From positions 1 through 64,000 of the IMG/VR virus record IMGVR_UViG_3300024259_002152: a DNA stretch of 64,000 bases. One strand, 5' to 3'. The notes below the pieces were generated by a model, which worked only from the letters and a program-made list of their open reading frames with translations, searched no databases and had not been told where the DNA came from. Below are positions 1-64,000 of this stretch, one piece after another (the first letter of the stretch is position 1; the number at the start of each line of letters is the position of its first letter). A program made the translations under genes and the position numbers.

Positions 1-1
1 T

Positions 2-388
2 GATCCGTATATTTATAGTGCATGGTTGTGGCTTCATTTGATTGCTGATGACAATGTTTATGCTTATATGAATGATGCATATCGTTTTCCTATGAAAGAT
101 TTATATGTGTTTCGTTGTCCTTTAGGATCTCCTGTGGGGGCAGCTTTTCAAAAAGGGACAGTTTGGCAAAGAGAGTATGAAAAAGGGACTATTTATTTTA
201 ATGTTTCTGATAGAAAATTAGAAGACATCCATTTTGTTGAAAAAACACGAGTGGTGGATATAAAAATGAAAGAGATAAGAGAAAGAGAGGAAGAAGCTCT
301 TAGAAATATGACCGAAGATGAACCTATGGAATTACGTATAGAAAGAGATATGAAGATAGCTTTAATAAAAGAATTAGAGGCAATATAA
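2..388 (+). CDS. 5'-truncated hypothetical protein (C-terminal part)
   Basis: Frame is open from base 2 (DPYIYSAWLWLHLIADDN...), so the TTG at 26 is probably internal. The stop overlaps the next ATG. VWQREYEKGTIYFN loosely resembles C-termini of putative glycoside hydrolases (unverified). Confidence 0.5.
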   Translation, partial: DPYIYSAWLWLHLIADDNVYAYMNDAYRFPMKDLYVFRCPLGSPVGAAFQKGTVWQREYEKGTIYFNVSDRKLEDIHFVEKTRVVDIKMKEIREREEEALRNMTEDEPMELRIERDMKIALIKELEAI

Positions 389-1824
389 TGGCAACATTCA
401 CAGTATCAGTATCAGCTTCACTTATAGATGTTACAGCAGGAACAGGCACATTGGCTCAATTATATGCTGATGTTGAGGCTATTGATGCTACTGCGATGAC
501 AATAAGTGGTGCTGACCCATACACGTATGAGATTGAAGGTAATAGAGAACTTCAGATTGGAACTGGTGTTACTTTAAATATGCAGAATGATAGTGATGTC
601 CTCCAATGGGATTTAAGCGCTGCTAAATATCCTGTTCTTGATATACAAGAAGGCGCTACGTTTAATGTTGGTGATGGAACTACTGGCGGAGATGATCAAC
701 AGATTATAGGAGACATAAACAACGCTTCTTATTGTTATATATATGTTTATGGCTCTTTTAATTGTCAAGGCACAGTTGGACATGAAGTTATTATCAAAAA
801 TTATCGGTCAATGTATTTCTATTCTAGGACGGGGAGCCTTATTGATTGGGATTATGTGAAATTACAAGAGTGTACATATGCCTACGGGTATCATATGTCT
901 TTTGCAGCTATGGATACAACAGGAGATATAGTAGCTAATTTTAACTATGTAACAATAGAAGAAACAGGTGTTACTGAGAATGGTTACGGGATACTTGGAA
1001 CAGGAGGTTTTTTTGGCAACACAGTTTTTAATAATATGGTGATTGATAACACTTTATTATTATCAATTCGTTCATGCACTATGAAATGGGCAAACTGCAC
1101 AATACAAAATATAGCTAGTTCCTATCCAAGAATGATTGATTGTGGTAAACAAAGTGCAGGTTATTTTCAGACAAGTAAAACAGAACCATATAGTGTAGAG
1201 GTAGGACAGAAACAAGGATACTTTGTTATGGATACATGCACGTTTGATAACAATTATGATGATACTGGGAATAATTATGCTTTTTTTGAAGTCGGAGCTG
1301 GTTCAATTGTGTTATTTAAAGATTGTACTTTTCAAAATGCTTATTATGGGTGTAGAGTTAATAATGGTGGGGTAGCCATACATTACAACTCTACGTTTAC
1401 AAGTATTACTGTAGATAAAGTTTGGGCGGCAAATGGCACACATTTACATGCAAGAAAACTTACTTTAACGGTAAATGATTCAGGCGGTTCTCCATTACAG
1501 GACGCTATTGTTAATGTTAGACAAAAAGAAGGGTACGAAAATTGGACATTTATTACTGATGCGTCAGGACAAATTAAAGACATATGGGGTGATGACCCTG
1601 TATTTATTGAGAAAGAAGAAACCTCAACTGGAGTATATGATCAATGGAGTGATGGAACGGGAAATCAAATTCATGAAATAATTATTTCTCATCCAGATTA
1701 CGAAACAGCCAAAAGAGAAGTTGCATTTACGGAAAATCAAACATTAATTGTGCAATTAGCTGATAATCCAGCAGGAGTAACTAAAATTTATGATAGTACT
1801 ATATATGATAGTACTATATATTAA
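388..1824 (+). CDS. Probable virion structural protein with right-handed beta-helix repeats and a C-terminal Ig-like domain
   Basis: 478 aa, T/D/G/N-rich, with repeated motifs such as FVMDTCTFDNN and VLFKDCTFQNAYYG. C-terminal LTLTVNDSGGSPLQDAIVNV...FITDASGQI is a carboxypeptidase-regulatory-like beta sandwich. Confidence 0.5.
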   Translation: MATFTVSVSASLIDVTAGTGTLAQLYADVEAIDATAMTISGADPYTYEIEGNRELQIGTGVTLNMQNDSDVLQWDLSAAKYPVLDIQEGATFNVGDGTTGGDDQQIIGDINNASYCYIYVYGSFNCQGTVGHEVIIKNYRSMYFYSRTGSLIDWDYVKLQECTYAYGYHMSFAAMDTTGDIVANFNYVTIEETGVTENGYGILGTGGFFGNTVFNNMVIDNTLLLSIRSCTMKWANCTIQNIASSYPRMIDCGKQSAGYFQTSKTEPYSVEVGQKQGYFVMDTCTFDNNYDDTGNNYAFFEVGAGSIVLFKDCTFQNAYYGCRVNNGGVAIHYNSTFTSITVDKVWAANGTHLHARKLTLTVNDSGGSPLQDAIVNVRQKEGYENWTFITDASGQIKDIWGDDPVFIEKEETSTGVYDQWSDGTGNQIHEIIISHPDYETAKREVAFTENQTLIVQLADNPAGVTKIYDSTIYDSTIY

Positions 1825-1840
1825 AAAATAGGAGAATAAT

Positions 1841-2143
1841 ATGGCAGATTTAAATTTAGATATCAAAATTCCTAGTTTAAAAACAAATGAATATGTAGGA
1901 GATTATGTATATGTGCATAAAAATATAGAAACAGAGGATGATCCTGCTTGGGTTGATCCAGGAGATGGAACTACTGTGCCTCAAATTGCTAAGTATACAG
2001 ATGCAGAGTGGATGCATGAGCATGTAAGGAGATATGTGGCAGGGCAAGTCGAAAGAGGCAAATCGGCTAAAAATAGAGATAGTTACGTAGCTCCTAAGGT
2101 GGATGATGTAACTTCTGTGGATTATATAGACAGAAAAGAGTAA
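1841..2143 (+). CDS. Hypothetical protein
   Basis: 100-aa ORF with AGGAGA RBS. Confidence 0.6.
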   Translation: MADLNLDIKIPSLKTNEYVGDYVYVHKNIETEDDPAWVDPGDGTTVPQIAKYTDAEWMHEHVRRYVAGQVERGKSAKNRDSYVAPKVDDVTSVDYIDRKE

Positions 2144-2165
2144 AAAATCTTTTTAAAAAAGAAAA

Positions 2166-2197
2166 AAGGATTTTAGAATATTAAGTTATAATATATA
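2166..2197 (+). promoter_or_regulatory. Putative phage late promoter AAGG-N20-AATATATA (representative copy)
   Basis: Intergenic; the same spacing recurs at at least 10 gene starts (see findings). Confidence 0.5.
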
Positions 2198-2247
2198 TTT
2201 AGAGCAATGTATATTTAACATAAGATTTTTTAAAAAAGGAGAGAAAA

Positions 2248-2817
2248 ATGGTTATATATATTAATCATCCTAACAACCCCAATCAGAGAATAGATCCTCC
2301 TGTAGTAGCGATTCGTGGCGATTGGATGGAAGATGCAAACGATTATTACACAGGAGCTGGGACTTATACGCTTGTAACAAGAACCTATAATACTCAGTCT
2401 GAGGCGTTAAGTGGTCTTGATACTCAAACAACAGCTAGGAATGTAACGGCAAGAGAAGTCGATGCTTTTAGAAATAGCGTGACTGTGACTCTTACTCCTG
2501 ATCAGACTAGTGGTTTTGCTACAAGACAGGGGACTTTTGGAGCTGGAGCTTTAGCTTCTGGAGCATTTGTTGGGCAACCAACAGGTGGTATTGCAGGACA
2601 AAACGAACTGGCTTATACATATTATACTCTTAACGGTAAAGATCCAAAACAAACAAAAGCTAATTTGTATCTTGCTCCATTTGTAGTTAGAAGAAATGCA
2701 TCAGGTATAGATAATTATATTTTAAAAACCAGAACATATATTAATGGTATCTCAAGCAAGGTTAGAAAAGTAGAATTTAGAATTGTTAGACGAATACAAG
2801 ATTATCAACAGGTATAA
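2248..2817 (+). CDS. Hypothetical protein with C-terminal Fn3-like (chitobiase/hexosaminidase C-terminal-type) segment
   Basis: AYTYYTLNGKDP...LYLAPFVV...ILKTRTYING matches the YYTxDGxxP pattern; AGGAGA RBS. Confidence 0.5.
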   Translation: MVIYINHPNNPNQRIDPPVVAIRGDWMEDANDYYTGAGTYTLVTRTYNTQSEALSGLDTQTTARNVTAREVDAFRNSVTVTLTPDQTSGFATRQGTFGAGALASGAFVGQPTGGIAGQNELAYTYYTLNGKDPKQTKANLYLAPFVVRRNASGIDNYILKTRTYINGISSKVRKVEFRIVRRIQDYQQV

Positions 2818-2840
2818 ATATTTTTGGAAAGGAAATGATT

Positions 2841-2975
2841 ATGGAGATTATAACTTTAATCATAGGTATAGTTATTGGTGCTGCATTCTCTCCTTTTTGG
2901 ATTAAATTGTATCAAATAGGATGGAATAAAATTTCTGCTTTAATAGAGAGGTTGAAAAGTAAATCGGAGAAGTAA
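2841..2975 (+). CDS. Small membrane protein (44 aa, not in ORF track)
   Basis: MEIITLIIGIVIGAAFSPFWIKLYQIGWNKISALIERLKSKSEK; hydrophobic N-terminus; GAAAGGA upstream. Confidence 0.55.
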   Translation: MEIITLIIGIVIGAAFSPFWIKLYQIGWNKISALIERLKSKSEK

Positions 2976-2979
2976 TACT

Positions 2980-3183
2980 ATGAAGATTATCAAAACAGCA
3001 TTGTATCAAAAACTCTCCAAAAAGAAAAAAAAATGGGACCCAAATCCGTGGGCCGTATGTCATACAACTGTTGATAAAGATGAAGACCCAGAGAAGTATG
3101 AAAGATGCGTCATGGACGTAAAGACAAAGCAGTGTAAAGATCTTGAGAATGGTTTGAAAAAGGAATTGAAAAAGAAAAAATAA
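2980..3183 (+). CDS. Small basic protein
   Basis: 67 aa, Lys-rich, MKIIKTA start; followed by a terminator. Confidence 0.6.
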   Translation: MKIIKTALYQKLSKKKKKWDPNPWAVCHTTVDKDEDPEKYERCVMDVKTKQCKDLENGLKKELKKKK

Positions 3184-3204
3184 TCATATTGATATCATAA
3201 TTTC

Positions 3205-3240
3205 AAAAATCCATACTTCACAGGAGTGTGGATTTTTTTT
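3205..3240 (+). terminator. Intrinsic terminator
   Basis: aaaaatccatacttc-aca-ggagtgtggattttt stem followed by a T run. Confidence 0.7.
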
Positions 3241-3288
3241 ATGTAAAATCCGATAAAATAATAGTTTCTAATATATCGGAGAAATAAA

Positions 3289-3936
3289 ATGAAGATATTA
3301 TTCCTAAATGTTAATAGTCGTATGATCGAATTGTATGGGGAAGAAGGGGTAGTTAAAATTCCTTTCGAAAATGCGGGACAGTTGTATACCTATGTAGAAG
3401 ATGACAATATTTTATATATAACAAATGCTGTTCAAACTAATGCTCAGGAAGTTATTAGTATGATTAAGGGTATGGGAGTAATGATACAAGAAGATATACC
3501 TGTAGACACAGGGGTAAAATATCTACATTCTCCTGCAAAAGGGACTATCTATATTAATGAATTTTTGAAATTTGAGGGAGAATTTGATACTAAGCTTATT
3601 GATGAAAGTATGACTACAACTATTCAAACTAATGAATTATTGAGACAACTTATTAAAACGAAGAAAATAGAGATTATAGGCGAAATGAAGAGAAGAAAAT
3701 TAATGTTGAAATATAAAGATAGTCAAGCTGAGAAATTAATAAAACAAGAAGAAATAGACGCTAGTTTAGATAGCATTATTGTAAAAACAAGTGTTGAAAA
3801 TATGATAGATGGAGGTATCACTAGTAACGATCATCCTTCTGCCGAAATAATAGATCTGGAGTCTATGGGTTCTGCCGTAGAAGGAGGAAGAATTAATACT
3901 ATGAGCGAATTAATGAGCGAGATAGAGGGGCTATAA
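3289..3936 (+). CDS. Hypothetical protein
   Basis: 215-aa ORF with GGAGA RBS. Confidence 0.6.
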   Translation: MKILFLNVNSRMIELYGEEGVVKIPFENAGQLYTYVEDDNILYITNAVQTNAQEVISMIKGMGVMIQEDIPVDTGVKYLHSPAKGTIYINEFLKFEGEFDTKLIDESMTTTIQTNELLRQLIKTKKIEIIGEMKRRKLMLKYKDSQAEKLIKQEEIDASLDSIIVKTSVENMIDGGITSNDHPSAEIIDLESMGSAVEGGRINTMSELMSEIEGL

Positions 3937-3945
3937 GGGCTATAT

Positions 3946-4674
3946 ATGGAAATAGTTATAACACACCTAGGAAATGCATCACAGTTAATTCCCTCCACAA
4001 GCGTTGTAAATGGTATTAAAAAACAAAATGTTAATACTAATCTTACATGGGTGGTGGAAGATGAAAGTCTTTGCTATATAAATAAATATAATAAATCTGT
4101 TTCAAAAACTATTCCTTTGAATAAGTTTGTAGCAGATAAGAAACACTATCATCTTCTGATTAATTTATATCCTTATTTCCCAGAAAATCTTAAAACAAAT
4201 TCTGTTATAAAACATTTTACAGGTTTTTGTTTTCATCCTGATTTTGACCAATTCAAAAAAATCTTTTCAGAAAATGAAGAATCTTTTAATATGAATATTT
4301 TTCAGTTATATTTTTTGTTAAGCGGGTTAACGTGGAAAGGAGAAGGATATGACCTAGGATATTATCCAAAAACAAGAACTAAATCTAATAAAATAGGAGT
4401 ATCAGTAGCTAATGCTAATATTAGAAATTATGTTTTAGATAATTTAGAAATAGATAATAAGAGGATATGGTATATTCCTTATAAAAAGAATATTTTTCGG
4501 AAAATGGACGAAATTAATAAATGTAAAAAAATTATAACAGATGATCTAATCACATTTCATCTAGCTATGTTTCTTAGAAAATATGTCTATTATCTAGAAA
4601 CCTTTCCATTAGCTACTAAATTAGAAATGTTTGATAATGGAGAAATATATAAAGTCCCAATGAATATTATTTAG
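3946..4674 (+). CDS. Divergent GT-B glycosyltransferase-like protein (GT9/heptosyltransferase-like N-terminus)
   Basis: IVITHLGNASQLIPSTSVVNGIK...LTWVV resembles the GT9 start (IRLSALGD...ITW); KCKKIITDD resembles the C-terminal domain. Confidence 0.4.
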   Translation: MEIVITHLGNASQLIPSTSVVNGIKKQNVNTNLTWVVEDESLCYINKYNKSVSKTIPLNKFVADKKHYHLLINLYPYFPENLKTNSVIKHFTGFCFHPDFDQFKKIFSENEESFNMNIFQLYFLLSGLTWKGEGYDLGYYPKTRTKSNKIGVSVANANIRNYVLDNLEIDNKRIWYIPYKKNIFRKMDEINKCKKIITDDLITFHLAMFLRKYVYYLETFPLATKLEMFDNGEIYKVPMNII

Positions 4675-4683
4675 AGAGTATAT

Positions 4684-5493
4684 ATGACTACAAATACATT
4701 AGCTAATCAGTTTTTAATCGATAAGAAAAAAACAACCATCCTTGATAAAACACCATCCACTATAGTCTATTCTCCTTCTGCTTATGGAGTAGATAATAAA
4801 TGTACTGGAAAGGGAGTCAAAATAGCAATTTTAGACTCAGGATGCACAAACCATAAGGATATAAAAGTCGAAGGAGATAAAATAAGCTTCTGCGAAGATA
4901 ATGTTGTTGTTGATGATAATAATGGCCACTCAACAATGATATCAGGAATTATTAAATCAAATAGTAGAAAATCTATTATAGGACTTGCTCCACATTCTAA
5001 ATTATTATTCGGAAAAGTAGTAAGCCATAAAGGAGCATGTAGTTTTAACTCATTAGTAGCAGGAGTCTTATGGTCAATTGTCAAAGAAGTAGATATTATT
5101 GTTATCGCCATGGGAACTCAATATAACTATAGAGTTCTTTGCGATTCAATTAAAAAAGCTAAAGATCATAATATCTGTATTTTTGCTGCCTCTGGAGATG
5201 GAGATGAAATAGATTTTCCAGCAAGATATGATGAAGTGATATCAGCAGGATTCTTAACTAGATCTAAAAAAAGAAATAACTTTATTAAGGAAAATATTGA
5301 TTTTTATCTGCCTAATAAAGGACTTTATACCACCCATCTAGATAATAAATATGTGAAAGTGTCAGGGTCATCAGTTTCTACAGCATTTTTTGCAGGATTA
5401 GGAGCAGTTTTAATCGAACAATATAAGAAGGAGAATAAGAAGAATATACCGAAACTAGTTTATTCTCAGTTAGATAAAATATTTAATAAATAG
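4684..5493 (+). CDS. Subtilisin-like S8 serine protease
   Basis: Catalytic triad motifs in order: IAILDSG (D), NGHSTMISG (H), VSGSSVS (S). FAASGD occupies the oxyanion position. Confidence 0.85.
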   Translation: MTTNTLANQFLIDKKKTTILDKTPSTIVYSPSAYGVDNKCTGKGVKIAILDSGCTNHKDIKVEGDKISFCEDNVVVDDNNGHSTMISGIIKSNSRKSIIGLAPHSKLLFGKVVSHKGACSFNSLVAGVLWSIVKEVDIIVIAMGTQYNYRVLCDSIKKAKDHNICIFAASGDGDEIDFPARYDEVISAGFLTRSKKRNNFIKENIDFYLPNKGLYTTHLDNKYVKVSGSSVSTAFFAGLGAVLIEQYKKENKKNIPKLVYSQLDKIFNK

Positions 5494-5501
5494 GAGAGTA
5501 A

Positions 5502-6008
5502 ATGGCAAAAGAAGAAAATAAATTTTCTTTGGAATTGTGTAAAATAAAACATGATCATATAGATAAAGATGTAGATGAAATTAAAAGGGATACCAAAACA
5601 TTACAAGAAACTAATCAAACACATAATGAAACAATAACAAAATTAATACAGACCCTGACTGATGAAATTAGATCGAGCCATAAAAATTTGAAAGATAAAA
5701 TCATTTTATCCGAAAAAACGACAGGAGATAAAATAGATGCTTTAAATGATTTCGATCAAAGCCTAAAAGGAAATGGAGACCCTGGAATATGGGAATGCGT
5801 TAGAAATATTAAAAGAAGTCTTAAAATCATCATGGTTGTAATCTTTGTTACTCTTTTACTTGTTCTTGGAGGAAATTATAGAGGAGTTACTCTTAATAAA
5901 ATAAGAGAAGCAATAGGAATGGAGAAAAAAGAAATCCAAAAAGTAGAACCTGCCCATATCTACCCAGAAGAGAAAGATAAAATACTACTCATGCCTCCTA
6001 AAAAATAA
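5502..6008 (+). CDS. Coiled-coil protein with a single transmembrane helix
   Basis: Heptad-like N-terminal half; hydrophobic IIMVVIFVTLLLVLGG. Confidence 0.55.
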   Translation: MAKEENKFSLELCKIKHDHIDKDVDEIKRDTKTLQETNQTHNETITKLIQTLTDEIRSSHKNLKDKIILSEKTTGDKIDALNDFDQSLKGNGDPGIWECVRNIKRSLKIIMVVIFVTLLLVLGGNYRGVTLNKIREAIGMEKKEIQKVEPAHIYPEEKDKILLMPPKK

Positions 6009-6090
6009 ACTGATGCTTAATAAAGGAATTTTATAATAAAACTCTAATATATAAGAGTATAACTACCATATATTAAAAAGAGAAAATAAA

Positions 6091-7107
6091 ATGAGCGAAA
6101 TAAGGTCAGTAGCTAGCTATAGGGGAAGCTTTAAACAAGGAAGCATTGCAGATCTCCTAATTAAAATCACAGATTTTGATGGAACTCCTATAAATCCTAG
6201 CACAATACAATGCACTATTGTAGGACCAACAGAAGCACCTAGCACCGATGATGAAACTATTGTAGATGCAAGTAATCCATTCCTAATCTCAGATGGATAT
6301 TATGTCTATTCGTGGGATATCGATAGCGATCAAGCTCTGGGAAACTATAGCGTAACGTGGGAATATATAGTAGATGCTGAAACTAAATATGAATACCAAA
6401 CCGTTACAGTAGTCGAAAGTCAAACTAATGCCGCTCCATCTTCTTCCTATACCGAAAGATTAATAGCTTTTAGAGAAGCTCTTACTCACCATATCTCTTG
6501 CGCTCAAGCTATCCCTGTCTATTTTGAACAAGCTAAACCGTCTAGAGATAATACAACATTCAAATTTTCATTCGAAAACTGGAACCAATCGTCAGGAGTT
6601 AAAATATATAGAAATGAAACAGTAATTAATGCAGATGCTGAAGTAAATTACTTTACAGGAAGCGTTACATTCGATACTCAATTGCTCCCACAAGAAACCG
6701 TTAATGCTGATTATAACTTTCAATGGTTCTCAGAAGAAGAACTCGATAGGTTCCTTGTTAATGCTCTACAAACTGTTAATACATTTCCTCCTCACTCTGG
6801 CTATACTCTCGATGATGTACCTAATCGATATATCCCTGCTGTGCTCTATGGAGCAGCTAAAGATGCTCTGAGAAATCTTATGATGTGCCTAAACTTCCAA
6901 CAACCTGCTCAGGTCTTTGGTGGTACGGAACATGCTGAAAAAGCTTTTGCTAATTTCGAAACTCTGAAAAAGAACTATGAAAGCGATTGGGAAAAATTGC
7001 TCGAACAAAAGAAATTCGGCCCGTGGCCACGTACGAGGATGGTGGTCACTCCAGAATTTACACTCCCAGGTGGGAGAAGCCGTTGGTTTCGTATGCTCTT
7101 TAAATGA
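6091..7107 (+). CDS. Probable virion neck/head-tail adaptor-like protein with N-terminal Ig-like domain
   Basis: N-terminal LLIKITDFDGTPINP...YVYSWDI...YSVTWEY beta sandwich; helical C-terminal part (FSEEELDRFL...VLYGAAKDAL) resembles connector proteins; late-type promoter upstream. Confidence 0.45.
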   Translation: MSEIRSVASYRGSFKQGSIADLLIKITDFDGTPINPSTIQCTIVGPTEAPSTDDETIVDASNPFLISDGYYVYSWDIDSDQALGNYSVTWEYIVDAETKYEYQTVTVVESQTNAAPSSSYTERLIAFREALTHHISCAQAIPVYFEQAKPSRDNTTFKFSFENWNQSSGVKIYRNETVINADAEVNYFTGSVTFDTQLLPQETVNADYNFQWFSEEELDRFLVNALQTVNTFPPHSGYTLDDVPNRYIPAVLYGAAKDALRNLMMCLNFQQPAQVFGGTEHAEKAFANFETLKKNYESDWEKLLEQKKFGPWPRTRMVVTPEFTLPGGRSRWFRMLFK

Positions 7108-7132
7108 TAAATCCTTACTATGTAAGGACTTA
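7108..7132. promoter_or_regulatory. 25-bp palindromic operator-like site
   Basis: taaatccttac-tat-gtaaggactta with one arm mismatch; degenerate copies at 10514, 11072 and 18066. Confidence 0.45.
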
Positions 7133-7150
7133 CAACGATTTTGTATTTTT

Positions 7151-7190
7151 AAAAACACCACACTTTCACTTTTGTGTGGTGTTTTTTTGT
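7151..7190 (+). terminator. Intrinsic terminator (possibly bidirectional)
   Basis: Perfect 13-bp inverted repeat aaaaacaccacac/gtgtggtgttttt with a T tail. Confidence 0.8.
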
Positions 7191-7340
7191 GTCTAAAAAT
7201 AAGGACTTACATCAATTTTCTCGTTGTTTTTCAGGAATATATAATTTTTATTAAAGTAATGCTTGCTTTTTTGTCGAATAGTATATATAAGTGAAAGTAA
7301 TCCATGTATAATATGGGTTAATTATTAAGGAGTATATGTT

Positions 7341-8447
7341 ATGCCAGCAAAAGGTCAGATATTATCAGTAGAAGCAATTGAGAAGATGAAACAATCGAAA
7401 TTATCGAGGCTTTTATCTAAATATAATTGGGTATTAGCAGAGCCATATCTTGATGTAGAGATTAAGAATGGTTGTGGCAAACGGGTAAATGAGTATATTG
7501 TTTTTAGAAAGTTTAAAGAGCACATATTATCTGGACTATCTATTAACGATATGGTTTCTATGGGGATTTCTAGGAAGGTGTTGCAGTTTTTTAGTAATTT
7601 TTGTCAAGGAAAGATAGGTTTAACTAAAGAGCAATTTGAATATAATTATCATCAAGGTTTGTCTCTAGAGGAGATATGTTATGAGTATTCTGTTACAAGA
7701 GAAGATCTTACATATTTACGTCAGTTGTATGGTATTAAACGCAAAGGAGCCACTTTTATTAACAGGAAGAATACGGAGATTTCATTAACTCAAAGGCAAA
7801 AAGATATTTTATATGGTAGTATGATGGGAGACGCGAAAAGGCAAAGTAATAGGTGGAATTCGATCGCAGGTTTTGGTCAGAGTGGAAGACAAAAGGATTA
7901 TTTGCTTTGGAAGTTCGAAGAGTTCAAAAGCATTGTTAATGAAAAAACTCTGAAATTTCGTCCATCCGTTGATGATAGGGAAGAATATAAGAATAGCTCG
8001 GGGACTTGGAGTTTTTATACTAAAGCCAATAGTGATATAGAAGAATGTATGAATAAATTTTACAAAGAAGATGGGAAACAAATTGATAGGGATATATTGA
8101 ATAATCTTTCAGAGTTGTCGTTGGCAGTATGGTTTATGGATGACGGGACGACTGATTACTCTCATAATAAGATGATAAAAACAGGGCACAATATAATTCC
8201 ATCAGCTTCTTTTTGCACTGACTCATTCTCCAAACAATCTTGTGACAATATAGTGGAGTGGTTTAAAGAAAGATGGAATATTGATGCTCATTTAAGGAAA
8301 AGACAAAGAAGGAAAGACGGAGGGATGTCTTATCGAGTTATTATCGACTCTACTTCTGTCGATGATTTCCTTTCCCTCGTTCGTCCTCACATAATCCCCT
8401 CTATGCTCTACAAAGTCGATTATGATGAGTATAAGAAGAAAAAATAA
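7341..8447 (+). mobile_element. Free-standing double-motif LAGLIDADG homing endonuclease gene
   Basis: Motifs QKDILYGSMMGDA and LSLAVWFMDDG; FCTDSFS...WFKERWNI is typical of the LAGLIDADG_2 type; N-terminal NUMOD3-like and HTH-like segments. Confidence 0.85.
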
Positions 8448-8521
8448 ATAATTTTCCCTTATAAATATGATAGGGAATGTGTCGATATATTAATATAACA
8501 AATTTTTAATAGGAGAAAAGT

Positions 8522-8833
8522 ATGAGCAAAGATATTAAATACAGTTTAAAAGAAGCAAAAGATGAAAATGGAGATAGTTGTTTTGAAGTATTCTTTACAC
8601 CTGATCCTGATGACAGATGGGTAGATACGTTTAAGAGTTCTGTTAAAGAGCATAACAAAAGTGATAGGATAGGTTTTGATTGGAAGCATTTGTATATAAA
8701 AGAGAAAGAGGGTAGATTTATTATTCAGGGAGAAGAGAAACAAGCTAATGAGAGCATGACTGGTAGTTTTTATCAATATCAGGAAGAGGCTATGCATCGA
8801 GTGGTTTCAAGAACAAATGTTAAAAGGGCATAA
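8522..8833 (+). CDS. Hypothetical protein
   Basis: 103 aa with AGGAGA RBS. Confidence 0.6.
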   Translation: MSKDIKYSLKEAKDENGDSCFEVFFTPDPDDRWVDTFKSSVKEHNKSDRIGFDWKHLYIKEKEGRFIIQGEEKQANESMTGSFYQYQEEAMHRVVSRTNVKRA

Positions 8834-8887
8834 GAAATTTTATAAAATAAAGATTAACTTTTCTTTTATTTTTATTTAGGAGAAACC

Positions 8888-9049
8888 ATGTGTAAAGATA
8901 ATGAATGGACAGAATATAATGATGGTAGTGGTATACGTTTTCGTCGAGCAGCAGTGCCTAAGGATATAATACTAGCCTGTCAGGCATATATGAAAAAGTT
9001 ATCTGAGCAGCAAGAAGAAGTAAAGAAAAGAGAGAAAAATAGCAAGTAG
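8888..9049 (+). CDS. Small hypothetical protein (53 aa, not in track)
   Basis: MCKDNEWTEYNDGSGIRFRR...; AGGAGA RBS. Confidence 0.5.
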   Translation: MCKDNEWTEYNDGSGIRFRRAAVPKDIILACQAYMKKLSEQQEEVKKREKNSK

Positions 9050-9070
9050 AGGAGAGGCATTCTCTCCCCT

Positions 9071-9088
9071 CCTATCGATATCGACCCC
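9071..9088. repeat. Direct repeat copy 1, cctatcgatatcgacccc
   Basis: Exact 18-bp match to 10481-10498; contains the perfect palindrome TCGATATCGA. Confidence 0.85.
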
Positions 9089-9323
9089 TAGTCCTTATCT
9101 CCTTATTCTTATTTGAGAAGAGAAAGATAAGTTGTAATTATTTTTCTTCTAAAAAATTTGGATGGATAAATTGTTCATTATTTTCTGTAAGCACTTCAAT
9201 AAGGATTTTAGGATTAATATCTCCAATATTTTTATTTCTTTTTTCTATTGACCACTCTCTTACCTCGTCTATATCATTATATTTATATTTTTCTTTTTTA
9301 CAAATGTTCTAAATGGCATTATA

Positions 9324-9752
9324 TTAACTCCTACTTAATTCTACTATTAAGGTTTCTAATGCCATCGGTCCAAATCTGCCTTTTAGCATTAAATGTTCTT
9401 TATTATTATTTTTTAATATTTTACATAGGTTTTTAATAGATAGTTTTCCCATTTCATCATTCCATATCAATACTTTAAAGTTTTTATCATCATTAAAAGT
9501 ATCTCCCGTCCACAGTATAATTTTATACTGTCGGCAGAAGTATGCTGATGCTATATAATAATCTTTTGTATCTTTTCCAAGTTCTTTTTCTATAATATCT
9601 TTGCATTTTTTTATAGATTTTTGTTCAAATAGTTTTAGATATGTATTGCTATATTTTCCCCATTTTTGTTGTTTGCAATATTCTTTACAATCTTCATAAT
9701 ATTCTTTTTTAAATTTTAAAAAATCATTTAATTTATTAAGTAATATTTTGAT
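9324..9752 (-). CDS. 142-codon open frame with no canonical start (ATC after GAGGTG); gene or pseudogene
   Basis: Manually translated IKILLNKLNDFLKFKKEYYED...LWTGDTFNDDKNF...ELSRS*; an in-frame TAA lies immediately before the ATC. Confidence 0.4.
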   Translation of the reverse strand: MKILLNKLNDFLKFKKEYYEDCKEYCKQQKWGKYSNTYLKLFEQKSIKKCKDIIEKELGKDTKDYYIASAYFCRQYKIILWTGDTFNDDKNFKVLIWNDEMGKLSIKNLCKILKNNNKEHLMLKGRFGPMALETLIVELSRS

Positions 9753-10431
9753 TTATCACCTCATTATATATTCTTTGTTTTAGCTTTTTAATATAAATCG
9801 GATTATTTTGTTTCCAGAAATTAATTATTACAAAAAGAGGAGAAGGGATATTTAGTATAGTATTTATTTCTGGGTTTGTTTCTCCAAAAGATTCCGAAAC
9901 TAGCCATTGTTTTATACTTTCTTTATTCTGAGGATTTTGGTAGGCATTTTTTACATATTCTATTAATTCTCGACTATAGGCATCGAATTCTGTGGGTTTG
10001 GACCAATCGCTCATATTCGGATACTGTTTTTGAAGGGAGATTATTTTAGGATCTATAGAATGAGATAATTCATGATATAATTGATTAGTTAAGATATTTT
10101 TTAAATAATTCTCATCTATTCTTTCTGGAAAGACATTTACTTCTTTATATATATTAAAATAGATATTTCCAGTAATTCTATCCCTTTGTGCGGGTATATT
10201 CCCTGCTTGTTCTACAAATTTATTATTAATATAGATATTAGAGGAAACATTTTGATTGGAATATTTATCAAGAAATGAAATTGTTCCTATTTGTATAGGT
10301 GAGGAGGGGAGACTCTGAAAATTTTTATAAAAAAGTAGAATATTTTTAATTATTGTTTCTATTTGTGGATAAATTTCAGGAGGAAGTTTGAGAGTATTGG
10401 AGCTTATTTTAACTTTTTTATACCAATTCAT
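9736..10431 (-). CDS. HExxH zinc metallopeptidase-like protein
   Basis: YHELSHSID followed by PTEFDAY (candidate third ligand Glu). Likely start is MNWYKK at 10431. Confidence 0.55.
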   Translation of the reverse strand: MNWYKKVKISSNTLKLPPEIYPQIETIIKNILLFYKNFQSLPSSPIQIGTISFLDKYSNQNVSSNIYINNKFVEQAGNIPAQRDRITGNIYFNIYKEVNVFPERIDENYLKNILTNQLYHELSHSIDPKIISLQKQYPNMSDWSKPTEFDAYSRELIEYVKNAYQNPQNKESIKQWLVSESFGETNPEINTILNIPSPLFVIINFWKQNNPIYIKKLKQRIYNEVINQNIT

Positions 10432-10480
10432 ATTATATTCATTATAAGAAAAACAGAAATATCCTTTATAACCCCTCCTC

Positions 10481-10498
10481 CCTATCGATATCGACCCC
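10481..10498. repeat. Direct repeat copy 2, cctatcgatatcgacccc
   Basis: Exact match to 9071-9088. Confidence 0.85.
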
Positions 10499-10548
10499 AT
10501 TTCCCCTATCTCCTAACTCTTTATTTTTCAAGCACTTATCTTTTTTAC

Positions 10549-10576
10549 TTGAAAGTGAAAGTAGATTCCTTATAAT
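10549..10576 (+). promoter_or_regulatory. Sigma70-like (early) promoter
   Basis: TTGAAA-N16-TATAAT; spacer begins GTGAAAG. Confidence 0.75.
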
Positions 10577-10586
10577 TATTTTTATC

Positions 10587-11057
10587 ATGAGATATAGAGT
10601 AAAAAGAGAAGTAAAAGCAATAATCAAGCAATACAAATTAGATTGTTCTGTTGAGGAGTTCGGGGATAAAGTAGATTGGGAAATGGTTTCTTTGTATCAA
10701 AATTGTTCTGAAAATTTTATTGAGGAATACAAGGACAGAGTAGATTGGATATTTATTTCAGTTTATAAAAAGAATCTTTCAGAAGAGTTTATTGAAAAAT
10801 ATGAAGATAGAGTATCTTGGGATTGTATTTCTGGTTGTCAAAAGCTTTCGGAAGATTTTATAAGAAGGTTTAAAAGTAGATTACGTTTGGACCATTTGCT
10901 TTGTAATTGGAATGTAAGCATATCATATCGGTTATGGGAAGAAATGGAAGAGTTAGGACGCAAACGGTTTGATCAGGTGATTGAGTGTTCGACAGGGGGA
11001 GAGGTTCCTTTAGAGTATGACCTTATCGACAATCGTTTTGACATATTAGATTTATAA
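10587..11057 (+). CDS. Tryptophan-repeat protein with RFDILDL tail
   Basis: Three ~23-aa repeats (VDW..IS..QKLSE.FI..Y.D); ends NRFDILDL. Confidence 0.7.
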   Translation: MRYRVKREVKAIIKQYKLDCSVEEFGDKVDWEMVSLYQNCSENFIEEYKDRVDWIFISVYKKNLSEEFIEKYEDRVSWDCISGCQKLSEDFIRRFKSRLRLDHLLCNWNVSISYRLWEEMEELGRKRFDQVIECSTGGEVPLEYDLIDNRFDILDL

Positions 11058-11107
11058 ACACATCTTTTCACTAACTCCTTATTCTATAACTACTTATCAA
11101 TTTTTGT

Positions 11108-11135
11108 TTGAAAGTGAAAGAGGAATCACTATAAT
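11108..11135 (+). promoter_or_regulatory. Sigma70-like (early) promoter
   Basis: TTGAAA-N16-TATAAT; the ~65-bp region is homologous to 10513-10576. Confidence 0.75.
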
Positions 11136-11158
11136 TAGTTTTTATTTAGGAGTAAGTA

Positions 11159-11503
11159 ATGAGTAAGAATAAAGAAGAGATTTTACAAGAGTATATTGAC
11201 TATAGGCGTGTTAATGATGTTAAAGATGAGGTAATAGATAATATATTTTTAAATGAGATGGTATGGTCAGATGGAGATGGGAATGATTGTCATTTATTCA
11301 AAGACCATGGGCGTATAAAAACGTTTTTTGAGAATATTATTTTAGGAAGACATGCAGATGATAATCCTATTAGGGCATGGGGAGGAAAAGGTAATGTATG
11401 TGGGACTATGTATCGAAATGCTGTAATAGTTGATAATATTAATGAAGCAATATTTAACAGGATATATGAAGAATTAGAGAAAAGAGATTTTAGAATAAGA
11501 TAA
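11159..11503 (+). CDS. Hypothetical protein
   Basis: 114 aa with AGGAG RBS. Confidence 0.6.
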   Translation: MSKNKEEILQEYIDYRRVNDVKDEVIDNIFLNEMVWSDGDGNDCHLFKDHGRIKTFFENIILGRHADDNPIRAWGGKGNVCGTMYRNAVIVDNINEAIFNRIYEELEKRDFRIR

Positions 11504-11529
11504 GAGGCATAAGAAATTGGGAGTTAGTT

Positions 11530-11745
11530 ATGAAGGTAAAAGAATTAATAAAAGAGTTAGAGAATAAAGATCCAGAGATGGAGGTATTTCTTTATAATCA
11601 ATCTGATGGTGCTCAAGGTCCATTATCACGAATAGAGATAAAAAAAGAGTATTGGACAGTTGAAAATATTCCCAAGGAAGTTGACCCATATGATGTAGTT
11701 GTATTTGTTTCATGGCAAAAAATATTAGGAATAAATAATGGGTGA
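11530..11745 (+). CDS. Small hypothetical phage protein
   Basis: MKVKELIKELENKDPEMEV start is a common phage small-protein pattern. Confidence 0.6.
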   Translation: MKVKELIKELENKDPEMEVFLYNQSDGAQGPLSRIEIKKEYWTVENIPKEVDPYDVVVFVSWQKILGINNG

Positions 11746-11914
11746 AAAAAGATGGTTAGAGAGATATAAAGAATGGCTTGGGGGAGTTTTTGAAGATCCA
11801 GGAGATAATATTTTATGGCAGATCCAAAGTCTTACAATAGGGGATTTTCAAATAGATAATGATTTTGTTGAGTCGGGGCCAATTAATAGTCGTTTTGAGA
11901 TTTTAGATTTATGA
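11738..11914 (+). CDS. 58-aa protein with RFEILDL tail (not in track)
   Basis: MGEKRWLERYKEWLGG...GPINSRFEILDL*; start overlaps the upstream stop. Confidence 0.7.
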   Translation: MGEKRWLERYKEWLGGVFEDPGDNILWQIQSLTIGDFQIDNDFVESGPINSRFEILDL

Positions 11915-11936
11915 GTTCATATAAGAGAAAGAAATC

Positions 11937-12521
11937 ATGAAAGAATCAGTCAAAAAAGAGATAGAAGAAATAATGGAAAAGTTTAAGAACAAGGACGCAT
12001 TCGTTTTTCCTATTGATAGTATTTTAGAAATGTTTGGTGCTTCTCCTATAAAATTTGAGAATAGGATAGATTGGTCATATCTTTCTCGTTATGGGAATTT
12101 GTCAGAAGATTTTATGAGAGAATTTAAAAATAGAATAGATTGGCATTGGGCATCTGGTCGTCAAAAATTATCTGAAGATTTTATTAGAGAAGTGCAAAAC
12201 AAAGTATATTGGGGAGATATTTTACAATTTCAAAAATTATCTGAATCATTTATTAGGGAGATGAGAGGTAGAATAAATAAAAATGAGGATAGGCTTAAAT
12301 TTGTTCGGGAACATCAAAATATATCGAATGAATTAAGGCAAGAAATAAATATTGGGGAGATATTATCTGCTGAAGATGCTGCTGCTGTTTTTCATTATTC
12401 TCCTCCTCCTCGTAATCCTTATGCCTCATATAAGAAGAAATCATCTTCTTCTAAAATAACAAAAGCAGTTTCTTTTGTCGATGATTTTATTAATGACCGT
12501 TTTGAGATTTTAGATTTATAG
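11937..12521 (+). CDS. Tryptophan-repeat protein with RFEILDL tail
   Basis: Three repeats RIDW...LSEDF.RE..N; ends NDRFEILDL. Confidence 0.7.
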   Translation: MKESVKKEIEEIMEKFKNKDAFVFPIDSILEMFGASPIKFENRIDWSYLSRYGNLSEDFMREFKNRIDWHWASGRQKLSEDFIREVQNKVYWGDILQFQKLSESFIREMRGRINKNEDRLKFVREHQNISNELRQEINIGEILSAEDAAAVFHYSPPPRNPYASYKKKSSSSKITKAVSFVDDFINDRFEILDL

Positions 12522-12531
12522 GAATATAGAT

Positions 12532-12981
12532 TTGGTCAATTTCGTAGAGGACTATTTTAAGAGAAAAAATCGTATTATGGCGCATTTTATTGGACAAGAT
12601 ATAGTTCTTCCTAGTCAAATAGCGGATATATTAGACGTGCCATATACAGATATAATACATTTGGGAAGCGAATTGAAAAATATCACTATTCTTTCGCAGA
12701 TGAAACATTCAGATATTTTGAGTGATATTTATTCTTTGGGATTATCAAAATTAATTTTAGTATACAATTTCTATCCAGAGATGAATTTCTATTTTATAAT
12801 GAAGAATAGAAAAGCTCTTAAAATTAAATATTCAGAATGGAGTTCTTCTTATAATAATAGGGCTAACGGGCATATTTCTCATCGGATTTTTTGCATATTT
12901 GAAAAATTTAAAATAGAAGGGTTAAAAGGCAAGTCCATGAGTGTTTCGGTTCCGAGTCGTTTTGAGATTTTAGATTTATGA
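12532..12981 (+). CDS. Hypothetical protein with RFEILDL tail
   Basis: Ends PSRFEILDL; start codon uncertain (TTG at 12532 or a downstream ATG). Confidence 0.6.
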   Translation: MVNFVEDYFKRKNRIMAHFIGQDIVLPSQIADILDVPYTDIIHLGSELKNITILSQMKHSDILSDIYSLGLSKLILVYNFYPEMNFYFIMKNRKALKIKYSEWSSSYNNRANGHISHRIFCIFEKFKIEGLKGKSMSVSVPSRFEILDL

Positions 12982-13343
12982 GTAGATATTATAGATTAAA
13001 TAAGGACCACAGTGTAGAGTCAATTTCTGATGATGACATACAGGCATGGGCTCAGGATTTTAATGATCATCCTGAGAATAAAATAGTTGAGCATACAGTG
13101 GTAGGAAAAGGAGTAGGGGTATCGACTGTTTTTTTAGGCATAAATCATGCTTTTGATGATTATGCTGATCCTATTTTATTTGAAACTATGGTATTTGGTG
13201 GGGATCATAACGATCATATGGAGAGATATACGACATGGGATGAGGCAGTTAAGGGTCATGAGAAGATAGTAAAAATGTGTGGGGGAAGAATAAAAGAAGA
13301 TGATGAAGTAATCAACAACAGATTTGATATATTAGATTTATAG
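12978..13343 (+). CDS. Hypothetical phage protein with RFDILDL tail
   Basis: Core VSTVFLGINH...LFETMVFGG...RYTTWDEAVKGH; ends NNRFDILDL. Confidence 0.65.
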   Translation: MSRYYRLNKDHSVESISDDDIQAWAQDFNDHPENKIVEHTVVGKGVGVSTVFLGINHAFDDYADPILFETMVFGGDHNDHMERYTTWDEAVKGHEKIVKMCGGRIKEDDEVINNRFDILDL

Positions 13344-13346
13344 AAA

Positions 13347-14498
13347 TTATTCTCTTTTTTCTAATTTACATGCTGCTGAAATAGTAAAGACATCTAGTCC
13401 AGATAGGTCATCAGAGATTATCCATTGTAATCTGTCTTGATTTTCTGGTTTAAGGACTAGAGGTTCTGCCACATAAGAAATTCCAGATAGCCATGATCCA
13501 CCTGCTGGGTTGGTTCCTCCATATGCTGTTAATCTTGTATCTGGAATGGCAAATATATCGGAAAATTTGCGAAAAGAATTTTGGCTTTCTATTTCGTCGC
13601 TTACAATTCTTTGATATACAATTCCATTAGATAGCTCAGCAACTCCGAAGAATGAATTATATGGTATTCCAGGCATGGTGCTATCTGCCAATATGGTTGA
13701 ATAACTATCATCTGCGAAAACAAAAGTAAATGATAAAACATGAAGCCACGTTCCTAGGTCTGGTTCTATACTAAATGTGGCAGATGAAATATCTGATGTT
13801 CCTCCTTTTTCTTGAACATCTATTTCATCGAGAAAATAATCTGGAGGGGAACCTACTCCTATATCTACAGTAGTTATTCTAAAAGCATCGATTGTTTGTG
13901 CTGTAAGAGACATGTCTTCTAGTGGTATAGTAAATTTTTGCCATGTGGTAGTAATTCCTGTATTGACATAATCTCCAATATTTACTGTAGTTCCTACTTG
14001 TGCCCCAGCTCCTGTGTCCCATCCTATTAAATTTGCAGCTTTGGTTCCTGTAGTCGTCCATGCTGAGATTGCTATCCATCCTGTTATAGTTGTGTAATTG
14101 GTTAAATCTAAATTAGAACCTTTCGCTAATTGCATAGTATCATTATTAGATGTTGTTGTTGCATCTATCATAACTGTTCCGCTATGTGGGGAGATAGCTC
14201 CAACTGCTCCGCTATTAAAAACCCATCCTCCTCCTACAATAATAGATGTTGCCCATTCTGTATCTTCATCATATACTGGTTCTGGGGTTCCTCCGAAAAC
14301 TCCAGCTTGTATATTCATATTGATTCCAAAAGTCGGATTGGAGAAATATAAGGCGCTATTTTCAAATCGACGGAGAGGATATGTGGCTACAACTACTGCA
14401 TTTTTATCACAGCAATCGATTATGTCTCCGTCATTAACAGTGACTATATGAGCATTTCTATGATCTCTTGGATCTGTTATGTAGGTATCTATTCCCAT
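13347..14498 (-). CDS. Probable virion/fibre-like protein with a carbohydrate-binding-like beta sandwich
   Basis: WQKFTIPLEDM...IDAFRIT...YFLDEIDV resembles CBM-type domains; last gene of the minus-strand paralogue cluster. Confidence 0.45.
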   Translation of the reverse strand: MGIDTYITDPRDHRNAHIVTVNDGDIIDCCDKNAVVVATYPLRRFENSALYFSNPTFGINMNIQAGVFGGTPEPVYDEDTEWATSIIVGGGWVFNSGAVGAISPHSGTVMIDATTTSNNDTMQLAKGSNLDLTNYTTITGWIAISAWTTTGTKAANLIGWDTGAGAQVGTTVNIGDYVNTGITTTWQKFTIPLEDMSLTAQTIDAFRITTVDIGVGSPPDYFLDEIDVQEKGGTSDISSATFSIEPDLGTWLHVLSFTFVFADDSYSTILADSTMPGIPYNSFFGVAELSNGIVYQRIVSDEIESQNSFRKFSDIFAIPDTRLTAYGGTNPAGGSWLSGISYVAEPLVLKPENQDRLQWIISDDLSGLDVFTISAACKLEKRE

Positions 14499-14500
14499 TT

Positions 14501-15085
14501 TTATCCTACTGTCGTAGAGTGATAATTAAATACCAAAGTTCCATCTATTTCTGTATCAAGATTTGTTGCATATAGTGTAATTAGATTATTTTTAGGGACG
14601 ATAATATCTTGTTCGAAATTGAAATGACTTGTTGTGTCAGAAGAGCTTATATATATTCTTTGTAATTCTACTCCTCCAGATAATCCTGTTATTTCATCTC
14701 CTCCTTTAAACACTCCGTCTGCTGTTTTCCCGCTTCCAAGATTTAGATTGGCAGGACTAATATCGCTTCCTCCTACTTGTGTTCCGCTATCCTTTCCTAT
14801 TACTTTTATTATTTCTGTTTGTCCTGTTCCTCCCAATCTTAGATCGATTCCTTCAAGGACCATTTCTCCTTCATGAGTATTTTGGATATATAGGAAACAA
14901 ACATCTCCAGTTGTATTTGACGGGTCGTCATATGCTGGGGTTTGTTGGAATATTAAATTAAAAGCAAGTCCTTCATCATGATTTATATGGTGTTCTGTTG
15001 ATGATGTTACTGCTATTGTTTTTAATCTATTCTCTGTGCTGACTCCAGCGGTTCTTCCTGATCCTTGTCCATCTTCTATTAGCAT
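14501..15085 (-). CDS. IEDGxGSG-family paralogue 3
   Basis: MLIEDGQGSGRTAGVSTENRLKT; C-terminus FEQDIIVP...EIDGTLVFNYH. Confidence 0.65.
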   Translation of the reverse strand: MLIEDGQGSGRTAGVSTENRLKTIAVTSSTEHHINHDEGLAFNLIFQQTPAYDDPSNTTGDVCFLYIQNTHEGEMVLEGIDLRLGGTGQTEIIKVIGKDSGTQVGGSDISPANLNLGSGKTADGVFKGGDEITGLSGGVELQRIYISSSDTTSHFNFEQDIIVPKNNLITLYATNLDTEIDGTLVFNYHSTTVG

Positions 15086-15101
15086 TTCATTCCCCTTTTA
15101 A

Positions 15102-15653
15102 TTATGAGTTTGTTTGGTGGTAATGGAAAACCAGTGTTCCATCTATTTCTATTCCTCCTGTAACGGCATGGAGGCATAGAGTTTGATTAGGAGGAACTAT
15201 TAAATCTTGTTCGAAATTATAATATGAACTAGTATTGCTGCCTGTTATATAAAATCTTTCAACTGTATTTCCATGAGTAAGTCCAGTGATGCCGTCATCA
15301 ACAATAAATGTTCCATCAGCGTTATTCCCACTTCCCGCATTACAGTTGGCAGGAACGGCAGCAGTTCCAACAGCAGTCCCTGTAGTTTTTAGTTTTACTT
15401 CAATTTGTTCATCACTAGATGTTCTTAACAGTATTCCTTCTACTATTAGATTTACTCCATTACCATTTTTCATATAGACAAAACAGCAGTCGGCAGAAGA
15501 AGGAGTTTTTTGAAACAACAACTGGTATGCTGTTCCTTCGCTCACATTAGAATGGTGTTCTAAAGTTTGTGTTATTGCATGGGTTAATAGTCTATTTTCA
15601 GCATTAACCTCTGCTTTTTTTCCTGATCCTTTCCCATCTTCTATAATAGCCAT
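15102..15653 (-). CDS. IEDGxGSG-family paralogue 2
   Basis: MAIIEDGKGSGKKAEVNAENRLLT; C-terminus FEQDLIVP...EIDGTLVFHYH. Confidence 0.65.
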   Translation of the reverse strand: MAIIEDGKGSGKKAEVNAENRLLTHAITQTLEHHSNVSEGTAYQLLFQKTPSSADCCFVYMKNGNGVNLIVEGILLRTSSDEQIEVKLKTTGTAVGTAAVPANCNAGSGNNADGTFIVDDGITGLTHGNTVERFYITGSNTSSYYNFEQDLIVPPNQTLCLHAVTGGIEIDGTLVFHYHQTNS

Positions 15654-15674
15654 TATTATTTTCCTATAAAGTAT

Positions 15675-16262
15675 TTAATGTTTTGCCATCATCAAAAAAG
15701 ATAATCTAGTATAAATTGTTCCAGAGGTTTGGTTTCCAATATATGACAACTCTAGTGTACCATTTTGTCCAATTACAATAGAACCTTCTTTATTAAATGT
15801 ATTCATATCTCCGTTTGCTTTGGTGTGCCATCTGTCTATTTCTGATTCTGTTCCAGTCAAAGTAGGATTATCTGTGTACACGGTTACTTCTGCTGCATTT
15901 CCACTAGTTGTATTGAGATTTATGGGAATTGTTGTTGTTCCTCCAGAAGAATATGTTCTTCCCAAAGCAATGCTATAATAATTATTAATATTGGGGAAAG
16001 AGGTTCCTCCAGAAGAATCTATTATTTGATGGCGACAATATGTTATAATTAAATCTAGAGTAGAGGAGTCATTAGTAATATGCAGAGGAACTACTGTTCC
16101 GTTAGAGAGGGTTGTTGTTCCTATCACTTGATAAGCTTGTCCTTCATTATGGCTGATCGAATGTTGTATTGATTCTGAAAATGTTCTTGCTAACAAGCGA
16201 TTATCATTATCGATTCCAGCTTTTTTTCCTGAACCTTTTCCATCTTCTATAATAATACCCAT
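15675..16262 (-). CDS. IEDGxGSG-family paralogue 1
   Basis: MGIIIEDGKGSGKKAGIDNDNRLLA. Confidence 0.65.
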   Translation of the reverse strand: MGIIIEDGKGSGKKAGIDNDNRLLARTFSESIQHSISHNEGQAYQVIGTTTLSNGTVVPLHITNDSSTLDLIITYCRHQIIDSSGGTSFPNINNYYSIALGRTYSSGGTTTIPINLNTTSGNAAEVTVYTDNPTLTGTESEIDRWHTKANGDMNTFNKEGSIVIGQNGTLELSYIGNQTSGTIYTRLSFLMMAKH

Positions 16263-16276
16263 AACTTATTTCCTAT

Positions 16277-16504
16277 TTAGGATTTATCTCTATAGTTTCT
16301 AGCATCTTCTTCGTGTAGTTTTGTATTGGTCGTCATTTCTAATTGCAGATTAAATTTTTTCAATTCTTTTAGGATTTTTTGCAAGAGCATCATTTCTTCT
16401 ACAGATACGGTTAGTAGCTCATTATTTTCTTCTCCTGCTATGCCTATTGGTTTAGCAGTTGAGTCTATATCTTTTCCAAATCCTAATACATTCTTATTTG
16501 TCAT
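16277..16504 (-). CDS. Small protein paralogous to the C-terminus of 16528..17097
   Basis: FGKDIDSTAKPIGIAGEENNELLTV vs FGKDPDDEAQPIGISGEETNEVLTV. Confidence 0.65.
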   Translation of the reverse strand: MTNKNVLGFGKDIDSTAKPIGIAGEENNELLTVSVEEMMLLQKILKELKKFNLQLEMTTNTKLHEEDARNYRDKS

Positions 16505-16527
16505 TCTCTTTTTTGAAGAAAAAACCT

Positions 16528-17097
16528 TTAATTATCTTGTGTTGTAACATGAATTTCTTTGTTTTTAATCTCATTTCCTGTAATTATAGCCATTTGAATG
16601 TTGGCTTTTATTAATTCGACATATATTTCTTCTAGGACTGTTGCGACATCTATATCTACTGTTAGAACTTCGTTAGTTTCTTCTCCTGATATACCTATTG
16701 GCTGAGCTTCATCGTCGGGATCTTTTCCGAACAGAAGGATACCATCTGTATCATCTGTTATTTCTTCACCTTCTGATACTTGATTAATTAGTTCATTTTC
16801 CTCGGCAGAAGTGATTGCTTCATCTATTTCATCAGAAGAGATTGGTCCAGGTAGGTCGTTATCGTATATTTTTTCTTTGGAGAAAGAAACTATCCCAGAT
16901 TTAACTAGATCAGTTAGAACAATAGAATGTCCAATTTTTTCTTTTGTATAGTATTGTAGTGCATCTATTGTTTCATTTGGAGAGATAGCAGGTAGAAGGA
17001 GCAGATCTCCTATTGTTATTTTATTGTTGGAATCATTGGTTATAAACCATGATTCTCTATAATTTTCTGCTGTTCTAACATCCATTATTCTTCTCAA
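16528..17097 (-). CDS. Two-module hypothetical protein
   Basis: N-terminus matches 17075..17320 (ITIGDL.LLP.I.P); C-terminus matches 16277..16504. Confidence 0.65.
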   Translation of the reverse strand: MRRIMDVRTAENYRESWFITNDSNNKITIGDLLLLPAISPNETIDALQYYTKEKIGHSIVLTDLVKSGIVSFSKEKIYDNDLPGPISSDEIDEAITSAEENELINQVSEGEEITDDTDGILLFGKDPDDEAQPIGISGEETNEVLTVDIDVATVLEEIYVELIKANIQMAIITGNEIKNKEIHVTTQDN

Positions 17098-17320
17098 TTG
17101 TTTGTTCTTTTTTTTCTATTGTGATTTTTTTATTTTGGACTAAGAACGTGAGCATTTGGGAATCTACTATTTTTTCGCGGGAGTAGAACCTTAGGAGATT
17201 AACTGTTTTATCTGGTTTAATAACTGGCAGTAATGGTAGATCTCCTATGGTAATATTCGTTGGAGTGATATTTTTGGCGAACCACATTTCTTTATTAGAT
17301 TTTTCTATTTCTATTGGCAT
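17075..17320 (-). CDS. Small protein, WxxxNxxxxxITIGDL module
   Basis: WFAKNITPTNITIGDLPLLPVIKP. Confidence 0.6.
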   Translation of the reverse strand: MPIEIEKSNKEMWFAKNITPTNITIGDLPLLPVIKPDKTVNLLRFYSREKIVDSQMLTFLVQNKKITIEKKEQTIEKNNGC

Positions 17321-17321
17321 A

Positions 17322-17840
17322 TTATACTATCGACTTATTAGTATTAATAGTCATATCGCCTCCTACATTATTTGTGATATTGACAGTAGGAGGGTTGAGA
17401 GGATGATCATATTGATGAGGCATGCGATTTCCATATATTGAGCTACGCCAATCAGTAACTCCATCGAGATACTTAGCAGCTTCGAGTGATCTGCTTGGGG
17501 TAACATTTTTTCTATCTATATCTAGATATCTAAGAGATTCTCTTGCCATACCTTGTAGTGTTGGTCCTGGTATATCGTCGTCTTCATATTCAGTTTTTAG
17601 ATCTTCTACTAGATTGACGCATCTATTGAAAGCTTTGACTGCTCTTGTTGATTCATCTTTAGGATATTTCCAAGCTTCTGAGAATAGTGGGAATGAGTGA
17701 ACTTCATTCATAAATACAGCGGTTAGAACTATTCTTTTTTTTGATTCTGTCAGTTGGACTTTACAGGTATAAGCGTCTTTGTCCATTGTGTCATTAAAGT
17801 CTGTTGTGTGTCCCTTGGTCATATATGCCAGTTTTATCAT
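17322..17840 (-). CDS. Hypothetical protein
   Basis: 172 aa; first gene downstream of two minus-strand late-type promoters. Confidence 0.6.
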   Translation of the reverse strand: MIKLAYMTKGHTTDFNDTMDKDAYTCKVQLTESKKRIVLTAVFMNEVHSFPLFSEAWKYPKDESTRAVKAFNRCVNLVEDLKTEYEDDDIPGPTLQGMARESLRYLDIDRKNVTPSRSLEAAKYLDGVTDWRSSIYGNRMPHQYDHPLNPPTVNITNNVGGDMTINTNKSIV

Positions 17841-17920
17841 TTTATTTTTTTGGACAGACCAATAGTAGAAGAAGTTATAACTTTTTCTTTTAGACTTTTA
17901 GTTTTGAACCAATTCATAGT

Positions 17921-17995
17921 ATTACATTCTATTATTGCAGGTTTAATCCTTTTTCTCTTTCTATTATTTATTCCACATTAACAGATTTAATCCTT
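17921..17995 (-). promoter_or_regulatory. Tandem late-type promoters (AAGG-N19-AAT, two copies)
   Basis: Minus strand: AAGG attaaatctgttaatgtgg AATAAATA and AAGG attaaacctgcaataatag AATGTAAT. Confidence 0.55.
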
Positions 17996-18115
17996 TTATT
18001 TGTTTATATTTTGGGAGAATAATAGAGGAATAATTATCCATTATAATAAGTTATATGCAGAACTATAACATCATTTAAGACAAGGACTTATTAAGGGTTT
18101 TTACCGAGGATAGCT

Positions 18116-19132
18116 ATGAAGATTTTATTTATATGTAAAAAAAGAATTATTGGATATGGAGTATCTACGGGGTTGTACAATTCTGCTACTTTTGTATCTA
18201 ACGCGTTAAATTATGTGGGGGTGGAATCTAAGGTTGTTTCTGCTGTAGATAATAATAGTATTGATAAAGAGGTTCATGACTATGATCCAGATTTGGTTGT
18301 AATAGAAGCTTTTTGGGTGGTTCCGTCAAAATTTGAAATATTGTGTAGTTTATATCCTGATGTTCAGTGGGTTGTTAGATCTCATAGTAAAATTCCATTT
18401 TTTGCTAATGAGGGCATAGCTATGAAATGGACATGGGGTTATAAAGAAATAGCTAATAAATATAGTAATTTTCATATATCTTTTAATGATAGAGAAACAT
18501 CTCGTTGTCTTTGCAGAATTTTTAAAGAAAAGATTATTTATTTGCCTAATATTTATTATCCTTGTGAGTATGATTTAAAGGCGTCTCCAGGGAAGAATTA
18601 CGATCATATTCATATTGGTTGTTTTGGAGCAATTCGTCCGTTAAAGAATAATTTAATTCAGGCTATAGCTGCCATTCAATTTGTTAATAACATTAAGAAG
18701 AAATTATTTTTCCATATTAATGGGACTAGATTAGAGCAAGATGGTGGAAGTGTTCTAAAGAATTTAGAACATCTTTTTAGTGATGTAGATCATGAGTTAG
18801 TGGAGCATACTTGGATGCATCATGAGGGGTTTATTGATGTTGTTAGAACTATGGATATAGGTATGCAGGTAAGTCTTAGTGAATCATTTAATATTGTTTC
18901 GGCTGATTTTATTGCTAATTGGGTGCCGATGGTGGTTTCTCCTGACATTAGTTGGGTATCTGTATTTAGTCAAGCTGATCCTAATAGGGTTAAAAGTATA
19001 GTTAAGGCATTACATAGAGTTAGGTTATTAAGGTATTTTGGGCTTAATGGGTTGAATCGTTATTATTTAGAGAAGCACAATAGAAAATCAGTTAGAAAAT
19101 GGATGAGATTTCTTATTGGTTTTGAAAAATAA
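18116..19132 (+). CDS. GT-B glycosyltransferase (GT4-like)
   Basis: MKILFI start; IGCFGAIRPLKN; MDIGMQVSLSESFNIVSADF (Ex7-type region). Confidence 0.7.
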   Translation: MKILFICKKRIIGYGVSTGLYNSATFVSNALNYVGVESKVVSAVDNNSIDKEVHDYDPDLVVIEAFWVVPSKFEILCSLYPDVQWVVRSHSKIPFFANEGIAMKWTWGYKEIANKYSNFHISFNDRETSRCLCRIFKEKIIYLPNIYYPCEYDLKASPGKNYDHIHIGCFGAIRPLKNNLIQAIAAIQFVNNIKKKLFFHINGTRLEQDGGSVLKNLEHLFSDVDHELVEHTWMHHEGFIDVVRTMDIGMQVSLSESFNIVSADFIANWVPMVVSPDISWVSVFSQADPNRVKSIVKALHRVRLLRYFGLNGLNRYYLEKHNRKSVRKWMRFLIGFEK

Positions 19133-19206
19133 AAAGGATTTTAGATAGTATTTGAGAAATATAAGACTTACAGTTAAAGTTTTATTATTTTTTATAAGGG
19201 GGAGAT

Positions 19207-19494
19207 ATGGCTACACTCACAAAAAAAGAAAGATCTCAGATGGAGACTAGTATATTATCTACTATGGAGGGTGGTATACGATCTGAAGTGAAAAAGAGTT
19301 CGAAGAAGGTTTATTGCATTTCTATTATTTTGGCAGCGATTGTATCTATTGCTGTTGCTAGTTTTTCTAATTGGGGGCCTGTCGTTAAAGATGGAGCTGT
19401 TACAATTAAAGATAAAATAGCAGATATAGTAACTTCAGATGAAGTAGTAGATATAGATACAGAAGTAGTTGAAGAGGCAATACTTAAGGAATAA
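19207..19494 (+). CDS. Small membrane protein
   Basis: Hydrophobic VYCISIILAAIVSIAVASF; GGGGAG RBS. Confidence 0.55.
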   Translation: MATLTKKERSQMETSILSTMEGGIRSEVKKSSKKVYCISIILAAIVSIAVASFSNWGPVVKDGAVTIKDKIADIVTSDEVVDIDTEVVEEAILKE

Positions 19495-19520
19495 AAACTA
19501 TTATATCAGTTGGTTAGTAT

Positions 19521-19554
19521 AAAGCCCTGCTTATTAAATTAGTAGGGTTTTTTT
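19521..19554 (+). terminator. Intrinsic terminator
   Basis: aaagccctgct/agtagggtttt stem followed by a T run. Confidence 0.65.
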
Positions 19555-19620
19555 ATGTTTTCACAGTAAAAACCCGATAAGTATATAGAGGAATAATGTT
19601 TTATTTTAAGGAAATATAAT

Positions 19621-19806
19621 ATGTATGAAATAGAGTTATTTGAATCGAAAGATGGTCCAAGATTTAGGATTATGGAACCAAGGAATGGGCAAACGATTAC
19701 TTCGTCTGAAGCGTATTCTAGTAAGGGATCAAGAACAAGGACTGTTAATAAGTTGGTTAAAAACCACAATTTTAAAATAGCAGATACTGAAGAAACTAAA
19801 AAATAG
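19621..19806 (+). CDS. YegP/DUF1508-like small protein
   Basis: ELFESKDGPRFRIMEPRNGQTITSSEAYSSK matches the DUF1508 pattern. Confidence 0.65.
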   Translation: MYEIELFESKDGPRFRIMEPRNGQTITSSEAYSSKGSRTRTVNKLVKNHNFKIADTEETKK

Positions 19807-19835
19807 TCTTATATTTTGTTGTATAGGAGCATATC

Positions 19836-20114
19836 ATGTCTAGTAAGGATAAGGTTTGGTTTAATTGGCATTGTCCACATTGTCAGCACAGAAATAGAGT
19901 TACTTTTGCATTTCAGTTTGAAATTCCTCAATTTTACACAGCAGAGTGGGATTGTGAGCATTGCGGAGAAAAGAGTAAATTAGAATTAGATCTAAAAGTG
20001 TATGGTTGGTATAAAAAAGAGAAGAAATTTAGGTTGAAGAGGAAAAGGAAAAGTGTTAAGAAGAAAACAGAAGCGACAAAGAAGGATAGGGGATATGTGA
20101 ATCATAAAATTTAG
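19836..20114 (+). CDS. Zinc-ribbon protein
   Basis: CPHC...CEHC followed by a basic tail. Confidence 0.65.
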   Translation: MSSKDKVWFNWHCPHCQHRNRVTFAFQFEIPQFYTAEWDCEHCGEKSKLELDLKVYGWYKKEKKFRLKRKRKSVKKKTEATKKDRGYVNHKI

Positions 20115-20142
20115 TTTTATATTTTAGAAGAGGAGAAAGAAA

Positions 20143-20442
20143 ATGGATTATAAATTACAGAAGATTGGTTCGGCAGTGTGGATATTGTCTTTGGTCTTAT
20201 TGTTTTTGAAGGCAATTGTTTTATGTTATTTGGCATTAGCAGCAGTGCTAGTAATAGATTTGATTTTGGTGAAAAAGAAAGAAAAAACTATTACTCAATG
20301 GTATAGGACAAAATTGCCCAGGTTGGCGGATACGATAATTACCATAGCGGTGGTGGTAGTTTTTATATGGCTTCATAATCCTATCGTGGGGTTATATCTG
20401 TTACAAGGAACTATTCATGGTCATTTGAACGGTGATTTTTAG
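20143..20442 (+). CDS. Small multi-pass membrane protein (holin-like possible)
   Basis: 99 aa with about three hydrophobic segments. Confidence 0.5.
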   Translation: MDYKLQKIGSAVWILSLVLLFLKAIVLCYLALAAVLVIDLILVKKKEKTITQWYRTKLPRLADTIITIAVVVVFIWLHNPIVGLYLLQGTIHGHLNGDF

Positions 20443-20470
20443 ATTTTTTATTGGAAAGTGAAAGTGCCAT

Positions 20471-20505
20471 AAACCACTATTCTTTGTATGAGTAGTGGTT
20501 TTTTT
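20471..20505 (+). terminator. Intrinsic terminator
   Basis: aaaccactattc/gagtagtggttt stem followed by a T run. Confidence 0.7.
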
Positions 20506-20506
20506 A

Positions 20507-20534
20507 TTGAAAAGTGAAAAGAAAGTGATATAAT
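20507..20534 (+). promoter_or_regulatory. Sigma70-like (early) promoter
   Basis: TTGAAA-N16-TATAAT with AGTGAAA in the spacer. Confidence 0.7.
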
Positions 20535-20542
20535 AGTGAGTT

Positions 20543-21133
20543 ATGTCAGAAATAGATGAAATAAGTGAAGATTTGGGTGTAAGTCTTGCTGATAGAGAGA
20601 CTAATGAAAAGACTCCTTATGTTGATATAGAGCTTATAAAAGGAGATATAACACAGTTTGAGGTCGATGCTGTCGTGAATGCGGCTCATGATGATTTGAC
20701 AGGTGGAGGGGGTGTGGATGGTGCAATTCATAAAGCCTCAGGTCAAAAGCTTTTAGGGGAATGTCTTAATTTGTATGGTTGTCTTCAAGGGGAGGCAAGG
20801 ATTACAGGGGCTTACAACATGCCTTCTAAATATATTATTCATACTGTTGGTCCCGTTTGGGCTAATACTGCTTTTTCCGAGGAAAAAAAGACAATATTGG
20901 GAGAATGTTATAAAAGTTGTTTGCTATTAGCAGATCTTCAGGGATTAAAATCAATAGCATTTCCATGTATTTCTACAGGAGCATATTGCTTTCCGAAGGA
21001 TATCGCTGCTGAAGTATCCATTAATTCTATTAAGAATTTTTTCAATAGTCATTGTATGACGTATATAGATTTGGTTCAAATAGTTTGTTTTGATGAACAA
21101 AATTTTGAAGAATATGAAAAATTGTTATCTTAA
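20543..21133 (+). CDS. Macrodomain protein (MacroD/YmdB-like ADP-ribose hydrolase)
   Basis: IKGDIT...DAVVNAA...GGGGVDGAIH...ITGAYNM...IIHTVGP...SIAFPCISTGAY. Confidence 0.92.
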   Translation: MSEIDEISEDLGVSLADRETNEKTPYVDIELIKGDITQFEVDAVVNAAHDDLTGGGGVDGAIHKASGQKLLGECLNLYGCLQGEARITGAYNMPSKYIIHTVGPVWANTAFSEEKKTILGECYKSCLLLADLQGLKSIAFPCISTGAYCFPKDIAAEVSINSIKNFFNSHCMTYIDLVQIVCFDEQNFEEYEKLLS

Positions 21134-21148
21134 ATTAAGGAGATAGTT

Positions 21149-21682
21149 ATGGCATTTTTTGGGTTATTTGGAAATGGGACACAGAAGAGAAATAAGGTTA
21201 AGATTGAACGGGCCAGGGCAGATATACAACTAATGACCAGAGAGAAGAGAGTTGCTAAGCTTAGAGAGATAAAAAAGAATGGTTATTATTCTTCTTCTCA
21301 GGTTGGAGATATTAGAGATATTTATGATTGTAATAGGGATTTGGCATCTGATTTTTTAATCTATTATCTCCTGTTTATGGACGAAGATATTAGAAGCGAA
21401 TCTGAGTCAGATATGGCAGAAGAAAGCACCATATCGGAAGTAGAAGAGATAGCATCGGTTGTAGAAGAGCCTGTAAGTGTTGTTGCGCAGGAAAGTTTTA
21501 CTAGTGAGGATAGCGTATCAGCAACCAATGCTGACAATTCTTTACATAGTATTACATCAGAAGATCATGTAGATAGTAGCTATTCTGATTCTGATTCTGA
21601 TACTAAGAGCTATAGCAGCGAGAGTGATTCAGGTGGTTATGATTCTGGAGGCAGTGATTCTGGTGGTGGGGGTTTTGATTAA
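21149..21682 (+). CDS. Hypothetical protein with acidic Ser/Gly-rich disordered C-terminus
   Basis: Ends SDSGGYDSGGSDSGGGGFD. Confidence 0.6.
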   Translation: MAFFGLFGNGTQKRNKVKIERARADIQLMTREKRVAKLREIKKNGYYSSSQVGDIRDIYDCNRDLASDFLIYYLLFMDEDIRSESESDMAEESTISEVEEIASVVEEPVSVVAQESFTSEDSVSATNADNSLHSITSEDHVDSSYSDSDSDTKSYSSESDSGGYDSGGSDSGGGGFD

Positions 21683-21747
21683 GAAAAGGATATAAGATGA
21701 AAAAGATAAATCTATAGATAATAGGTTTATTATTATGGATTTATGGC

Positions 21748-22257
21748 ATGGCAGAAACAGTAGAATTTGGTAAAGCTTTTAGTCGTCCTCAGCCTAAGGG
21801 TTTGATTCTTTACACTCCTAAAAGTGGTCAGTCAATTACTGTCCGTTTTGTGGGGAAACAACAAGTAATCTATTTTCGTTGGAACAATGAAACTAGAACT
21901 GCTTTTTATTTTGAGAACAAAATAGAAGGATCAATTCGAAGAATCGCTTCTTTTGTTATGGATAGAGATGATGAGCAAATAAAAGTATATCTTTGTCCTA
22001 CTTCGATATTTGAGCAAATGGGCAAATATGGCAAGACTCATGATTTTCATATCACCAGATTTGGTCAGGGAATACAAACTCAATATAAAGTCGAAAGTTT
22101 AGGGGAATCTTTTATTAGTGAGGTGATGGAAGATAGGGTAGAGGTTACTTCAAAAACTTATCCTTTCGCAGATATTTTGATAAAAAAAGTTCAATGGGAG
22201 CTTCTAGATGTAGAATCAGAGCCTATTACTGATAGATTTGATATTTTAGATTTATAA
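21748..22257 (+). CDS. gp32-like ssDNA-binding OB-fold-like protein with RFDILDL tail
   Basis: ITVRFVG...FVMDRDDEQIKVYLCPTSIF...DFHITRFGQGIQTQYKV resembles phage SSB cores (by-eye recognition); ends TDRFDILDL. Confidence 0.5.
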   Translation: MAETVEFGKAFSRPQPKGLILYTPKSGQSITVRFVGKQQVIYFRWNNETRTAFYFENKIEGSIRRIASFVMDRDDEQIKVYLCPTSIFEQMGKYGKTHDFHITRFGQGIQTQYKVESLGESFISEVMEDRVEVTSKTYPFADILIKKVQWELLDVESEPITDRFDILDL

Positions 22258-22322
22258 AGGGTTTTCTCAATTTCTTCATAATTGTTAAGTATATAGTTAT
22301 TTAATAATGCAGGAGAAATATT

Positions 22323-22739
22323 TTGGCCAAAGAGAAAAAAGAATCTACTACTATTGATAAAGTTAAATTTGTTTTTTATATTGTAGTAGCAGTTGTTACA
22401 ATTCTTGGTGCAATCTTCGCTGTTGATAAATATTTTGCTAAATCTGAGATGGTTAATACCTTATCAGACGAGTTAAAGCAAAGATATGATGCTTTAGTTA
22501 AGAAAGATGTATTGATAAACGAGAGAGTAGATATATCTATTATCGATGATCAAATATTTCAACAAGAACAAACAATTCAAAAGATTGAGGATTGGCAAAG
22601 ATTCGAACAAAGGGCTGTTGAGCCAGAGTTAACTCCGATCGAAAGGGAAACTCTTGATAAGGCTAAAACAAGGTTAGAGACATTAAGAACAAGAAAAGAA
22701 GATAAGATTAGACAATATGAGAAGGAGGATATTCCATGA
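22323..22739 (+). CDS. Membrane-anchored coiled-coil protein
   Basis: N-terminal TM VFYIVVAVVTILGAIFAV followed by a helical region. Confidence 0.55.
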   Translation: MAKEKKESTTIDKVKFVFYIVVAVVTILGAIFAVDKYFAKSEMVNTLSDELKQRYDALVKKDVLINERVDISIIDDQIFQQEQTIQKIEDWQRFEQRAVEPELTPIERETLDKAKTRLETLRTRKEDKIRQYEKEDIP

Positions 22740-23194
22740 AAATGATCAAGAGCAAATCATATATGAAAAAAGAGGCAATTTGGTCTATAGGAGATCCTGG
22801 GCTACCAGGGCAACTTACAGAAAGAGATATACCTAGTGGTCTTGAAGAAGATGTAGTAGATACTCAGACAGGAGAATCTGAGATAGAAGTGGATTGGCAA
22901 CAATTTAGGAACTGGTTTGCTACGGGAGGAGAGCAATTACCAGGGGTATTAGCAAATAGGCCGCAACCAAGTGGAGTTGTTCTAACTTATACATATTCTT
23001 ATGACTACAATGAGAATCGTGCTGACAATATTAAAGCAGAGCAATTGATAGATGTGAGAACCAAGGGAGTACTTAGAAATCCTTATCTGCTTAGTGCTTT
23101 TATTTCTTATTATGATGATCAAATTAGATCTGATATCGAATTATCGGAACAAGATGTTAAGACAGAGAGAGTTACAAACTCAGATCCTTTCTAA
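22736..23194 (+). CDS. Hypothetical acidic protein with a basic N-terminal leader
   Basis: MKMIKSKSYMKKEA start; ATGA overlap with the upstream gene. Confidence 0.6.
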   Translation: MKMIKSKSYMKKEAIWSIGDPGLPGQLTERDIPSGLEEDVVDTQTGESEIEVDWQQFRNWFATGGEQLPGVLANRPQPSGVVLTYTYSYDYNENRADNIKAEQLIDVRTKGVLRNPYLLSAFISYYDDQIRSDIELSEQDVKTERVTNSDPF

Positions 23195-23205
23195 GAATAA
23201 AAAGT

Positions 23206-23241
23206 AGCCACTCTATCTTTTCTAAATAGGGTGGTTTTTTT
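23206..23241 (+). terminator. Intrinsic terminator
   Basis: agccactctat/atagggtggtt stem followed by a T run. Confidence 0.65.
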
Positions 23242-23334
23242 ATGTCCTGAATTTTCATTTGTCATATCTTATTGATTTTAAATGTCAAAAATTGACGATA
23301 TTAGTACGTTATTATTTTTTTAGGAGAAAATATT

Positions 23335-23679
23335 ATGAACGGTTTGACACAAGAAGAAAAAAGTATAGCTCTTCAGTATGCTATCAATGGGGCTGATTTT
23401 ATGTTTGAACCAAGTGTAGAATTGTGCAATAAGATTGCTAAGGGGGATTTGAAAGCTCAAGGAATTAACAGGGTTATGACTAGTATTATTTTGCAGAGAA
23501 AACCTATTAGATTAGATTCTAATATGGTTATTAAATATTGTCAAGGGACATTGGATACGAAAAATACTTGGTTATTTAATAATGGGAATATTAGAGTAGT
23601 TTCACCGAGGATGAAAGAGCCAGTTAAACTGAAACCAAAAGAAGATGGTACAAAAAAAGAGGAGAATAGCGATGAATAA
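23335..23679 (+). CDS. Hypothetical protein
   Basis: 114 aa with AGGAGA RBS. Confidence 0.6.
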   Translation: MNGLTQEEKSIALQYAINGADFMFEPSVELCNKIAKGDLKAQGINRVMTSIILQRKPIRLDSNMVIKYCQGTLDTKNTWLFNNGNIRVVSPRMKEPVKLKPKEDGTKKEENSDE

Positions 23680-23956
23680 TGAAAATAATAAGGAAGCTAT
23701 GCAAAACACATCTAAAAAAACGACTAAGAAAACCGTTAAGAGCAAAAATATCGAAATCACTAAATTTGACGATTTGGAGGGGAAATTTCTTCATGTTAAA
23801 GTAGGTAGTTCTGAATTCCCTGCTAGTGAAGAACATATAAATAATATTCAGAATCAGATAGTGGATTTGTTGGAGAAAAACAATGTTAATTGTTTAGTGT
23901 TTGTGACTCATCATGCAGTCTCTATGGACATCATCGAAAGGCAGATTAATAATTAA
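23645..23956 (+). CDS. Hypothetical protein
   Basis: 103-aa ORF; true start is probably the second Met. Confidence 0.55.
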   Translation: MVQKKRRIAMNNENNKEAMQNTSKKTTKKTVKSKNIEITKFDDLEGKFLHVKVGSSEFPASEEHINNIQNQIVDLLEKNNVNCLVFVTHHAVSMDIIERQINN

Positions 23957-24396
23957 TGGAGAGCATAATGTTAAAAAAGCCTGTTTTTAAGAATTTTACT
24001 GAGTACTGGTATTACGCTCGGTATCTGTCAAGGGAGCAGAGAAAAATCATTTTCAAGAGTCTCCCTGCTGAGCAAAAGAAATTTTTAGACAATTCATATT
24101 TAAAGGAGGGATGGAGTGATTTATTCTATCGTAATGAGATTAATGAGAAGATTGATGAATTAAAAGAATTGTGTGGTTATGATATTTTAGAAATAAGATT
24201 AAAAGCGATACAGGGCAAGAGCGTCTATGTTTCTACTAAATTTTGGCAAATAGTCCAGGAGCAATTCGATAAAATCGTGCCAGAAGCAGTTCATTTTATA
24301 ATGGGAGGATTAAAATCAATCCCTGAGGAGATGAACGATCAAGTTTGTTTGATCGTCTATGATCCGTCAGAATCTCTTAAATCGTCTGATAGTTAA
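23956..24396 (+). CDS. Hypothetical protein
   Basis: 146 aa, coupled to the upstream stop. Confidence 0.6.
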   Translation: MESIMLKKPVFKNFTEYWYYARYLSREQRKIIFKSLPAEQKKFLDNSYLKEGWSDLFYRNEINEKIDELKELCGYDILEIRLKAIQGKSVYVSTKFWQIVQEQFDKIVPEAVHFIMGGLKSIPEEMNDQVCLIVYDPSESLKSSDS

Positions 24397-24433
24397 TTTT
24401 TAACTTTTAAAATTTTTATTTACTAGGAGTCCT

Positions 24434-25171
24434 ATGTCTAGAAAAAAACGTAATGGGAATGGAAATGGGAACGATAACGGAAACGGGAATAGTAATGGAA
24501 ATGTAATAGAAACAGCCGAAAAAGAAGTAAGAACGATAAAAAGAATAACAGTAACAGCTAGAGGTGAAAATCAAAAAGCACTCTTAAAATCCATTAAAGA
24601 AAATTTAATAACAATTGCAGCAGGACCTCCAGGGTCTGGCAAAACGATGCTGTCAGTTGTTAGTGGTCTTAAAGGGTTTATAGCAGAAAAATATGATAGA
24701 ATGATTTTCACAAGACCATGTGTTGAGGCAAATGGGGAGAATCTGGGATTTCTTCCAGGAGATTTGAATGAAAAAATACATCCTTATATGTATCCTATCT
24801 TTGATTTTCTATCTGATTATTTAACAATAAAACAGATAGAAACATATGTTAAAAATCAATGTTTCTTAACTTTGCCCCTTGCTTTTCAACGGGGAATGAC
24901 ATTTCGTGATGCTTTTGTATTATTAGATGAGGCACAAAATACTACTCCTGAACAGGTTAGAATGTTTTTAACAAGAATTGGGGAGAATTGTAAGGTTGTT
25001 ATTACTGGAGATCCATTGCAGACAGATATTAAAAGTAAGAATGGTTTAGTTGATGCCTGTGAGAGATTGAGAGGAATAGATAGTTTGGGTATTATACAAT
25101 TATCTCATGAGGATATCGTAAGGAACCCAATTGTGAGGCAGATAGAAGAAAGATATTCAGAGGAAAAATAA
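24434..25171 (+). CDS. phoH: PhoH-like ATPase
   Basis: GPPGSGKT, TRPCVE, LGFLPGD, RGMTF, LLDEAQN, TGDPLQTD. Confidence 0.95.
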   Translation: MSRKKRNGNGNGNDNGNGNSNGNVIETAEKEVRTIKRITVTARGENQKALLKSIKENLITIAAGPPGSGKTMLSVVSGLKGFIAEKYDRMIFTRPCVEANGENLGFLPGDLNEKIHPYMYPIFDFLSDYLTIKQIETYVKNQCFLTLPLAFQRGMTFRDAFVLLDEAQNTTPEQVRMFLTRIGENCKVVITGDPLQTDIKSKNGLVDACERLRGIDSLGIIQLSHEDIVRNPIVRQIEERYSEEK

Positions 25172-25242
25172 AGGTTTTTAAGGGTGTAAAGTTGAATATT
25201 TATTTATATATTTAATAGGCAAGTTGCGCTCTTGGAGAAAAT

Positions 25243-28200
25243 ATGTTTAATTTAAAAAAATTAATGAGAATAGTTAAAAAGGGAATATCTTTTGGCAATG
25301 CTTTTAATATTAGCAAGCAAGCGGTGTATAGAGGCACGGGAGAAGACATCGGGCTTACGGAGCAAAAAGAGAAAAATATTTATGAAGAGTCAGATCGCTT
25401 AGAAGAAGATATGGGTACACAATGGTTAGCTCAACAGGGTGTATCTGTTGAACCTTCTGATATTCCTGTTCAAATGGCTCCTGTTCCTGAAGATGTTCCT
25501 GATGTAGTAGAAGATCGAATGAATATGTGGCTAAAAGAGAATTTTAAAGATATTAATAATGAGGAAATTTCTGCTGTAACTGCTGATCCTGGTTTGTATA
25601 GAGAATTAGTATCTCATCCTGAATATGTACAAATTTTATCTGATAAAATAAAAGTTAATCATTCTGGATTAACAGATGCTCAGTCAGATTTATTTGTAGA
25701 GACAATGATGGCTAGGACTCAAGATTTGATGGGATCAATAGAAGAACGAGAAAGGGAGATGGAGGAAGAAGATGCATTAAAAAGTCAACAAACTATAGAG
25801 TTGCCAGAAACGGGTCTGGGTCAAAAACTTTATAATAAAATAGTTAATTTAACTCCAGAGGAGAATCAGGTATTTAAAGACCAGATGATGATGGGGTACA
25901 CTTCTCAAATGCTATCTGATGCTGTTAGTAATCATTTTGATGCGCCTCCAGGAAGTAGAATAGATCAAAGAATGAATTTCTTTTTGAGTAATCCTGTTTT
26001 TTTGGAAGATATATTTCAAGCAGATCCTGATTTTGCACAAAGATATCAGCAATATGACTCAAAATTCCAGAAAATAGATTTATTAAAACAAGAAAAAGGA
26101 GATTTTTTGCTTTCTGTGTTAGATAGGTTGATAGATATTTTAGATCCGTCAGTTGTAAATTGGCTTAAGAGGGGGTTTCCTTATCAGGGGAGAGCAAAAG
26201 GGCAAAACGTAAGAGAACAATCTCAAACAGATATTATGCCAGAGACTGATGACGGAAAAACTTCAGAACTTGGTGGTCTTGATCCGATAGAACAGGCTCC
26301 TCTTGCTACAACTGGCGCCGATGAAGGGGAATCAAGTAAATTTATATCAGATGCTACAAAATACTATTTAACAGACAATATTAATGAGATGAGGGTATTG
26401 AATCAAATTTCTTCTACAGCAATGATGGAAGAAGGAAAAAATAAGTATATGTATAGTTCTGAAGGGTCTCTAGATCAAGCTCGCGCTTTAAAGCAATATG
26501 GAGCAGCAGAAAAATTAAATGCATATTTTCTAGCTGTTGCTAGTCAGTTAAAAGATTTATTCGATGTTAGAGGCAATCCTTTAACTAGAGACATAACTCA
26601 ATTGGTATATAGGAATCCAGAGGGGAAAGCGGTAATGGATGTAGATGTCATGAAAAGAATGATGAATATTGGTGAAAGATCTAGAGAAATGGCAGAGCAA
26701 GAGGGGGAGCAAGAGGGATATAAGGAGGTTTCAGATTATACGAATTATATAGATGAATATAAAAATAGAATAAAATCTGGAGATGAAAAAGAGCCGTTTT
26801 CACCCAAATGGAAAGAAATGATCAATTATAATCTTGTTATGAGATCTTTTGCTGAATTGGGGGAAATAAAAAGTAAGATTCTTGATCTGAAAAAAAGAAA
26901 ACATACAGATCCTGCTTCATTTATAGCTCCATTAACGGGAGGGGGAGGATTGGGTTTATTGGAGCATTTTTCTGGTGTTGATGCCAATGATACAGAAGAA
27001 ACAAAGAACAAAAAGATGTCTGATTTTATTTATATGACTTTAAAACAAGATCCAGCCTTAAAAAAAGATCCTAAGGGTTATTCATTAAAAGCTCCTTTAC
27101 AAGCTTATGAAGACACAAAGGTTATAGATGGGTTGCAAAGAGAAATAGAACAAGATAAAGAGAGTTTATCATTTAAATATAATCAGAATAAACAAGATAG
27201 TATCAGGAGTAAAGAGCAGGAAATTAATAGTATGAGAAGAGAGATGGGGAAAAATTTTAAATCTCTTATTGGCACTTCTTATATTCCTATTTTAGGCCCT
27301 TTAGCTGATCAAGTTGATGAGAAAGTTGTGGACCCGAAGACGGGTGTGCTAAAAAATAAGTTTTCACAAGGCGCTTTGTTCGGTTTTGTAGAATTATTTG
27401 ATCATAATCCTACTAAGATGCAAAATTTTATAGGTTTGGGGCAACAGAAAAATAGATATGATGATCCTCTATACAGAACAAATACTGAATTATATTATAA
27501 AATTAGAGGGACAGAACCTCCAGAACATGTCAAGTCAATGATAGGTGCGTATACGGAAGGGAAGGAAACGGGGGCTCTTAGTAAAGATGAGTGGTATAAA
27601 GATGTATTTGACACGTATAGACAGTTTGACGTTTATCAAAGATCTTATGCAAAACAAAAAGAAAGATTAGATAAGGTTCAAGAAGGACTTAGTTCAAGAA
27701 TTTCTAAAGCTAATGATAAAATAGTTAATAAGATTGAGTCAGGAGAGATAGATTTAGAAAATATTCGAGATCGTATTAAAGACCCTGCTAAACAAATGGA
27801 ATTTGAAGAAAAGATGAACAGTTGGGACAAGGCGTCTGCTTTGCCTTCAGATTATTATGCTGATTATTTTGGGCTAGCAAAAACAGAAAAAATGATATTG
27901 CAAGATAAGAAAAAGATTAAAACTCTTCAACAAGGAGTGCCAAAGGAAGAGAAAAAGAGAAAAACAGAAAGAGCTGGAGAAGGAGAAGGGACTAAAGATT
28001 TGCTTGTCAAATTTAAAGAAAATAAAACAAGACTAGAACAAATATTTGAAGATCGTGGTAAAAAAATTGATTTATCTGCTCTTAAAATAGCGGAGTCTAT
28101 GTACCGAATTGTTCAAAATAGATTATTAAAGTTGTCGGAGATCAAGAAATCGAGTTATAAATTTGCATTTATAAATATAGGTTCAGTTGACGATATTATA

Positions 28201-28251
28201 AAAGAGGTTAAAAGAGATTTTGATGATTTCTTTGATAATTTATTTGAGTGA
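25243..28251 (+). CDS. Large helical charged protein (1002 aa), possibly head-internal
   Basis: Long intact ORF with GGAGA RBS and late-type promoter; E/K/D-rich, no recognised enzyme motif. Confidence 0.6.
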   Translation: MFNLKKLMRIVKKGISFGNAFNISKQAVYRGTGEDIGLTEQKEKNIYEESDRLEEDMGTQWLAQQGVSVEPSDIPVQMAPVPEDVPDVVEDRMNMWLKENFKDINNEEISAVTADPGLYRELVSHPEYVQILSDKIKVNHSGLTDAQSDLFVETMMARTQDLMGSIEEREREMEEEDALKSQQTIELPETGLGQKLYNKIVNLTPEENQVFKDQMMMGYTSQMLSDAVSNHFDAPPGSRIDQRMNFFLSNPVFLEDIFQADPDFAQRYQQYDSKFQKIDLLKQEKGDFLLSVLDRLIDILDPSVVNWLKRGFPYQGRAKGQNVREQSQTDIMPETDDGKTSELGGLDPIEQAPLATTGADEGESSKFISDATKYYLTDNINEMRVLNQISSTAMMEEGKNKYMYSSEGSLDQARALKQYGAAEKLNAYFLAVASQLKDLFDVRGNPLTRDITQLVYRNPEGKAVMDVDVMKRMMNIGERSREMAEQEGEQEGYKEVSDYTNYIDEYKNRIKSGDEKEPFSPKWKEMINYNLVMRSFAELGEIKSKILDLKKRKHTDPASFIAPLTGGGGLGLLEHFSGVDANDTEETKNKKMSDFIYMTLKQDPALKKDPKGYSLKAPLQAYEDTKVIDGLQREIEQDKESLSFKYNQNKQDSIRSKEQEINSMRREMGKNFKSLIGTSYIPILGPLADQVDEKVVDPKTGVLKNKFSQGALFGFVELFDHNPTKMQNFIGLGQQKNRYDDPLYRTNTELYYKIRGTEPPEHVKSMIGAYTEGKETGALSKDEWYKDVFDTYRQFDVYQRSYAKQKERLDKVQEGLSSRISKANDKIVNKIESGEIDLENIRDRIKDPAKQMEFEEKMNSWDKASALPSDYYADYFGLAKTEKMILQDKKKIKTLQQGVPKEEKKRKTERAGEGEGTKDLLVKFKENKTRLEQIFEDRGKKIDLSALKIAESMYRIVQNRLLKLSEIKKSSYKFAFINIGSVDDIIKEVKRDFDDFFDNLFE

Positions 28252-28265
28252 AATAAGGTTCAAAT

Positions 28266-28436
28266 ATGGTTATAACAATAGTATGTTCTCATTGCAGGAA
28301 TCATGATAAGGATCCTCAAATAGAAATCAATTTTAAAGATGGTAAAATATATTACATTTGTCCAGACTGTGAAAAAGAGAGCGTTATTAGTTTAAAAGCA
28401 GATTCTACTCCTTTGCCCAGGATAAGGAGAATGTAG
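28266..28436 (+). CDS. Small zinc-ribbon protein (56 aa, not in track)
   Basis: MVITIVCSHCRNHD...YYICPDCEKES... Confidence 0.55.
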   Translation: MVITIVCSHCRNHDKDPQIEINFKDGKIYYICPDCEKESVISLKADSTPLPRIRRM

Positions 28437-28437
28437 T

Positions 28438-29013
28438 TTGTTTTTTATAGTTAATAAAACAAAAAATACGATAGTCATATCTGATATCGGGGTTACATTA
28501 GGCCCCAGACAAGCAACTGATTTAGATAAAAGTATGGATAGAAGTAAGTCCGATTCATCTAAATTTTTAAAAGCAGCTATTAGAAAAGGGGAAATAAGTG
28601 TTCGTATCAAAGATGGAGTTAAGCCATCTAATGTAGAACCTGCTAAAGTTGAAAATGGTCTTGATAATTTTAAAAAAGAGATGATAGCAGAGATGAAAGA
28701 TTTGTTATCTCAACAATCTCAACCTGTTGCTCAATCAGGTTTAGACAAAAAGGATTTGGCAGACTTTGCACAACAAATAATACAGAATATACCTAAACAA
28801 GAAACAGTTGTTATTCAAGGGCAAGGTCAGGAAATAAAGACCGAGGAAGAAGTTGAGATGGATGAGGGGATTTTAGCAGATATAAGTGCCAGAGCAGTTG
28901 ATCAACTTGTTGAGGGTAGTGATGCTAAATCTCTTAATTATAAAGAAGAAAAGCAAGAAAATACGATATTAAGTAATATCAGTGAACTTGAGGACTTATT
29001 TTTAAATGATTGA
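28438..29013 (+). CDS. Hypothetical protein with an N-terminal module related to 17075..17320
   Basis: FFIVNKTKNTIVISDIG...AAIRKGEI. Confidence 0.55.
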   Translation: MFFIVNKTKNTIVISDIGVTLGPRQATDLDKSMDRSKSDSSKFLKAAIRKGEISVRIKDGVKPSNVEPAKVENGLDNFKKEMIAEMKDLLSQQSQPVAQSGLDKKDLADFAQQIIQNIPKQETVVIQGQGQEIKTEEEVEMDEGILADISARAVDQLVEGSDAKSLNYKEEKQENTILSNISELEDLFLND

Positions 29014-29091
29014 AAAATAGAACAAGGATATTTCCAAGCATAATATAATACTATTATAAAAGGTTAATCTTATTGTATTATGGAGATAGGA

Positions 29092-29259
29092 ATGGTCGAA
29101 AAAACAGGGATAAATTTTAGGATATCGATAAGTCATATTGAGAAATTAAAAAAAATTGCTAGAGAGAAAGCATATAAAGAAGATGTTGAGGTAAGTTATA
29201 TAGATTTAATCAAAGAAGCATATGAAGAGAAATATAGTCTGGAGGTTGATAATGGGTAA
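29092..29259 (+). CDS. Ribbon-helix-helix DNA-binding protein (55 aa, not in track)
   Basis: GINFRISISHIEKLKKIAREK...SYIDLIKEAYEEKY: beta strand plus two helices; overlaps the HNH start. Confidence 0.55.
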   Translation: MVEKTGINFRISISHIEKLKKIAREKAYKEDVEVSYIDLIKEAYEEKYSLEVDNG

Positions 29260-30136
29260 AAAACTGACTTACCAGGAAGTAAAAAAGAGATTTGAAGATG
29301 AGGGGTGTGAGTTGCTCGATGAATATTATTGTAATAGTCAATCTAAAGTAAAATATGTTTGTAATTGCGGAAATGAGTCGATAATACGGCCGCATAGTTT
29401 TTTTAATGGGCATCGTTGTCAGAAATGTGGGTCTCAAAAAGCAGGAAAAAAAGTTAAGAATACATTTAAGTATGTTAAGCAATATTTTGAAAATTGTAGT
29501 TGTAAATTATTAGAAACAACATATATAGATAATAAAACTAGAATGAAGTTTATTTGTAGTTGTGGGAATAAGTCTAAAATTAGTTTTAATAATTTGACAA
29601 ACGGGCAAAGATGTATGAAATGTAGGGGAAGAGAAAAACACACATTCGAATATGTAGTACAGTATTTTAAAAAGGCTAGTTGCAAATTATTGGAAACAAA
29701 ATATTTAAACAATAAAACTAAAATGAAATTTGTTTGTAATTGTGGGAATAAGTCGGAAATAAACTTTCGTTCTTTTCGGCAAGGAACAAGATGTAAAAAA
29801 TGTAATAAGAAAAATAATTCTAATTATAATCCTAATTTAACAGATAAAGATAGAGAAGATAGAAGAAAATCTTTAGGATATAAACAATGGGTTAAAGATG
29901 TTTATAAAAAAGATAACTATACATGTCAAAAGTGTTTTAAGATAGGATATAAATTAAACGCTCATCATATAGAGGGTTTCGCTGAGAATAAAGAATTAAG
30001 AAAAGATATAGATAATGGAATAACTTTTTGCAAAGATTGTCATGATATATTTCATTCGATATATGGCAGGAAGAATATAACTAAAAAACAATTAGATGAT
30101 TTTAAATCTAAACAAGGTACAAAGAAGGTAGGTTAG
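29252..30136 (+). mobile_element. HNH homing endonuclease with N-terminal Cys-repeat (zinc-binding) units
   Basis: Three C..LL...Y.....K..F.C.CG......F......RC.KC repeats, then YTCQKC...LNAHHI...NGITFCKDCHDIFH. Start at 29252 follows GGAGG. Confidence 0.85.
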
Positions 30137-30145
30137 GATAAAATA

Positions 30146-30370
30146 ATGCCATTAACAGATAGTGAAAAAGAATGGATTGTAAGCGAAGCATTAAAGACTG
30201 ATGAGGGAAGAGCAGGATTGTCTGAATCTATGGTGGAGCCCATAAGAGATCATATTGGTCCTTATAGATTCTCTTTTTCTGTGCCCAAAGAAACTAAAAT
30301 ATATAAAATAGAAAAATATGAAGATATTGTTTCAGATATAAGCAATAGATTTAAGATATTGGATTTATAG
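30146..30370 (+). CDS. Small protein with RFKILDL tail
   Basis: MPLTDSEKEWIVSEALKTDEGRAGLSESMVEPIR...ISNRFKILDL. Confidence 0.65.
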   Translation: MPLTDSEKEWIVSEALKTDEGRAGLSESMVEPIRDHIGPYRFSFSVPKETKIYKIEKYEDIVSDISNRFKILDL

Positions 30371-30381
30371 GACAAAATAAA

Positions 30382-30549
30382 ATGTTTGAAAAAATACCAG
30401 ATGACAAAAAGGATAAAATAATTGCTCAGGCATTAGATGATCGTAAGGAAAAAATATTTCAACGAATGTCAAAAACTATAGTAGAAATGGTAAGTGAAGT
30501 AATACAAAAAGGAAAGAATAAGAAAAAGGAGTATAAGGATGGTTTCTAG
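30382..30549 (+). CDS. Small hypothetical protein (55 aa, not in track)
   Basis: MFEKIPDDKKDKIIAQALDDRKEK...; overlaps the next start. Confidence 0.45.
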   Translation: MFEKIPDDKKDKIIAQALDDRKEKIFQRMSKTIVEMVSEVIQKGKNKKKEYKDGF

Positions 30550-31597
30550 GATATACGGACTCGATTGTGGCACGATGTTTTTTCAGGTCGCAGAAAATAA
30601 TGAGGATGGTACACTTAATCTTAAAGAGATTAGAAATGCTTTTGTGGAGTTAGAAGCTTCTGAAGATATAGAGCAAGTCCTTGCTCAGAATGACTGGCAA
30701 TATGTTAGTGATGATAAACATTATTATGTTATAGGAGAAGATTCAATGAGAGTTGCCAGAATGTTCCCAGGTAAGGTTGAATTAAGAAGACCTATGCAGG
30801 GCGGAGTTTTAAATAAGGGAGAGGATAAGAAGATGCTTGTTATGGCAAAAATGATAGAATCTTCTATAGGAAAAGCTCCTGATAATAATTCTTTAGTTTG
30901 CACTTGTGTATCTTCTGATCCTGTAGACGGAGCACAAGACAATTTGTTTCATAAAGCCAGATTAGAAGGAATGTTCAAACGTCTTGGGTGGAATGTGAAG
31001 GTGATAGAAGAAGGGCATGCTGTTATTTTGTCAGAAAAACCAGTTATGATTGAAAAAGATGGGTCCAAAACCCCTTTTAGTGGTATAGGAATATCTTTTG
31101 GAGCAGGAAAAGTTAATTGTGTTTTAGCATATAAAGCTCTTCCTGTTATAGGGATGAGTGCTGCCAGATCTGGAGATTGGATTGATAAAAAAGTTTCAGA
31201 GCATACAGATAAACCTATCTCTCAAGTTACTAACATAAAAGAAACAAAGTTAGATTTTAACAATATAGATTATGATGATGATGTTGTTTTTGCATTGGAG
31301 GCATATTATACAAATATGATAGAATATGTATTTAAGAATTTTGGTAAGAAGTTCGCTAGTGTAAAAAGTGAGTTTGAGGCACCATTGGATGTTGTTATTG
31401 CTGGTGGAACCTCTATGCCTAAAGGATTTAAGGATAAGGTTAAATCTGTTATTGATAGTTTAGATTTGCCATTTGAAATTAAAGACGTTATTCAATCTAA
31501 AGATCCTAGAAATGCCGTTGTTAAGGGTTTATTAACTCAAGCCATTATCTCTCAAAAGAAAGTGAAAGATAAGCAGATAGAGGAAATGCTTGAATAA
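30539..31597 (+). CDS. Actin/Hsp70-fold (ASKHA) ATPase, ParM/MreB-like
   Basis: Phosphate-1 YGLDCGTM, connect EEGHAV, phosphate-2 GISFGAGK, adenosine VIAGGTSMP, connect-2 DPRNAVVKG. Confidence 0.85.
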   Translation: MVSRIYGLDCGTMFFQVAENNEDGTLNLKEIRNAFVELEASEDIEQVLAQNDWQYVSDDKHYYVIGEDSMRVARMFPGKVELRRPMQGGVLNKGEDKKMLVMAKMIESSIGKAPDNNSLVCTCVSSDPVDGAQDNLFHKARLEGMFKRLGWNVKVIEEGHAVILSEKPVMIEKDGSKTPFSGIGISFGAGKVNCVLAYKALPVIGMSAARSGDWIDKKVSEHTDKPISQVTNIKETKLDFNNIDYDDDVVFALEAYYTNMIEYVFKNFGKKFASVKSEFEAPLDVVIAGGTSMPKGFKDKVKSVIDSLDLPFEIKDVIQSKDPRNAVVKGLLTQAIISQKKVKDKQIEEMLE

Positions 31598-31623
31598 AAA
31601 ACAAGGTTTTTAATATATTTTTT

Positions 31624-31661
31624 AAGAAGTTATATGTGTAAAGCATATAGCTTCTTTTTTT
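31624..31661 (+). terminator. Terminator-like hairpin
   Basis: aagaagttatatg/catatagcttctt stem followed by a T run. Confidence 0.55.
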
Positions 31662-32402
31662 ATGGAGAATATTATGGGCTATTGTATAGAAACAGATATA
31701 ACAAGGATTATAGCTCAAGCATTAACATCAGCTACCGCTCAAACCTCTGATGATTTAGGCACTCTTTCTAATTTGTTGAATGTCGGTAATGTTCTAGATA
31801 AAAATTTGGTAACTACTGATGACGTAAGTTATTATATTCAACTGGCAGATAGTGAAATAGATAGTATTTTGAGTGAGTTGTATGCTACTCCTTTTTGTGA
31901 AAAAGTGGATTTCGAGACAGAATTATATTCTGATTTAGACCCATCCAATAATACTTATATTGTTATAGAGAAGTATTGCCCGCTAGCTGCTGGGGACATA
32001 ATTTTATTAACGGATGGGACCAATGAAGAGCGTCACGAGATAGATGAGGTTATAGGTGGAGATACTTTTTCTACAGTCACCGCCATACAGTATTCTTTTG
32101 TCGCTGGGACAAGAATTTTAAGGGTTACATATCCTCCTCCTGTTAGATTTATGTCTTCAAGACTTGCAGCAGCAAATATTTATGATAAATATTTTTCATC
32201 AGAAAGCTCGCCTAATACTTCTAATTTCGGTGAGAATTTAAGAGGGTTGGCATATGATAGATTGAATGACGTATTAAATGGTACAATTATAATGCATGGG
32301 CAGCATAGGATTGGTCGTAGGTTTTATAATCCTAATCTTGTGGATCAATATGCTTTGCCTAGTGGTGGAACTATTGAGAAAGGACGTAGGCAGATTCAAT
32401 AA
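31662..32402 (+). CDS. Head-tail connector-like protein (Mu gp36-like helical core) with inserted beta domain
   Basis: YYIQLADSEIDSILSELYATP...VRFMSSRLAAANIY...AYDRLNDVLNG pattern; start may be 31674. Confidence 0.5.
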   Translation: MENIMGYCIETDITRIIAQALTSATAQTSDDLGTLSNLLNVGNVLDKNLVTTDDVSYYIQLADSEIDSILSELYATPFCEKVDFETELYSDLDPSNNTYIVIEKYCPLAAGDIILLTDGTNEERHEIDEVIGGDTFSTVTAIQYSFVAGTRILRVTYPPPVRFMSSRLAAANIYDKYFSSESSPNTSNFGENLRGLAYDRLNDVLNGTIIMHGQHRIGRRFYNPNLVDQYALPSGGTIEKGRRQIQ

Positions 32403-32668
32403 TGGGTATGAGAGGTGGAATAACAGAGTTTTTGAATGAAGCTTTTGATAGAGCAAGAGCTGCTGACGGAAAAATTATAGGAGAAGATAATGATATCATT
32501 AAAACAGAGCTTGCTGACACTGATAGGCAAGCATGGGTTAGTCATATGGCGGAGCAATATTTGAAACATGAGCCTATGGATGATCCTCCTCCAGAGTTTG
32601 ATATAATTGAGAAAGACATTATTAGAGAACTGGCGAAAAGAGAGATAAATAAAATTTTGGGGAAATAA
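32402..32668 (+). CDS. Hypothetical protein
   Basis: 88 aa, coupled in the structural operon. Confidence 0.55.
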   Translation: MGMRGGITEFLNEAFDRARAADGKIIGEDNDIIKTELADTDRQAWVSHMAEQYLKHEPMDDPPPEFDIIEKDIIRELAKREINKILGK

Positions 32669-32673
32669 TTAAT

Positions 32674-33594
32674 ATGGCAATGGCAGAAGTGCTAGATGGT
32701 GTTAGAAAGATTATTCATAAGTGGGTGAATACCTCTACCAGAATTAATATAGACGTAAGTAGGGGTGATACAATTATTTGTGTCCAAAATAGTCGTAGGT
32801 TTACCGTTGGGGACCAAATTATGTTGAAAAATAACACAGTTTATGAAACTGGGTTAGTTATTTCTGAGATAGATAAGGTGGCTAATCTTATTACTTTAAG
32901 CACTGCTGTTTTAAACGATTGGACAGTAGCTGAAAATACAGTTTTAATAAAAACAATTAATGAGCAATTTGTTCAGGGTATTTATATAGGAGATCCTGAT
33001 GTTATTTCTCATTTTCCTGCAATTGCTGTTAATGGTGTTAGTAGAAGCTCTGAGTGGCTTACGTTAGAGAGCACAAAAGAGAGATATCAAATAGAGGTTT
33101 CAGTTTATGTTAAAGACTCAACACATGAAACAGGTTATAGATTTTTATTGGCGATGGTAGATGAAATACAGAAGGGATTAAAATATAATATAACTCCTTT
33201 AATTAGTGATTATGACTTAACTTCTTTAACACAGGATATCGCAGTAGGAGATGAAACTATATGGGTAGCAGATAGGAGTTTATTTAACAACAATAGAAGA
33301 ATAATGATAGAAGACCCTTTTGAAAGTCATGAAAATTGGGCTACCACATGGTTTACTCCTGAGGAAGATCCTTCTCAAGAAGCTCTTAGATTAAAGGATT
33401 GTGTTCCTTATGCTTTTGATAAGGATGATACAACTGTTGTAGTGCCAAATAGATTTATATTTAATTCATGGCCTGATAGTATTCAATATGGAAGTATACA
33501 TAAGGGAGAATTGCTTAAGGGAGCTAAAATTAGCTGGTTTGCTGAGGAGGAAGAAATGCAATTCTTGAGAAGAGATGAGCCTAGATTGAGATAA
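32674..33594 (+). CDS. Probable tail terminator/neck protein
   Basis: IYIGDPDVISHFPAIAV...YQIEVSVYVK...AMVDEIQKGL resembles tail-completion proteins; position upstream of the tube. Confidence 0.45.
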   Translation: MAMAEVLDGVRKIIHKWVNTSTRINIDVSRGDTIICVQNSRRFTVGDQIMLKNNTVYETGLVISEIDKVANLITLSTAVLNDWTVAENTVLIKTINEQFVQGIYIGDPDVISHFPAIAVNGVSRSSEWLTLESTKERYQIEVSVYVKDSTHETGYRFLLAMVDEIQKGLKYNITPLISDYDLTSLTQDIAVGDETIWVADRSLFNNNRRIMIEDPFESHENWATTWFTPEEDPSQEALRLKDCVPYAFDKDDTTVVVPNRFIFNSWPDSIQYGSIHKGELLKGAKISWFAEEEEMQFLRRDEPRLR

Positions 33595-33816
33595 TTAGAA
33601 AATGTAAATAAATAGAGGAAATTTTGGATAGATGTCAAATTAAATAGAGTATATGATATTCTTATAAATAGAAAAGAGTTTATTAGCGGTATAGTAACAG
33701 AATAAAAGAGGATTTGATAATAATTTTGTATAATATAGAAATAATAAAGAATAAAAAAGGGAAATAACAATAATTTTGAGAACACTATTATATAAGAATT
33801 CAATAGGAGAATTACA

Positions 33817-34266
33817 ATGGCTCAGATAGATAGAGATCTTTATAAAACAATCGCGGATGCTTATGCAGCTATCGATGTTAGTTTGTCAGGAGTTGGTACT
33901 CAGGCAAGGACTGCTCTTGATGCGATTGTAGATGTAGATACAACTACGTATCCTGATGAAACTCCATCGGTTGCAGATGCAGATGCTGCATTAGAAATAG
34001 AATTGGCACTTTTGACGCCGTTTAATATTGCTTATATTTCAGCTACAAATATATCTGTAAGTGTCGCTTCTTTACTAGACGCAGTTCGATCTGTTAATAA
34101 TCATGTTATTAATAATACCATAAACGCGGCTACAGCAAAGGCTAAATTGGATGCATGGATTAATGTCGATATGGTTGGCACATGGACAGGAGGAGCCTGC
34201 CCTGCTGGTTGGGCTAATTTGAGCGCAGATGCTGGTTACGACACAACGGATTGGACAACTGTTTAA
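33817..34266 (+). CDS. Hypothetical virion protein
   Basis: 149 aa, A/D/T-rich, AGGAGA RBS. Confidence 0.55.
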   Translation: MAQIDRDLYKTIADAYAAIDVSLSGVGTQARTALDAIVDVDTTTYPDETPSVADADAALEIELALLTPFNIAYISATNISVSVASLLDAVRSVNNHVINNTINAATAKAKLDAWINVDMVGTWTGGACPAGWANLSADAGYDTTDWTTV

Positions 34267-34319
34267 TTATCAGGATAAATAATGATTAATAATAAAATAA
34301 ATTGTAAAGGGAGATAAAA

Positions 34320-35411
34320 ATGGCTAGTCCTCATGGGTTTTTTAATGCGCCACCTGCTTACATGGGTTTTGTAGGTTTTGTGAGGCTTTTGGGTGGGACT
34401 ATTGTGGGTAATAACGATGGTGTTGATTCTGTATCTCATACCTCTTATCTTGTTAGGGCGACATCGGCTGATGTTAATTTAACACAAGAGATATCAAAGC
34501 CAGAAATAGTTGATAGTCGTTATGATAGGTCTGTCTATCAGTTAGGTCCAAAGTTAGTGGATGGGAGTATTTCTTTTCCTGTTGTCTATGAGGTTCCTAC
34601 TGGTCAAACTGATACTTTGTTTGAAATCCTTTACAGGTATGCTGTTACTCGTCAAAATAGCGGGGCGTTGAGTGATTTTGATTTTGAAGTAAAATATGCA
34701 GCTTCTAATAGTCTACCATTTAATGATGCTGAATTTAAATATACGGGATGTATTGTTAATACATGGCAATTTGCAGTGGCTCAATCAGATATTGTTACTT
34801 GTACGTTTGATGTTATCGGGGTTAATCGTGAACCTGCTGGGACATTGAATCCTCCTACCAGAAGCGATTCTCTTTGCACTACATCTTCGACGACTAGTAC
34901 AGACACTTTAGGAACTACAAGAATTGTTACTTGGAATGATGCCAGAGTTGAGCTTAGTGGAGGTCGATTAGTAGGCGCTATTGGAGGTCAATATATAAGG
35001 ACTTTCGAAGCCAATATTAATAATGATGCAGAACGTTTTTATTCATTGAATACTAAACTTTTCGCACAGGCGATAGCTCCTCGTAAGAGAGATGTAACAG
35101 GTAGTTTGGTTCTTATTGGTAGACATCCAGATTTGAGTTCTGTTGCTTTAACTAATGAAGATAATTGCACAGAATCAGCTAGTCTCAAATTTGGTTACGC
35201 TACTCCCGGAACGGGCGAAGGGTGTTCGACATCAACCTTTAATGTAACTCTTCCTAATGTAGTATACGAAATTGAAACTATGAGCCTTACAAATGACATC
35301 TTTGAATCTACTGTTAATTGGCATTCGTTACCCTCAGCAGGAAGTGGGGTCTGTGATCCTTTGCTCACTACTCTTGGATCTACTACTTTTGATTATGAGA
35401 GTCAAGCATAG
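34320..35411 (+). CDS. Tail tube protein
   Basis: ATSADVNLTQEI...GPKLVDGSISFP...AEFKYTGCIVNTWQF...VTCTFDVIG; synteny tube-chaperone-tape measure. Confidence 0.65.
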   Translation: MASPHGFFNAPPAYMGFVGFVRLLGGTIVGNNDGVDSVSHTSYLVRATSADVNLTQEISKPEIVDSRYDRSVYQLGPKLVDGSISFPVVYEVPTGQTDTLFEILYRYAVTRQNSGALSDFDFEVKYAASNSLPFNDAEFKYTGCIVNTWQFAVAQSDIVTCTFDVIGVNREPAGTLNPPTRSDSLCTTSSTTSTDTLGTTRIVTWNDARVELSGGRLVGAIGGQYIRTFEANINNDAERFYSLNTKLFAQAIAPRKRDVTGSLVLIGRHPDLSSVALTNEDNCTESASLKFGYATPGTGEGCSTSTFNVTLPNVVYEIETMSLTNDIFESTVNWHSLPSAGSGVCDPLLTTLGSTTFDYESQA

Positions 35412-35546
35412 TTGTTGATAATAATTAAAATACTTGAACTCAACAATAAAGTATTTTAAAAATATATAATTGCATATTAAAGAGTGATTTCTTTTTTCTT
35501 TAGTTGAGTTCAGAAATTAGATTTTACTCTTTTTTATTGGTGATAT

Positions 35547-36452
35547 ATGGCTAGAAAATATACGATAGAAAAAGTGAAAAATATATTTTTAGAGCAAGGT
35601 TGTAAATTATTGAGTAGAGAATATAAGAGGGTTCATGATATTTTAGATTACGAATGTAATTGCGGTATTGTTTCTAAAATAAGTTTAAGTAGTTTTTTAA
35701 ATGGTTGTAGATGTAAAGAATGTGGTAATAAGAAAAAGGGTAATAATACAAAATATTCTTATGAGCAAGTGAAAAATATATTTTTAGAGCAAAATTGCGA
35801 ATTATTAAGTGTAGAATATAAAAATGCTCGTGATATTTTACAGTATAAATGTAATTGTGGAAGAATATCTAAAACACGATTAACTCATTTTTTACGAGGT
35901 CACAGATGTAGATCATGTGGCACGAAACAAACAAAGGGCAAATTAAGTTTTTCATATAAAGAGGTAAAAAATACATTTAAGATTAATGGATGTGAATTGT
36001 TAAGTAAAAAATACAAAAGATCTCATGATATTTTAGATTATAGATGTTTTTGTGGTCGAAAATCTAAAATAACATTTGCTCATTTTTTAAGCGGAGAAAG
36101 ATGTAAAAAATGTGGAATAGAAAAATTGACAGGTAAAAATAATCCTAATTACAATCCTGATTTAACTGATGAAGATAGAATAAATAGAAGAAAAATCCCA
36201 GAAAATGAAATTTGGAGAAAAGCAATATATATTAAATACGATTATACTTGTCAAAGATGTTTTCAAAGGGGCGGTAAATTAAATGCTCATCATATTCAGA
36301 ATTATTCTACTAATAAAGAATTAAGATTTGAAGAGAATAATGGCGTCATTTTATGCGAAAAATGTCATAAGAAATTTCATAAGAAATATGGAAATAAGAA
36401 TAATACTCAACAGCAGTTAGATAAATTTGTAAATTTGATTATTTTTGTTTAA
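35547..36452 (+). mobile_element. HNH homing endonuclease with three Cys-repeat units, inserted in the tail operon
   Basis: GCKLLSREY...ECNCG...CRCKEC repeats; YTCQRC...LNAHHIQNY...NGVILCEKCHKKFH. Confidence 0.85.
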
Positions 36453-36572
36453 TTTTTCGCCTATCTTTTCTCTATTTTCCTTTCTTTTCTTATTTTTTTT
36501 ATAAGATTTTTGTTTTTTTTCGATATTAATATAACAGTTAAAAAGATGTTTTTCGTTTAATAGGAGAGCAAT

Positions 36573-37019
36573 ATGTCGTTATTAGATAGTCATGATCTGA
36601 TAGAAATAAAGTTGTATTATAAATATATTACAACGTCAAATGGTAAAAAGGTAATTATTTTAGAAGATAAAAAAGCAGAGGAGTTGTTAAAAGATGAAGA
36701 AAAAGCTAAGGAAGTAGAAATATTGGAGACTCAGTGGGATATGCCGAATTGGAAGGAGCAGAATGAAATTTGGAGAGAAACTGATAGTGCTTCTTCTAAA
36801 TCTGTAGATTCTTTAACTGGAGATAAGCCAGTGCCTTTTTTTGTGTATCGAGAGATTATTATTAAGAAGTGTTTAAAATCTTGGAATCTGACAATAAATA
36901 AAGAACCTGTGCCAGTGAGTTCAGAAAATATTGACAAACTGCCAGGTCATGTTGTGATTGCTCTTTTTGATAAATTTAATGGATTTACAGAATTTAGTGA
37001 GGAAGAATTGGGAAACTAA
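36573..37019 (+). CDS. Tail assembly chaperone (gpG analogue)
   Basis: Lies between tube and tape measure; ends ttG GGA AAC TAA (slippery heptamer). Confidence 0.75.
   Translation: MSLLDSHDLIEIKLYYKYITTSNGKKVIILEDKKAEELLKDEEKAKEVEILETQWDMPNWKEQNEIWRETDSASSKSVDSLTGDKPVPFFVYREIIIKKCLKSWNLTINKEPVPVSSENIDKLPGHVVIALFDKFNGFTEFSEEELGN
37010..37016 (+). other. -1 programmed ribosomal frameshift site G GGA AAC
   Basis: X XXY YYZ heptamer; the -1 frame GGG AAA CTA ACT ATG is continuous with ORF 37022. Confidence 0.8.
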
Positions 37020-37021
37020 CT

Positions 37022-37246
37022 ATGGCTGCGAGCGAGTACGCTCGTGGCCGCAAGATAACGGTTAGTCCAGTTCCTAAAGAATTGACATATTTTTCATTAG
37101 CAAAAGAATTTCACTGGTTGCCTGATGAAATAGATAGGCAAGAACCTAAGAAAATCAAAGGTATTATGCATATTTTGTCAGTTTATAATAGTGTTAAAAA
37201 TCAAGAAACAGAACAAGCTAATAGGAAAGCAAAAAATAGGAGATAA
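37022..37246 (+). CDS. Frameshift extension of the tail assembly chaperone (gpT analogue)
   Basis: In the -1 frame; LAKEFHWLPDEIDRQ resembles gpT-type motifs; no clear RBS. Confidence 0.7.
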   Translation: MAASEYARGRKITVSPVPKELTYFSLAKEFHWLPDEIDRQEPKKIKGIMHILSVYNSVKNQETEQANRKAKNRR

Positions 37247-37248
37247 AA

Positions 37249-37653
37249 ATGCAAAATTTGTTTGTACAAGAAAATGAAGAATTTACTATTAAATTCACAG
37301 TTGCTACTGATGAGGATGGAACCATCTTTTGTGATATTAATAGAGAATCTTTAGTAGAATCTATTGAGGGAGCAAAAAGCATGGAGATTAAGGATTATAA
37401 GGTTATTTGTAAGAAACCATCATTTGGGAGTACTGCTGCGTTATATAATGCTATTTTTTCAGTGAATGATGATGGTGTTAATTTTAACCCAATATTAGCT
37501 AGATATAATAAAATAGCAGCATTAGTTAAAAGCTGGGATCTTAAAGGGCAAGAGGAGAAACCTACAGAAGAAGATATAAAATCCTTACATCCTTTAATCG
37601 CTACTGTAGTGGGAATTCAGATCGATTTGCAGGTCGGTGGTATATTTAGTTAA
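37249..37653 (+). CDS. Second chaperone-like protein (paralogue of 36573..37019)
   Basis: LVKSWDL...PTEEDIKSLHP vs CLKSWNL...VSSENIDKLPG. Confidence 0.55.
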   Translation: MQNLFVQENEEFTIKFTVATDEDGTIFCDINRESLVESIEGAKSMEIKDYKVICKKPSFGSTAALYNAIFSVNDDGVNFNPILARYNKIAALVKSWDLKGQEEKPTEEDIKSLHPLIATVVGIQIDLQVGGIFS

Positions 37654-37686
37654 TTTTTAATATTTGTCATATGTTTAATAGTAAAT

Positions 37687-37718
37687 AGAGAGGTAGTAGT
37701 CAATTACTACCTCTTTTT
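37687..37718 (+). terminator. Intrinsic terminator
   Basis: agagaggtagtag-tcaa-ttactacctcttt followed by Ts. Confidence 0.7.
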
Positions 37719-37799
37719 CTATATTTAATAAATAAAGGGATATTATGCAAAAAGTAGTATTAATAATTATGCAATATTATTTTTTATATGGATTAAATC

Positions 37800-40700
37800 A
37801 TGCCTGATAGCGGAGCAATTCGACAAAATGTAATTTTAGAATTAGAGACCCTAGGGGTTTCTAATGCTGCTGGGGTCTTTGATCAGATGGTCAAAGCTGA
37901 GAAAGCAGCAGGAAAAAATTTAGATAAGCTCACGGGTAGTCTAAAGAAATATACCACTGGTTTGCATGAAGCTGGTAAGGCGATGAAAGGGCTTGTTTTT
38001 CCTGCAAGTTTTGGGGCGGCTTTAAAGACAGTTGATGCATATAATAAAACAATTCTAAGTTTATCTGCTAGTACTAATCGTTTAGGGATAGGTTTAAGTA
38101 GTCTTGAAAAGAATCTTAGCAGATTATCACGAGAAACTTCTCTCACAAGAGTAGAAGTCAATAAATTATTTGATGAATTTCAAGCTGGAATGAGGGTTAT
38201 TTCTGTTGGTGATTTTGAAAGTGTTATGAAGAGAATTCGTAGCATTGTTGGAACTAACGTTGATGCTATGAGCAAAATGCAGGGGGCTTTAGCTGGTATA
38301 TCTGAACAATTTCCAATGCTTTCGAGATCTTTAACAGAAATTGCTAAATTATCGAAGGATGCCTCTGCCTCTGATAGAGCTGCTCTGAAATCTAGAATAA
38401 GAAATTTATATATTATTGGTCAGATGAATGATGCTACTTATAAGCAAATATCTGCTTATTTGAGTGGAAATCAGCAGATGTCTGCTGCCGATAAAAAACG
38501 CCAGAAAGAATTACAGGCTCAAACTGAAGCAATGAATGAATTTAGAAGGCATATTGAGCAAATTCATATGGCGGTGGGAACTTTTTTAATGCCGTTAATG
38601 ACCAAGGTTAGCGATGTTCTTAAAAGTTGGTCAACTGGGACAAGAAGTTGGGCGAAAGATTTAACTGTAGCTGGAGGAGTTATTGCTGGTTTGATGGCAG
38701 CTAAAGGGCTTCTTGTTGCAGGAGGTAGGGGGCTTATTGGAGGAGTATTAGGAGGAGGAAAAGTTGGTGGCAAAAAAGGTGGAATTGGAGGTAGTATATT
38801 AGGCGCAATGGGCGGAGGAACTCGTGTTTATGTTACTAATTGGCCATTATCGTTGGGAGGCAAAGATTTGCCTGGGATGGCTCGGGGAAAAGGTGGTCTT
38901 TGGGGTAAAATGAAAGGAGATGTTGGTAAGGCAGGGGGATATGGGGCATTTGCTAAAAAAGCATTACCAGGAGCATTAAAAAAATTAGGAATCGGGGCAG
39001 CTTTATATGGCGGTGGCATGGCTGCTGATTGGTATGGCGGAACATTAGAAAAGAAAGGGCATGAGAAAACTGGGGCTGGTTTTAAAGCTGGAGGAGGTCT
39101 TGCAAAAGTAGGAGGGGCAGCACTTACGGGAGCAGCTATAGGTAGTTTTGTACCAGTTATTGGAACTGCCGTTGGGGCTATTGCTGGTAGTCTCTATGGA
39201 TTAGCCACTGAATGGGGAGGAATACGTAAGAATCTAAGGACAATGTTTGGCACAACCGATAGATTTGCTCCAAAGCAAGGGCCTCGAAGAATGACTCCTG
39301 AAGAAGCTACTTCTTATAGACTTATGCAAGAAGAGAAGAAAGGTATAACATCTGAATCACAGAAACAGTTGTTGGTGTCGGGACACACTAGTAATTTAAC
39401 GAAATTAGCGGGAGGCGGAAGTATCGTCGCCATATATGAAGATTTGGCAAAACAGACTAAAGTGCAAAATAAGTTATTAGAAGAACGCAGGGCTATGAGT
39501 ATAAAAGGAGGAGAAGGAGTAGCTTCGTATGCAGCCAGAGAAAAATCTATAAAAGCTCTTAAAGGGCAATTGGTGGGTCAACAAGGCCAATATGCTATGG
39601 ATGCTGGTTTTATGTCTCCAGACGAAAAGAAAGCTGCCGAGGCAGATATAGCCGATTTTAAAAAGTTTATAGCAGCCAAAGAACAGGAGTTGGCTGTGGA
39701 TATGGAAGTAGATGAGACACTTCAGGATATCTATAGGAAACAGGCTCTTATAACTGGACAACAGGAGTTGCTTACTGGTTTAGCGAGAAGTCATCAAAAT
39801 GTATTACAGGCTATAACTGGTCTTTATGAGGCTCAAGCAGGTTCTTTTACTTCTCTTGTAGAAGAAATGTCAGAAACGGGAAATATAGATATGGGGGCCC
39901 TTACGGACGGTTTAGAAAAATCTCTTTCTTTATTGGAAGCGGAAAAAACATCTGCTGAATCTTTTTTAAAGACTCTACAAGCAAATAAAGATTTAACATG
40001 GGCTCAAGTGAAGGATAAGGAAAATTTAGCAAAAGCAGAAGAGAAATATTTTAAGGGCATGCAACTAACGGGAGAGGAATCTGTATCTGCCCTTCTTGAT
40101 TCAACAAAAATGCTTGAAATTGAAAAGCAGATAAATACAATTCTACCAAGGCGTGCCGAGATGATCAACGCATCGGCAAAAGCTATGGATAAGCTGGTTA
40201 AATCGGCTGAGTTAGCGACTACTAAGCAAGGATTAATGGTTCAGTTAGCTGATAATTTTGCGATTGGTGTTGGAGCTAGTGCAGAGATGAGGGTTAGGCA
40301 ATACGAGGCAGAAGGAAAAGTTATAGATAGATTAAAAAAAGAGTTTCAAATACAGCGAGCGATGTCGGAGACAGCATCGGGAGAAAAACTTCTTTCTGTA
40401 AGAAATAGGATGGCAGAAATAGAAAATGAAATCTTACAACATCAATTAGCTCAAGCTCAAAACATTAAAGTAATGAGAGATGGATGGGTCTCAGCAATTT
40501 CTGCCATGAATACTGGTTTTGGAGGATTTACAGAAATTATAATGGACGGAAATAAAGGTCTTGCTCAGATGCAAAGATTAACAGGTGCTGTTAGATCTAA
40601 TGTAACTGGTGCTATGGCGAGAAGAGGTACAGGGGGCGCGCCTGTTGAAAATGTAGGTTGGGGTGGTTCTCAGAGGTTTACAGCTCGTGGAGGCATAGGT

Positions 40701-41177
40701 GGAAGGGTTGAAGGTAGGAGCAAATTTGCCTCGGCTTGGGGAGGTAATGCTACTATGCCATATAACACTGTAGGTTTGGAAACAGAAGCGAGGGGAGCAG
40801 TTCAAGCCATGATGGGTATGGGGGCTAATGTTGTTGGAGGTGGTGGTGTTCCTACTGCTCTTGGAGCAGGGAATGCTATGGCAAGAGGCGTTGTTACGGA
40901 GGGAGGAGTGACGACGGATAGAAGAAAACGAAAGGGAGGAACTGTTGGAGGAGGAATTGGTTCTCCTGCTTCTCCATCTCTTGTTGCTCAGTCTGGAGGA
41001 ACCGCAACTACTTCTGGCAGTCTGCAATTGATTTTTAATATAAATGCTAAAGGCGATCTTACTAAAATTAAAAAAGATGTACTGTCTGAAGTAGACAAAC
41101 AAGTAGAGACTGCAATTAATATGGCTTTTAATGGTTACAGTGAGTTTGGTATGGAAATGCCTAGAGGCCCTAAGTAG
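37800..41177 (+). CDS. Tape measure protein
   Basis: 1125 aa, A/G/K/E-rich and helical, with Gly-rich hydrophobic stretches; follows the frameshifted chaperone. Confidence 0.75.
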   Translation: MPDSGAIRQNVILELETLGVSNAAGVFDQMVKAEKAAGKNLDKLTGSLKKYTTGLHEAGKAMKGLVFPASFGAALKTVDAYNKTILSLSASTNRLGIGLSSLEKNLSRLSRETSLTRVEVNKLFDEFQAGMRVISVGDFESVMKRIRSIVGTNVDAMSKMQGALAGISEQFPMLSRSLTEIAKLSKDASASDRAALKSRIRNLYIIGQMNDATYKQISAYLSGNQQMSAADKKRQKELQAQTEAMNEFRRHIEQIHMAVGTFLMPLMTKVSDVLKSWSTGTRSWAKDLTVAGGVIAGLMAAKGLLVAGGRGLIGGVLGGGKVGGKKGGIGGSILGAMGGGTRVYVTNWPLSLGGKDLPGMARGKGGLWGKMKGDVGKAGGYGAFAKKALPGALKKLGIGAALYGGGMAADWYGGTLEKKGHEKTGAGFKAGGGLAKVGGAALTGAAIGSFVPVIGTAVGAIAGSLYGLATEWGGIRKNLRTMFGTTDRFAPKQGPRRMTPEEATSYRLMQEEKKGITSESQKQLLVSGHTSNLTKLAGGGSIVAIYEDLAKQTKVQNKLLEERRAMSIKGGEGVASYAAREKSIKALKGQLVGQQGQYAMDAGFMSPDEKKAAEADIADFKKFIAAKEQELAVDMEVDETLQDIYRKQALITGQQELLTGLARSHQNVLQAITGLYEAQAGSFTSLVEEMSETGNIDMGALTDGLEKSLSLLEAEKTSAESFLKTLQANKDLTWAQVKDKENLAKAEEKYFKGMQLTGEESVSALLDSTKMLEIEKQINTILPRRAEMINASAKAMDKLVKSAELATTKQGLMVQLADNFAIGVGASAEMRVRQYEAEGKVIDRLKKEFQIQRAMSETASGEKLLSVRNRMAEIENEILQHQLAQAQNIKVMRDGWVSAISAMNTGFGGFTEIIMDGNKGLAQMQRLTGAVRSNVTGAMARRGTGGAPVENVGWGGSQRFTARGGIGGRVEGRSKFASAWGGNATMPYNTVGLETEARGAVQAMMGMGANVVGGGGVPTALGAGNAMARGVVTEGGVTTDRRKRKGGTVGGGIGSPASPSLVAQSGGTATTSGSLQLIFNINAKGDLTKIKKDVLSEVDKQVETAINMAFNGYSEFGMEMPRGPK

Positions 41178-41215
41178 GTCGATCAATAAAATAATAACAA
41201 TTCTTATGGTAGTTT

Positions 41216-44200
41216 ATGATGGCATTTGACAATCGAAGAACATATCTTTGTTATAATAATCGAGATTTGATAAGAGATGGGTATATTCCTACTTTTATTG
41301 AAAAAGAATATGTACCTGTTTCTTCTTTTAATATTACAAGATTAAAAAATCCTCCTAAAGGCGTTACGTATATTGTTGGTAGAGATTCTGCCACTCAGGC
41401 AATTACTAGCGTTAGGGAAAGAAAAAAATTATTACCTGCTGAAAAACTGAAGATTGAAATTGATTTTAGTAAGGTAATGAAAAATGCTGTTACACATCCT
41501 ATTCCACCAGGCCCATTAGTCCCTGGTATTATAGGAGGCATTTTAGGCAATGTTGGTATGAGTGCGATAGGTTTTGGAGGTATTTCTACAGGTTTAACAG
41601 AAATGACATACCATGCTCTAGAAGCTAGAACAAGAATCAATCAAAAAGTAGTGATTACACAAGATATTCTGGATACTTCTATTATTGAATTTGACGGGTT
41701 TCCTTTATCTATTTTTGGCATAGTTAAAGAACATGTGGAGAATTTTGGCACTGATATAGATGCTGCCAATACCTATAAAGTAAGTCACCCTCAAGCAGAG
41801 ATATTGACTGATGTATTGGGTAATGTTTTTACTAAAATGGGCTTAGACTTTAGTGCAGAACAGGTAACTCAATTAGGTAGATTTAGTTCCGGTATGTTTA
41901 GTGGGACTGGGAGGAAGAGGATTTCAGGAGCAACAGACTCTGATGGTTTGTTCGGTGGTGCTGGAAATGCGTGGTTGAGGATAGTTGAAAATTCAGGAGA
42001 TTCTGGAGAGACTCCTGATAGAGAAGTTGTTTTATTGGGAGAACAAAGACAATTATTTGTAAAAATAGTAGATGATGATAGAACGTTAAAATTTCGAGGA
42101 GATAATAAAGAAGCCGTAGGAGGTGGTATTTATCCTTTTCAAATTAGTGGTACAACAGGTATTGATGTTACTGATAAACAAATTAGGATTGATACTACTG
42201 ATTTATTTGTAGGGAATGTTGTTTATGTAACTCTTGATGTGACTGTTGGAGATAGACATTTAAGGCAAAATGTAGAGCATAGCGGTAGTATAGCTCAGGG
42301 GAATACTGTTGGTGTAATCGGTTTTATGGGGGCTATTAGAAGTGTACAAGATATTTTTGATTATAGATTAAGGACATGGAAAGTTCCTCCGTTATCCACT
42401 GGAATAACCATATCTAATATAGATGAGGTTACTGATAATTATACTAAAGATGATGATTACAAATTAACTCTAAAAGATTTTGTTGAAATTGATGCCAAGC
42501 AAAAAGAAGATGAAAATTTTGTTTTAACGGGTGATGAAGCAAGCGAGATAGAAGGTTGGAGGTTATCAGAAGCTATTTTATGGAAAAGAATAAGTAATTT
42601 TTTTGCTGCTGATTATCGTGGTATTTTGTACATCAAAAATAGAGGTATAGAGGTTAATGTTTTATGTCCTCGTTCCTCAATAGGGGATCAAGAATGGTTT
42701 ACTACTTATTTAGAAAGTCTGGATTTTACTGCTCCAACTGGTCCTGTTGATCCTGATGATCCTGTAGATGCAAATGGTAGTCCAAAATATACTTATCTGC
42801 CATCAGATTTGGAAAAGAAAATAGAAGATAATATAGATTTTAGGGATATGGAAGGTTTTTTGTTTGATCTGTCAGAGATCGTTAATAGTTTACTTTTTGA
42901 TAGAGAGAAAACTCATTATTATCGACCTTTTGCCAATGCTTTGAAAACTGTTAGTTCATATAGGGAGGATGATAATACCACGGGTATAGGAATACCACAT
43001 CTTGATTTATTGCCGTTAATATGTCCCACAATAGGAGTAAGCAGTAAAACAGAAGTTATAGACGGAGAAACAATTACAAGAAGAGAATATTCTTATACTA
43101 ATTTTAATTATGCCACTGGCTCTTTTTTATGCAACCCTATTGATTTGAATTATTATGATTTATCATATGGTTCTTTTGATCATGTTGTAGCCACTTTTGC
43201 AAAAACTCGTAGTTGTGAAGAGCAATTCAATCTAAGATCTGGCAATTATTGGTCTGAAAATTACGATGCGTTGAATGATGGGCCAGGAGCATGGTATGAT
43301 ATTGGTTATATTGAGAATAGCGTTTTTGAATGGAGACCTGATGGGGGAACTATAGAAAGTTATTGGAAGTTAGAAACTCCGTATTTTTGTGGAGAATTTA
43401 ATAGTAATAGTAGAGTATATATTGAAAAGATGGGAGGTAATTCATTAGATAATTATAGTTGGATATATGTTGATACTGAGCCATTCGTGCCTAGTAATAT
43501 TTCAGCAGATATTAATTATGATTATTCATCATCTATGGTCGTATTTAGCGACAATCATATGCATGATTGTTTATGCTATTATGCTATGAATGATAATTTT
43601 TTTGAAGAAGAATTGTCTCTTATAAAAATTGATAAAACAAAAAATCATAATAGAGATACCTATGAACATGTTGTGGAAGGTCAGACTGTTACTGAGGCAT
43701 TTGATCATGATCAGAATCTTATAACAGGTCAAAATAGAATATTAGGGGATACTCCTAGTTATGCTTATGGAGTACCTATTACGGAAGAAGTTTTTAAAGT
43801 TTGTTCTCCATATTGTGATCCTGATAGTGATGTATCTATTTTGTTTTGGCATAATTATAATTTACTTACTGATATTTTGCCTGATGGCTCTTCTTTCGGT
43901 TTAAATCTTAACGATGTCCCTCCCAGAGTTTCTATACCATTTAATTGGTATGTTAAATATGTAGAAATAGAATTTTCTCACAATCCTCTTATTCCTATAG
44001 AAAATATTGAAAAGTATGTATCTTTTTATTTTGAGAATACAGAAAGTTCTATAAATAATTTTGTGGTTACAGATTCTTATCCTAATGGCAATAATTATGT
44101 TTTTAGATTTGTATTCAAATATTATTTTGGTGGTCCTTTTCAATTTTTAGGTAATTTCTGGAAAAAAGCAAATATAGTAAGAGTTACCGCTAGATTTGCT

Positions 44201-45574
44201 ATGGGAAATGATGAATCGCTTCATCCTATATATAATGTAGATACATATAAAATAGATTCTGGTCAAAGTGCTATATCTTACGATATGCAAGGTAGAGTAT
44301 TGGTTTTTTATTCTAATGAAGAAACTGGCAATATTGATGTTGCTATTTCATATAACAGCGGTGAGACATGGGTATATGATAGAAATTTAATAAGATTAAT
44401 TTCTGGAGAAACAGCAACATTACCATTTGTAATAAAAGATACGAACAGTAAATTCATTTATTTATTTTATGTTTTAAATGATAAATTTGTTATGTATAAA
44501 AAAATTAACTCTGATTTTATAGATAGTAATAATGCTTTGGTCACATATTCTGTTCCTACTTCATATCAGGCTGGAGATTATGATCTTTCTTTGGATGATC
44601 CTGAGAGAGCTTATTGGGGAGCATATAACGATGAAGGAGTTTTTCTAAGGAGAGAACTTAGTTATTTTGTTATTGGTTCAGCGACTGATGATTATTTTAT
44701 AGAACAACAAACTATTAATCAAAATATTAATAACTACAATAAGAGTTTAGCAGGAACTGTTAATGAAGATAAAATTCAAACGCTTCGTTTTGTGTTTGTT
44801 GGGGAAGAAGCAGAAATGAGAGATAATTTTAACGGAAGTCCTTATGCCGTGTCTATTGCTGACGATGGAGATTGGAGAATCTATTTTGTTAGTAATAATA
44901 GGCTCTCTATTAAAAGAAGCAGAAGTGGCGGTATTTCTTGGAATTATGATATTTATGAGCAATCAATTCATAAAAATTATATAAATGACGAGTTAAATAA
45001 AGGTTTTACAGAGGACATATCGAATGTACAGATAGTTAGGAATGATTTTGATGCATCTGTAGTTTCTATTCTTTATTTTCATAATGGAATGTTATTTATT
45101 CGATATTTTCATACTAATTTGTTATTGCCATGGTATGATTCAGAAGGGGTTTTACAGAATCAAGATATGATAAGTCATATCGAAATAATTGATGCAGATT
45201 CAGAAATAAATCCTCCCACGGAGAGAACCAAAAATCTTCCTATATTTTTAGTTGGAACGATTCCTGATAGTATAAAAACTACTATTAAAAATGATATAGA
45301 TGATGATATTCCATTCGCTGAATCAGATTTAGCCATTTATTTTCCATATAAAGACCCAGATGATCCTGAGGATAAGGATGCTAATAAAGCTATGGTTGAT
45401 ATATTTAATGAAAATTTTGCAATAGATACTAATACTCAAGTATATGCCTATGTTACAGCTAGAGGTCTAACCAGAGTTTTTTATAAAGATAATATAGGTA
45501 ATATTGATGGAATAATAATTGATTCTCTGGTAAAACCAAATTTGGAAGTTATGAATGTATTTAAGGGTGTTTAA
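41216..45574 (+). CDS. Large tail-tip/baseplate-like protein with BNR/Asp-box-like motifs
   Basis: 1452 aa; ISYNSGETW and SRSGGISWNY Asp-box-like motifs; immediately after the tape measure. Confidence 0.5.
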   Translation: MMAFDNRRTYLCYNNRDLIRDGYIPTFIEKEYVPVSSFNITRLKNPPKGVTYIVGRDSATQAITSVRERKKLLPAEKLKIEIDFSKVMKNAVTHPIPPGPLVPGIIGGILGNVGMSAIGFGGISTGLTEMTYHALEARTRINQKVVITQDILDTSIIEFDGFPLSIFGIVKEHVENFGTDIDAANTYKVSHPQAEILTDVLGNVFTKMGLDFSAEQVTQLGRFSSGMFSGTGRKRISGATDSDGLFGGAGNAWLRIVENSGDSGETPDREVVLLGEQRQLFVKIVDDDRTLKFRGDNKEAVGGGIYPFQISGTTGIDVTDKQIRIDTTDLFVGNVVYVTLDVTVGDRHLRQNVEHSGSIAQGNTVGVIGFMGAIRSVQDIFDYRLRTWKVPPLSTGITISNIDEVTDNYTKDDDYKLTLKDFVEIDAKQKEDENFVLTGDEASEIEGWRLSEAILWKRISNFFAADYRGILYIKNRGIEVNVLCPRSSIGDQEWFTTYLESLDFTAPTGPVDPDDPVDANGSPKYTYLPSDLEKKIEDNIDFRDMEGFLFDLSEIVNSLLFDREKTHYYRPFANALKTVSSYREDDNTTGIGIPHLDLLPLICPTIGVSSKTEVIDGETITRREYSYTNFNYATGSFLCNPIDLNYYDLSYGSFDHVVATFAKTRSCEEQFNLRSGNYWSENYDALNDGPGAWYDIGYIENSVFEWRPDGGTIESYWKLETPYFCGEFNSNSRVYIEKMGGNSLDNYSWIYVDTEPFVPSNISADINYDYSSSMVVFSDNHMHDCLCYYAMNDNFFEEELSLIKIDKTKNHNRDTYEHVVEGQTVTEAFDHDQNLITGQNRILGDTPSYAYGVPITEEVFKVCSPYCDPDSDVSILFWHNYNLLTDILPDGSSFGLNLNDVPPRVSIPFNWYVKYVEIEFSHNPLIPIENIEKYVSFYFENTESSINNFVVTDSYPNGNNYVFRFVFKYYFGGPFQFLGNFWKKANIVRVTARFAMGNDESLHPIYNVDTYKIDSGQSAISYDMQGRVLVFYSNEETGNIDVAISYNSGETWVYDRNLIRLISGETATLPFVIKDTNSKFIYLFYVLNDKFVMYKKINSDFIDSNNALVTYSVPTSYQAGDYDLSLDDPERAYWGAYNDEGVFLRRELSYFVIGSATDDYFIEQQTINQNINNYNKSLAGTVNEDKIQTLRFVFVGEEAEMRDNFNGSPYAVSIADDGDWRIYFVSNNRLSIKRSRSGGISWNYDIYEQSIHKNYINDELNKGFTEDISNVQIVRNDFDASVVSILYFHNGMLFIRYFHTNLLLPWYDSEGVLQNQDMISHIEIIDADSEINPPTERTKNLPIFLVGTIPDSIKTTIKNDIDDDIPFAESDLAIYFPYKDPDDPEDKDANKAMVDIFNENFAIDTNTQVYAYVTARGLTRVFYKDNIGNIDGIIIDSLVKPNLEVMNVFKGV

Positions 45575-45577
45575 ATT

Positions 45578-48500
45578 TTGACAGATTTTAAAGAAAATAT
45601 TGCGGATATTATAGATGCATGGGGTTCTTATCCTCTAAAAAATCCGTGTTCTGAAGATCCAGCATTTAATGCAGGTCACGTGCAGCTTAAATGTTATATA
45701 AATAATGTATGTCCTTTTTACAAAACTCCTTATAAAGAGGATAGTTTGATTTTTAATAGGAGCACTTTTAGCGAACTTCAACAAATATTGCCAGATAATA
45801 TATCGGGTGTTTTAGCGACCACGGGTAAGCTAGATGGGTTGCATTTCAAATATAGAAAAACATTTAGACATAATTATATGTATCAATTTTATGAAGATGT
45901 TGACAATGTAAATTATCAAGAAAAGTCAGATGCTAATTACAAGTATGAGTATTTTGAAGCTTATCATCAAGAAATATCTCAAACTGGAACTGCTGGAACA
46001 ACTGATATAAAAGGAGTAGATAAAACTAGATATAAGAGAGAATATAGCTGGATTACGTCGCGAAGTGTTTATGATGATCTTGCTTGTGAGAATAGCGCAG
46101 TGGAAGAATGTAGTAATCAAACTTCTTGGGCGTATGAAGGACAATCTATTTCTGACAATATGATGACAGATGCAGATATAGAATATGATTATCAATATGA
46201 TTATTGGTTGGATTATATTGAGAGTTTGGAAACCACGTCTGGGAAAACTAAACCCAAGAGTGGAGAAACTAGGAGGATAGATAATTCTAATGTTTTAATG
46301 CCTGTTCAAAATCGAACACATAATAAAGATGGTAGTGGTGTTCATTGGAAGGTTGTAAAAAGAACTCCCATATTTAGAGGGGCTGATTTTTTTATAAGGT
46401 TTTATAGAAAAGCAACTGAAGCTATTAGATATCCTGATTCAAGCGGTCAGGTTCCATTTAATAGTAAGGTTTATGCTGAGTTAGATATTACAAACAATGA
46501 TGTTGTTTTAGTTGATCCTGTACAGAATTTTAAAGCCTACGTTAATAGTGCTGTTAGGGCCCCATCAAAAAAAGATGATACTGATGAGGAGGCAATAGAT
46601 CCTAATATATATAATTTTTATGATCAACCTTATTATATAATAGAAATTAATAGAGAATATTTTATTATTATACCATCAAGAGGATTTCCTACATTTGTTC
46701 ATTCTTTTAATGGGGAAAATTCTGAGGGTGCAGTATCTAGGAGATTAGGATCACCATTTGAGGGGATTTCTGGAAAGCAGCTAATAGAGGCTGATTATTT
46801 TGATATTGTTATTAGGAATCATTTAGGGAGGCTGGCAATTCAGTTTGAGGGAAAGGGTTTTGAGAACATACCTCCATGGATTATACAAAGAACTGATTTG
46901 GTTCCTGAAAAAGTCGGGAATGGAGAAGCTAGTTATATAGCGGAAAAAATAAGAGATTTGATCATACCGAAGGGCCCTATAGGTATTTGGGGAGGTAATA
47001 TAAAATGTGGTTTTCTTTTCGGTTATTTACAATATATAGCTACTGCTGTTTCTTTTGTATATCCTCCTAGGGATGATACGGGTATTGGGGTAGTTTCACA
47101 ACCGTATTATAAAGCTTTTGATAATCTAGAGGCAGAAGAAGCTACTTTTTCTCCAGATTATTTTCAGAGCATGCCTTTATGGCTTCCTTTGAATGGAGAG
47201 GGTGATGGAACGAATACGAGTCATAAGTTGTTGTTTCAAGCTTATGATGGATTTAAGTTGGAAACAGGGTCCATTGGAGATCAAGCGACACAATATAATG
47301 ATGTTCCTTTGTTTACTCAGGATTGTCAATATTATATAAATTATGCAGAAGGTGAAGTGGAATTATATAATTTAGGGTATTTTTATTATAATGATCCAAT
47401 AAGAGAATTTTCTCCACAGTTTGCGATTGCTGATGACGCTGATAATACTGATGCAAAAAATACGGCTCATGTAAAAACTTCTAATATAACTGTTCAAAAA
47501 TATAGATATATGAATGATTTACAAAGAAGGCATCAAGGTTTTGATGTTTATATTGGGATGATGAATGGAGATCATCTTTTTACAGAATCTTTTTCTCTGG
47601 ATTTCTGGAATAAAACTGATGGATGGAAAAATACAGTACAATATCTTCATCCGATTCAGACTATAGAGGATAATCCTTATAAATTTTCTGGAGATCTTAT
47701 TGGAGATGATGAATGGCTTTTGCCGAATTGTAAGACTCCGATTATGACTAATATAAGATTGGTTGCTGAGCCAGGTCCTGAGCCTCGATGGAAGGATGGA
47801 ACAAGTATAAGTCATGGAGTGCGTAAGCATCCAGAAAATGGACACAGTCCATATTTTATTGATGCTACTGATCATGTTATGTCGTTTTCTCATTCATGGT
47901 CGGCTTCTAGTATGACTTCTATGGAGCATAGCGGTACAATTCAATTTTATCTTAATCATGAAATGGATGTAGATAATAATGTAACTTCTGATTTAATAGC
48001 TCTTCAAGACAGAACGTTTTATATAGAAGTTTGGGCAGGTTATAGAGATTTGCCAGGATGTACTAATAGTAATTATACAAAAATACCAGGTTTTTATAAG
48101 ATGTTTACCGGAGTTTGTCAGGGGGGCAAGCTTAGTTATGAGTACGGTAAGAATGTTATGACTTGCAAGCTGGAGGATTATGGTATTGTTTTGAAGGGTA
48201 TGAGATTTTTTAATTCTCCATGGTTTGATGCTATGAAAGATACGATAGCTGTGAAAGAGATAGTAAGAATGGCTGGATTTAGGGACCAAGGAGTATATGA
48301 TCCTGCAAGATTAATATCTGAATTGGCAGCTTCTGCTGATAGTTTAAGTTCTCAAACATTCTTTAACCATTTTGATGGTAGAACATTTAAGCACGAACCA
48401 TTTGGTTTGCCTTCAGGGTATAATAGGTTGGAGCAGCCTGCTTTAAAATTTAATGATGGAGATCCTCTTATTGATGCTATTAGTAAAATTGCAGCAATGT

Positions 48501-49099
48501 CAGCAAAACTATTTTATTTTGATGAGTTTGGTATAGCTCATTACGAAGATTATCAGGACTGGGTAGAACAGGATTTTCAGGGCACTTTATCTTTAAGACC
48601 TCTTTACTTTTTTACTAAGAATCCAGAAGTGCGTAGAGGGCAATTAGTGTTTAATAAAATAGAGAGATCATTTGATGTGTCGAGTGTTGCAAATCATCTT
48701 AAAATTTTAAGTAATACTCCTGATTGGCATTTGTTGATTTTAGATCATTTTAAATGGGACTCTATAGAAAATCCTGAAACTACTGGATTTTTAGGTTTTC
48801 AAAGAACGGCGTTTCAAGCAGAGAGTATGTTTGGGTCTAAAGAAGCTGTAATTTCAGCTATGAATAAATATTCTGTAATATTTAAACCGAAGATAAAGGT
48901 TTCGTTTGAAACTTATGGGCTGCCATTAAGGGCTACTGATATTGTCTCGTTAGAAGAAGAGGTGGTAAGAGTTACAAAAGTAAATCATGCATTTGACGCT
49001 TCTAAAAATCAATGGTGGATGCAGGTTGAATGTGAAAGATTCCAGCCTATAGATGCTGGAGATATTATACCTTTGCCAGCCCCTGTAGAAGATGAGTAA
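45578..49099 (+). CDS. Tail-tip hub-like protein
   Basis: 1173 aa; IEVWAGY...FTGVC...MTCKLEDYG...LFYFDEFGIAHY...VRVTKVNHAF matches the baseplate-hub/Tal-type fold pattern. Confidence 0.55.
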   Translation: MTDFKENIADIIDAWGSYPLKNPCSEDPAFNAGHVQLKCYINNVCPFYKTPYKEDSLIFNRSTFSELQQILPDNISGVLATTGKLDGLHFKYRKTFRHNYMYQFYEDVDNVNYQEKSDANYKYEYFEAYHQEISQTGTAGTTDIKGVDKTRYKREYSWITSRSVYDDLACENSAVEECSNQTSWAYEGQSISDNMMTDADIEYDYQYDYWLDYIESLETTSGKTKPKSGETRRIDNSNVLMPVQNRTHNKDGSGVHWKVVKRTPIFRGADFFIRFYRKATEAIRYPDSSGQVPFNSKVYAELDITNNDVVLVDPVQNFKAYVNSAVRAPSKKDDTDEEAIDPNIYNFYDQPYYIIEINREYFIIIPSRGFPTFVHSFNGENSEGAVSRRLGSPFEGISGKQLIEADYFDIVIRNHLGRLAIQFEGKGFENIPPWIIQRTDLVPEKVGNGEASYIAEKIRDLIIPKGPIGIWGGNIKCGFLFGYLQYIATAVSFVYPPRDDTGIGVVSQPYYKAFDNLEAEEATFSPDYFQSMPLWLPLNGEGDGTNTSHKLLFQAYDGFKLETGSIGDQATQYNDVPLFTQDCQYYINYAEGEVELYNLGYFYYNDPIREFSPQFAIADDADNTDAKNTAHVKTSNITVQKYRYMNDLQRRHQGFDVYIGMMNGDHLFTESFSLDFWNKTDGWKNTVQYLHPIQTIEDNPYKFSGDLIGDDEWLLPNCKTPIMTNIRLVAEPGPEPRWKDGTSISHGVRKHPENGHSPYFIDATDHVMSFSHSWSASSMTSMEHSGTIQFYLNHEMDVDNNVTSDLIALQDRTFYIEVWAGYRDLPGCTNSNYTKIPGFYKMFTGVCQGGKLSYEYGKNVMTCKLEDYGIVLKGMRFFNSPWFDAMKDTIAVKEIVRMAGFRDQGVYDPARLISELAASADSLSSQTFFNHFDGRTFKHEPFGLPSGYNRLEQPALKFNDGDPLIDAISKIAAMSAKLFYFDEFGIAHYEDYQDWVEQDFQGTLSLRPLYFFTKNPEVRRGQLVFNKIERSFDVSSVANHLKILSNTPDWHLLILDHFKWDSIENPETTGFLGFQRTAFQAESMFGSKEAVISAMNKYSVIFKPKIKVSFETYGLPLRATDIVSLEEEVVRVTKVNHAFDASKNQWWMQVECERFQPIDAGDIIPLPAPVEDE

Positions 49100-49122
49100 T
49101 TGCAATTAATAGGAGTATAATA

Positions 49123-49341
49123 ATGAGTAAGGATCTGTTAAAAAATAATATTGTGAAAATGTTCAATACTAATAAAGGATATGCTCATAATGAGATAGCT
49201 AGATTAGGAAGTAGAGAACAACGATCTGCCGAGTATCGTAGAAATGGTATTTTAAATTTTGGTGGTAGGCAGATGATAAATATAGCTGCAAATTTAGAGG
49301 TGTATACTGTAGGGGTGGGAGGCCCTCCTGTAGTAGGATAA
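49123..49341 (+). CDS. Small hypothetical protein
   Basis: 72 aa with AGGAG RBS. Confidence 0.55.
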   Translation: MSKDLLKNNIVKMFNTNKGYAHNEIARLGSREQRSAEYRRNGILNFGGRQMINIAANLEVYTVGVGGPPVVG

Positions 49342-49362
49342 TATTTTAAGGGAGATATTAAA

Positions 49363-52300
49363 ATGGGTCAGACAAAATACTACGATCTCGCTTACTTTGA
49401 TTTTGGTGATAGATTAAATGAGTCTATTAATGTTCAAAAAGAGATAAATCGTTTTGTTGTTATTGATAAGCAATTATATGGTATGTATGTAATATTTGGC
49501 AATGGTGTTATTGAGGGATTTAATGTCTCAGACGCCGGGTTCCAGGAAAGTAAGGGTATTTCTGTTAATGTATCTGAGGGTATAGGTATTATTGAGTATT
49601 TGGCAGCCCAGACTAGAACTCCAGGATCTATCACTGGCTTGCCTCCAAATTCAGTTGTGACTATATATGCCACAGTAACTGGGTCTACCTATATAGATAG
49701 AAAAGTTAATTTTCAATATTCGACTTCTCCATTAAGTAATGGAATCAAAATAGCTATAGTATCAACAGGTAGTAACAATATATTATTTATAGATAACAAT
49801 GTGAGAGATTTAATAGGTTTTGATGAGACTATAGCTGAGGCTATAAATGAGCATAAACATAGAGGGACTCCTACTAAAATAGATTTGCCGACAGAAACAA
49901 AAAATCAGTTACCTGGCGCTAGATTAGAAGGTATTGACGCTTCTAAGGTCGTAAGTGGTAGGTTTGATGTTGATAGGATATCATTAGTTGATCATAATGA
50001 TTTAGAGAATAATGGAATGTTAACTCATGCTGCTTTAGATTCTTTTATTAGGACATTTTCTCAAAATAATAGAGAGTTATTAGGAGAAATTAATTCTGTT
50101 AATCTATTAAGAGCCATAATATTTTGGAAATATAAATATGAAGATGTAGATGAATATTTTATCAATGAGTTAGCTTTGATTCCAGGAGTATCTCCTGATT
50201 CATTTATTGATTTTAATGCTTCGACTGCTAATATTAATTTAGGAGGCACTGGTTGTATTAGCGGCATTCCGACTAAAACAGGAATTTTTACATCAGTATA
50301 TTGGAATGATACATTTTCATTTAATACTTATACATATGAAAATAATGCTATAATAGAGAATGATACAGTTTTTATCGATGCATCAGATAGTTCTACTGAA
50401 TCTATAGCTGATTTTAGTAGTGGTGTTATGCCCTTTGAAGAAGAAATGCTAATTATAGATAATAATCAGCGAGCTGTAGTTACTACTGAGGATGGTAATA
50501 GAATAGGTCAATTAGGAGGAGGAGGTACTCTAAATTATTTTTATAGAATTGATTATGCAACTGGGAAGAGTTGGGACGGAACGTATGATGAATTAGTTAT
50601 TAAAGTAAAGACAACTGAACAAATTCATGATCCTGTTTATATGTACGTGGTTAATGGTTCTAATGTTAATACTAGCGGTCACTATGGTAGTATCGAAGTT
50701 GACGATATAGACGGGGTAAAAAAACCAAGTTCATCATGGGAAATATTAGCTAGTGATGAGAATTCAGCAACTTTTGTAGAAAAGGTCTTTAATATAACTG
50801 GCTTAGGTTTGGATGATGTAACTCAGCTTACCATTTATACTGAAGATTCTTTTACTTTTGAAATAGATGATGTGGCTGTTAGAAGAACAAATATTGTTTC
50901 TGAAACAGCTACTATAAGATATCAATATAGTACTCAGGCAAGCCTCAGCTTTTATTCTCTTTTCTATGATGCTGATACTCCTTCAGGTACATCCATATCT
51001 ATAAGGTTGAAGGTGGCATCATCTTCAGATCTGTTGTCAAGAGCTTTCTATACTTTACCTGTTGATTCAGGAGATGTTGTCGCTTTAACGGGAGCAGCAG
51101 CGGAAGTAGAAGTGATTATGACTAGTGATGAAAGCAGAACAGTTACTCCCGTTTTGAATAGTATTGAATTAAGATTATTAACAGATGCTAATTTTACGGG
51201 TTTTGTGATTGATACAGAAGCCGAATGGGTAAGGGGGACTTTGGATAATTTAGATATTGATGCTGCTGTTCAGGTTGGGCAATCGGTATTAAATATTGCT
51301 ACCCCTATTAATGTTGGAGGTAGATATTTTTCTAAAGCTGGTTCTGTGAGTGAAAATAATGATCTTGATGTTGCTATATACGGGTTTAGCGGCAGTTTAA
51401 TGCCGATTGCTCCTAATCAGGCAAGAGAATGGAGCTTATCTTCTTCCAGAGGATTTAAAACTGTTGCTTCTGTAGTAAGGAGATTTGATAATTCATTTTT
51501 GATAGCTGATATGGAGAATAATAGAATATTACAAGTAGATAGAAATGGCAATTTGGTGAAAGGTTTTGGGTCTACTTATTCTGTTGACACTAATTTTTAT
51601 CCATTATCTGCTGTTTATAATTCAACAGATACTATTTTAACGATTGTGTTTACAAAAGCTGCTGTGGTAGAAGATATAACAAAGATTGCTTTTTTTGTTG
51701 GTTCTTCTAGAGTTGCCTTAACTACTGATGATACTGTTTTGAGTAATAATAAAGCTGGTAATAAGGTTTTAGAAATAGAACTAGATGATGATACCGCTGT
51801 GAGATTACTAAACGCTACGAGCGATAATCTTACTGTTGATTTTGCAGCAGGTGCTTTTACTGAGGAAATTATAGTTAATGAAGGCATGAGGGCTATAGGT
51901 AATAGTATTTTTAGTGCTGTTAAAGGTCTAATATGTTTTGTTGGAGATTTTACTTTTATAGATAATATAAGGCATCCTATTTTTATATATGAAAATAGTG
52001 AAGATAATTGGATGATAGGAAATTCTTCGATATTTTATGTGGATGTTGATTCTGCTAAGGAGGAGTCAACAACAGTCCCAGATATTATTGAGATTGATCC
52101 TGATGATATTTTGAATACGACTGGTAAATTAATCTCAAGTGATGTTAAATTTTCTGATTATACGTTGGGTGGTATTTATGAGTATGATGATAATGGGAGA
52201 TTTGTTGTGGCTGGAATAGAATCATCTAGCACTACGCTAACGGGTATTACTGGTAGTGATTTATTGAGTAGATATGATGCTGATCCTCCAGAAGATGTTA

Positions 52301-52602
52301 AGTTTAGAGCAAAGGGCATAGATGATTTGAGTGATTATGCTGGTAGAGTATTTGTATTTGATAAAATAAATAATAGGCAACAGATTATGTATTCTTCGCC
52401 AGATGGATTATTTCCTTCATTTGTGTCGGGTTATGACGATGGAGATATAGTTGTTTCAGAATCTGCTCTGGGAGATGCTTCGGGCAGGTTGGTAAGGATT
52501 GATCCTTTCGGAAATATTAACTGGTCATATGGGGCTGGAACTTTTAATCTCATTAATAGTGCTAGAGTTATTTCTGATGATAATCTTATTGTGAGTGTAT
52601 AA
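49363..52602 (+). CDS. Tail fibre/baseplate-associated protein with C-terminal NHL-like propeller
   Basis: N-terminal GNGVIEGFNV...VSEGIG; HKH and DHNDL...LTH segments; FLIADMENNRILQVDRNG and GRLVRIDPFGNINWSY. Confidence 0.55.
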   Translation: MGQTKYYDLAYFDFGDRLNESINVQKEINRFVVIDKQLYGMYVIFGNGVIEGFNVSDAGFQESKGISVNVSEGIGIIEYLAAQTRTPGSITGLPPNSVVTIYATVTGSTYIDRKVNFQYSTSPLSNGIKIAIVSTGSNNILFIDNNVRDLIGFDETIAEAINEHKHRGTPTKIDLPTETKNQLPGARLEGIDASKVVSGRFDVDRISLVDHNDLENNGMLTHAALDSFIRTFSQNNRELLGEINSVNLLRAIIFWKYKYEDVDEYFINELALIPGVSPDSFIDFNASTANINLGGTGCISGIPTKTGIFTSVYWNDTFSFNTYTYENNAIIENDTVFIDASDSSTESIADFSSGVMPFEEEMLIIDNNQRAVVTTEDGNRIGQLGGGGTLNYFYRIDYATGKSWDGTYDELVIKVKTTEQIHDPVYMYVVNGSNVNTSGHYGSIEVDDIDGVKKPSSSWEILASDENSATFVEKVFNITGLGLDDVTQLTIYTEDSFTFEIDDVAVRRTNIVSETATIRYQYSTQASLSFYSLFYDADTPSGTSISIRLKVASSSDLLSRAFYTLPVDSGDVVALTGAAAEVEVIMTSDESRTVTPVLNSIELRLLTDANFTGFVIDTEAEWVRGTLDNLDIDAAVQVGQSVLNIATPINVGGRYFSKAGSVSENNDLDVAIYGFSGSLMPIAPNQAREWSLSSSRGFKTVASVVRRFDNSFLIADMENNRILQVDRNGNLVKGFGSTYSVDTNFYPLSAVYNSTDTILTIVFTKAAVVEDITKIAFFVGSSRVALTTDDTVLSNNKAGNKVLEIELDDDTAVRLLNATSDNLTVDFAAGAFTEEIIVNEGMRAIGNSIFSAVKGLICFVGDFTFIDNIRHPIFIYENSEDNWMIGNSSIFYVDVDSAKEESTTVPDIIEIDPDDILNTTGKLISSDVKFSDYTLGGIYEYDDNGRFVVAGIESSSTTLTGITGSDLLSRYDADPPEDVKFRAKGIDDLSDYAGRVFVFDKINNRQQIMYSSPDGLFPSFVSGYDDGDIVVSESALGDASGRLVRIDPFGNINWSYGAGTFNLINSARVISDDNLIVSV

Positions 52603-52690
52603 TTTTTCATAATTTTTTAAAATAAAAGAAGGATTTCTCCTATAGTTGTTAAATATAATGATATATGATATTATTTTATAGGAGAAATAC

Positions 52691-52849
52691 ATGAGAAAAG
52701 AAAAATATACAGAAGAAATAAGAATAGTAGTTCCTCCATCTTTATATTCCCCTTTTGTAGAAAAATGTGAAAAAGATCACAAGACTATGTCACAAGCTTT
52801 AAGAGAATTAATGTGGGAGAGTATTGAGGAAGGGGAGGAGGATGTCTAA
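52691..52849 (+). CDS. Ribbon-helix-helix DNA-binding protein (52 aa, not in track)
   Basis: EIRIVVPPSLYSPFVEKCEKDHKTMSQALRELMWESI; AGGAGA RBS; overlaps the HNH start. Confidence 0.6.
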   Translation: MRKEKYTEEIRIVVPPSLYSPFVEKCEKDHKTMSQALRELMWESIEEGEEDV

Positions 52850-53543
52850 AAGGTTGTCTTTTGAATATGTTAAAAAGTTTTTTGAAGAGCAGGGATGCGA
52901 GTTAATGGAAAGTTCGTATAAAAATAATTCCATCAAAATGAAATATAAATGTGAATGCGGAAATATTTCGGCAATTAATTTTAATAATTTTAAAAATGGG
53001 AATAGATGTAGAAAGTGTAGTGGATATGAAAAATACATATATAAAGAAGTTTACAATTATTTTAAAGAGCAACATTGCGTATTGTTAGAAGTAATATATA
53101 AAAATGCTTTAGCTTCAATGAAATATAAGTGTAAATGTGGGAATATCTCAAAAATTAATTTTAATAATTTTCAAAATGGGAAAAGATGTAAAAAATGCGG
53201 TATAAAAAATAGATCAGGAGAAAATAATTGTAATTATAATCCAAATAAAACAGACGAAGAGAGAGAATTAAAAAGAGATTATTCCGAATATTATAATTGG
53301 AGGAAGGGAATATTTAAAAAAGATGTTTATACCTGCAAATGTTGTTTCCAAATTGGAGGTAGTTTAAATGCTCATCATATTAGAAATTATTCTAATAATA
53401 GAGAGTTGAGAACGGATGAAAGTAATGGTATAACTTTATGCAAAATATGTCATCTAGAATTTCATAAAAAATATGGGAAAAAAGATAATAATAGACAGCA
53501 ATTAGATGAATTTTTAAAAGTAGGTAGTTTATGTCTAAAATAA
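52842..53543 (+). mobile_element. HNH homing endonuclease with two Cys-repeat units
   Basis: GCELMESSY...CECG...RCRKC repeats; YTCKCC...LNAHHIRNY...NGITLCKICHLEFH. Start at 52842 follows GAGGAGG. Confidence 0.85.
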
Positions 53544-54628
53544 AAATAACTTATGCGTGTTTCTTAAATTCGTCTGGTTATAGCAATGCAGCGCAGAATT
53601 ATATAGCTGCTATAGATCAGACAGGTTTATTTGATATTAAAATTAGGGTTTTTGGTGATAAGCCTAGTAGACCAGCCATTTCTGATGAAAAATATGAATA
53701 TTTTATAAAAATGATTAAAAAGGAAGAGGATCTAGATCGTATATTAATATATCATTGCATACCTACTATTCAAAAAAGGATAAAAGGATATAAGAAAAGT
53801 ATAGGATTTGCAACATATGAGACTTATTCTCCTCCAGAGAATTGGATCAATATTCTTAATAAGAATGATGCTATAATAGTTCCTTCGAATTTTGATTATA
53901 AAATATTTTCTCACATGCAAATAAAAAAACCTATTTATTATCTTCCTCATTGTTTAGATGTGGATTCTTATAATATGGACGTGCTTCCGCTATATGAATA
54001 TGATAAATATACATTTTTATTTATGGGCATTTTCCGAGAAAGAAAAGGATATAAACAACTAGTGGAAGCATTTTTGAAAGAATTTAATCAAAGTGATAAT
54101 GTTCAGTTGATTTTAAAGACAGATAAGATTAAAAAAGCAGAAAGTTATGTAGAGCAGATAAAAAAACAGATAGGAATAAACAAAGGATTTGCCTCTATTT
54201 TGTTTGAAAATAAAGTATTCGACGAAAAAGATTTGCCGAAGTATTTAAAATCGGCAAATTGTCTTGTTTCTCCCACTATGGGTGAGGGTTTTAATTTACC
54301 AGGATTACAGTGTATGTCCTTAGGTATTCCTGTGATTGTAACTAATTTTTCAGGTTGTCAGGATTATGCTAATGATAAAACTGCCACTTTGTTAGAACCA
54401 AGTGGATTTGTGTTTCTCAATAATATGGATAATATTCCACAATTTAAAAATAGAAAATGGGCATTTTTGGAAGTAAATAAAATACAAAAAGCTATGAGAT
54501 ATGTTTTTAATAATCAAAAATCTATACGAATGAAATCTAATTGGGCATTTTCTGATATGAGAAATAAATTCAATTATCAAATAGTAGGAAACATGTTTAT
54601 AAATATGATAAGAGAGATATATGGCTAA
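53531..54628 (+). CDS. GT4-family glycosyltransferase
   Basis: SGYSNAAQNY, FLFMGIFRERKG, SPTMGEGFNLPGLQCMSLGIPVIVTNFSG. Confidence 0.85.
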   Translation: MSKIKITYACFLNSSGYSNAAQNYIAAIDQTGLFDIKIRVFGDKPSRPAISDEKYEYFIKMIKKEEDLDRILIYHCIPTIQKRIKGYKKSIGFATYETYSPPENWINILNKNDAIIVPSNFDYKIFSHMQIKKPIYYLPHCLDVDSYNMDVLPLYEYDKYTFLFMGIFRERKGYKQLVEAFLKEFNQSDNVQLILKTDKIKKAESYVEQIKKQIGINKGFASILFENKVFDEKDLPKYLKSANCLVSPTMGEGFNLPGLQCMSLGIPVIVTNFSGCQDYANDKTATLLEPSGFVFLNNMDNIPQFKNRKWAFLEVNKIQKAMRYVFNNQKSIRMKSNWAFSDMRNKFNYQIVGNMFINMIREIYG

Positions 54629-57600
54629 TATAAGATTATATCCACCATATGGCACGCGAGAGCAATCTTCTTCTGTTAAATTTGAAATATACGATATCTC
54701 GGATATTGATGATATAAAGATAGAAATAGAAAATGCTACGGACAATGTAAAGATTGAGGTTAAATCTTTGCAGAAGTTAGAAGATATGTATGCTGGAGTT
54801 ATGGATTTGAATATTCCAGAGCATTCTTCACAATCTTCTATTTCTATATTTGCCAATATTTACAGTGTGCAATCAGATGGGACTTATAAAATTTTACAGA
54901 TTTGTCCTGCTATTTTCGAGATACAGCCAGAAGAGGAAGTTAAAGATGGAGATATATCTATTTCTCCTAATTTTATAGGTCAAGATGATTTATGTCGTAT
55001 TTTAGTTAAAGGAGAGCCTCTTTCTGATTTTACTCTTTCTGTAAATGATAAAATTTTGAGAGTGATTGTCAATCAGACAGGATTCGGTACTATTCATTTC
55101 AAAGGTAGTGAGGTTATAGGAAAGAAAGAATTAGAGTCAATTAATAAAATACCAGTTTATGTTTATAGGGGAGAAAACAAAACTGACAAAGTGTTTAGTG
55201 GTTCATATATTAATATTTTACCTACCAATATAGCTATTCATGCAGATATAGATCCACGATGTGATATTGACAGTACTTATTATGTTACACCAGGAACATG
55301 GGTAAGACCGGAGGAATGTGAGGATACGCCTTGCGACCCTAAAGTAGAAGATTGTAATGAGTGTAATCCGTTAGAAGAAGATTGCGATTTGCCATATGTG
55401 TGTTCTCAGGTGATTGATATTCCGACTAGGGTTTGTGAGTCGGGTACTGTTCAATTAGGAGATGAGCATTGTAGGATACATAATAATTCTATGGTTTCGC
55501 TAAATAATGGGATGGTAATGTATGCTTATACTTCTCCTGATAATACATATGAAACTTCTCCAGATGATGATAGATATAATGTGAATAGAGTTTTTATTTC
55601 TGCGTGGTATACATCTCCCATAGTTGATGTGTTGGTTAATAGGGATGTCGTGGTGGCATCAAAAACAGCAGAAGAAAATTTTAGGATTTATGTGGAAGAA
55701 GATGTGTGGGATGCTGTTAATAATGTGGGCGATCTAAGAGTATCTGCTAATGCTATTTATATAGTTTTTTATAATAGTGCTTTTGGTTATCAAAAAGCTA
55801 GGATTGATAGTTTAGAAATTGACGAATATACTGGAGGTTATGTTTTGGTTGCATTGGCGGGAGGAACCAATGTTGCTCTGGACAGTTGGATATTTTGTGT
55901 TAATTCTGTTATTTACAATTATCAGGATACTCCACAGCTTTATATTAATGGTGTTGATGATCATATGCCTCTTCCTTTTGTTAGAGAAGACTTTGAAGAT
56001 GGAGCATATGCTCAACCAGTTAATGTCTCTATTGCAACTAATGATAAATATATAGGAAATGATAGAGAAACCTATGTTTATTTTGTTGTTGAAGCTATTA
56101 CTGGGAATAATGTGAGTCAGTTATATTTTAATAGTTTGGTTTTTGGTAAAGATTCTATATTCGATCAAAAGACATATGGTTGGACCAGACTTACTGACTC
56201 GACTCAGGGTAATAATAGAAATCCTGTAGCCAAGATGGACTCTTATAATAATCTTCATGTTGTATTTGAGAGTGATAGGGGAGGCATTAATCAGTTATAT
56301 TATGGGAATATAGGTTTGAATTATATACTTCCTTCGGCCACGGTATTTTCTTCTTCAATAGATAAATATTCTGAATTTTTATCTACAGGAGAAGTTCCTT
56401 TTGATTATTTCCAGCCTCTTTTGTTGAAAGCAGCTACTGATCAACCATATTTTCCTATTCCAGAATATGATACTCAAAGCGTTTTATCGGAAAAGTGGAA
56501 TACTTTGCAAAGCGGAGGAGGGAGTGTTTCTTTAACGGATATGGGCTATTATTTAGATGACTTAACTATCGTAGCTAATCCTTTATCCCAAGAAGCTATG
56601 GCGATTACTTCGTTAAAAATATTAGATGCTGATGCAGATGGGGAGGTTGATCCTAGTTTGAAGGCATTGACATTGCTTCAATATAATTATCAAATATCTT
56701 TTGATTTAGAGGCGGTTATAACTCAAAATAATAATCTTACAACTGATGCTACTGTCACTAAAATTGAGATGGACAATTTGTTTAAAAATTGGAAAAGCAC
56801 TTTTACTGTTGCTGTAGATACTATTGTTACTAGTAATCCTACATATATTGGATCGGATAATAATAAGTTTATAATAGGAAGATCTGATAATATTTATGAT
56901 AGAATCGTCCCGTTAGTAGGCTCATATGGATATACAAATACTACTAATCCATCGAATATAGATTCTCAAATAAAAATTTTAAAAACAGATAATAATTTGA
57001 AAGATTTTACTTTTGGGTTAATGTTTGAAAAAACATATTTTAAAGCCAGTAATGTTCAAACATCTTCTGATTATGTTGCTGATGGAAATCAAATATCTAC
57101 GTATATAGCAGAAGAGCTAGAAACAATTTACACTGGGAAAGCAAAGTTAGTGGCATTTATAAAGACTACTGATAATAGTGATACTAGAGCCAATTATATT
57201 ATTGTGAGAGAGTTTCCAGAAGCATTAGATGTTAACACGAGTGCGATTTATGACATTCTTGTTAACTATACACGAGTTAGTTCAGATCAAACAGAAAATG
57301 TTTTGAACACTTATGAGACAATATATGAAAACAAATTTGTGGGAACTTTAACTTTAATTATAGATGGAATTCCTAAATTTTCTCAGTCGTTTGTAACTGC
57401 AATAGATTTTGAATATAATTATTTTGATATAGGTTTCGGAATGCCAACTGGGGGATATTATGTGGCTGATAAAATGTCCCCTAGCAAACTAGGGGTATTT
57501 GATAGCGTTACTGCCAATCTTAGCATTAGTGGTATTACAATCTCATCTCCTACTTATACTTATAATGATGCAGTGGTAAGTTTGCCTCCTACTGTAAGGG

Positions 57601-58709
57601 ATATAACTAATTTTAAAGTATTTGATGAATCTTTTTCTGTTCCAAGTAATACTATTCCTTATGCTCCAAGCGATTGGAGTGATAATTTAATTACTCTCAA
57701 TTTCGTTAGTAAGGATGAAATTAAATATTATACTACTTATACGGAATCGGCAGGAGAGGATTATGAAGAATTATTTAGTGTAGAAAATGTTGAAAAAATT
57801 AGTATTGAATTTTTGCCAGGAGCTTTAACTGATAATTTAATTGTAACGTCAGAATATGGAACAATTTTATATGAAACTGGTTTTGTATCTACTTTTGATA
57901 ATATTCCTATCAAATTTGATGTAGATGTGACTTTGATTGATAATGTTTATATCTCTATCGACATTGGTCCTGATTCTAATAATCTATCTTATTCTTTTTC
58001 AGCTTATTTTAAAAAGGTTCATAACGACAATACGTTTATTCAAACTCCAATAACATTTGAGGGCATAAATCAATCAGCAGCTTTGGATATCGGTCTTTGT
58101 GATGATGTTAATATAGTTTGGCAATCTAACAGGAATAAATATTGGAATATATATTATGCTAATTCTGTGGACGAGTTGTCTCCTTTTAGATATGAAACTC
58201 AAATTACTAATACCGAAAGTAATAGTATAAGACCATCTATTTCTGTTAATAGGACAGGAAAGAGATTAATAGCATGGAATGACAACAGGAATGGAGAATT
58301 TGCTATTTATGCAGCACGTTCTTTAAATGGATATGATTGCACTCAAAAATCATGTGAGAATAAAATGTTGCAGAACTATGAAGATCAGGTAGAACAGTGT
58401 GATCTTTCATTTATTGTTACTCCATCCACTACAGGGATTTATAATTTAATTTTATATTTTTATTCTGATATTGGTTCTGGAAATTTATATAAGGCCATGT
58501 ATTTAGAAGATAATCCATCCAGATGGTTGATTAATAGTGTTAGAGCAGATGGTTTAATTGTATATGATGATAGTGGTAATTTTTTAGGAGTATCATTAAT
58601 AGAAAATACAGAATATAGTATTTCTTATGCTCCTGATAAAAATGATATGATTTTTGATATGGTCCTTTATGCCAAGCTAGATAGTGTTTTAGTAGAAGAG
58701 GGTGTATAA
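54621..58709 (+). CDS. Large virion protein with propeller-type repeats
   Basis: 1362 aa; repeated LHVVFESDRGGINQLYY / VNIVWQSNRNKYWNIYY / LIAWNDNRNGEFAIY blades. Confidence 0.55.
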   Translation: MANIRLYPPYGTREQSSSVKFEIYDISDIDDIKIEIENATDNVKIEVKSLQKLEDMYAGVMDLNIPEHSSQSSISIFANIYSVQSDGTYKILQICPAIFEIQPEEEVKDGDISISPNFIGQDDLCRILVKGEPLSDFTLSVNDKILRVIVNQTGFGTIHFKGSEVIGKKELESINKIPVYVYRGENKTDKVFSGSYINILPTNIAIHADIDPRCDIDSTYYVTPGTWVRPEECEDTPCDPKVEDCNECNPLEEDCDLPYVCSQVIDIPTRVCESGTVQLGDEHCRIHNNSMVSLNNGMVMYAYTSPDNTYETSPDDDRYNVNRVFISAWYTSPIVDVLVNRDVVVASKTAEENFRIYVEEDVWDAVNNVGDLRVSANAIYIVFYNSAFGYQKARIDSLEIDEYTGGYVLVALAGGTNVALDSWIFCVNSVIYNYQDTPQLYINGVDDHMPLPFVREDFEDGAYAQPVNVSIATNDKYIGNDRETYVYFVVEAITGNNVSQLYFNSLVFGKDSIFDQKTYGWTRLTDSTQGNNRNPVAKMDSYNNLHVVFESDRGGINQLYYGNIGLNYILPSATVFSSSIDKYSEFLSTGEVPFDYFQPLLLKAATDQPYFPIPEYDTQSVLSEKWNTLQSGGGSVSLTDMGYYLDDLTIVANPLSQEAMAITSLKILDADADGEVDPSLKALTLLQYNYQISFDLEAVITQNNNLTTDATVTKIEMDNLFKNWKSTFTVAVDTIVTSNPTYIGSDNNKFIIGRSDNIYDRIVPLVGSYGYTNTTNPSNIDSQIKILKTDNNLKDFTFGLMFEKTYFKASNVQTSSDYVADGNQISTYIAEELETIYTGKAKLVAFIKTTDNSDTRANYIIVREFPEALDVNTSAIYDILVNYTRVSSDQTENVLNTYETIYENKFVGTLTLIIDGIPKFSQSFVTAIDFEYNYFDIGFGMPTGGYYVADKMSPSKLGVFDSVTANLSISGITISSPTYTYNDAVVSLPPTVRDITNFKVFDESFSVPSNTIPYAPSDWSDNLITLNFVSKDEIKYYTTYTESAGEDYEELFSVENVEKISIEFLPGALTDNLIVTSEYGTILYETGFVSTFDNIPIKFDVDVTLIDNVYISIDIGPDSNNLSYSFSAYFKKVHNDNTFIQTPITFEGINQSAALDIGLCDDVNIVWQSNRNKYWNIYYANSVDELSPFRYETQITNTESNSIRPSISVNRTGKRLIAWNDNRNGEFAIYAARSLNGYDCTQKSCENKMLQNYEDQVEQCDLSFIVTPSTTGIYNLILYFYSDIGSGNLYKAMYLEDNPSRWLINSVRADGLIVYDDSGNFLGVSLIENTEYSISYAPDKNDMIFDMVLYAKLDSVLVEEGV

Positions 58710-61700
58710 TATGGCTATCATAAGATTAGAGGTTCAAAATAGTTACAGTGTTTCTATACCTTATTATGATATAGGAGTATGGAAGGAAGGTACATCTCTT
58801 TCTGCTTCTCCAGATCATACTGTAAATACTGGGCCGACAGGAGTGATTAATTGGAGTGCTCCCGCTTCTTATAATGCTATTTTTATCGTGCCAATATCTA
58901 ATTCAGCATGGATGGCTCCTATAAACACTTCGACTTCTTCGCCGGTTCATGCTTATTATTCTTTAACTCCTGTTGCAACAATAGATTCCATATGGAAAAG
59001 TCCAGCATCTATGTTTGCACCTAATAAGCCAGTTATAAGTGTATCTCAAGTCGCAAATGGTTTAAAAATTACACATGTTAATGATACTACGAAATATGAT
59101 CTTGATTATTATTTGTATTTTAATACATCCAACAATTATAATACATCTAGAATATTAAAAAAATCAGATCCTAGTTCTGATGCTCCTGGGGTTTCTTGGA
59201 GCGATACTTCCGAAACCAGTCCAGATGGAGTTCCATTAACAAGCATTACTCTAAGTCTAGGAGCGATTCAAGAAAATGTTACATATTGGTTCTGGTTCAG
59301 GACGAGTAATATTGCGATATTTCCTGATCCAATTCTTTCACGTTTTGGAGAGATAAGCGATTTTAGTACAGGAACTCTTTTATCTGGTACTTACACTCTT
59401 ACAATTAATGGTGCATTGGGTGGAACAGTTACAGGTCCAAATTGTGATGGAATTGCTTCAGGTTCAATTTGCGTGTCAGATCCTTCTCCATCATATGGCA
59501 GTCAAATTCCAATATCTTTTGTAGCTAGTGATGGGTATGTAGTAGGAGATGTGCTTATTGCTCCTGCGATACCTTATAATCTTAGTGTGTCTGATAATCA
59601 GCATCATAATATAACGTTCACTAATTATACTAATCTTACTATTGCTGTAACTCCTACATTTGTTTCTGCTCCTTGTCAATTAGATTTATCTATTGATACA
59701 GAGTCTTACACAAATGCTAAGGGTAAAATTAAGTTAGATTCTCCTAATTTGGGAGATGTTTATTCAACTAGTAATAGATCATTAATAATAGAAAATCCAA
59801 ATGTAAATTCTCCAGTAATTATTAGTGCTAATCCAAATTATAATTATCAAGTTAAAGAATGGGTGGTTGATGGCGTTGTTGATAGTAGTTCGACAGGAAA
59901 TACTATTAGCGTTTCGATTGCTGGGGAAGAAAATAAAACAGTATCTGTTAGATTCGAAGAATTTGTAGGGACATATTATGATTTGACTATAGAAGCATCT
60001 GGATCTGGAGGAACTTCTCCGTTATCAGGGCAATATATTTCAGGTCAAACGATAGCTATCAATCCTGTCCCTGCTCCAGGATGGGTATTTACTGGTTGGG
60101 TATATCCATTGGGAGGGCCTGATTTCAGTATTGCTGGGAATACTCTTAGTGTTACTATGTCTGGGGATAAAAGCGGTATTGTTGCTACTTTTGAGCAAGA
60201 AGTTGTGGCTAGTATCCTCAGAAATGAGACAGCAACAATATTTTATTGTTCTTCAGAAACTTATAGAGATAATATTGTTTCATTTAGTTTTATTAATAAT
60301 AGTGAAGATCCATCTGTTGAACATAACTATCATTTTAGACTGAATTTTTATACTGATATTACTAAAGATAGACTAGTTTATTCTGCTTTTTCTTTGGCCG
60401 ATAATAAAAGATGGTTTTTAAATGATGGGACTTTCAGTCAGCTATCTTCTGGAGGTTTGAATGTTGAGATTTCTGATACTGTTAATATAATCTACGACCC
60501 TGAAGCATTGCCTCAGCAAACGACAGAAACTCAGAAACCGCATCTCCTTAATAATAATTCAATTATATATGAGAAACCTTTAATTTGCGGCGTAAAATAT
60601 TATGTAGAGGTGCAAGCTTACGAGGTTTCTAGTAATACTCTTACGACTGTTGAAACTATTCCTTTAATTTTAGATTGTGATAAAGTTGATTCTTATTATT
60701 GGAATTATAATCAAGATAAAAATAACTGGTTATGTAGCGGTCAGGGTAAAGCTGATTTGCAGGTGAGCAGCGGTTATGGCACATCTATTAACCCTTCTAT
60801 AGCTTCTAATTTGTTTGGTATATTTAAAATAGTTTGGCAAGGTAGGAAGACATCCGTAGATTCTAATATTTATGCTGCTGTCTGGGATTCTGTTAAAGAT
60901 ATTTTGTATTCTTCTGGTCAAGGTCTTTATGATGTGTTAGAAATTATTAATGCTAATCATCCGATAATAACAACTGATCCAGCTCTTAATTTCTATATTT
61001 CAGGGACCGTGAAGGATAATATTATATATAAGGCATGTAGTTTTGATACATGCGGAGATAGTGCATCACCCGGTGCTTCTCCAGGAAGTAATAATTTTGA
61101 AGCTTTTTGTTATCCTGGTTCTGCTGCTAATCTTAGTGGGGTTTATGATCAAATAAAGATGAGGGTATATGAAGAAGATATCTCAGATTCTCTTGTGATT
61201 AATGATGAGAAAGTAGTGCCTGTTATTAGTCAAAAATCTATAAGATTAGATGTAGACGGTATTGTCGGGGCTTATGCTGTTAGACTTAGAAATATGGAAG
61301 ATAGGGAGTGGGGAGAGTGGATCAATATAGATAATGATTTATCTGGAGCAGGAACTGGTGATGATGCGTCTTATAGTGCTTATAGAATAGATAATTCTAG
61401 ATTTATAGTTCCATGGAATATAGAAAAACATAATGGTCTAAGAAGGATATGTTGTCAAGTTTTAACTATTTATGGAATTAGTAATACATTTTGTCTAGAA
61501 GTATTAGCTAATTTCGATGTGCCTCAGCATATATTTAAATTTTATACAGCAGATACTCGTTTGTCAGGATTGTCAACAGATAGTCCTCCAGGGAATGAAT
61601 TTCCAACTTATAATGGTCAGTATGTGTTGTCTTTGGATGCTCCAGGAGTTACAATCAATCCAGAAGGATATGTGAATGTTTATTTTGATGCTGTATTTAG

Positions 61701-62136
61701 TGAGCCCGTTTATAAGGATGAAGAGGGTTTAATTTCATATACTATCGAAGATGTAAAATATAATGTGATTCAACAGGGGGTAAATGATCTGGTAAATCAA
61801 AGTTTCACAACTGTAATACCATCGAAATTTTCAGGTCAGTTTAAACTTTATAATAATGATGGGATATTTAATAAGGATGGCGCTGCATTTATAGAAATAT
61901 TATTTCCAGATACTACTGTTGCAGAGAGTTGTGGTTCTGATGATAGAGATATTTATAATATTGTTAATGCCGATTTGGAGCAGATAGCTAATATTAATTT
62001 GCTCCCAGAAGAAGTTTATCAAAAATATCAAAGCAATAAATTATCTAAAAGTTTGGATATTGATAGATTTAAACAAAATTATGATAAAGATGATACTAAT
62101 TTTAAATTTGGGAACCCAGGATATTATAGGAAATAA
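58702..62136 (+). CDS. Large virion/receptor-binding protein with divergent InlB B-repeat-like domains
   Basis: YTLTINGALGGTVTG... and YDLTIEASGSGGTSPLSGQY...PAPGWVFTGW repeats. Confidence 0.55.
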   Translation: MYNMAIIRLEVQNSYSVSIPYYDIGVWKEGTSLSASPDHTVNTGPTGVINWSAPASYNAIFIVPISNSAWMAPINTSTSSPVHAYYSLTPVATIDSIWKSPASMFAPNKPVISVSQVANGLKITHVNDTTKYDLDYYLYFNTSNNYNTSRILKKSDPSSDAPGVSWSDTSETSPDGVPLTSITLSLGAIQENVTYWFWFRTSNIAIFPDPILSRFGEISDFSTGTLLSGTYTLTINGALGGTVTGPNCDGIASGSICVSDPSPSYGSQIPISFVASDGYVVGDVLIAPAIPYNLSVSDNQHHNITFTNYTNLTIAVTPTFVSAPCQLDLSIDTESYTNAKGKIKLDSPNLGDVYSTSNRSLIIENPNVNSPVIISANPNYNYQVKEWVVDGVVDSSSTGNTISVSIAGEENKTVSVRFEEFVGTYYDLTIEASGSGGTSPLSGQYISGQTIAINPVPAPGWVFTGWVYPLGGPDFSIAGNTLSVTMSGDKSGIVATFEQEVVASILRNETATIFYCSSETYRDNIVSFSFINNSEDPSVEHNYHFRLNFYTDITKDRLVYSAFSLADNKRWFLNDGTFSQLSSGGLNVEISDTVNIIYDPEALPQQTTETQKPHLLNNNSIIYEKPLICGVKYYVEVQAYEVSSNTLTTVETIPLILDCDKVDSYYWNYNQDKNNWLCSGQGKADLQVSSGYGTSINPSIASNLFGIFKIVWQGRKTSVDSNIYAAVWDSVKDILYSSGQGLYDVLEIINANHPIITTDPALNFYISGTVKDNIIYKACSFDTCGDSASPGASPGSNNFEAFCYPGSAANLSGVYDQIKMRVYEEDISDSLVINDEKVVPVISQKSIRLDVDGIVGAYAVRLRNMEDREWGEWINIDNDLSGAGTGDDASYSAYRIDNSRFIVPWNIEKHNGLRRICCQVLTIYGISNTFCLEVLANFDVPQHIFKFYTADTRLSGLSTDSPPGNEFPTYNGQYVLSLDAPGVTINPEGYVNVYFDAVFSEPVYKDEEGLISYTIEDVKYNVIQQGVNDLVNQSFTTVIPSKFSGQFKLYNNDGIFNKDGAAFIEILFPDTTVAESCGSDDRDIYNIVNADLEQIANINLLPEEVYQKYQSNKLSKSLDIDRFKQNYDKDDTNFKFGNPGYYRK

Positions 62137-62138
62137 TT

Positions 62139-64000
62139 ATGGCTATAGATTTAACATCTAATACTATTGCTCAGTATAAAATGAATGATAATTCTGCGAA
62201 TACTGTTGTTATAGATTCTGCTAGAAATTATAACGGAATGTATGGCGGAGCAAATACTGACGCTAAAAGTGTTGTGGGAGTTATTAATACTGCTTTGTCT
62301 TTTAATGGGATCAATAACTATATTGATACTAATCAAACATTTCAGTCTACTTTACAAAATAGTTTTTCTATAAATTTGTGGTGCAAAGATATTGGTGAAG
62401 GTACCAATCAGCAGCATTTTGTGGCGGTAAGTTGGGGTTTATATATTTTAGAATTCTTTAAAACAGGAACGACTGTTGGAATAAATTATACTACTCAAGC
62501 TCCTGTGCCTGTTTCAGCTATTATTACCAATACACCATTAACATCTTGGAGTATGGTTACTGCTGTTGTGGAAAATTTAGATGGCTCTAATACTAGAGCT
62601 TTATTATACATCAATGGGGATTTAGTAAAAATTGGAACAACAATGGGTATACCCATGTCGGATTGGGGGACCGTTGGTACAAATCTTAATGTATATGTAG
62701 GTTGTGGCAATATCGTTGGTCATGCAATTGAAAATTTTGATGGTTATCTTGATGATGTAAGAATATTTAATAAAGTATTAACTGTAGATGAAATATCATT
62801 TCTTTATAATGATGGGACCGGAACCGAGTTATCATCTTCTGGAAATATTGATCTTATTAGCGCTCCTAGTATTATTTATCCAAATGGTGGAGAAACTTTT
62901 ACAGAAGGAGATATAAATATTCAATGGGTAGAACCAGGAAATTTATCTACCACCGAGTTGATATGGTATGAAATTTTTATAACTGATGATTATGATCCTC
63001 ATAAAAAATCAGAGTTGATTCAAATAGCAACGATTCCTTCTGGCAATACGTCTTATAGTTATACTATACAAAAAAATCTTAAAGGGACTAGGAGTCGAAT
63101 TGGCATTAGAGCAACGGACAGTACTGGGCTGAGAAGTAATATGTCTTTCTCTGCGGATTATTTTATCATTACTAATGAAAGTCTACCATCTCCTTCTATG
63201 ATAGAACCAGTTAAAGGAGATACTTATTTTTCATATGTGCCTTTTATATTTGATCATAATGCAGTTATGGGCAGATCTTCACAAAGGAGTTTTTATCAGA
63301 TATATTATAAATCTGATAATCAAGATTTGGATTGGACTTTATTAAAGAGTAATATCATGGTCGGTTCAGATCCTATTAATATCGATGTAAGTAATTTTAT
63401 AACTAATTCTGATTATGTTTTTAAAATAGAGTTGGTTGATGGGGATAATGTTTCTTCTCCTGTTTTTATTGATAATATTAATATTAATAATATTAATTTG
63501 TTTCTTATTGATACTACTCCACCTTCTGGAACTGTTCGGATAGTAGATAATGAAGAATATACTAAGGATAAGAGTTTGATACTTAGAATATCGGCAAGTG
63601 ATGAAGTAACTTTTGTGAAAGATGTTCAGATTCAGCAAACTAATACACAATCTCAGTTATCAGTTACTGGAGAATATGTCCCTCTTACTCCTTTGTTGAC
63701 ATGGGATATCAAAGAGGAGATAGCGGGTGGGGGAGTTATTGATGGGGTTAAATTAATACAGGCTAGATTTAGAGATTATGGGGGGAATACTGTAACAGCT
63801 AGTCAGGAAAAATATTTTAGGACTTATAAAAATTTGGAAAACAGGGAAGTAACCTCTTTATTCTATGATCATGCTCAAGATAATTTATATTTTTCTTTTG
63901 CTGGTGATTTAATTTCCTCTGCTTCGGCGGAATTGTATAGAAATTTAACTTTTATATCTACGCTAGATGGAGATGCTACTGCTTTAGAAGTATATAATAA
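62139..64000 (+). CDS. 3'-truncated virion protein with N-terminal LamG/concanavalin-like domain (not in track)
   Basis: MAIDLTSNTIAQYKMND...ALSFNG...FSINLW...LYING...FDGYLDDVRIFNKVLT, then Fn3-like YPNGGETF; start and end segments read open in the same frame. Confidence 0.7.
   Translation, partial: MAIDLTSNTIAQYKMNDNSANTVVIDSARNYNGMYGGANTDAKSVVGVINTALSFNGINNYIDTNQTFQSTLQNSFSINLWCKDIGEGTNQQHFVAVSWGLYILEFFKTGTTVGINYTTQAPVPVSAIITNTPLTSWSMVTAVVENLDGSNTRALLYINGDLVKIGTTMGIPMSDWGTVGTNLNVYVGCGNIVGHAIENFDGYLDDVRIFNKVLTVDEISFLYNDGTGTELSSSGNIDLISAPSIIYPNGGETFTEGDINIQWVEPGNLSTTELIWYEIFITDDYDPHKKSELIQIATIPSGNTSYSYTIQKNLKGTRSRIGIRATDSTGLRSNMSFSADYFIITNESLPSPSMIEPVKGDTYFSYVPFIFDHNAVMGRSSQRSFYQIYYKSDNQDLDWTLLKSNIMVGSDPINIDVSNFITNSDYVFKIELVDGDNVSSPVFIDNININNINLFLIDTTPPSGTVRIVDNEEYTKDKSLILRISASDEVTFVKDVQIQQTNTQSQLSVTGEYVPLTPLLTWDIKEEIAGGGVIDGVKLIQARFRDYGGNTVTASQEKYFRTYKNLENREVTSLFYDHAQDNLYFSFAGDLISSASAELYRNLTFISTLDGDATALEVYN

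Follow-up and report, generated by a model that had tools for sequence, protein, structure and literature searches.

Why do seven genes of a phage, encoding proteins with apparently unrelated bodies, all end with the same short peptide? The question arose from a preliminary description of a window of 64,000 nucleotides, i.e. the whole stretch of DNA analysed here, which is part of a 350,866-bp phage contig. It proposed that seven unrelated proteins share an exact C-terminal tag, R-F-[DEK]-I-L-D-L-stop, which would recruit them to a common hub. We first re-examined the window. All seven ORFs end exactly as described, and thus the observation is real, but its scale is much larger than was proposed. 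RF.ILDL occurs seven times in the six-frame translation, always on the + strand and always directly before a stop codon. A degenerate DNA pattern for the tag gave seven matches in the window, against 0.00 expected in 100 dinucleotide shuffles, and no further degenerate member was found there. The features of the locus are collected in the table.

Tagged genes and associated promoters in the window (all on the + strand)
Positions	Feature	Product length	Tag and its positions	Stop	Remarks
10587..11057	Tagged gene 1	156 aa	RFDILDL, 11034-11054	TAA	Tryptophan-repeat family protein
11738..11914	Tagged gene 2	58 aa	RFEILDL, 11891-11911	TGA	No relatives found
11937..12521	Tagged gene 3	194 aa	RFEILDL, 12498-12518	TAG	Trp-repeat paralogue of gene 1
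12532..12981	Tagged gene 4	149 aa from TTG; 134 aa from ATG 12577	RFEILDL, 12958-12978	TGA	ATG 12577 is the more likely start; the stop overlaps the ATG of the next gene (ATGA)
12978..13343	Tagged gene 5	121 aa	RFDILDL, 13320-13340	TAG	Orthologues in related phages
21748..22257	Tagged gene 6	169 aa	RFDILDL, 22234-22254		Predicted beta-barrel related to phage SSB-like proteins; paralogue of the phage's gp32-like protein; tag behind a disordered linker
30146..30370	Tagged gene 7	74 aa	RFKILDL, 30347-30367	TAG	Just upstream of the actin-like gene; adjacency not conserved in relatives
10549..10576	Sigma-70-like promoter, TTGAAAGTGAAAG-N9-TATAAT				Ahead of gene 1
11108..11135	Second copy of the promoter				Heads the operon 11159-13343, with tagged genes 2-5 and two untagged genes
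20507..20534	Third copy of the promoter				Preceded by a terminator-like hairpin (20471-20501); heads the operon containing tagged gene 6

Several details of the preliminary description needed correction. The heptapeptide is the end of a 12-residue motif, [ED]-P-I-x-[SND]-R-F-[ED]-I-L-D-L. Genes 1 and 3 are paralogues of the tryptophan repeat gene family (phrog_3532, E 7e-30 for gene 1), and hence the window holds six body types rather than seven. Five of the genes had been placed downstream of TTGAAA-N16-TATAAT promoters, but the three sites of this type head the operons that hold six of the seven genes, and none was found for gene 7. The same extended promoter motif occurs in related phages. 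As was claimed, codons vary synonymously and all three stops are used, but there is in addition a codon bias, with Leu encoded almost only by TTR and GAG outnumbering GAA.

We next determined how far the tag extends beyond the window. Pattern scans recovered 345 distinct tagged ORFs from related huge-phage contigs and metagenomes, which fall into 153 BLAST-unrelated families. The motif is flush with the stop codon in 305 of 312 cases. None of the carriers came from cellular genomes: all 18 matches in 596 Gb of cellular genomes, scanned with one codon pattern, are spurious. In this group of uncultured giant bacteriophages, about one protein in ten ends with the tag, which has not been described before. 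The carriers are small (median 99 aa, range 37 to 371 aa) and mostly acidic, and only three of 144 family representatives hit Pfam.

The frequency of the motif inside proteins or in other frames, and its conservation in orthologues, had been named beforehand as points that could refute a peptide tag. Neither refuted it. The motif does not appear internally, in other frames, on the other strand or between genes, and identity is 90% in the tag against 45% in the bodies across 27 families. Arg is encoded by both the AGA/AGG and the CGN codon families, including AGA and CGT, which indicates that selection acts on the peptide. The product of gene 6 has eight orthologues at 41-57% identity; the last 12 residues are identical in P0002, R, F, L and D of the tag are invariant, and the other positions show only conservative changes. 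AlphaFold predicted this protein with a pLDDT of 80.6 and its tag below 50, and the model gave 28 BFVD matches at E<=1e-3, including phage SSB and DNA-binding proteins. A BLAST link connects it to the phage's gp32-like protein. The two families modelled have different predicted folds, an OB/SSB-like barrel with helices and an SH3/Tudor-like small barrel, each with the tag behind a flexible or lower-confidence linker.

We then looked for the genomic context of the tag. Eight or nine tagged genes are interspersed with genes for an AAA+ ATPase, DnaB, DnaG and a split Pol III alpha in the replication module. The oldest carriers are replication-module proteins, and the oldest of all is a conserved HExxH protein, encoded about 6 kb downstream of the ATPase gene. 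The motif R-[FYW]-x-hydrophobic-hydrophobic-D-hydrophobic is kept in 120 of 120 homologues of the HExxH protein, from phages of very different G+C, although one to four extra residues are tolerated after it in this family. The HExxH protein has no Pfam or PDB relative, so that its designation as a putative peptidase rests only on invariant H-E-x-x-H and EE residues. The AAA+ protein has 552 residues. Its ATPase domain matches the D2 domain of Cdc48/p97 at E 3e-55, whereas its 260-aa N-domain matches nothing known, and its own C-terminus ends in KDLDL in this clade. Other huge-phage clades with a homologous ATPase carry other shared tails that resemble the terminus of that clade's ATPase: KR[IV]VE[LV] (such as KRIVEL) on four unrelated ORFs with an ATPase ending in TRVVES, ERNID[IL] with GRTLDF, and VLDLE and YIDIEE with NIDIE. 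However, this co-variation is weakly supported, with 13 cases observed against 5.8 expected, partly from trivial patterns.

The most economical reading of these data is that the tag is a genomically encoded, modular docking peptide of about 12 residues, comprising a flexible, often Pro-containing linker, a conserved Ile, a helix-cap residue and then R-F-[ED]-I-L-D-L at the chain end. In this view it has been placed on roughly a tenth of the proteins of this clade, mostly small soluble ones, as an address label read by one common, still unidentified receptor. This receptor is most likely phage-encoded and part of the conserved replication-module gene set. Our preferred candidate is the Cdc48-like ATPase, which would bind the tag and remodel, unfold or hand over the tagged proteins, while the HExxH protein would dock to the same machine through the same tail. 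We consider the docking model about as likely as not, and the identification of the ATPase as the receptor only as a tentative possibility. The ATPase family is far more widespread than the tag, which occurs only where ATPase identity is at least 64%, apart from stray degenerate cases, and thus their co-occurrence is not specific. Moreover, the loci were chosen by the presence of the ATPase gene, so that any conserved neighbour, such as DnaB, the loader-like 280-aa protein or the 368/395-aa protein, is an equally valid candidate. The tag also does not match any known Cdc48-cofactor motif. What the analyses establish is the existence of the tag, its terminal position, modularity and spread, selection at the peptide level, its restriction to this phage clade and its linker-plus-tail architecture. 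In contrast, binding to a single receptor, the phage origin of this receptor and its identity with the ATPase are inferences. The interpretation given in the preliminary description, a modular adaptor system docking on one hub, is therefore partly supported: an AAA+ unfoldase was among the hub classes that it named, but the sliding-clamp version is weakened, and from sequence the tagged proteins may be adaptors carrying cargo or may themselves be the clients.

Other explanations appear less likely. The tag might be a degron that marks take-over proteins for timed destruction by a host protease (ClpXP, ClpCP, Lon, FtsH or HslUV), so that they disappear later in infection, or a mimic of the HslU tail on HslV. 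Its extreme C-terminal position, its hydrophobic end residues and the sigma-70-like promoters of the operons in the window would fit, and its core S-R-F-x-I-L resembles the Escherichia coli HslU terminus, DLSRFIL. However, the tag does not resemble LAA-type ssrA ends, S at position -8 occurs in only about a third of the tags, and relative to HslU there are an inserted acidic residue and two extra residues, which puts the terminal carboxylate out of register. The absence of cellular carriers in the restricted scan and the conservation of the motif on the HExxH protein in phages of very different G+C, and probably different hosts, fit a phage-encoded reader better. This reading is unlikely, and slightly more so are those of a replisome- or clamp-binding tail and of a sorting signal. 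The hydrophobic-D-hydrophobic-hydrophobic-D-hydrophobic pattern at the chain end is of the same general type as clamp- and polymerase-binding peptides, and both the carriers in the replication module and the SSB paralogue are in line with a replisome role. Nevertheless, the C-terminal halves of the phage Pol III alpha end in ...SVDMFEDLF and ...TVDLFA, a classical beta-clamp-type motif and not the tag, the main gp32-like SSB has a different, acidic-aromatic tail, and no clamp gene was identified. Dozens of SH3-like, Trp-repeat and orphan small proteins encoded in tandem arrays far from replication genes are also difficult to envisage as clamp partners. As for sorting into a compartment or the capsid, many unrelated cargos sharing one terminal tag behind a linker is its classic signature, the capsid is presumably HK97-type, as in encapsulins, and the first tagged cluster lies beside the head gene region. 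Yet the promoters of the tagged operons in the window are not seen before the structural genes, tagged genes elsewhere in this genome sit in the replication module, the bodies are mostly acidic, the large replication enzymes are untagged, and the motif, which tolerates extra residues in its oldest family, does not resemble known cargo peptides.

Two further possibilities are very unlikely. The conserved 3' end might act at the nucleotide or translation level, as a ribosome-binding or coupling signal for the next gene, a recombination cassette or a nascent peptide acting at termination. Indeed, 42% of tagged genes overlap the next start as ATGA, GAG makes up 88% of Glu codons in those cases against 64% in the others and 32% genome-wide, Leu is almost never CTN, CGT is enriched, and three tags of the window share an identical 22-nt stretch. 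However, 58% of the tags have no overlapping downstream start, the two Arg codon families differ at up to three positions, D and E interchange, replacements are conservative (F to W, Y, L or M; L to I or M), and the motif persists with different codons in phages of 48-58% G+C. Alternatively, all carriers might belong to one fast-evolving family whose C-terminal element is the best-conserved part of one fold. Small phage proteins do diverge beyond BLAST recognition, one family alone accounts for 58 of 340 carriers, and tandem paralogue arrays are common. Against this stand the number of BLAST families, the different predicted folds, to which the helical Trp-repeat adds a third body type, the size range of the carriers, and the untagged paralogue of the SSB-like carrier with its different tail.

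Finally, we compared the tag with related systems. The docking motifs of Cdc48/p97 cofactors (VIM, VBM, SHP box), the Wss1/SPRTN metalloprotease-Cdc48 partnership and the SspB C-terminal XB peptide on ClpX offer a parallel, as many proteins carry a short linear peptide, often behind a flexible linker, that docks to the N-domain of a ring AAA+ unfoldase, and a zinc metalloprotease is among the docked partners. Here, a Cdc48-D2-like ATPase and a tagged HExxH protein lie in one conserved module, but the tag sequence matches none of those motifs, the phage ATPase has a single ATPase ring and an unrelated N-domain, and the HExxH protein is not detectably SprT/WLM. The T4 gp45-clamp-binding tails of gp43, gp33 and gp55 and the bacterial beta-clamp motifs QL[SD]LF/QLxLxL are likewise short acidic-hydrophobic peptides at the extreme C-terminus of unrelated proteins, some of them replication proteins, that bind one hub, but the number and type of the carriers found here are far beyond any clamp interactome in phages. 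The SSB tail (DDDIPF) and the acidic tails of T7 gp2.5/gp4 mediate protein contacts from a flexible C-terminus on an OB-fold ssDNA-binding-like protein, an architecture that gene 6 shares, but with reversed polarity, since here many proteins carry one tail rather than one tail contacting many partners. The HslU tail and HbYX motifs dock ATPases and activators into peptidase rings by inserting a terminal hydrophobic peptide into a pocket; no HslV, proteasome or ClpP-like ring was seen in the regions sampled. The ssrA tag, encapsulin cargo-loading peptides, the T4 capsid-targeting sequence and the peroxisomal PTS1 also assign many unrelated proteins to a common fate, but ssrA is added by tmRNA whereas this tag is gene-encoded, the T4 sequence is N-terminal and cleaved, and cargo peptides are co-expressed with the shell, whereas in the window the tagged genes lie behind sigma-70-like promoters and elsewhere in the replication module. 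Lastly, tblastn searches linked genes 1 and 3 to the tryptophan repeat gene family of Bacillus, Listeria and Clostridium jumbo phages (BpSp, LPJP1, phage G, c-st), at 36-43% identity and with many copies per phage. The BpSp members also share a conserved C-terminus, but its sequence (...K[IL]KTLFKLKE[ILV]) is different and was seen only within that one family.

We confirmed the observation made in the preliminary description that seven ORFs share a C-terminal end: each of them exists as described and ends in RF[DEK]ILDL directly before a stop codon. In the six-frame translation of the 64-kb window the heptapeptide occurs seven times, always on the + strand and always followed by a stop. A degenerate nucleotide pattern for the tag gave 7 matches against 0.00 expected in 100 dinucleotide-preserving shuffles, and no further degenerate copy was found in the window. 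The seven tagged genes are among about 75 non-overlapping ORFs of at least 50 aa in the window.

We next determined how widespread the tag is. An exact-pattern scan of IMG/VR placed the window in a 350,866-bp viral contig, IMGVR_UViG_3300024259_002152, and showed that other huge viral contigs of 547,943, 297,710, 460,978 and 64,827 bp carry the same tag. The spacing of five tags is reproduced in one related locus (L005). A metagenome scan added at least 120 loci. Together these pieces (768 kb) hold 345 distinct tagged ORFs, which is a lower bound since the scans used one codon pattern. BLAST comparison of the bodies without their last 12 residues groups 340 of them into 153 families, 103 of which are singletons. 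RF[EDK]ILDL occurs 312 times in six frames of this DNA and is flush with the stop in 305 cases. Six of the other seven run on for only 2-7 residues to the next stop, as after a mutated stop codon, while the seventh, in locus L001, reads on further. At least 25 tagged genes lie in the ~110 kb sampled from the window's own genome, about a third of which was readable. The loci were collected through the tag itself or through a neighbouring AAA gene (see below), which biases these counts and the neighbour statistics.

In contrast, the same pattern gave 18 hits in 596 Gb of bacterial and archaeal genomes, all in stop-to-stop segments of 7-48 residues that are mostly low-complexity GATTTTA repeats, so none is genuine and host mimicry was rejected; given the single codon pattern, this absence is a weak negative. 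Among cultured phages, a megablast search with 21 kb and a tblastn search with gene 21748 against 50,697 phage records found no relative, and a 36-nt tag query gave only chance-level single hits, without any multi-copy match.

The conserved unit is longer than the heptapeptide of the preliminary description and reads [ED]-P-I-x-[SNDT]-R-F-[ED]-I-L-D-L. In the 345 distinct tags, collected with a search that required R at -7 and D at -2, Ile at -10 is present in 269, F at -6 in 324 and S/N/D/T, i.e. helix-cap-like residues, at -8 in 323. In an earlier set of 56 proteins, collected with a looser pattern ([RK] at -7, [DE] at -2), R and D were nevertheless invariant. Arg is coded by AGA (177), CGT (112), AGG (38) and CGA (11), two codon families that cannot interconvert by a single synonymous step. 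D and E alternate at -5, and replacements are conservative. Within 27 families, mean pairwise identity is 0.45 in the body and 0.90 in the last seven residues. Eight orthologues of gene 21748 at 41-57% identity keep the tag almost unchanged, and one of them (P0002, 57% identical in the alignment) keeps the last 12 residues identical. Thus, selection acts on the peptide, and neither frequent occurrence inside proteins or in other frames nor loss in orthologues, which had been named beforehand as grounds for rejection, was observed.

There is also a secondary nucleotide-level signal. Leu is almost only TTR, with CTN making up about 3% of tag Leu codons against 32% genome-wide, GAG outnumbers GAA, the reverse of genome usage, and CGT is enriched. 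In 42% of tagged genes the end overlaps the next start as ATGA, and GAG reaches 88% in those genes against 64% in the others. This fits a weak ribosome-binding role for the downstream gene and/or spread of the tag as a DNA cassette.

AlphaFold models were built for two families. That of gene 21748 (mean pLDDT 80.6) shows a beta-barrel (residues 29-120) plus helices, a linker without regular structure from about 145 to 163 where confidence falls, and a five-residue terminal helix with pLDDT below 50. That of the largest family (58 members of about 100 aa, starting MKYKVGDKV.IKTWE; mean pLDDT 91.5) shows a small SH3/Tudor-like barrel, a linker and a terminal helix whose confidence drops to about 69. 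PDB fold searches were not significant for either model. Against predicted viral structures in BFVD, gene 21748 matches 28 proteins at E<=1e-3 (E 1e-7 to 1e-3), several of them named SSB, DNA-binding protein or T5-type D11, but its PHROG hit is only weak. BLAST links its family (E about 1e-7) to a gp32-like protein of the replication module (Pfam gp32, E 7.7e-4), whose own tail is acidic-aromatic. The 'SSB-like' label of the preliminary description therefore appears reasonable, although it rests on predicted structures and weak similarities, and the tagged protein is a paralogue rather than the main SSB.

The carriers are small, with a median of 99 aa and a maximum of 371; 59% have acidic bodies, and few have a membrane-like segment. 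Pfam and PHROG searches with 56 and then 144 representatives were almost empty, with 3 Pfam hits among the 144. One tagged protein hits Pfam FAF (plant 'Fantastic Four' domain) at E 1.4e-8, and a 371-aa protein is presumably the member that hits DUF4116 at E 2.5e-51. Window genes 10587 and 11937 belong to the tryptophan repeat gene family, which is found in many copies in Bacillus, Listeria and Clostridium jumbo phages (tblastn E 1e-12 to 3e-15 against BpSp, LPJP1, phage G and c-st; phrog_3532 E 7e-30). Five tandem members of this family in the cultured Bacillus phage vB_BpuM-BpSp share a conserved C-terminus of their own, ...K[IL]KTLFKLKE[ILV]-stop.

Tagged genes often form tandem arrays, of up to eight in a row in locus L015. 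In the window they lie in operons headed by an extended promoter-like motif, TTGAAA(A)GTGAAAG-N9-10-TATAAT, which is conserved across related huge phages but was not found before the structural genes. Elsewhere in this genome, eight or nine tagged genes are interspersed with AAA, DnaB, DnaG and split Pol III alpha genes in the replication module. Sigma-70-like promoters and AGGAG ribosome sites, together with bacterial-type replication and translation genes (Pol III alpha, DnaB, DnaG, RecA, IF3), point to a bacterial host, perhaps a Firmicute. One protein (P0006) of the 547,943-bp contig, IMGVR_UViG_3300033145_003233, is listed at NCBI under a 'Candidatus Asgardarchaeia archaeon' MAG. However, close relatives of this contig carry tail, capsid-region and the same bacterial-type replication and translation genes, and the archaeal label is probably a binning artefact.

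One replication-module carrier of 263 aa has invariant H-E-x-x-H and EEFAYG motifs and is hence a putative zinc peptidase, although no Pfam or PDB relative was found. All 120 listed database homologues keep HExxH, and all end in R-[FYW]-x-[ILMFV]-[LMI]-D-[LFI] or a close variant of it (a few lack the Arg or replace the Asp), either flush or followed by 1-4 residues. This family is therefore the oldest carrier, and strict flushness is a feature of the focal clade. About 6 kb upstream of it lies a 552-aa AAA protein whose residues 265-483 match the Cdc48/p97 D2 domain at E 3e-55 and Pfam AAA at 2.5e-29. Its 260-aa N-domain has no PDB or Pfam relative and is unrelated by sequence to the Cdc48 N-domain, and the protein ends in ...AKDLDL. 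The other conserved replication-module proteins are DnaB, the gp32-like protein, a 280-aa loader-like protein and a 368/395-aa protein.

To investigate a possible association between this AAA protein and the tag, we collected 39 loci around its homologues. RFEILDL-type tags occur only where AAA identity is at least 64%, with single degenerate copies at 47-48%. A 209-kb phage of 58% G+C (locus L193, IMGVR_UViG_3300034196_000067), whose AAA is 36% identical and ends in ...TRVVES, has four unrelated ORFs that end in KR[IV]VE[LV]-stop with varied codons, a second, different shared tail in another huge-phage clade; a scan with a narrow codon pattern found no further copies of it. In the 460,978-bp phage (L197, IMGVR_UViG_3300037247_001786), the AAA (..NIDIE), the HExxH protein (..VLDLE) and two other ORFs (..YIDIEE, ..YIDLER) share a hydrophobic-D-hydrophobic-E ending. 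In a further locus (L170), two ORFs end in ERNID[IL] and the AAA ends in GRTLDF. These endings may reflect co-variation of the tails with the AAA terminus, but a crude permutation test was only weakly positive (13 observed against 5.8 expected), and we treat this as a lead and not as evidence.

We then compared the tag with known terminal peptides. Functionally, it resembles hub-docking or fate-deciding peptides such as clamp and SSB tails, Cdc48 and ClpX cofactor motifs, HslU/HbYX tails, ssrA and cargo peptides, but it meets the sequence definition of none of these. It does not fit the clamp-binding patterns QL[SD]LF, QLxLxL or the T4-type SLDFL-like tail, as it has no Gln and no terminal aromatic residue. 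No clamp gene was identified, and a 368-aa candidate has no PDB or Pfam match. The tag also differs from SSB-type tails, in which an acidic run ends in an aromatic residue as in DDDIPF: the gp32-like protein ends in DDFANNW or DSDWENNF, whereas its tagged paralogue ends in RFDILDL. Unlike ssrA, which is added by tmRNA and ends in LAA or a similar sequence, the tag is encoded in each gene, and no tmRNA or tRNA gene is present in the window. Relative to the E. coli HslU end, DLSRFIL, the tag reads SRF-E-IL-DL, so that the hydrophobic residues are in a different register to the terminal carboxylate, and it lacks the penultimate Tyr of Hb-Y-X ends. A Cdc48-type AAA ATPase is encoded by the same genome, but the tag does not fit the VIM (R-x5-AA-x2-R), VBM or SHP motifs of Cdc48/p97 cofactors, which bind the N-domain. 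Encapsulin cargo peptides, whose genes are expressed with the shell genes, and the T4 capsid-targeting sequence, which is N-terminal and cleaved, are unrelated in sequence; in the window the tagged genes lie behind sigma-70-like promoters absent from the structural genes, and elsewhere in this genome they lie in the replication module. In contrast, the hydrophobic-x-hydrophobic carboxyl end of PDZ class II ligands is matched, with L-D-L-COOH in 332 of 345 tags. Such ligands also depend strictly on the terminal carboxylate and need a PDZ protein to read them; 1-4 extra residues are tolerated in the oldest carrier family, and no PDZ domain is among 25 of the 61 Pfam families of 102 neighbouring ORFs.

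The analysis establishes a single conserved peptide in terminal position on many unrelated small bodies, predicted to follow a flexible linker, its restriction to one phage clade, and its ancient presence on a conserved replication-module protein across phages of different G+C. We infer, with moderate confidence, that it is a docking tag read by one conserved, phage-encoded receptor; the receptor has not been identified, and its binding to the tag, the peptidase activity of the HExxH protein and all other functional statements are inferences. The AAA ATPase is our favoured but tentative candidate, because ring AAA+ unfoldases are classic readers of short terminal peptides, a peptidase-like partner carries the tag, and the terminal sequences of AAA and clients hint at co-variation. 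The interpretation put forward in the preliminary description, a modular adaptor system recruited to a common hub, is thus partly supported, since the tagged proteins might equally be substrates or regulators.

Other explanations considered are a host-protease degron, including mimicry of the HslU tail, a clamp or replisome tail, a sorting signal, a nucleotide-level element and simple common descent. The strongest single piece of evidence against the clamp reading is that the Pol III alpha C-terminal parts of two tag-rich phages end in SVDMFEDLF and TVDLFA rather than in the tag. Docking to actin filaments in a ParM/ParR-like manner was also envisaged, as a tagged gene lies upstream of a Volactin-like actin gene, but this tagged gene is absent in relatives although the actin itself is very conserved (88-89% identity), and the idea was dropped. 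A more speculative possibility, unlikely on present evidence although not excluded by it, is that these huge phages run their own tag-directed protein-handling system. In this view, a gene-encoded address on about a tenth of the phage proteome would be read by the Cdc48-like AAA+ machine working with a separately encoded HExxH peptidase that docks through the same tail, in effect a split FtsH-like protease with a private degron or adaptor code, and different phage clades would have evolved different codes (RFEILDL, KRIVEL, hydrophobic-D-hydrophobic-E).

Short terminal tags that give many unrelated proteins a common fate, such as signal peptides, PTS1, ssrA, and clamp and SSB tails, are central to cell biology. 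In the literature available to us we found no gene-encoded C-terminal tag on about 10% of a phage's proteins, with clade-specific variants, and nothing relevant on the motif, on C-terminal motifs of jumbo or huge phages or on Cdc48 in phages; no proteome-wide C-terminal tag is known to have been described for a bacteriophage. As one 12-residue peptide labels at least 345 distinct proteins in 153 families of otherwise uncharacterised phage proteins, it gives an experimental handle on hundreds of orphan genes at once: one pull-down with the peptide should identify the reader, and the tag can then be used to sort, deplete or localise proteins. If the reader is the phage's own AAA+ ATPase, this would be a virus-encoded addressing system for protein remodelling or degradation, and the different tails in other huge-phage clades suggest that the principle is general.

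Positions of features in the window and in related loci (L numbers denote collected loci)
Locus	Position	Strand	Feature
Window	4684-5493; 7341-8447; 29222-30136; 35547-36452		Subtilisin-type (Peptidase_S8) protease gene in the putative head-gene region; a LAGLIDADG gene and two HNH homing-endonuclease genes scattered among conserved genes
Window	10549-10576; 11108-11135; 20507-20534		Extended promoter-like motif heading tagged operons
L010	145; 4109		Same promoter-like motif
L015	6118		Same promoter-like motif
L017	445		Same promoter-like motif
L009	6654		Same promoter-like motif
Window	13347-17840	-	Cluster of paralogous genes
Window	14501-15085; 15102-15653; 15675-16262	-	Three genes of this cluster sharing an N-terminus of the form EDGKGSGKKAG..NRL
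Window	13347-14498	-	Gene of this cluster used for the family search
Window	30539-31597		Actin-like gene (Pfam Volactin, E 7e-61)
L007	5677-6465		Tagged HExxH protein, putative zinc peptidase
L114	2313-3968		AAA protein with Cdc48/p97 D2-like ATPase domain
L162	10001-11656		AAA protein of the replication module
L162	17369-18157		HExxH protein
L193	6039-6665; 6668-7342; 11876-13861; 19674-20708		Four ORFs (208, 224, 661 and 344 aa) ending in KR[IV]VE[LV]
L007; L018; L019	9455-10867; 5519-7498 and 9479-10891; 5233-7077		Loci of split Pol III alpha
L018	7994-8326; 9479-10891		Two ORFs with the same end
L014	3348-4460		Tagged protein, presumed DUF4116 member
L038	2292-2816		Acb1 / 2',5' RNA ligase-like protein, just upstream of the window
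L041 (Bacillus phage vB_BpuM-BpSp)	89400-92078		Five tandem tryptophan-repeat family proteins

Other features of these genomes were observed in the course of this work. Pol III alpha is split into two genes separated by several small ORFs, and in some relatives it is interrupted by intein or LAGLIDADG elements. The two ORFs of L018 that share an end both finish in ...ELEDDLGGVDRY, as if an exon end had been duplicated by an insertion. The source genome and its relatives encode counter-defence proteins, namely the Acb1 / 2',5' RNA ligase-like protein and a Tad5 (Thoeris inhibitor) homologue. The actin-like gene lies within a conserved block next to tail genes, and its product is among the most conserved proteins in comparisons with related contigs. 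Finally, the cluster of paralogous genes on the opposite strand of the window is conserved in L009, and a search with one of its genes returned no family match.
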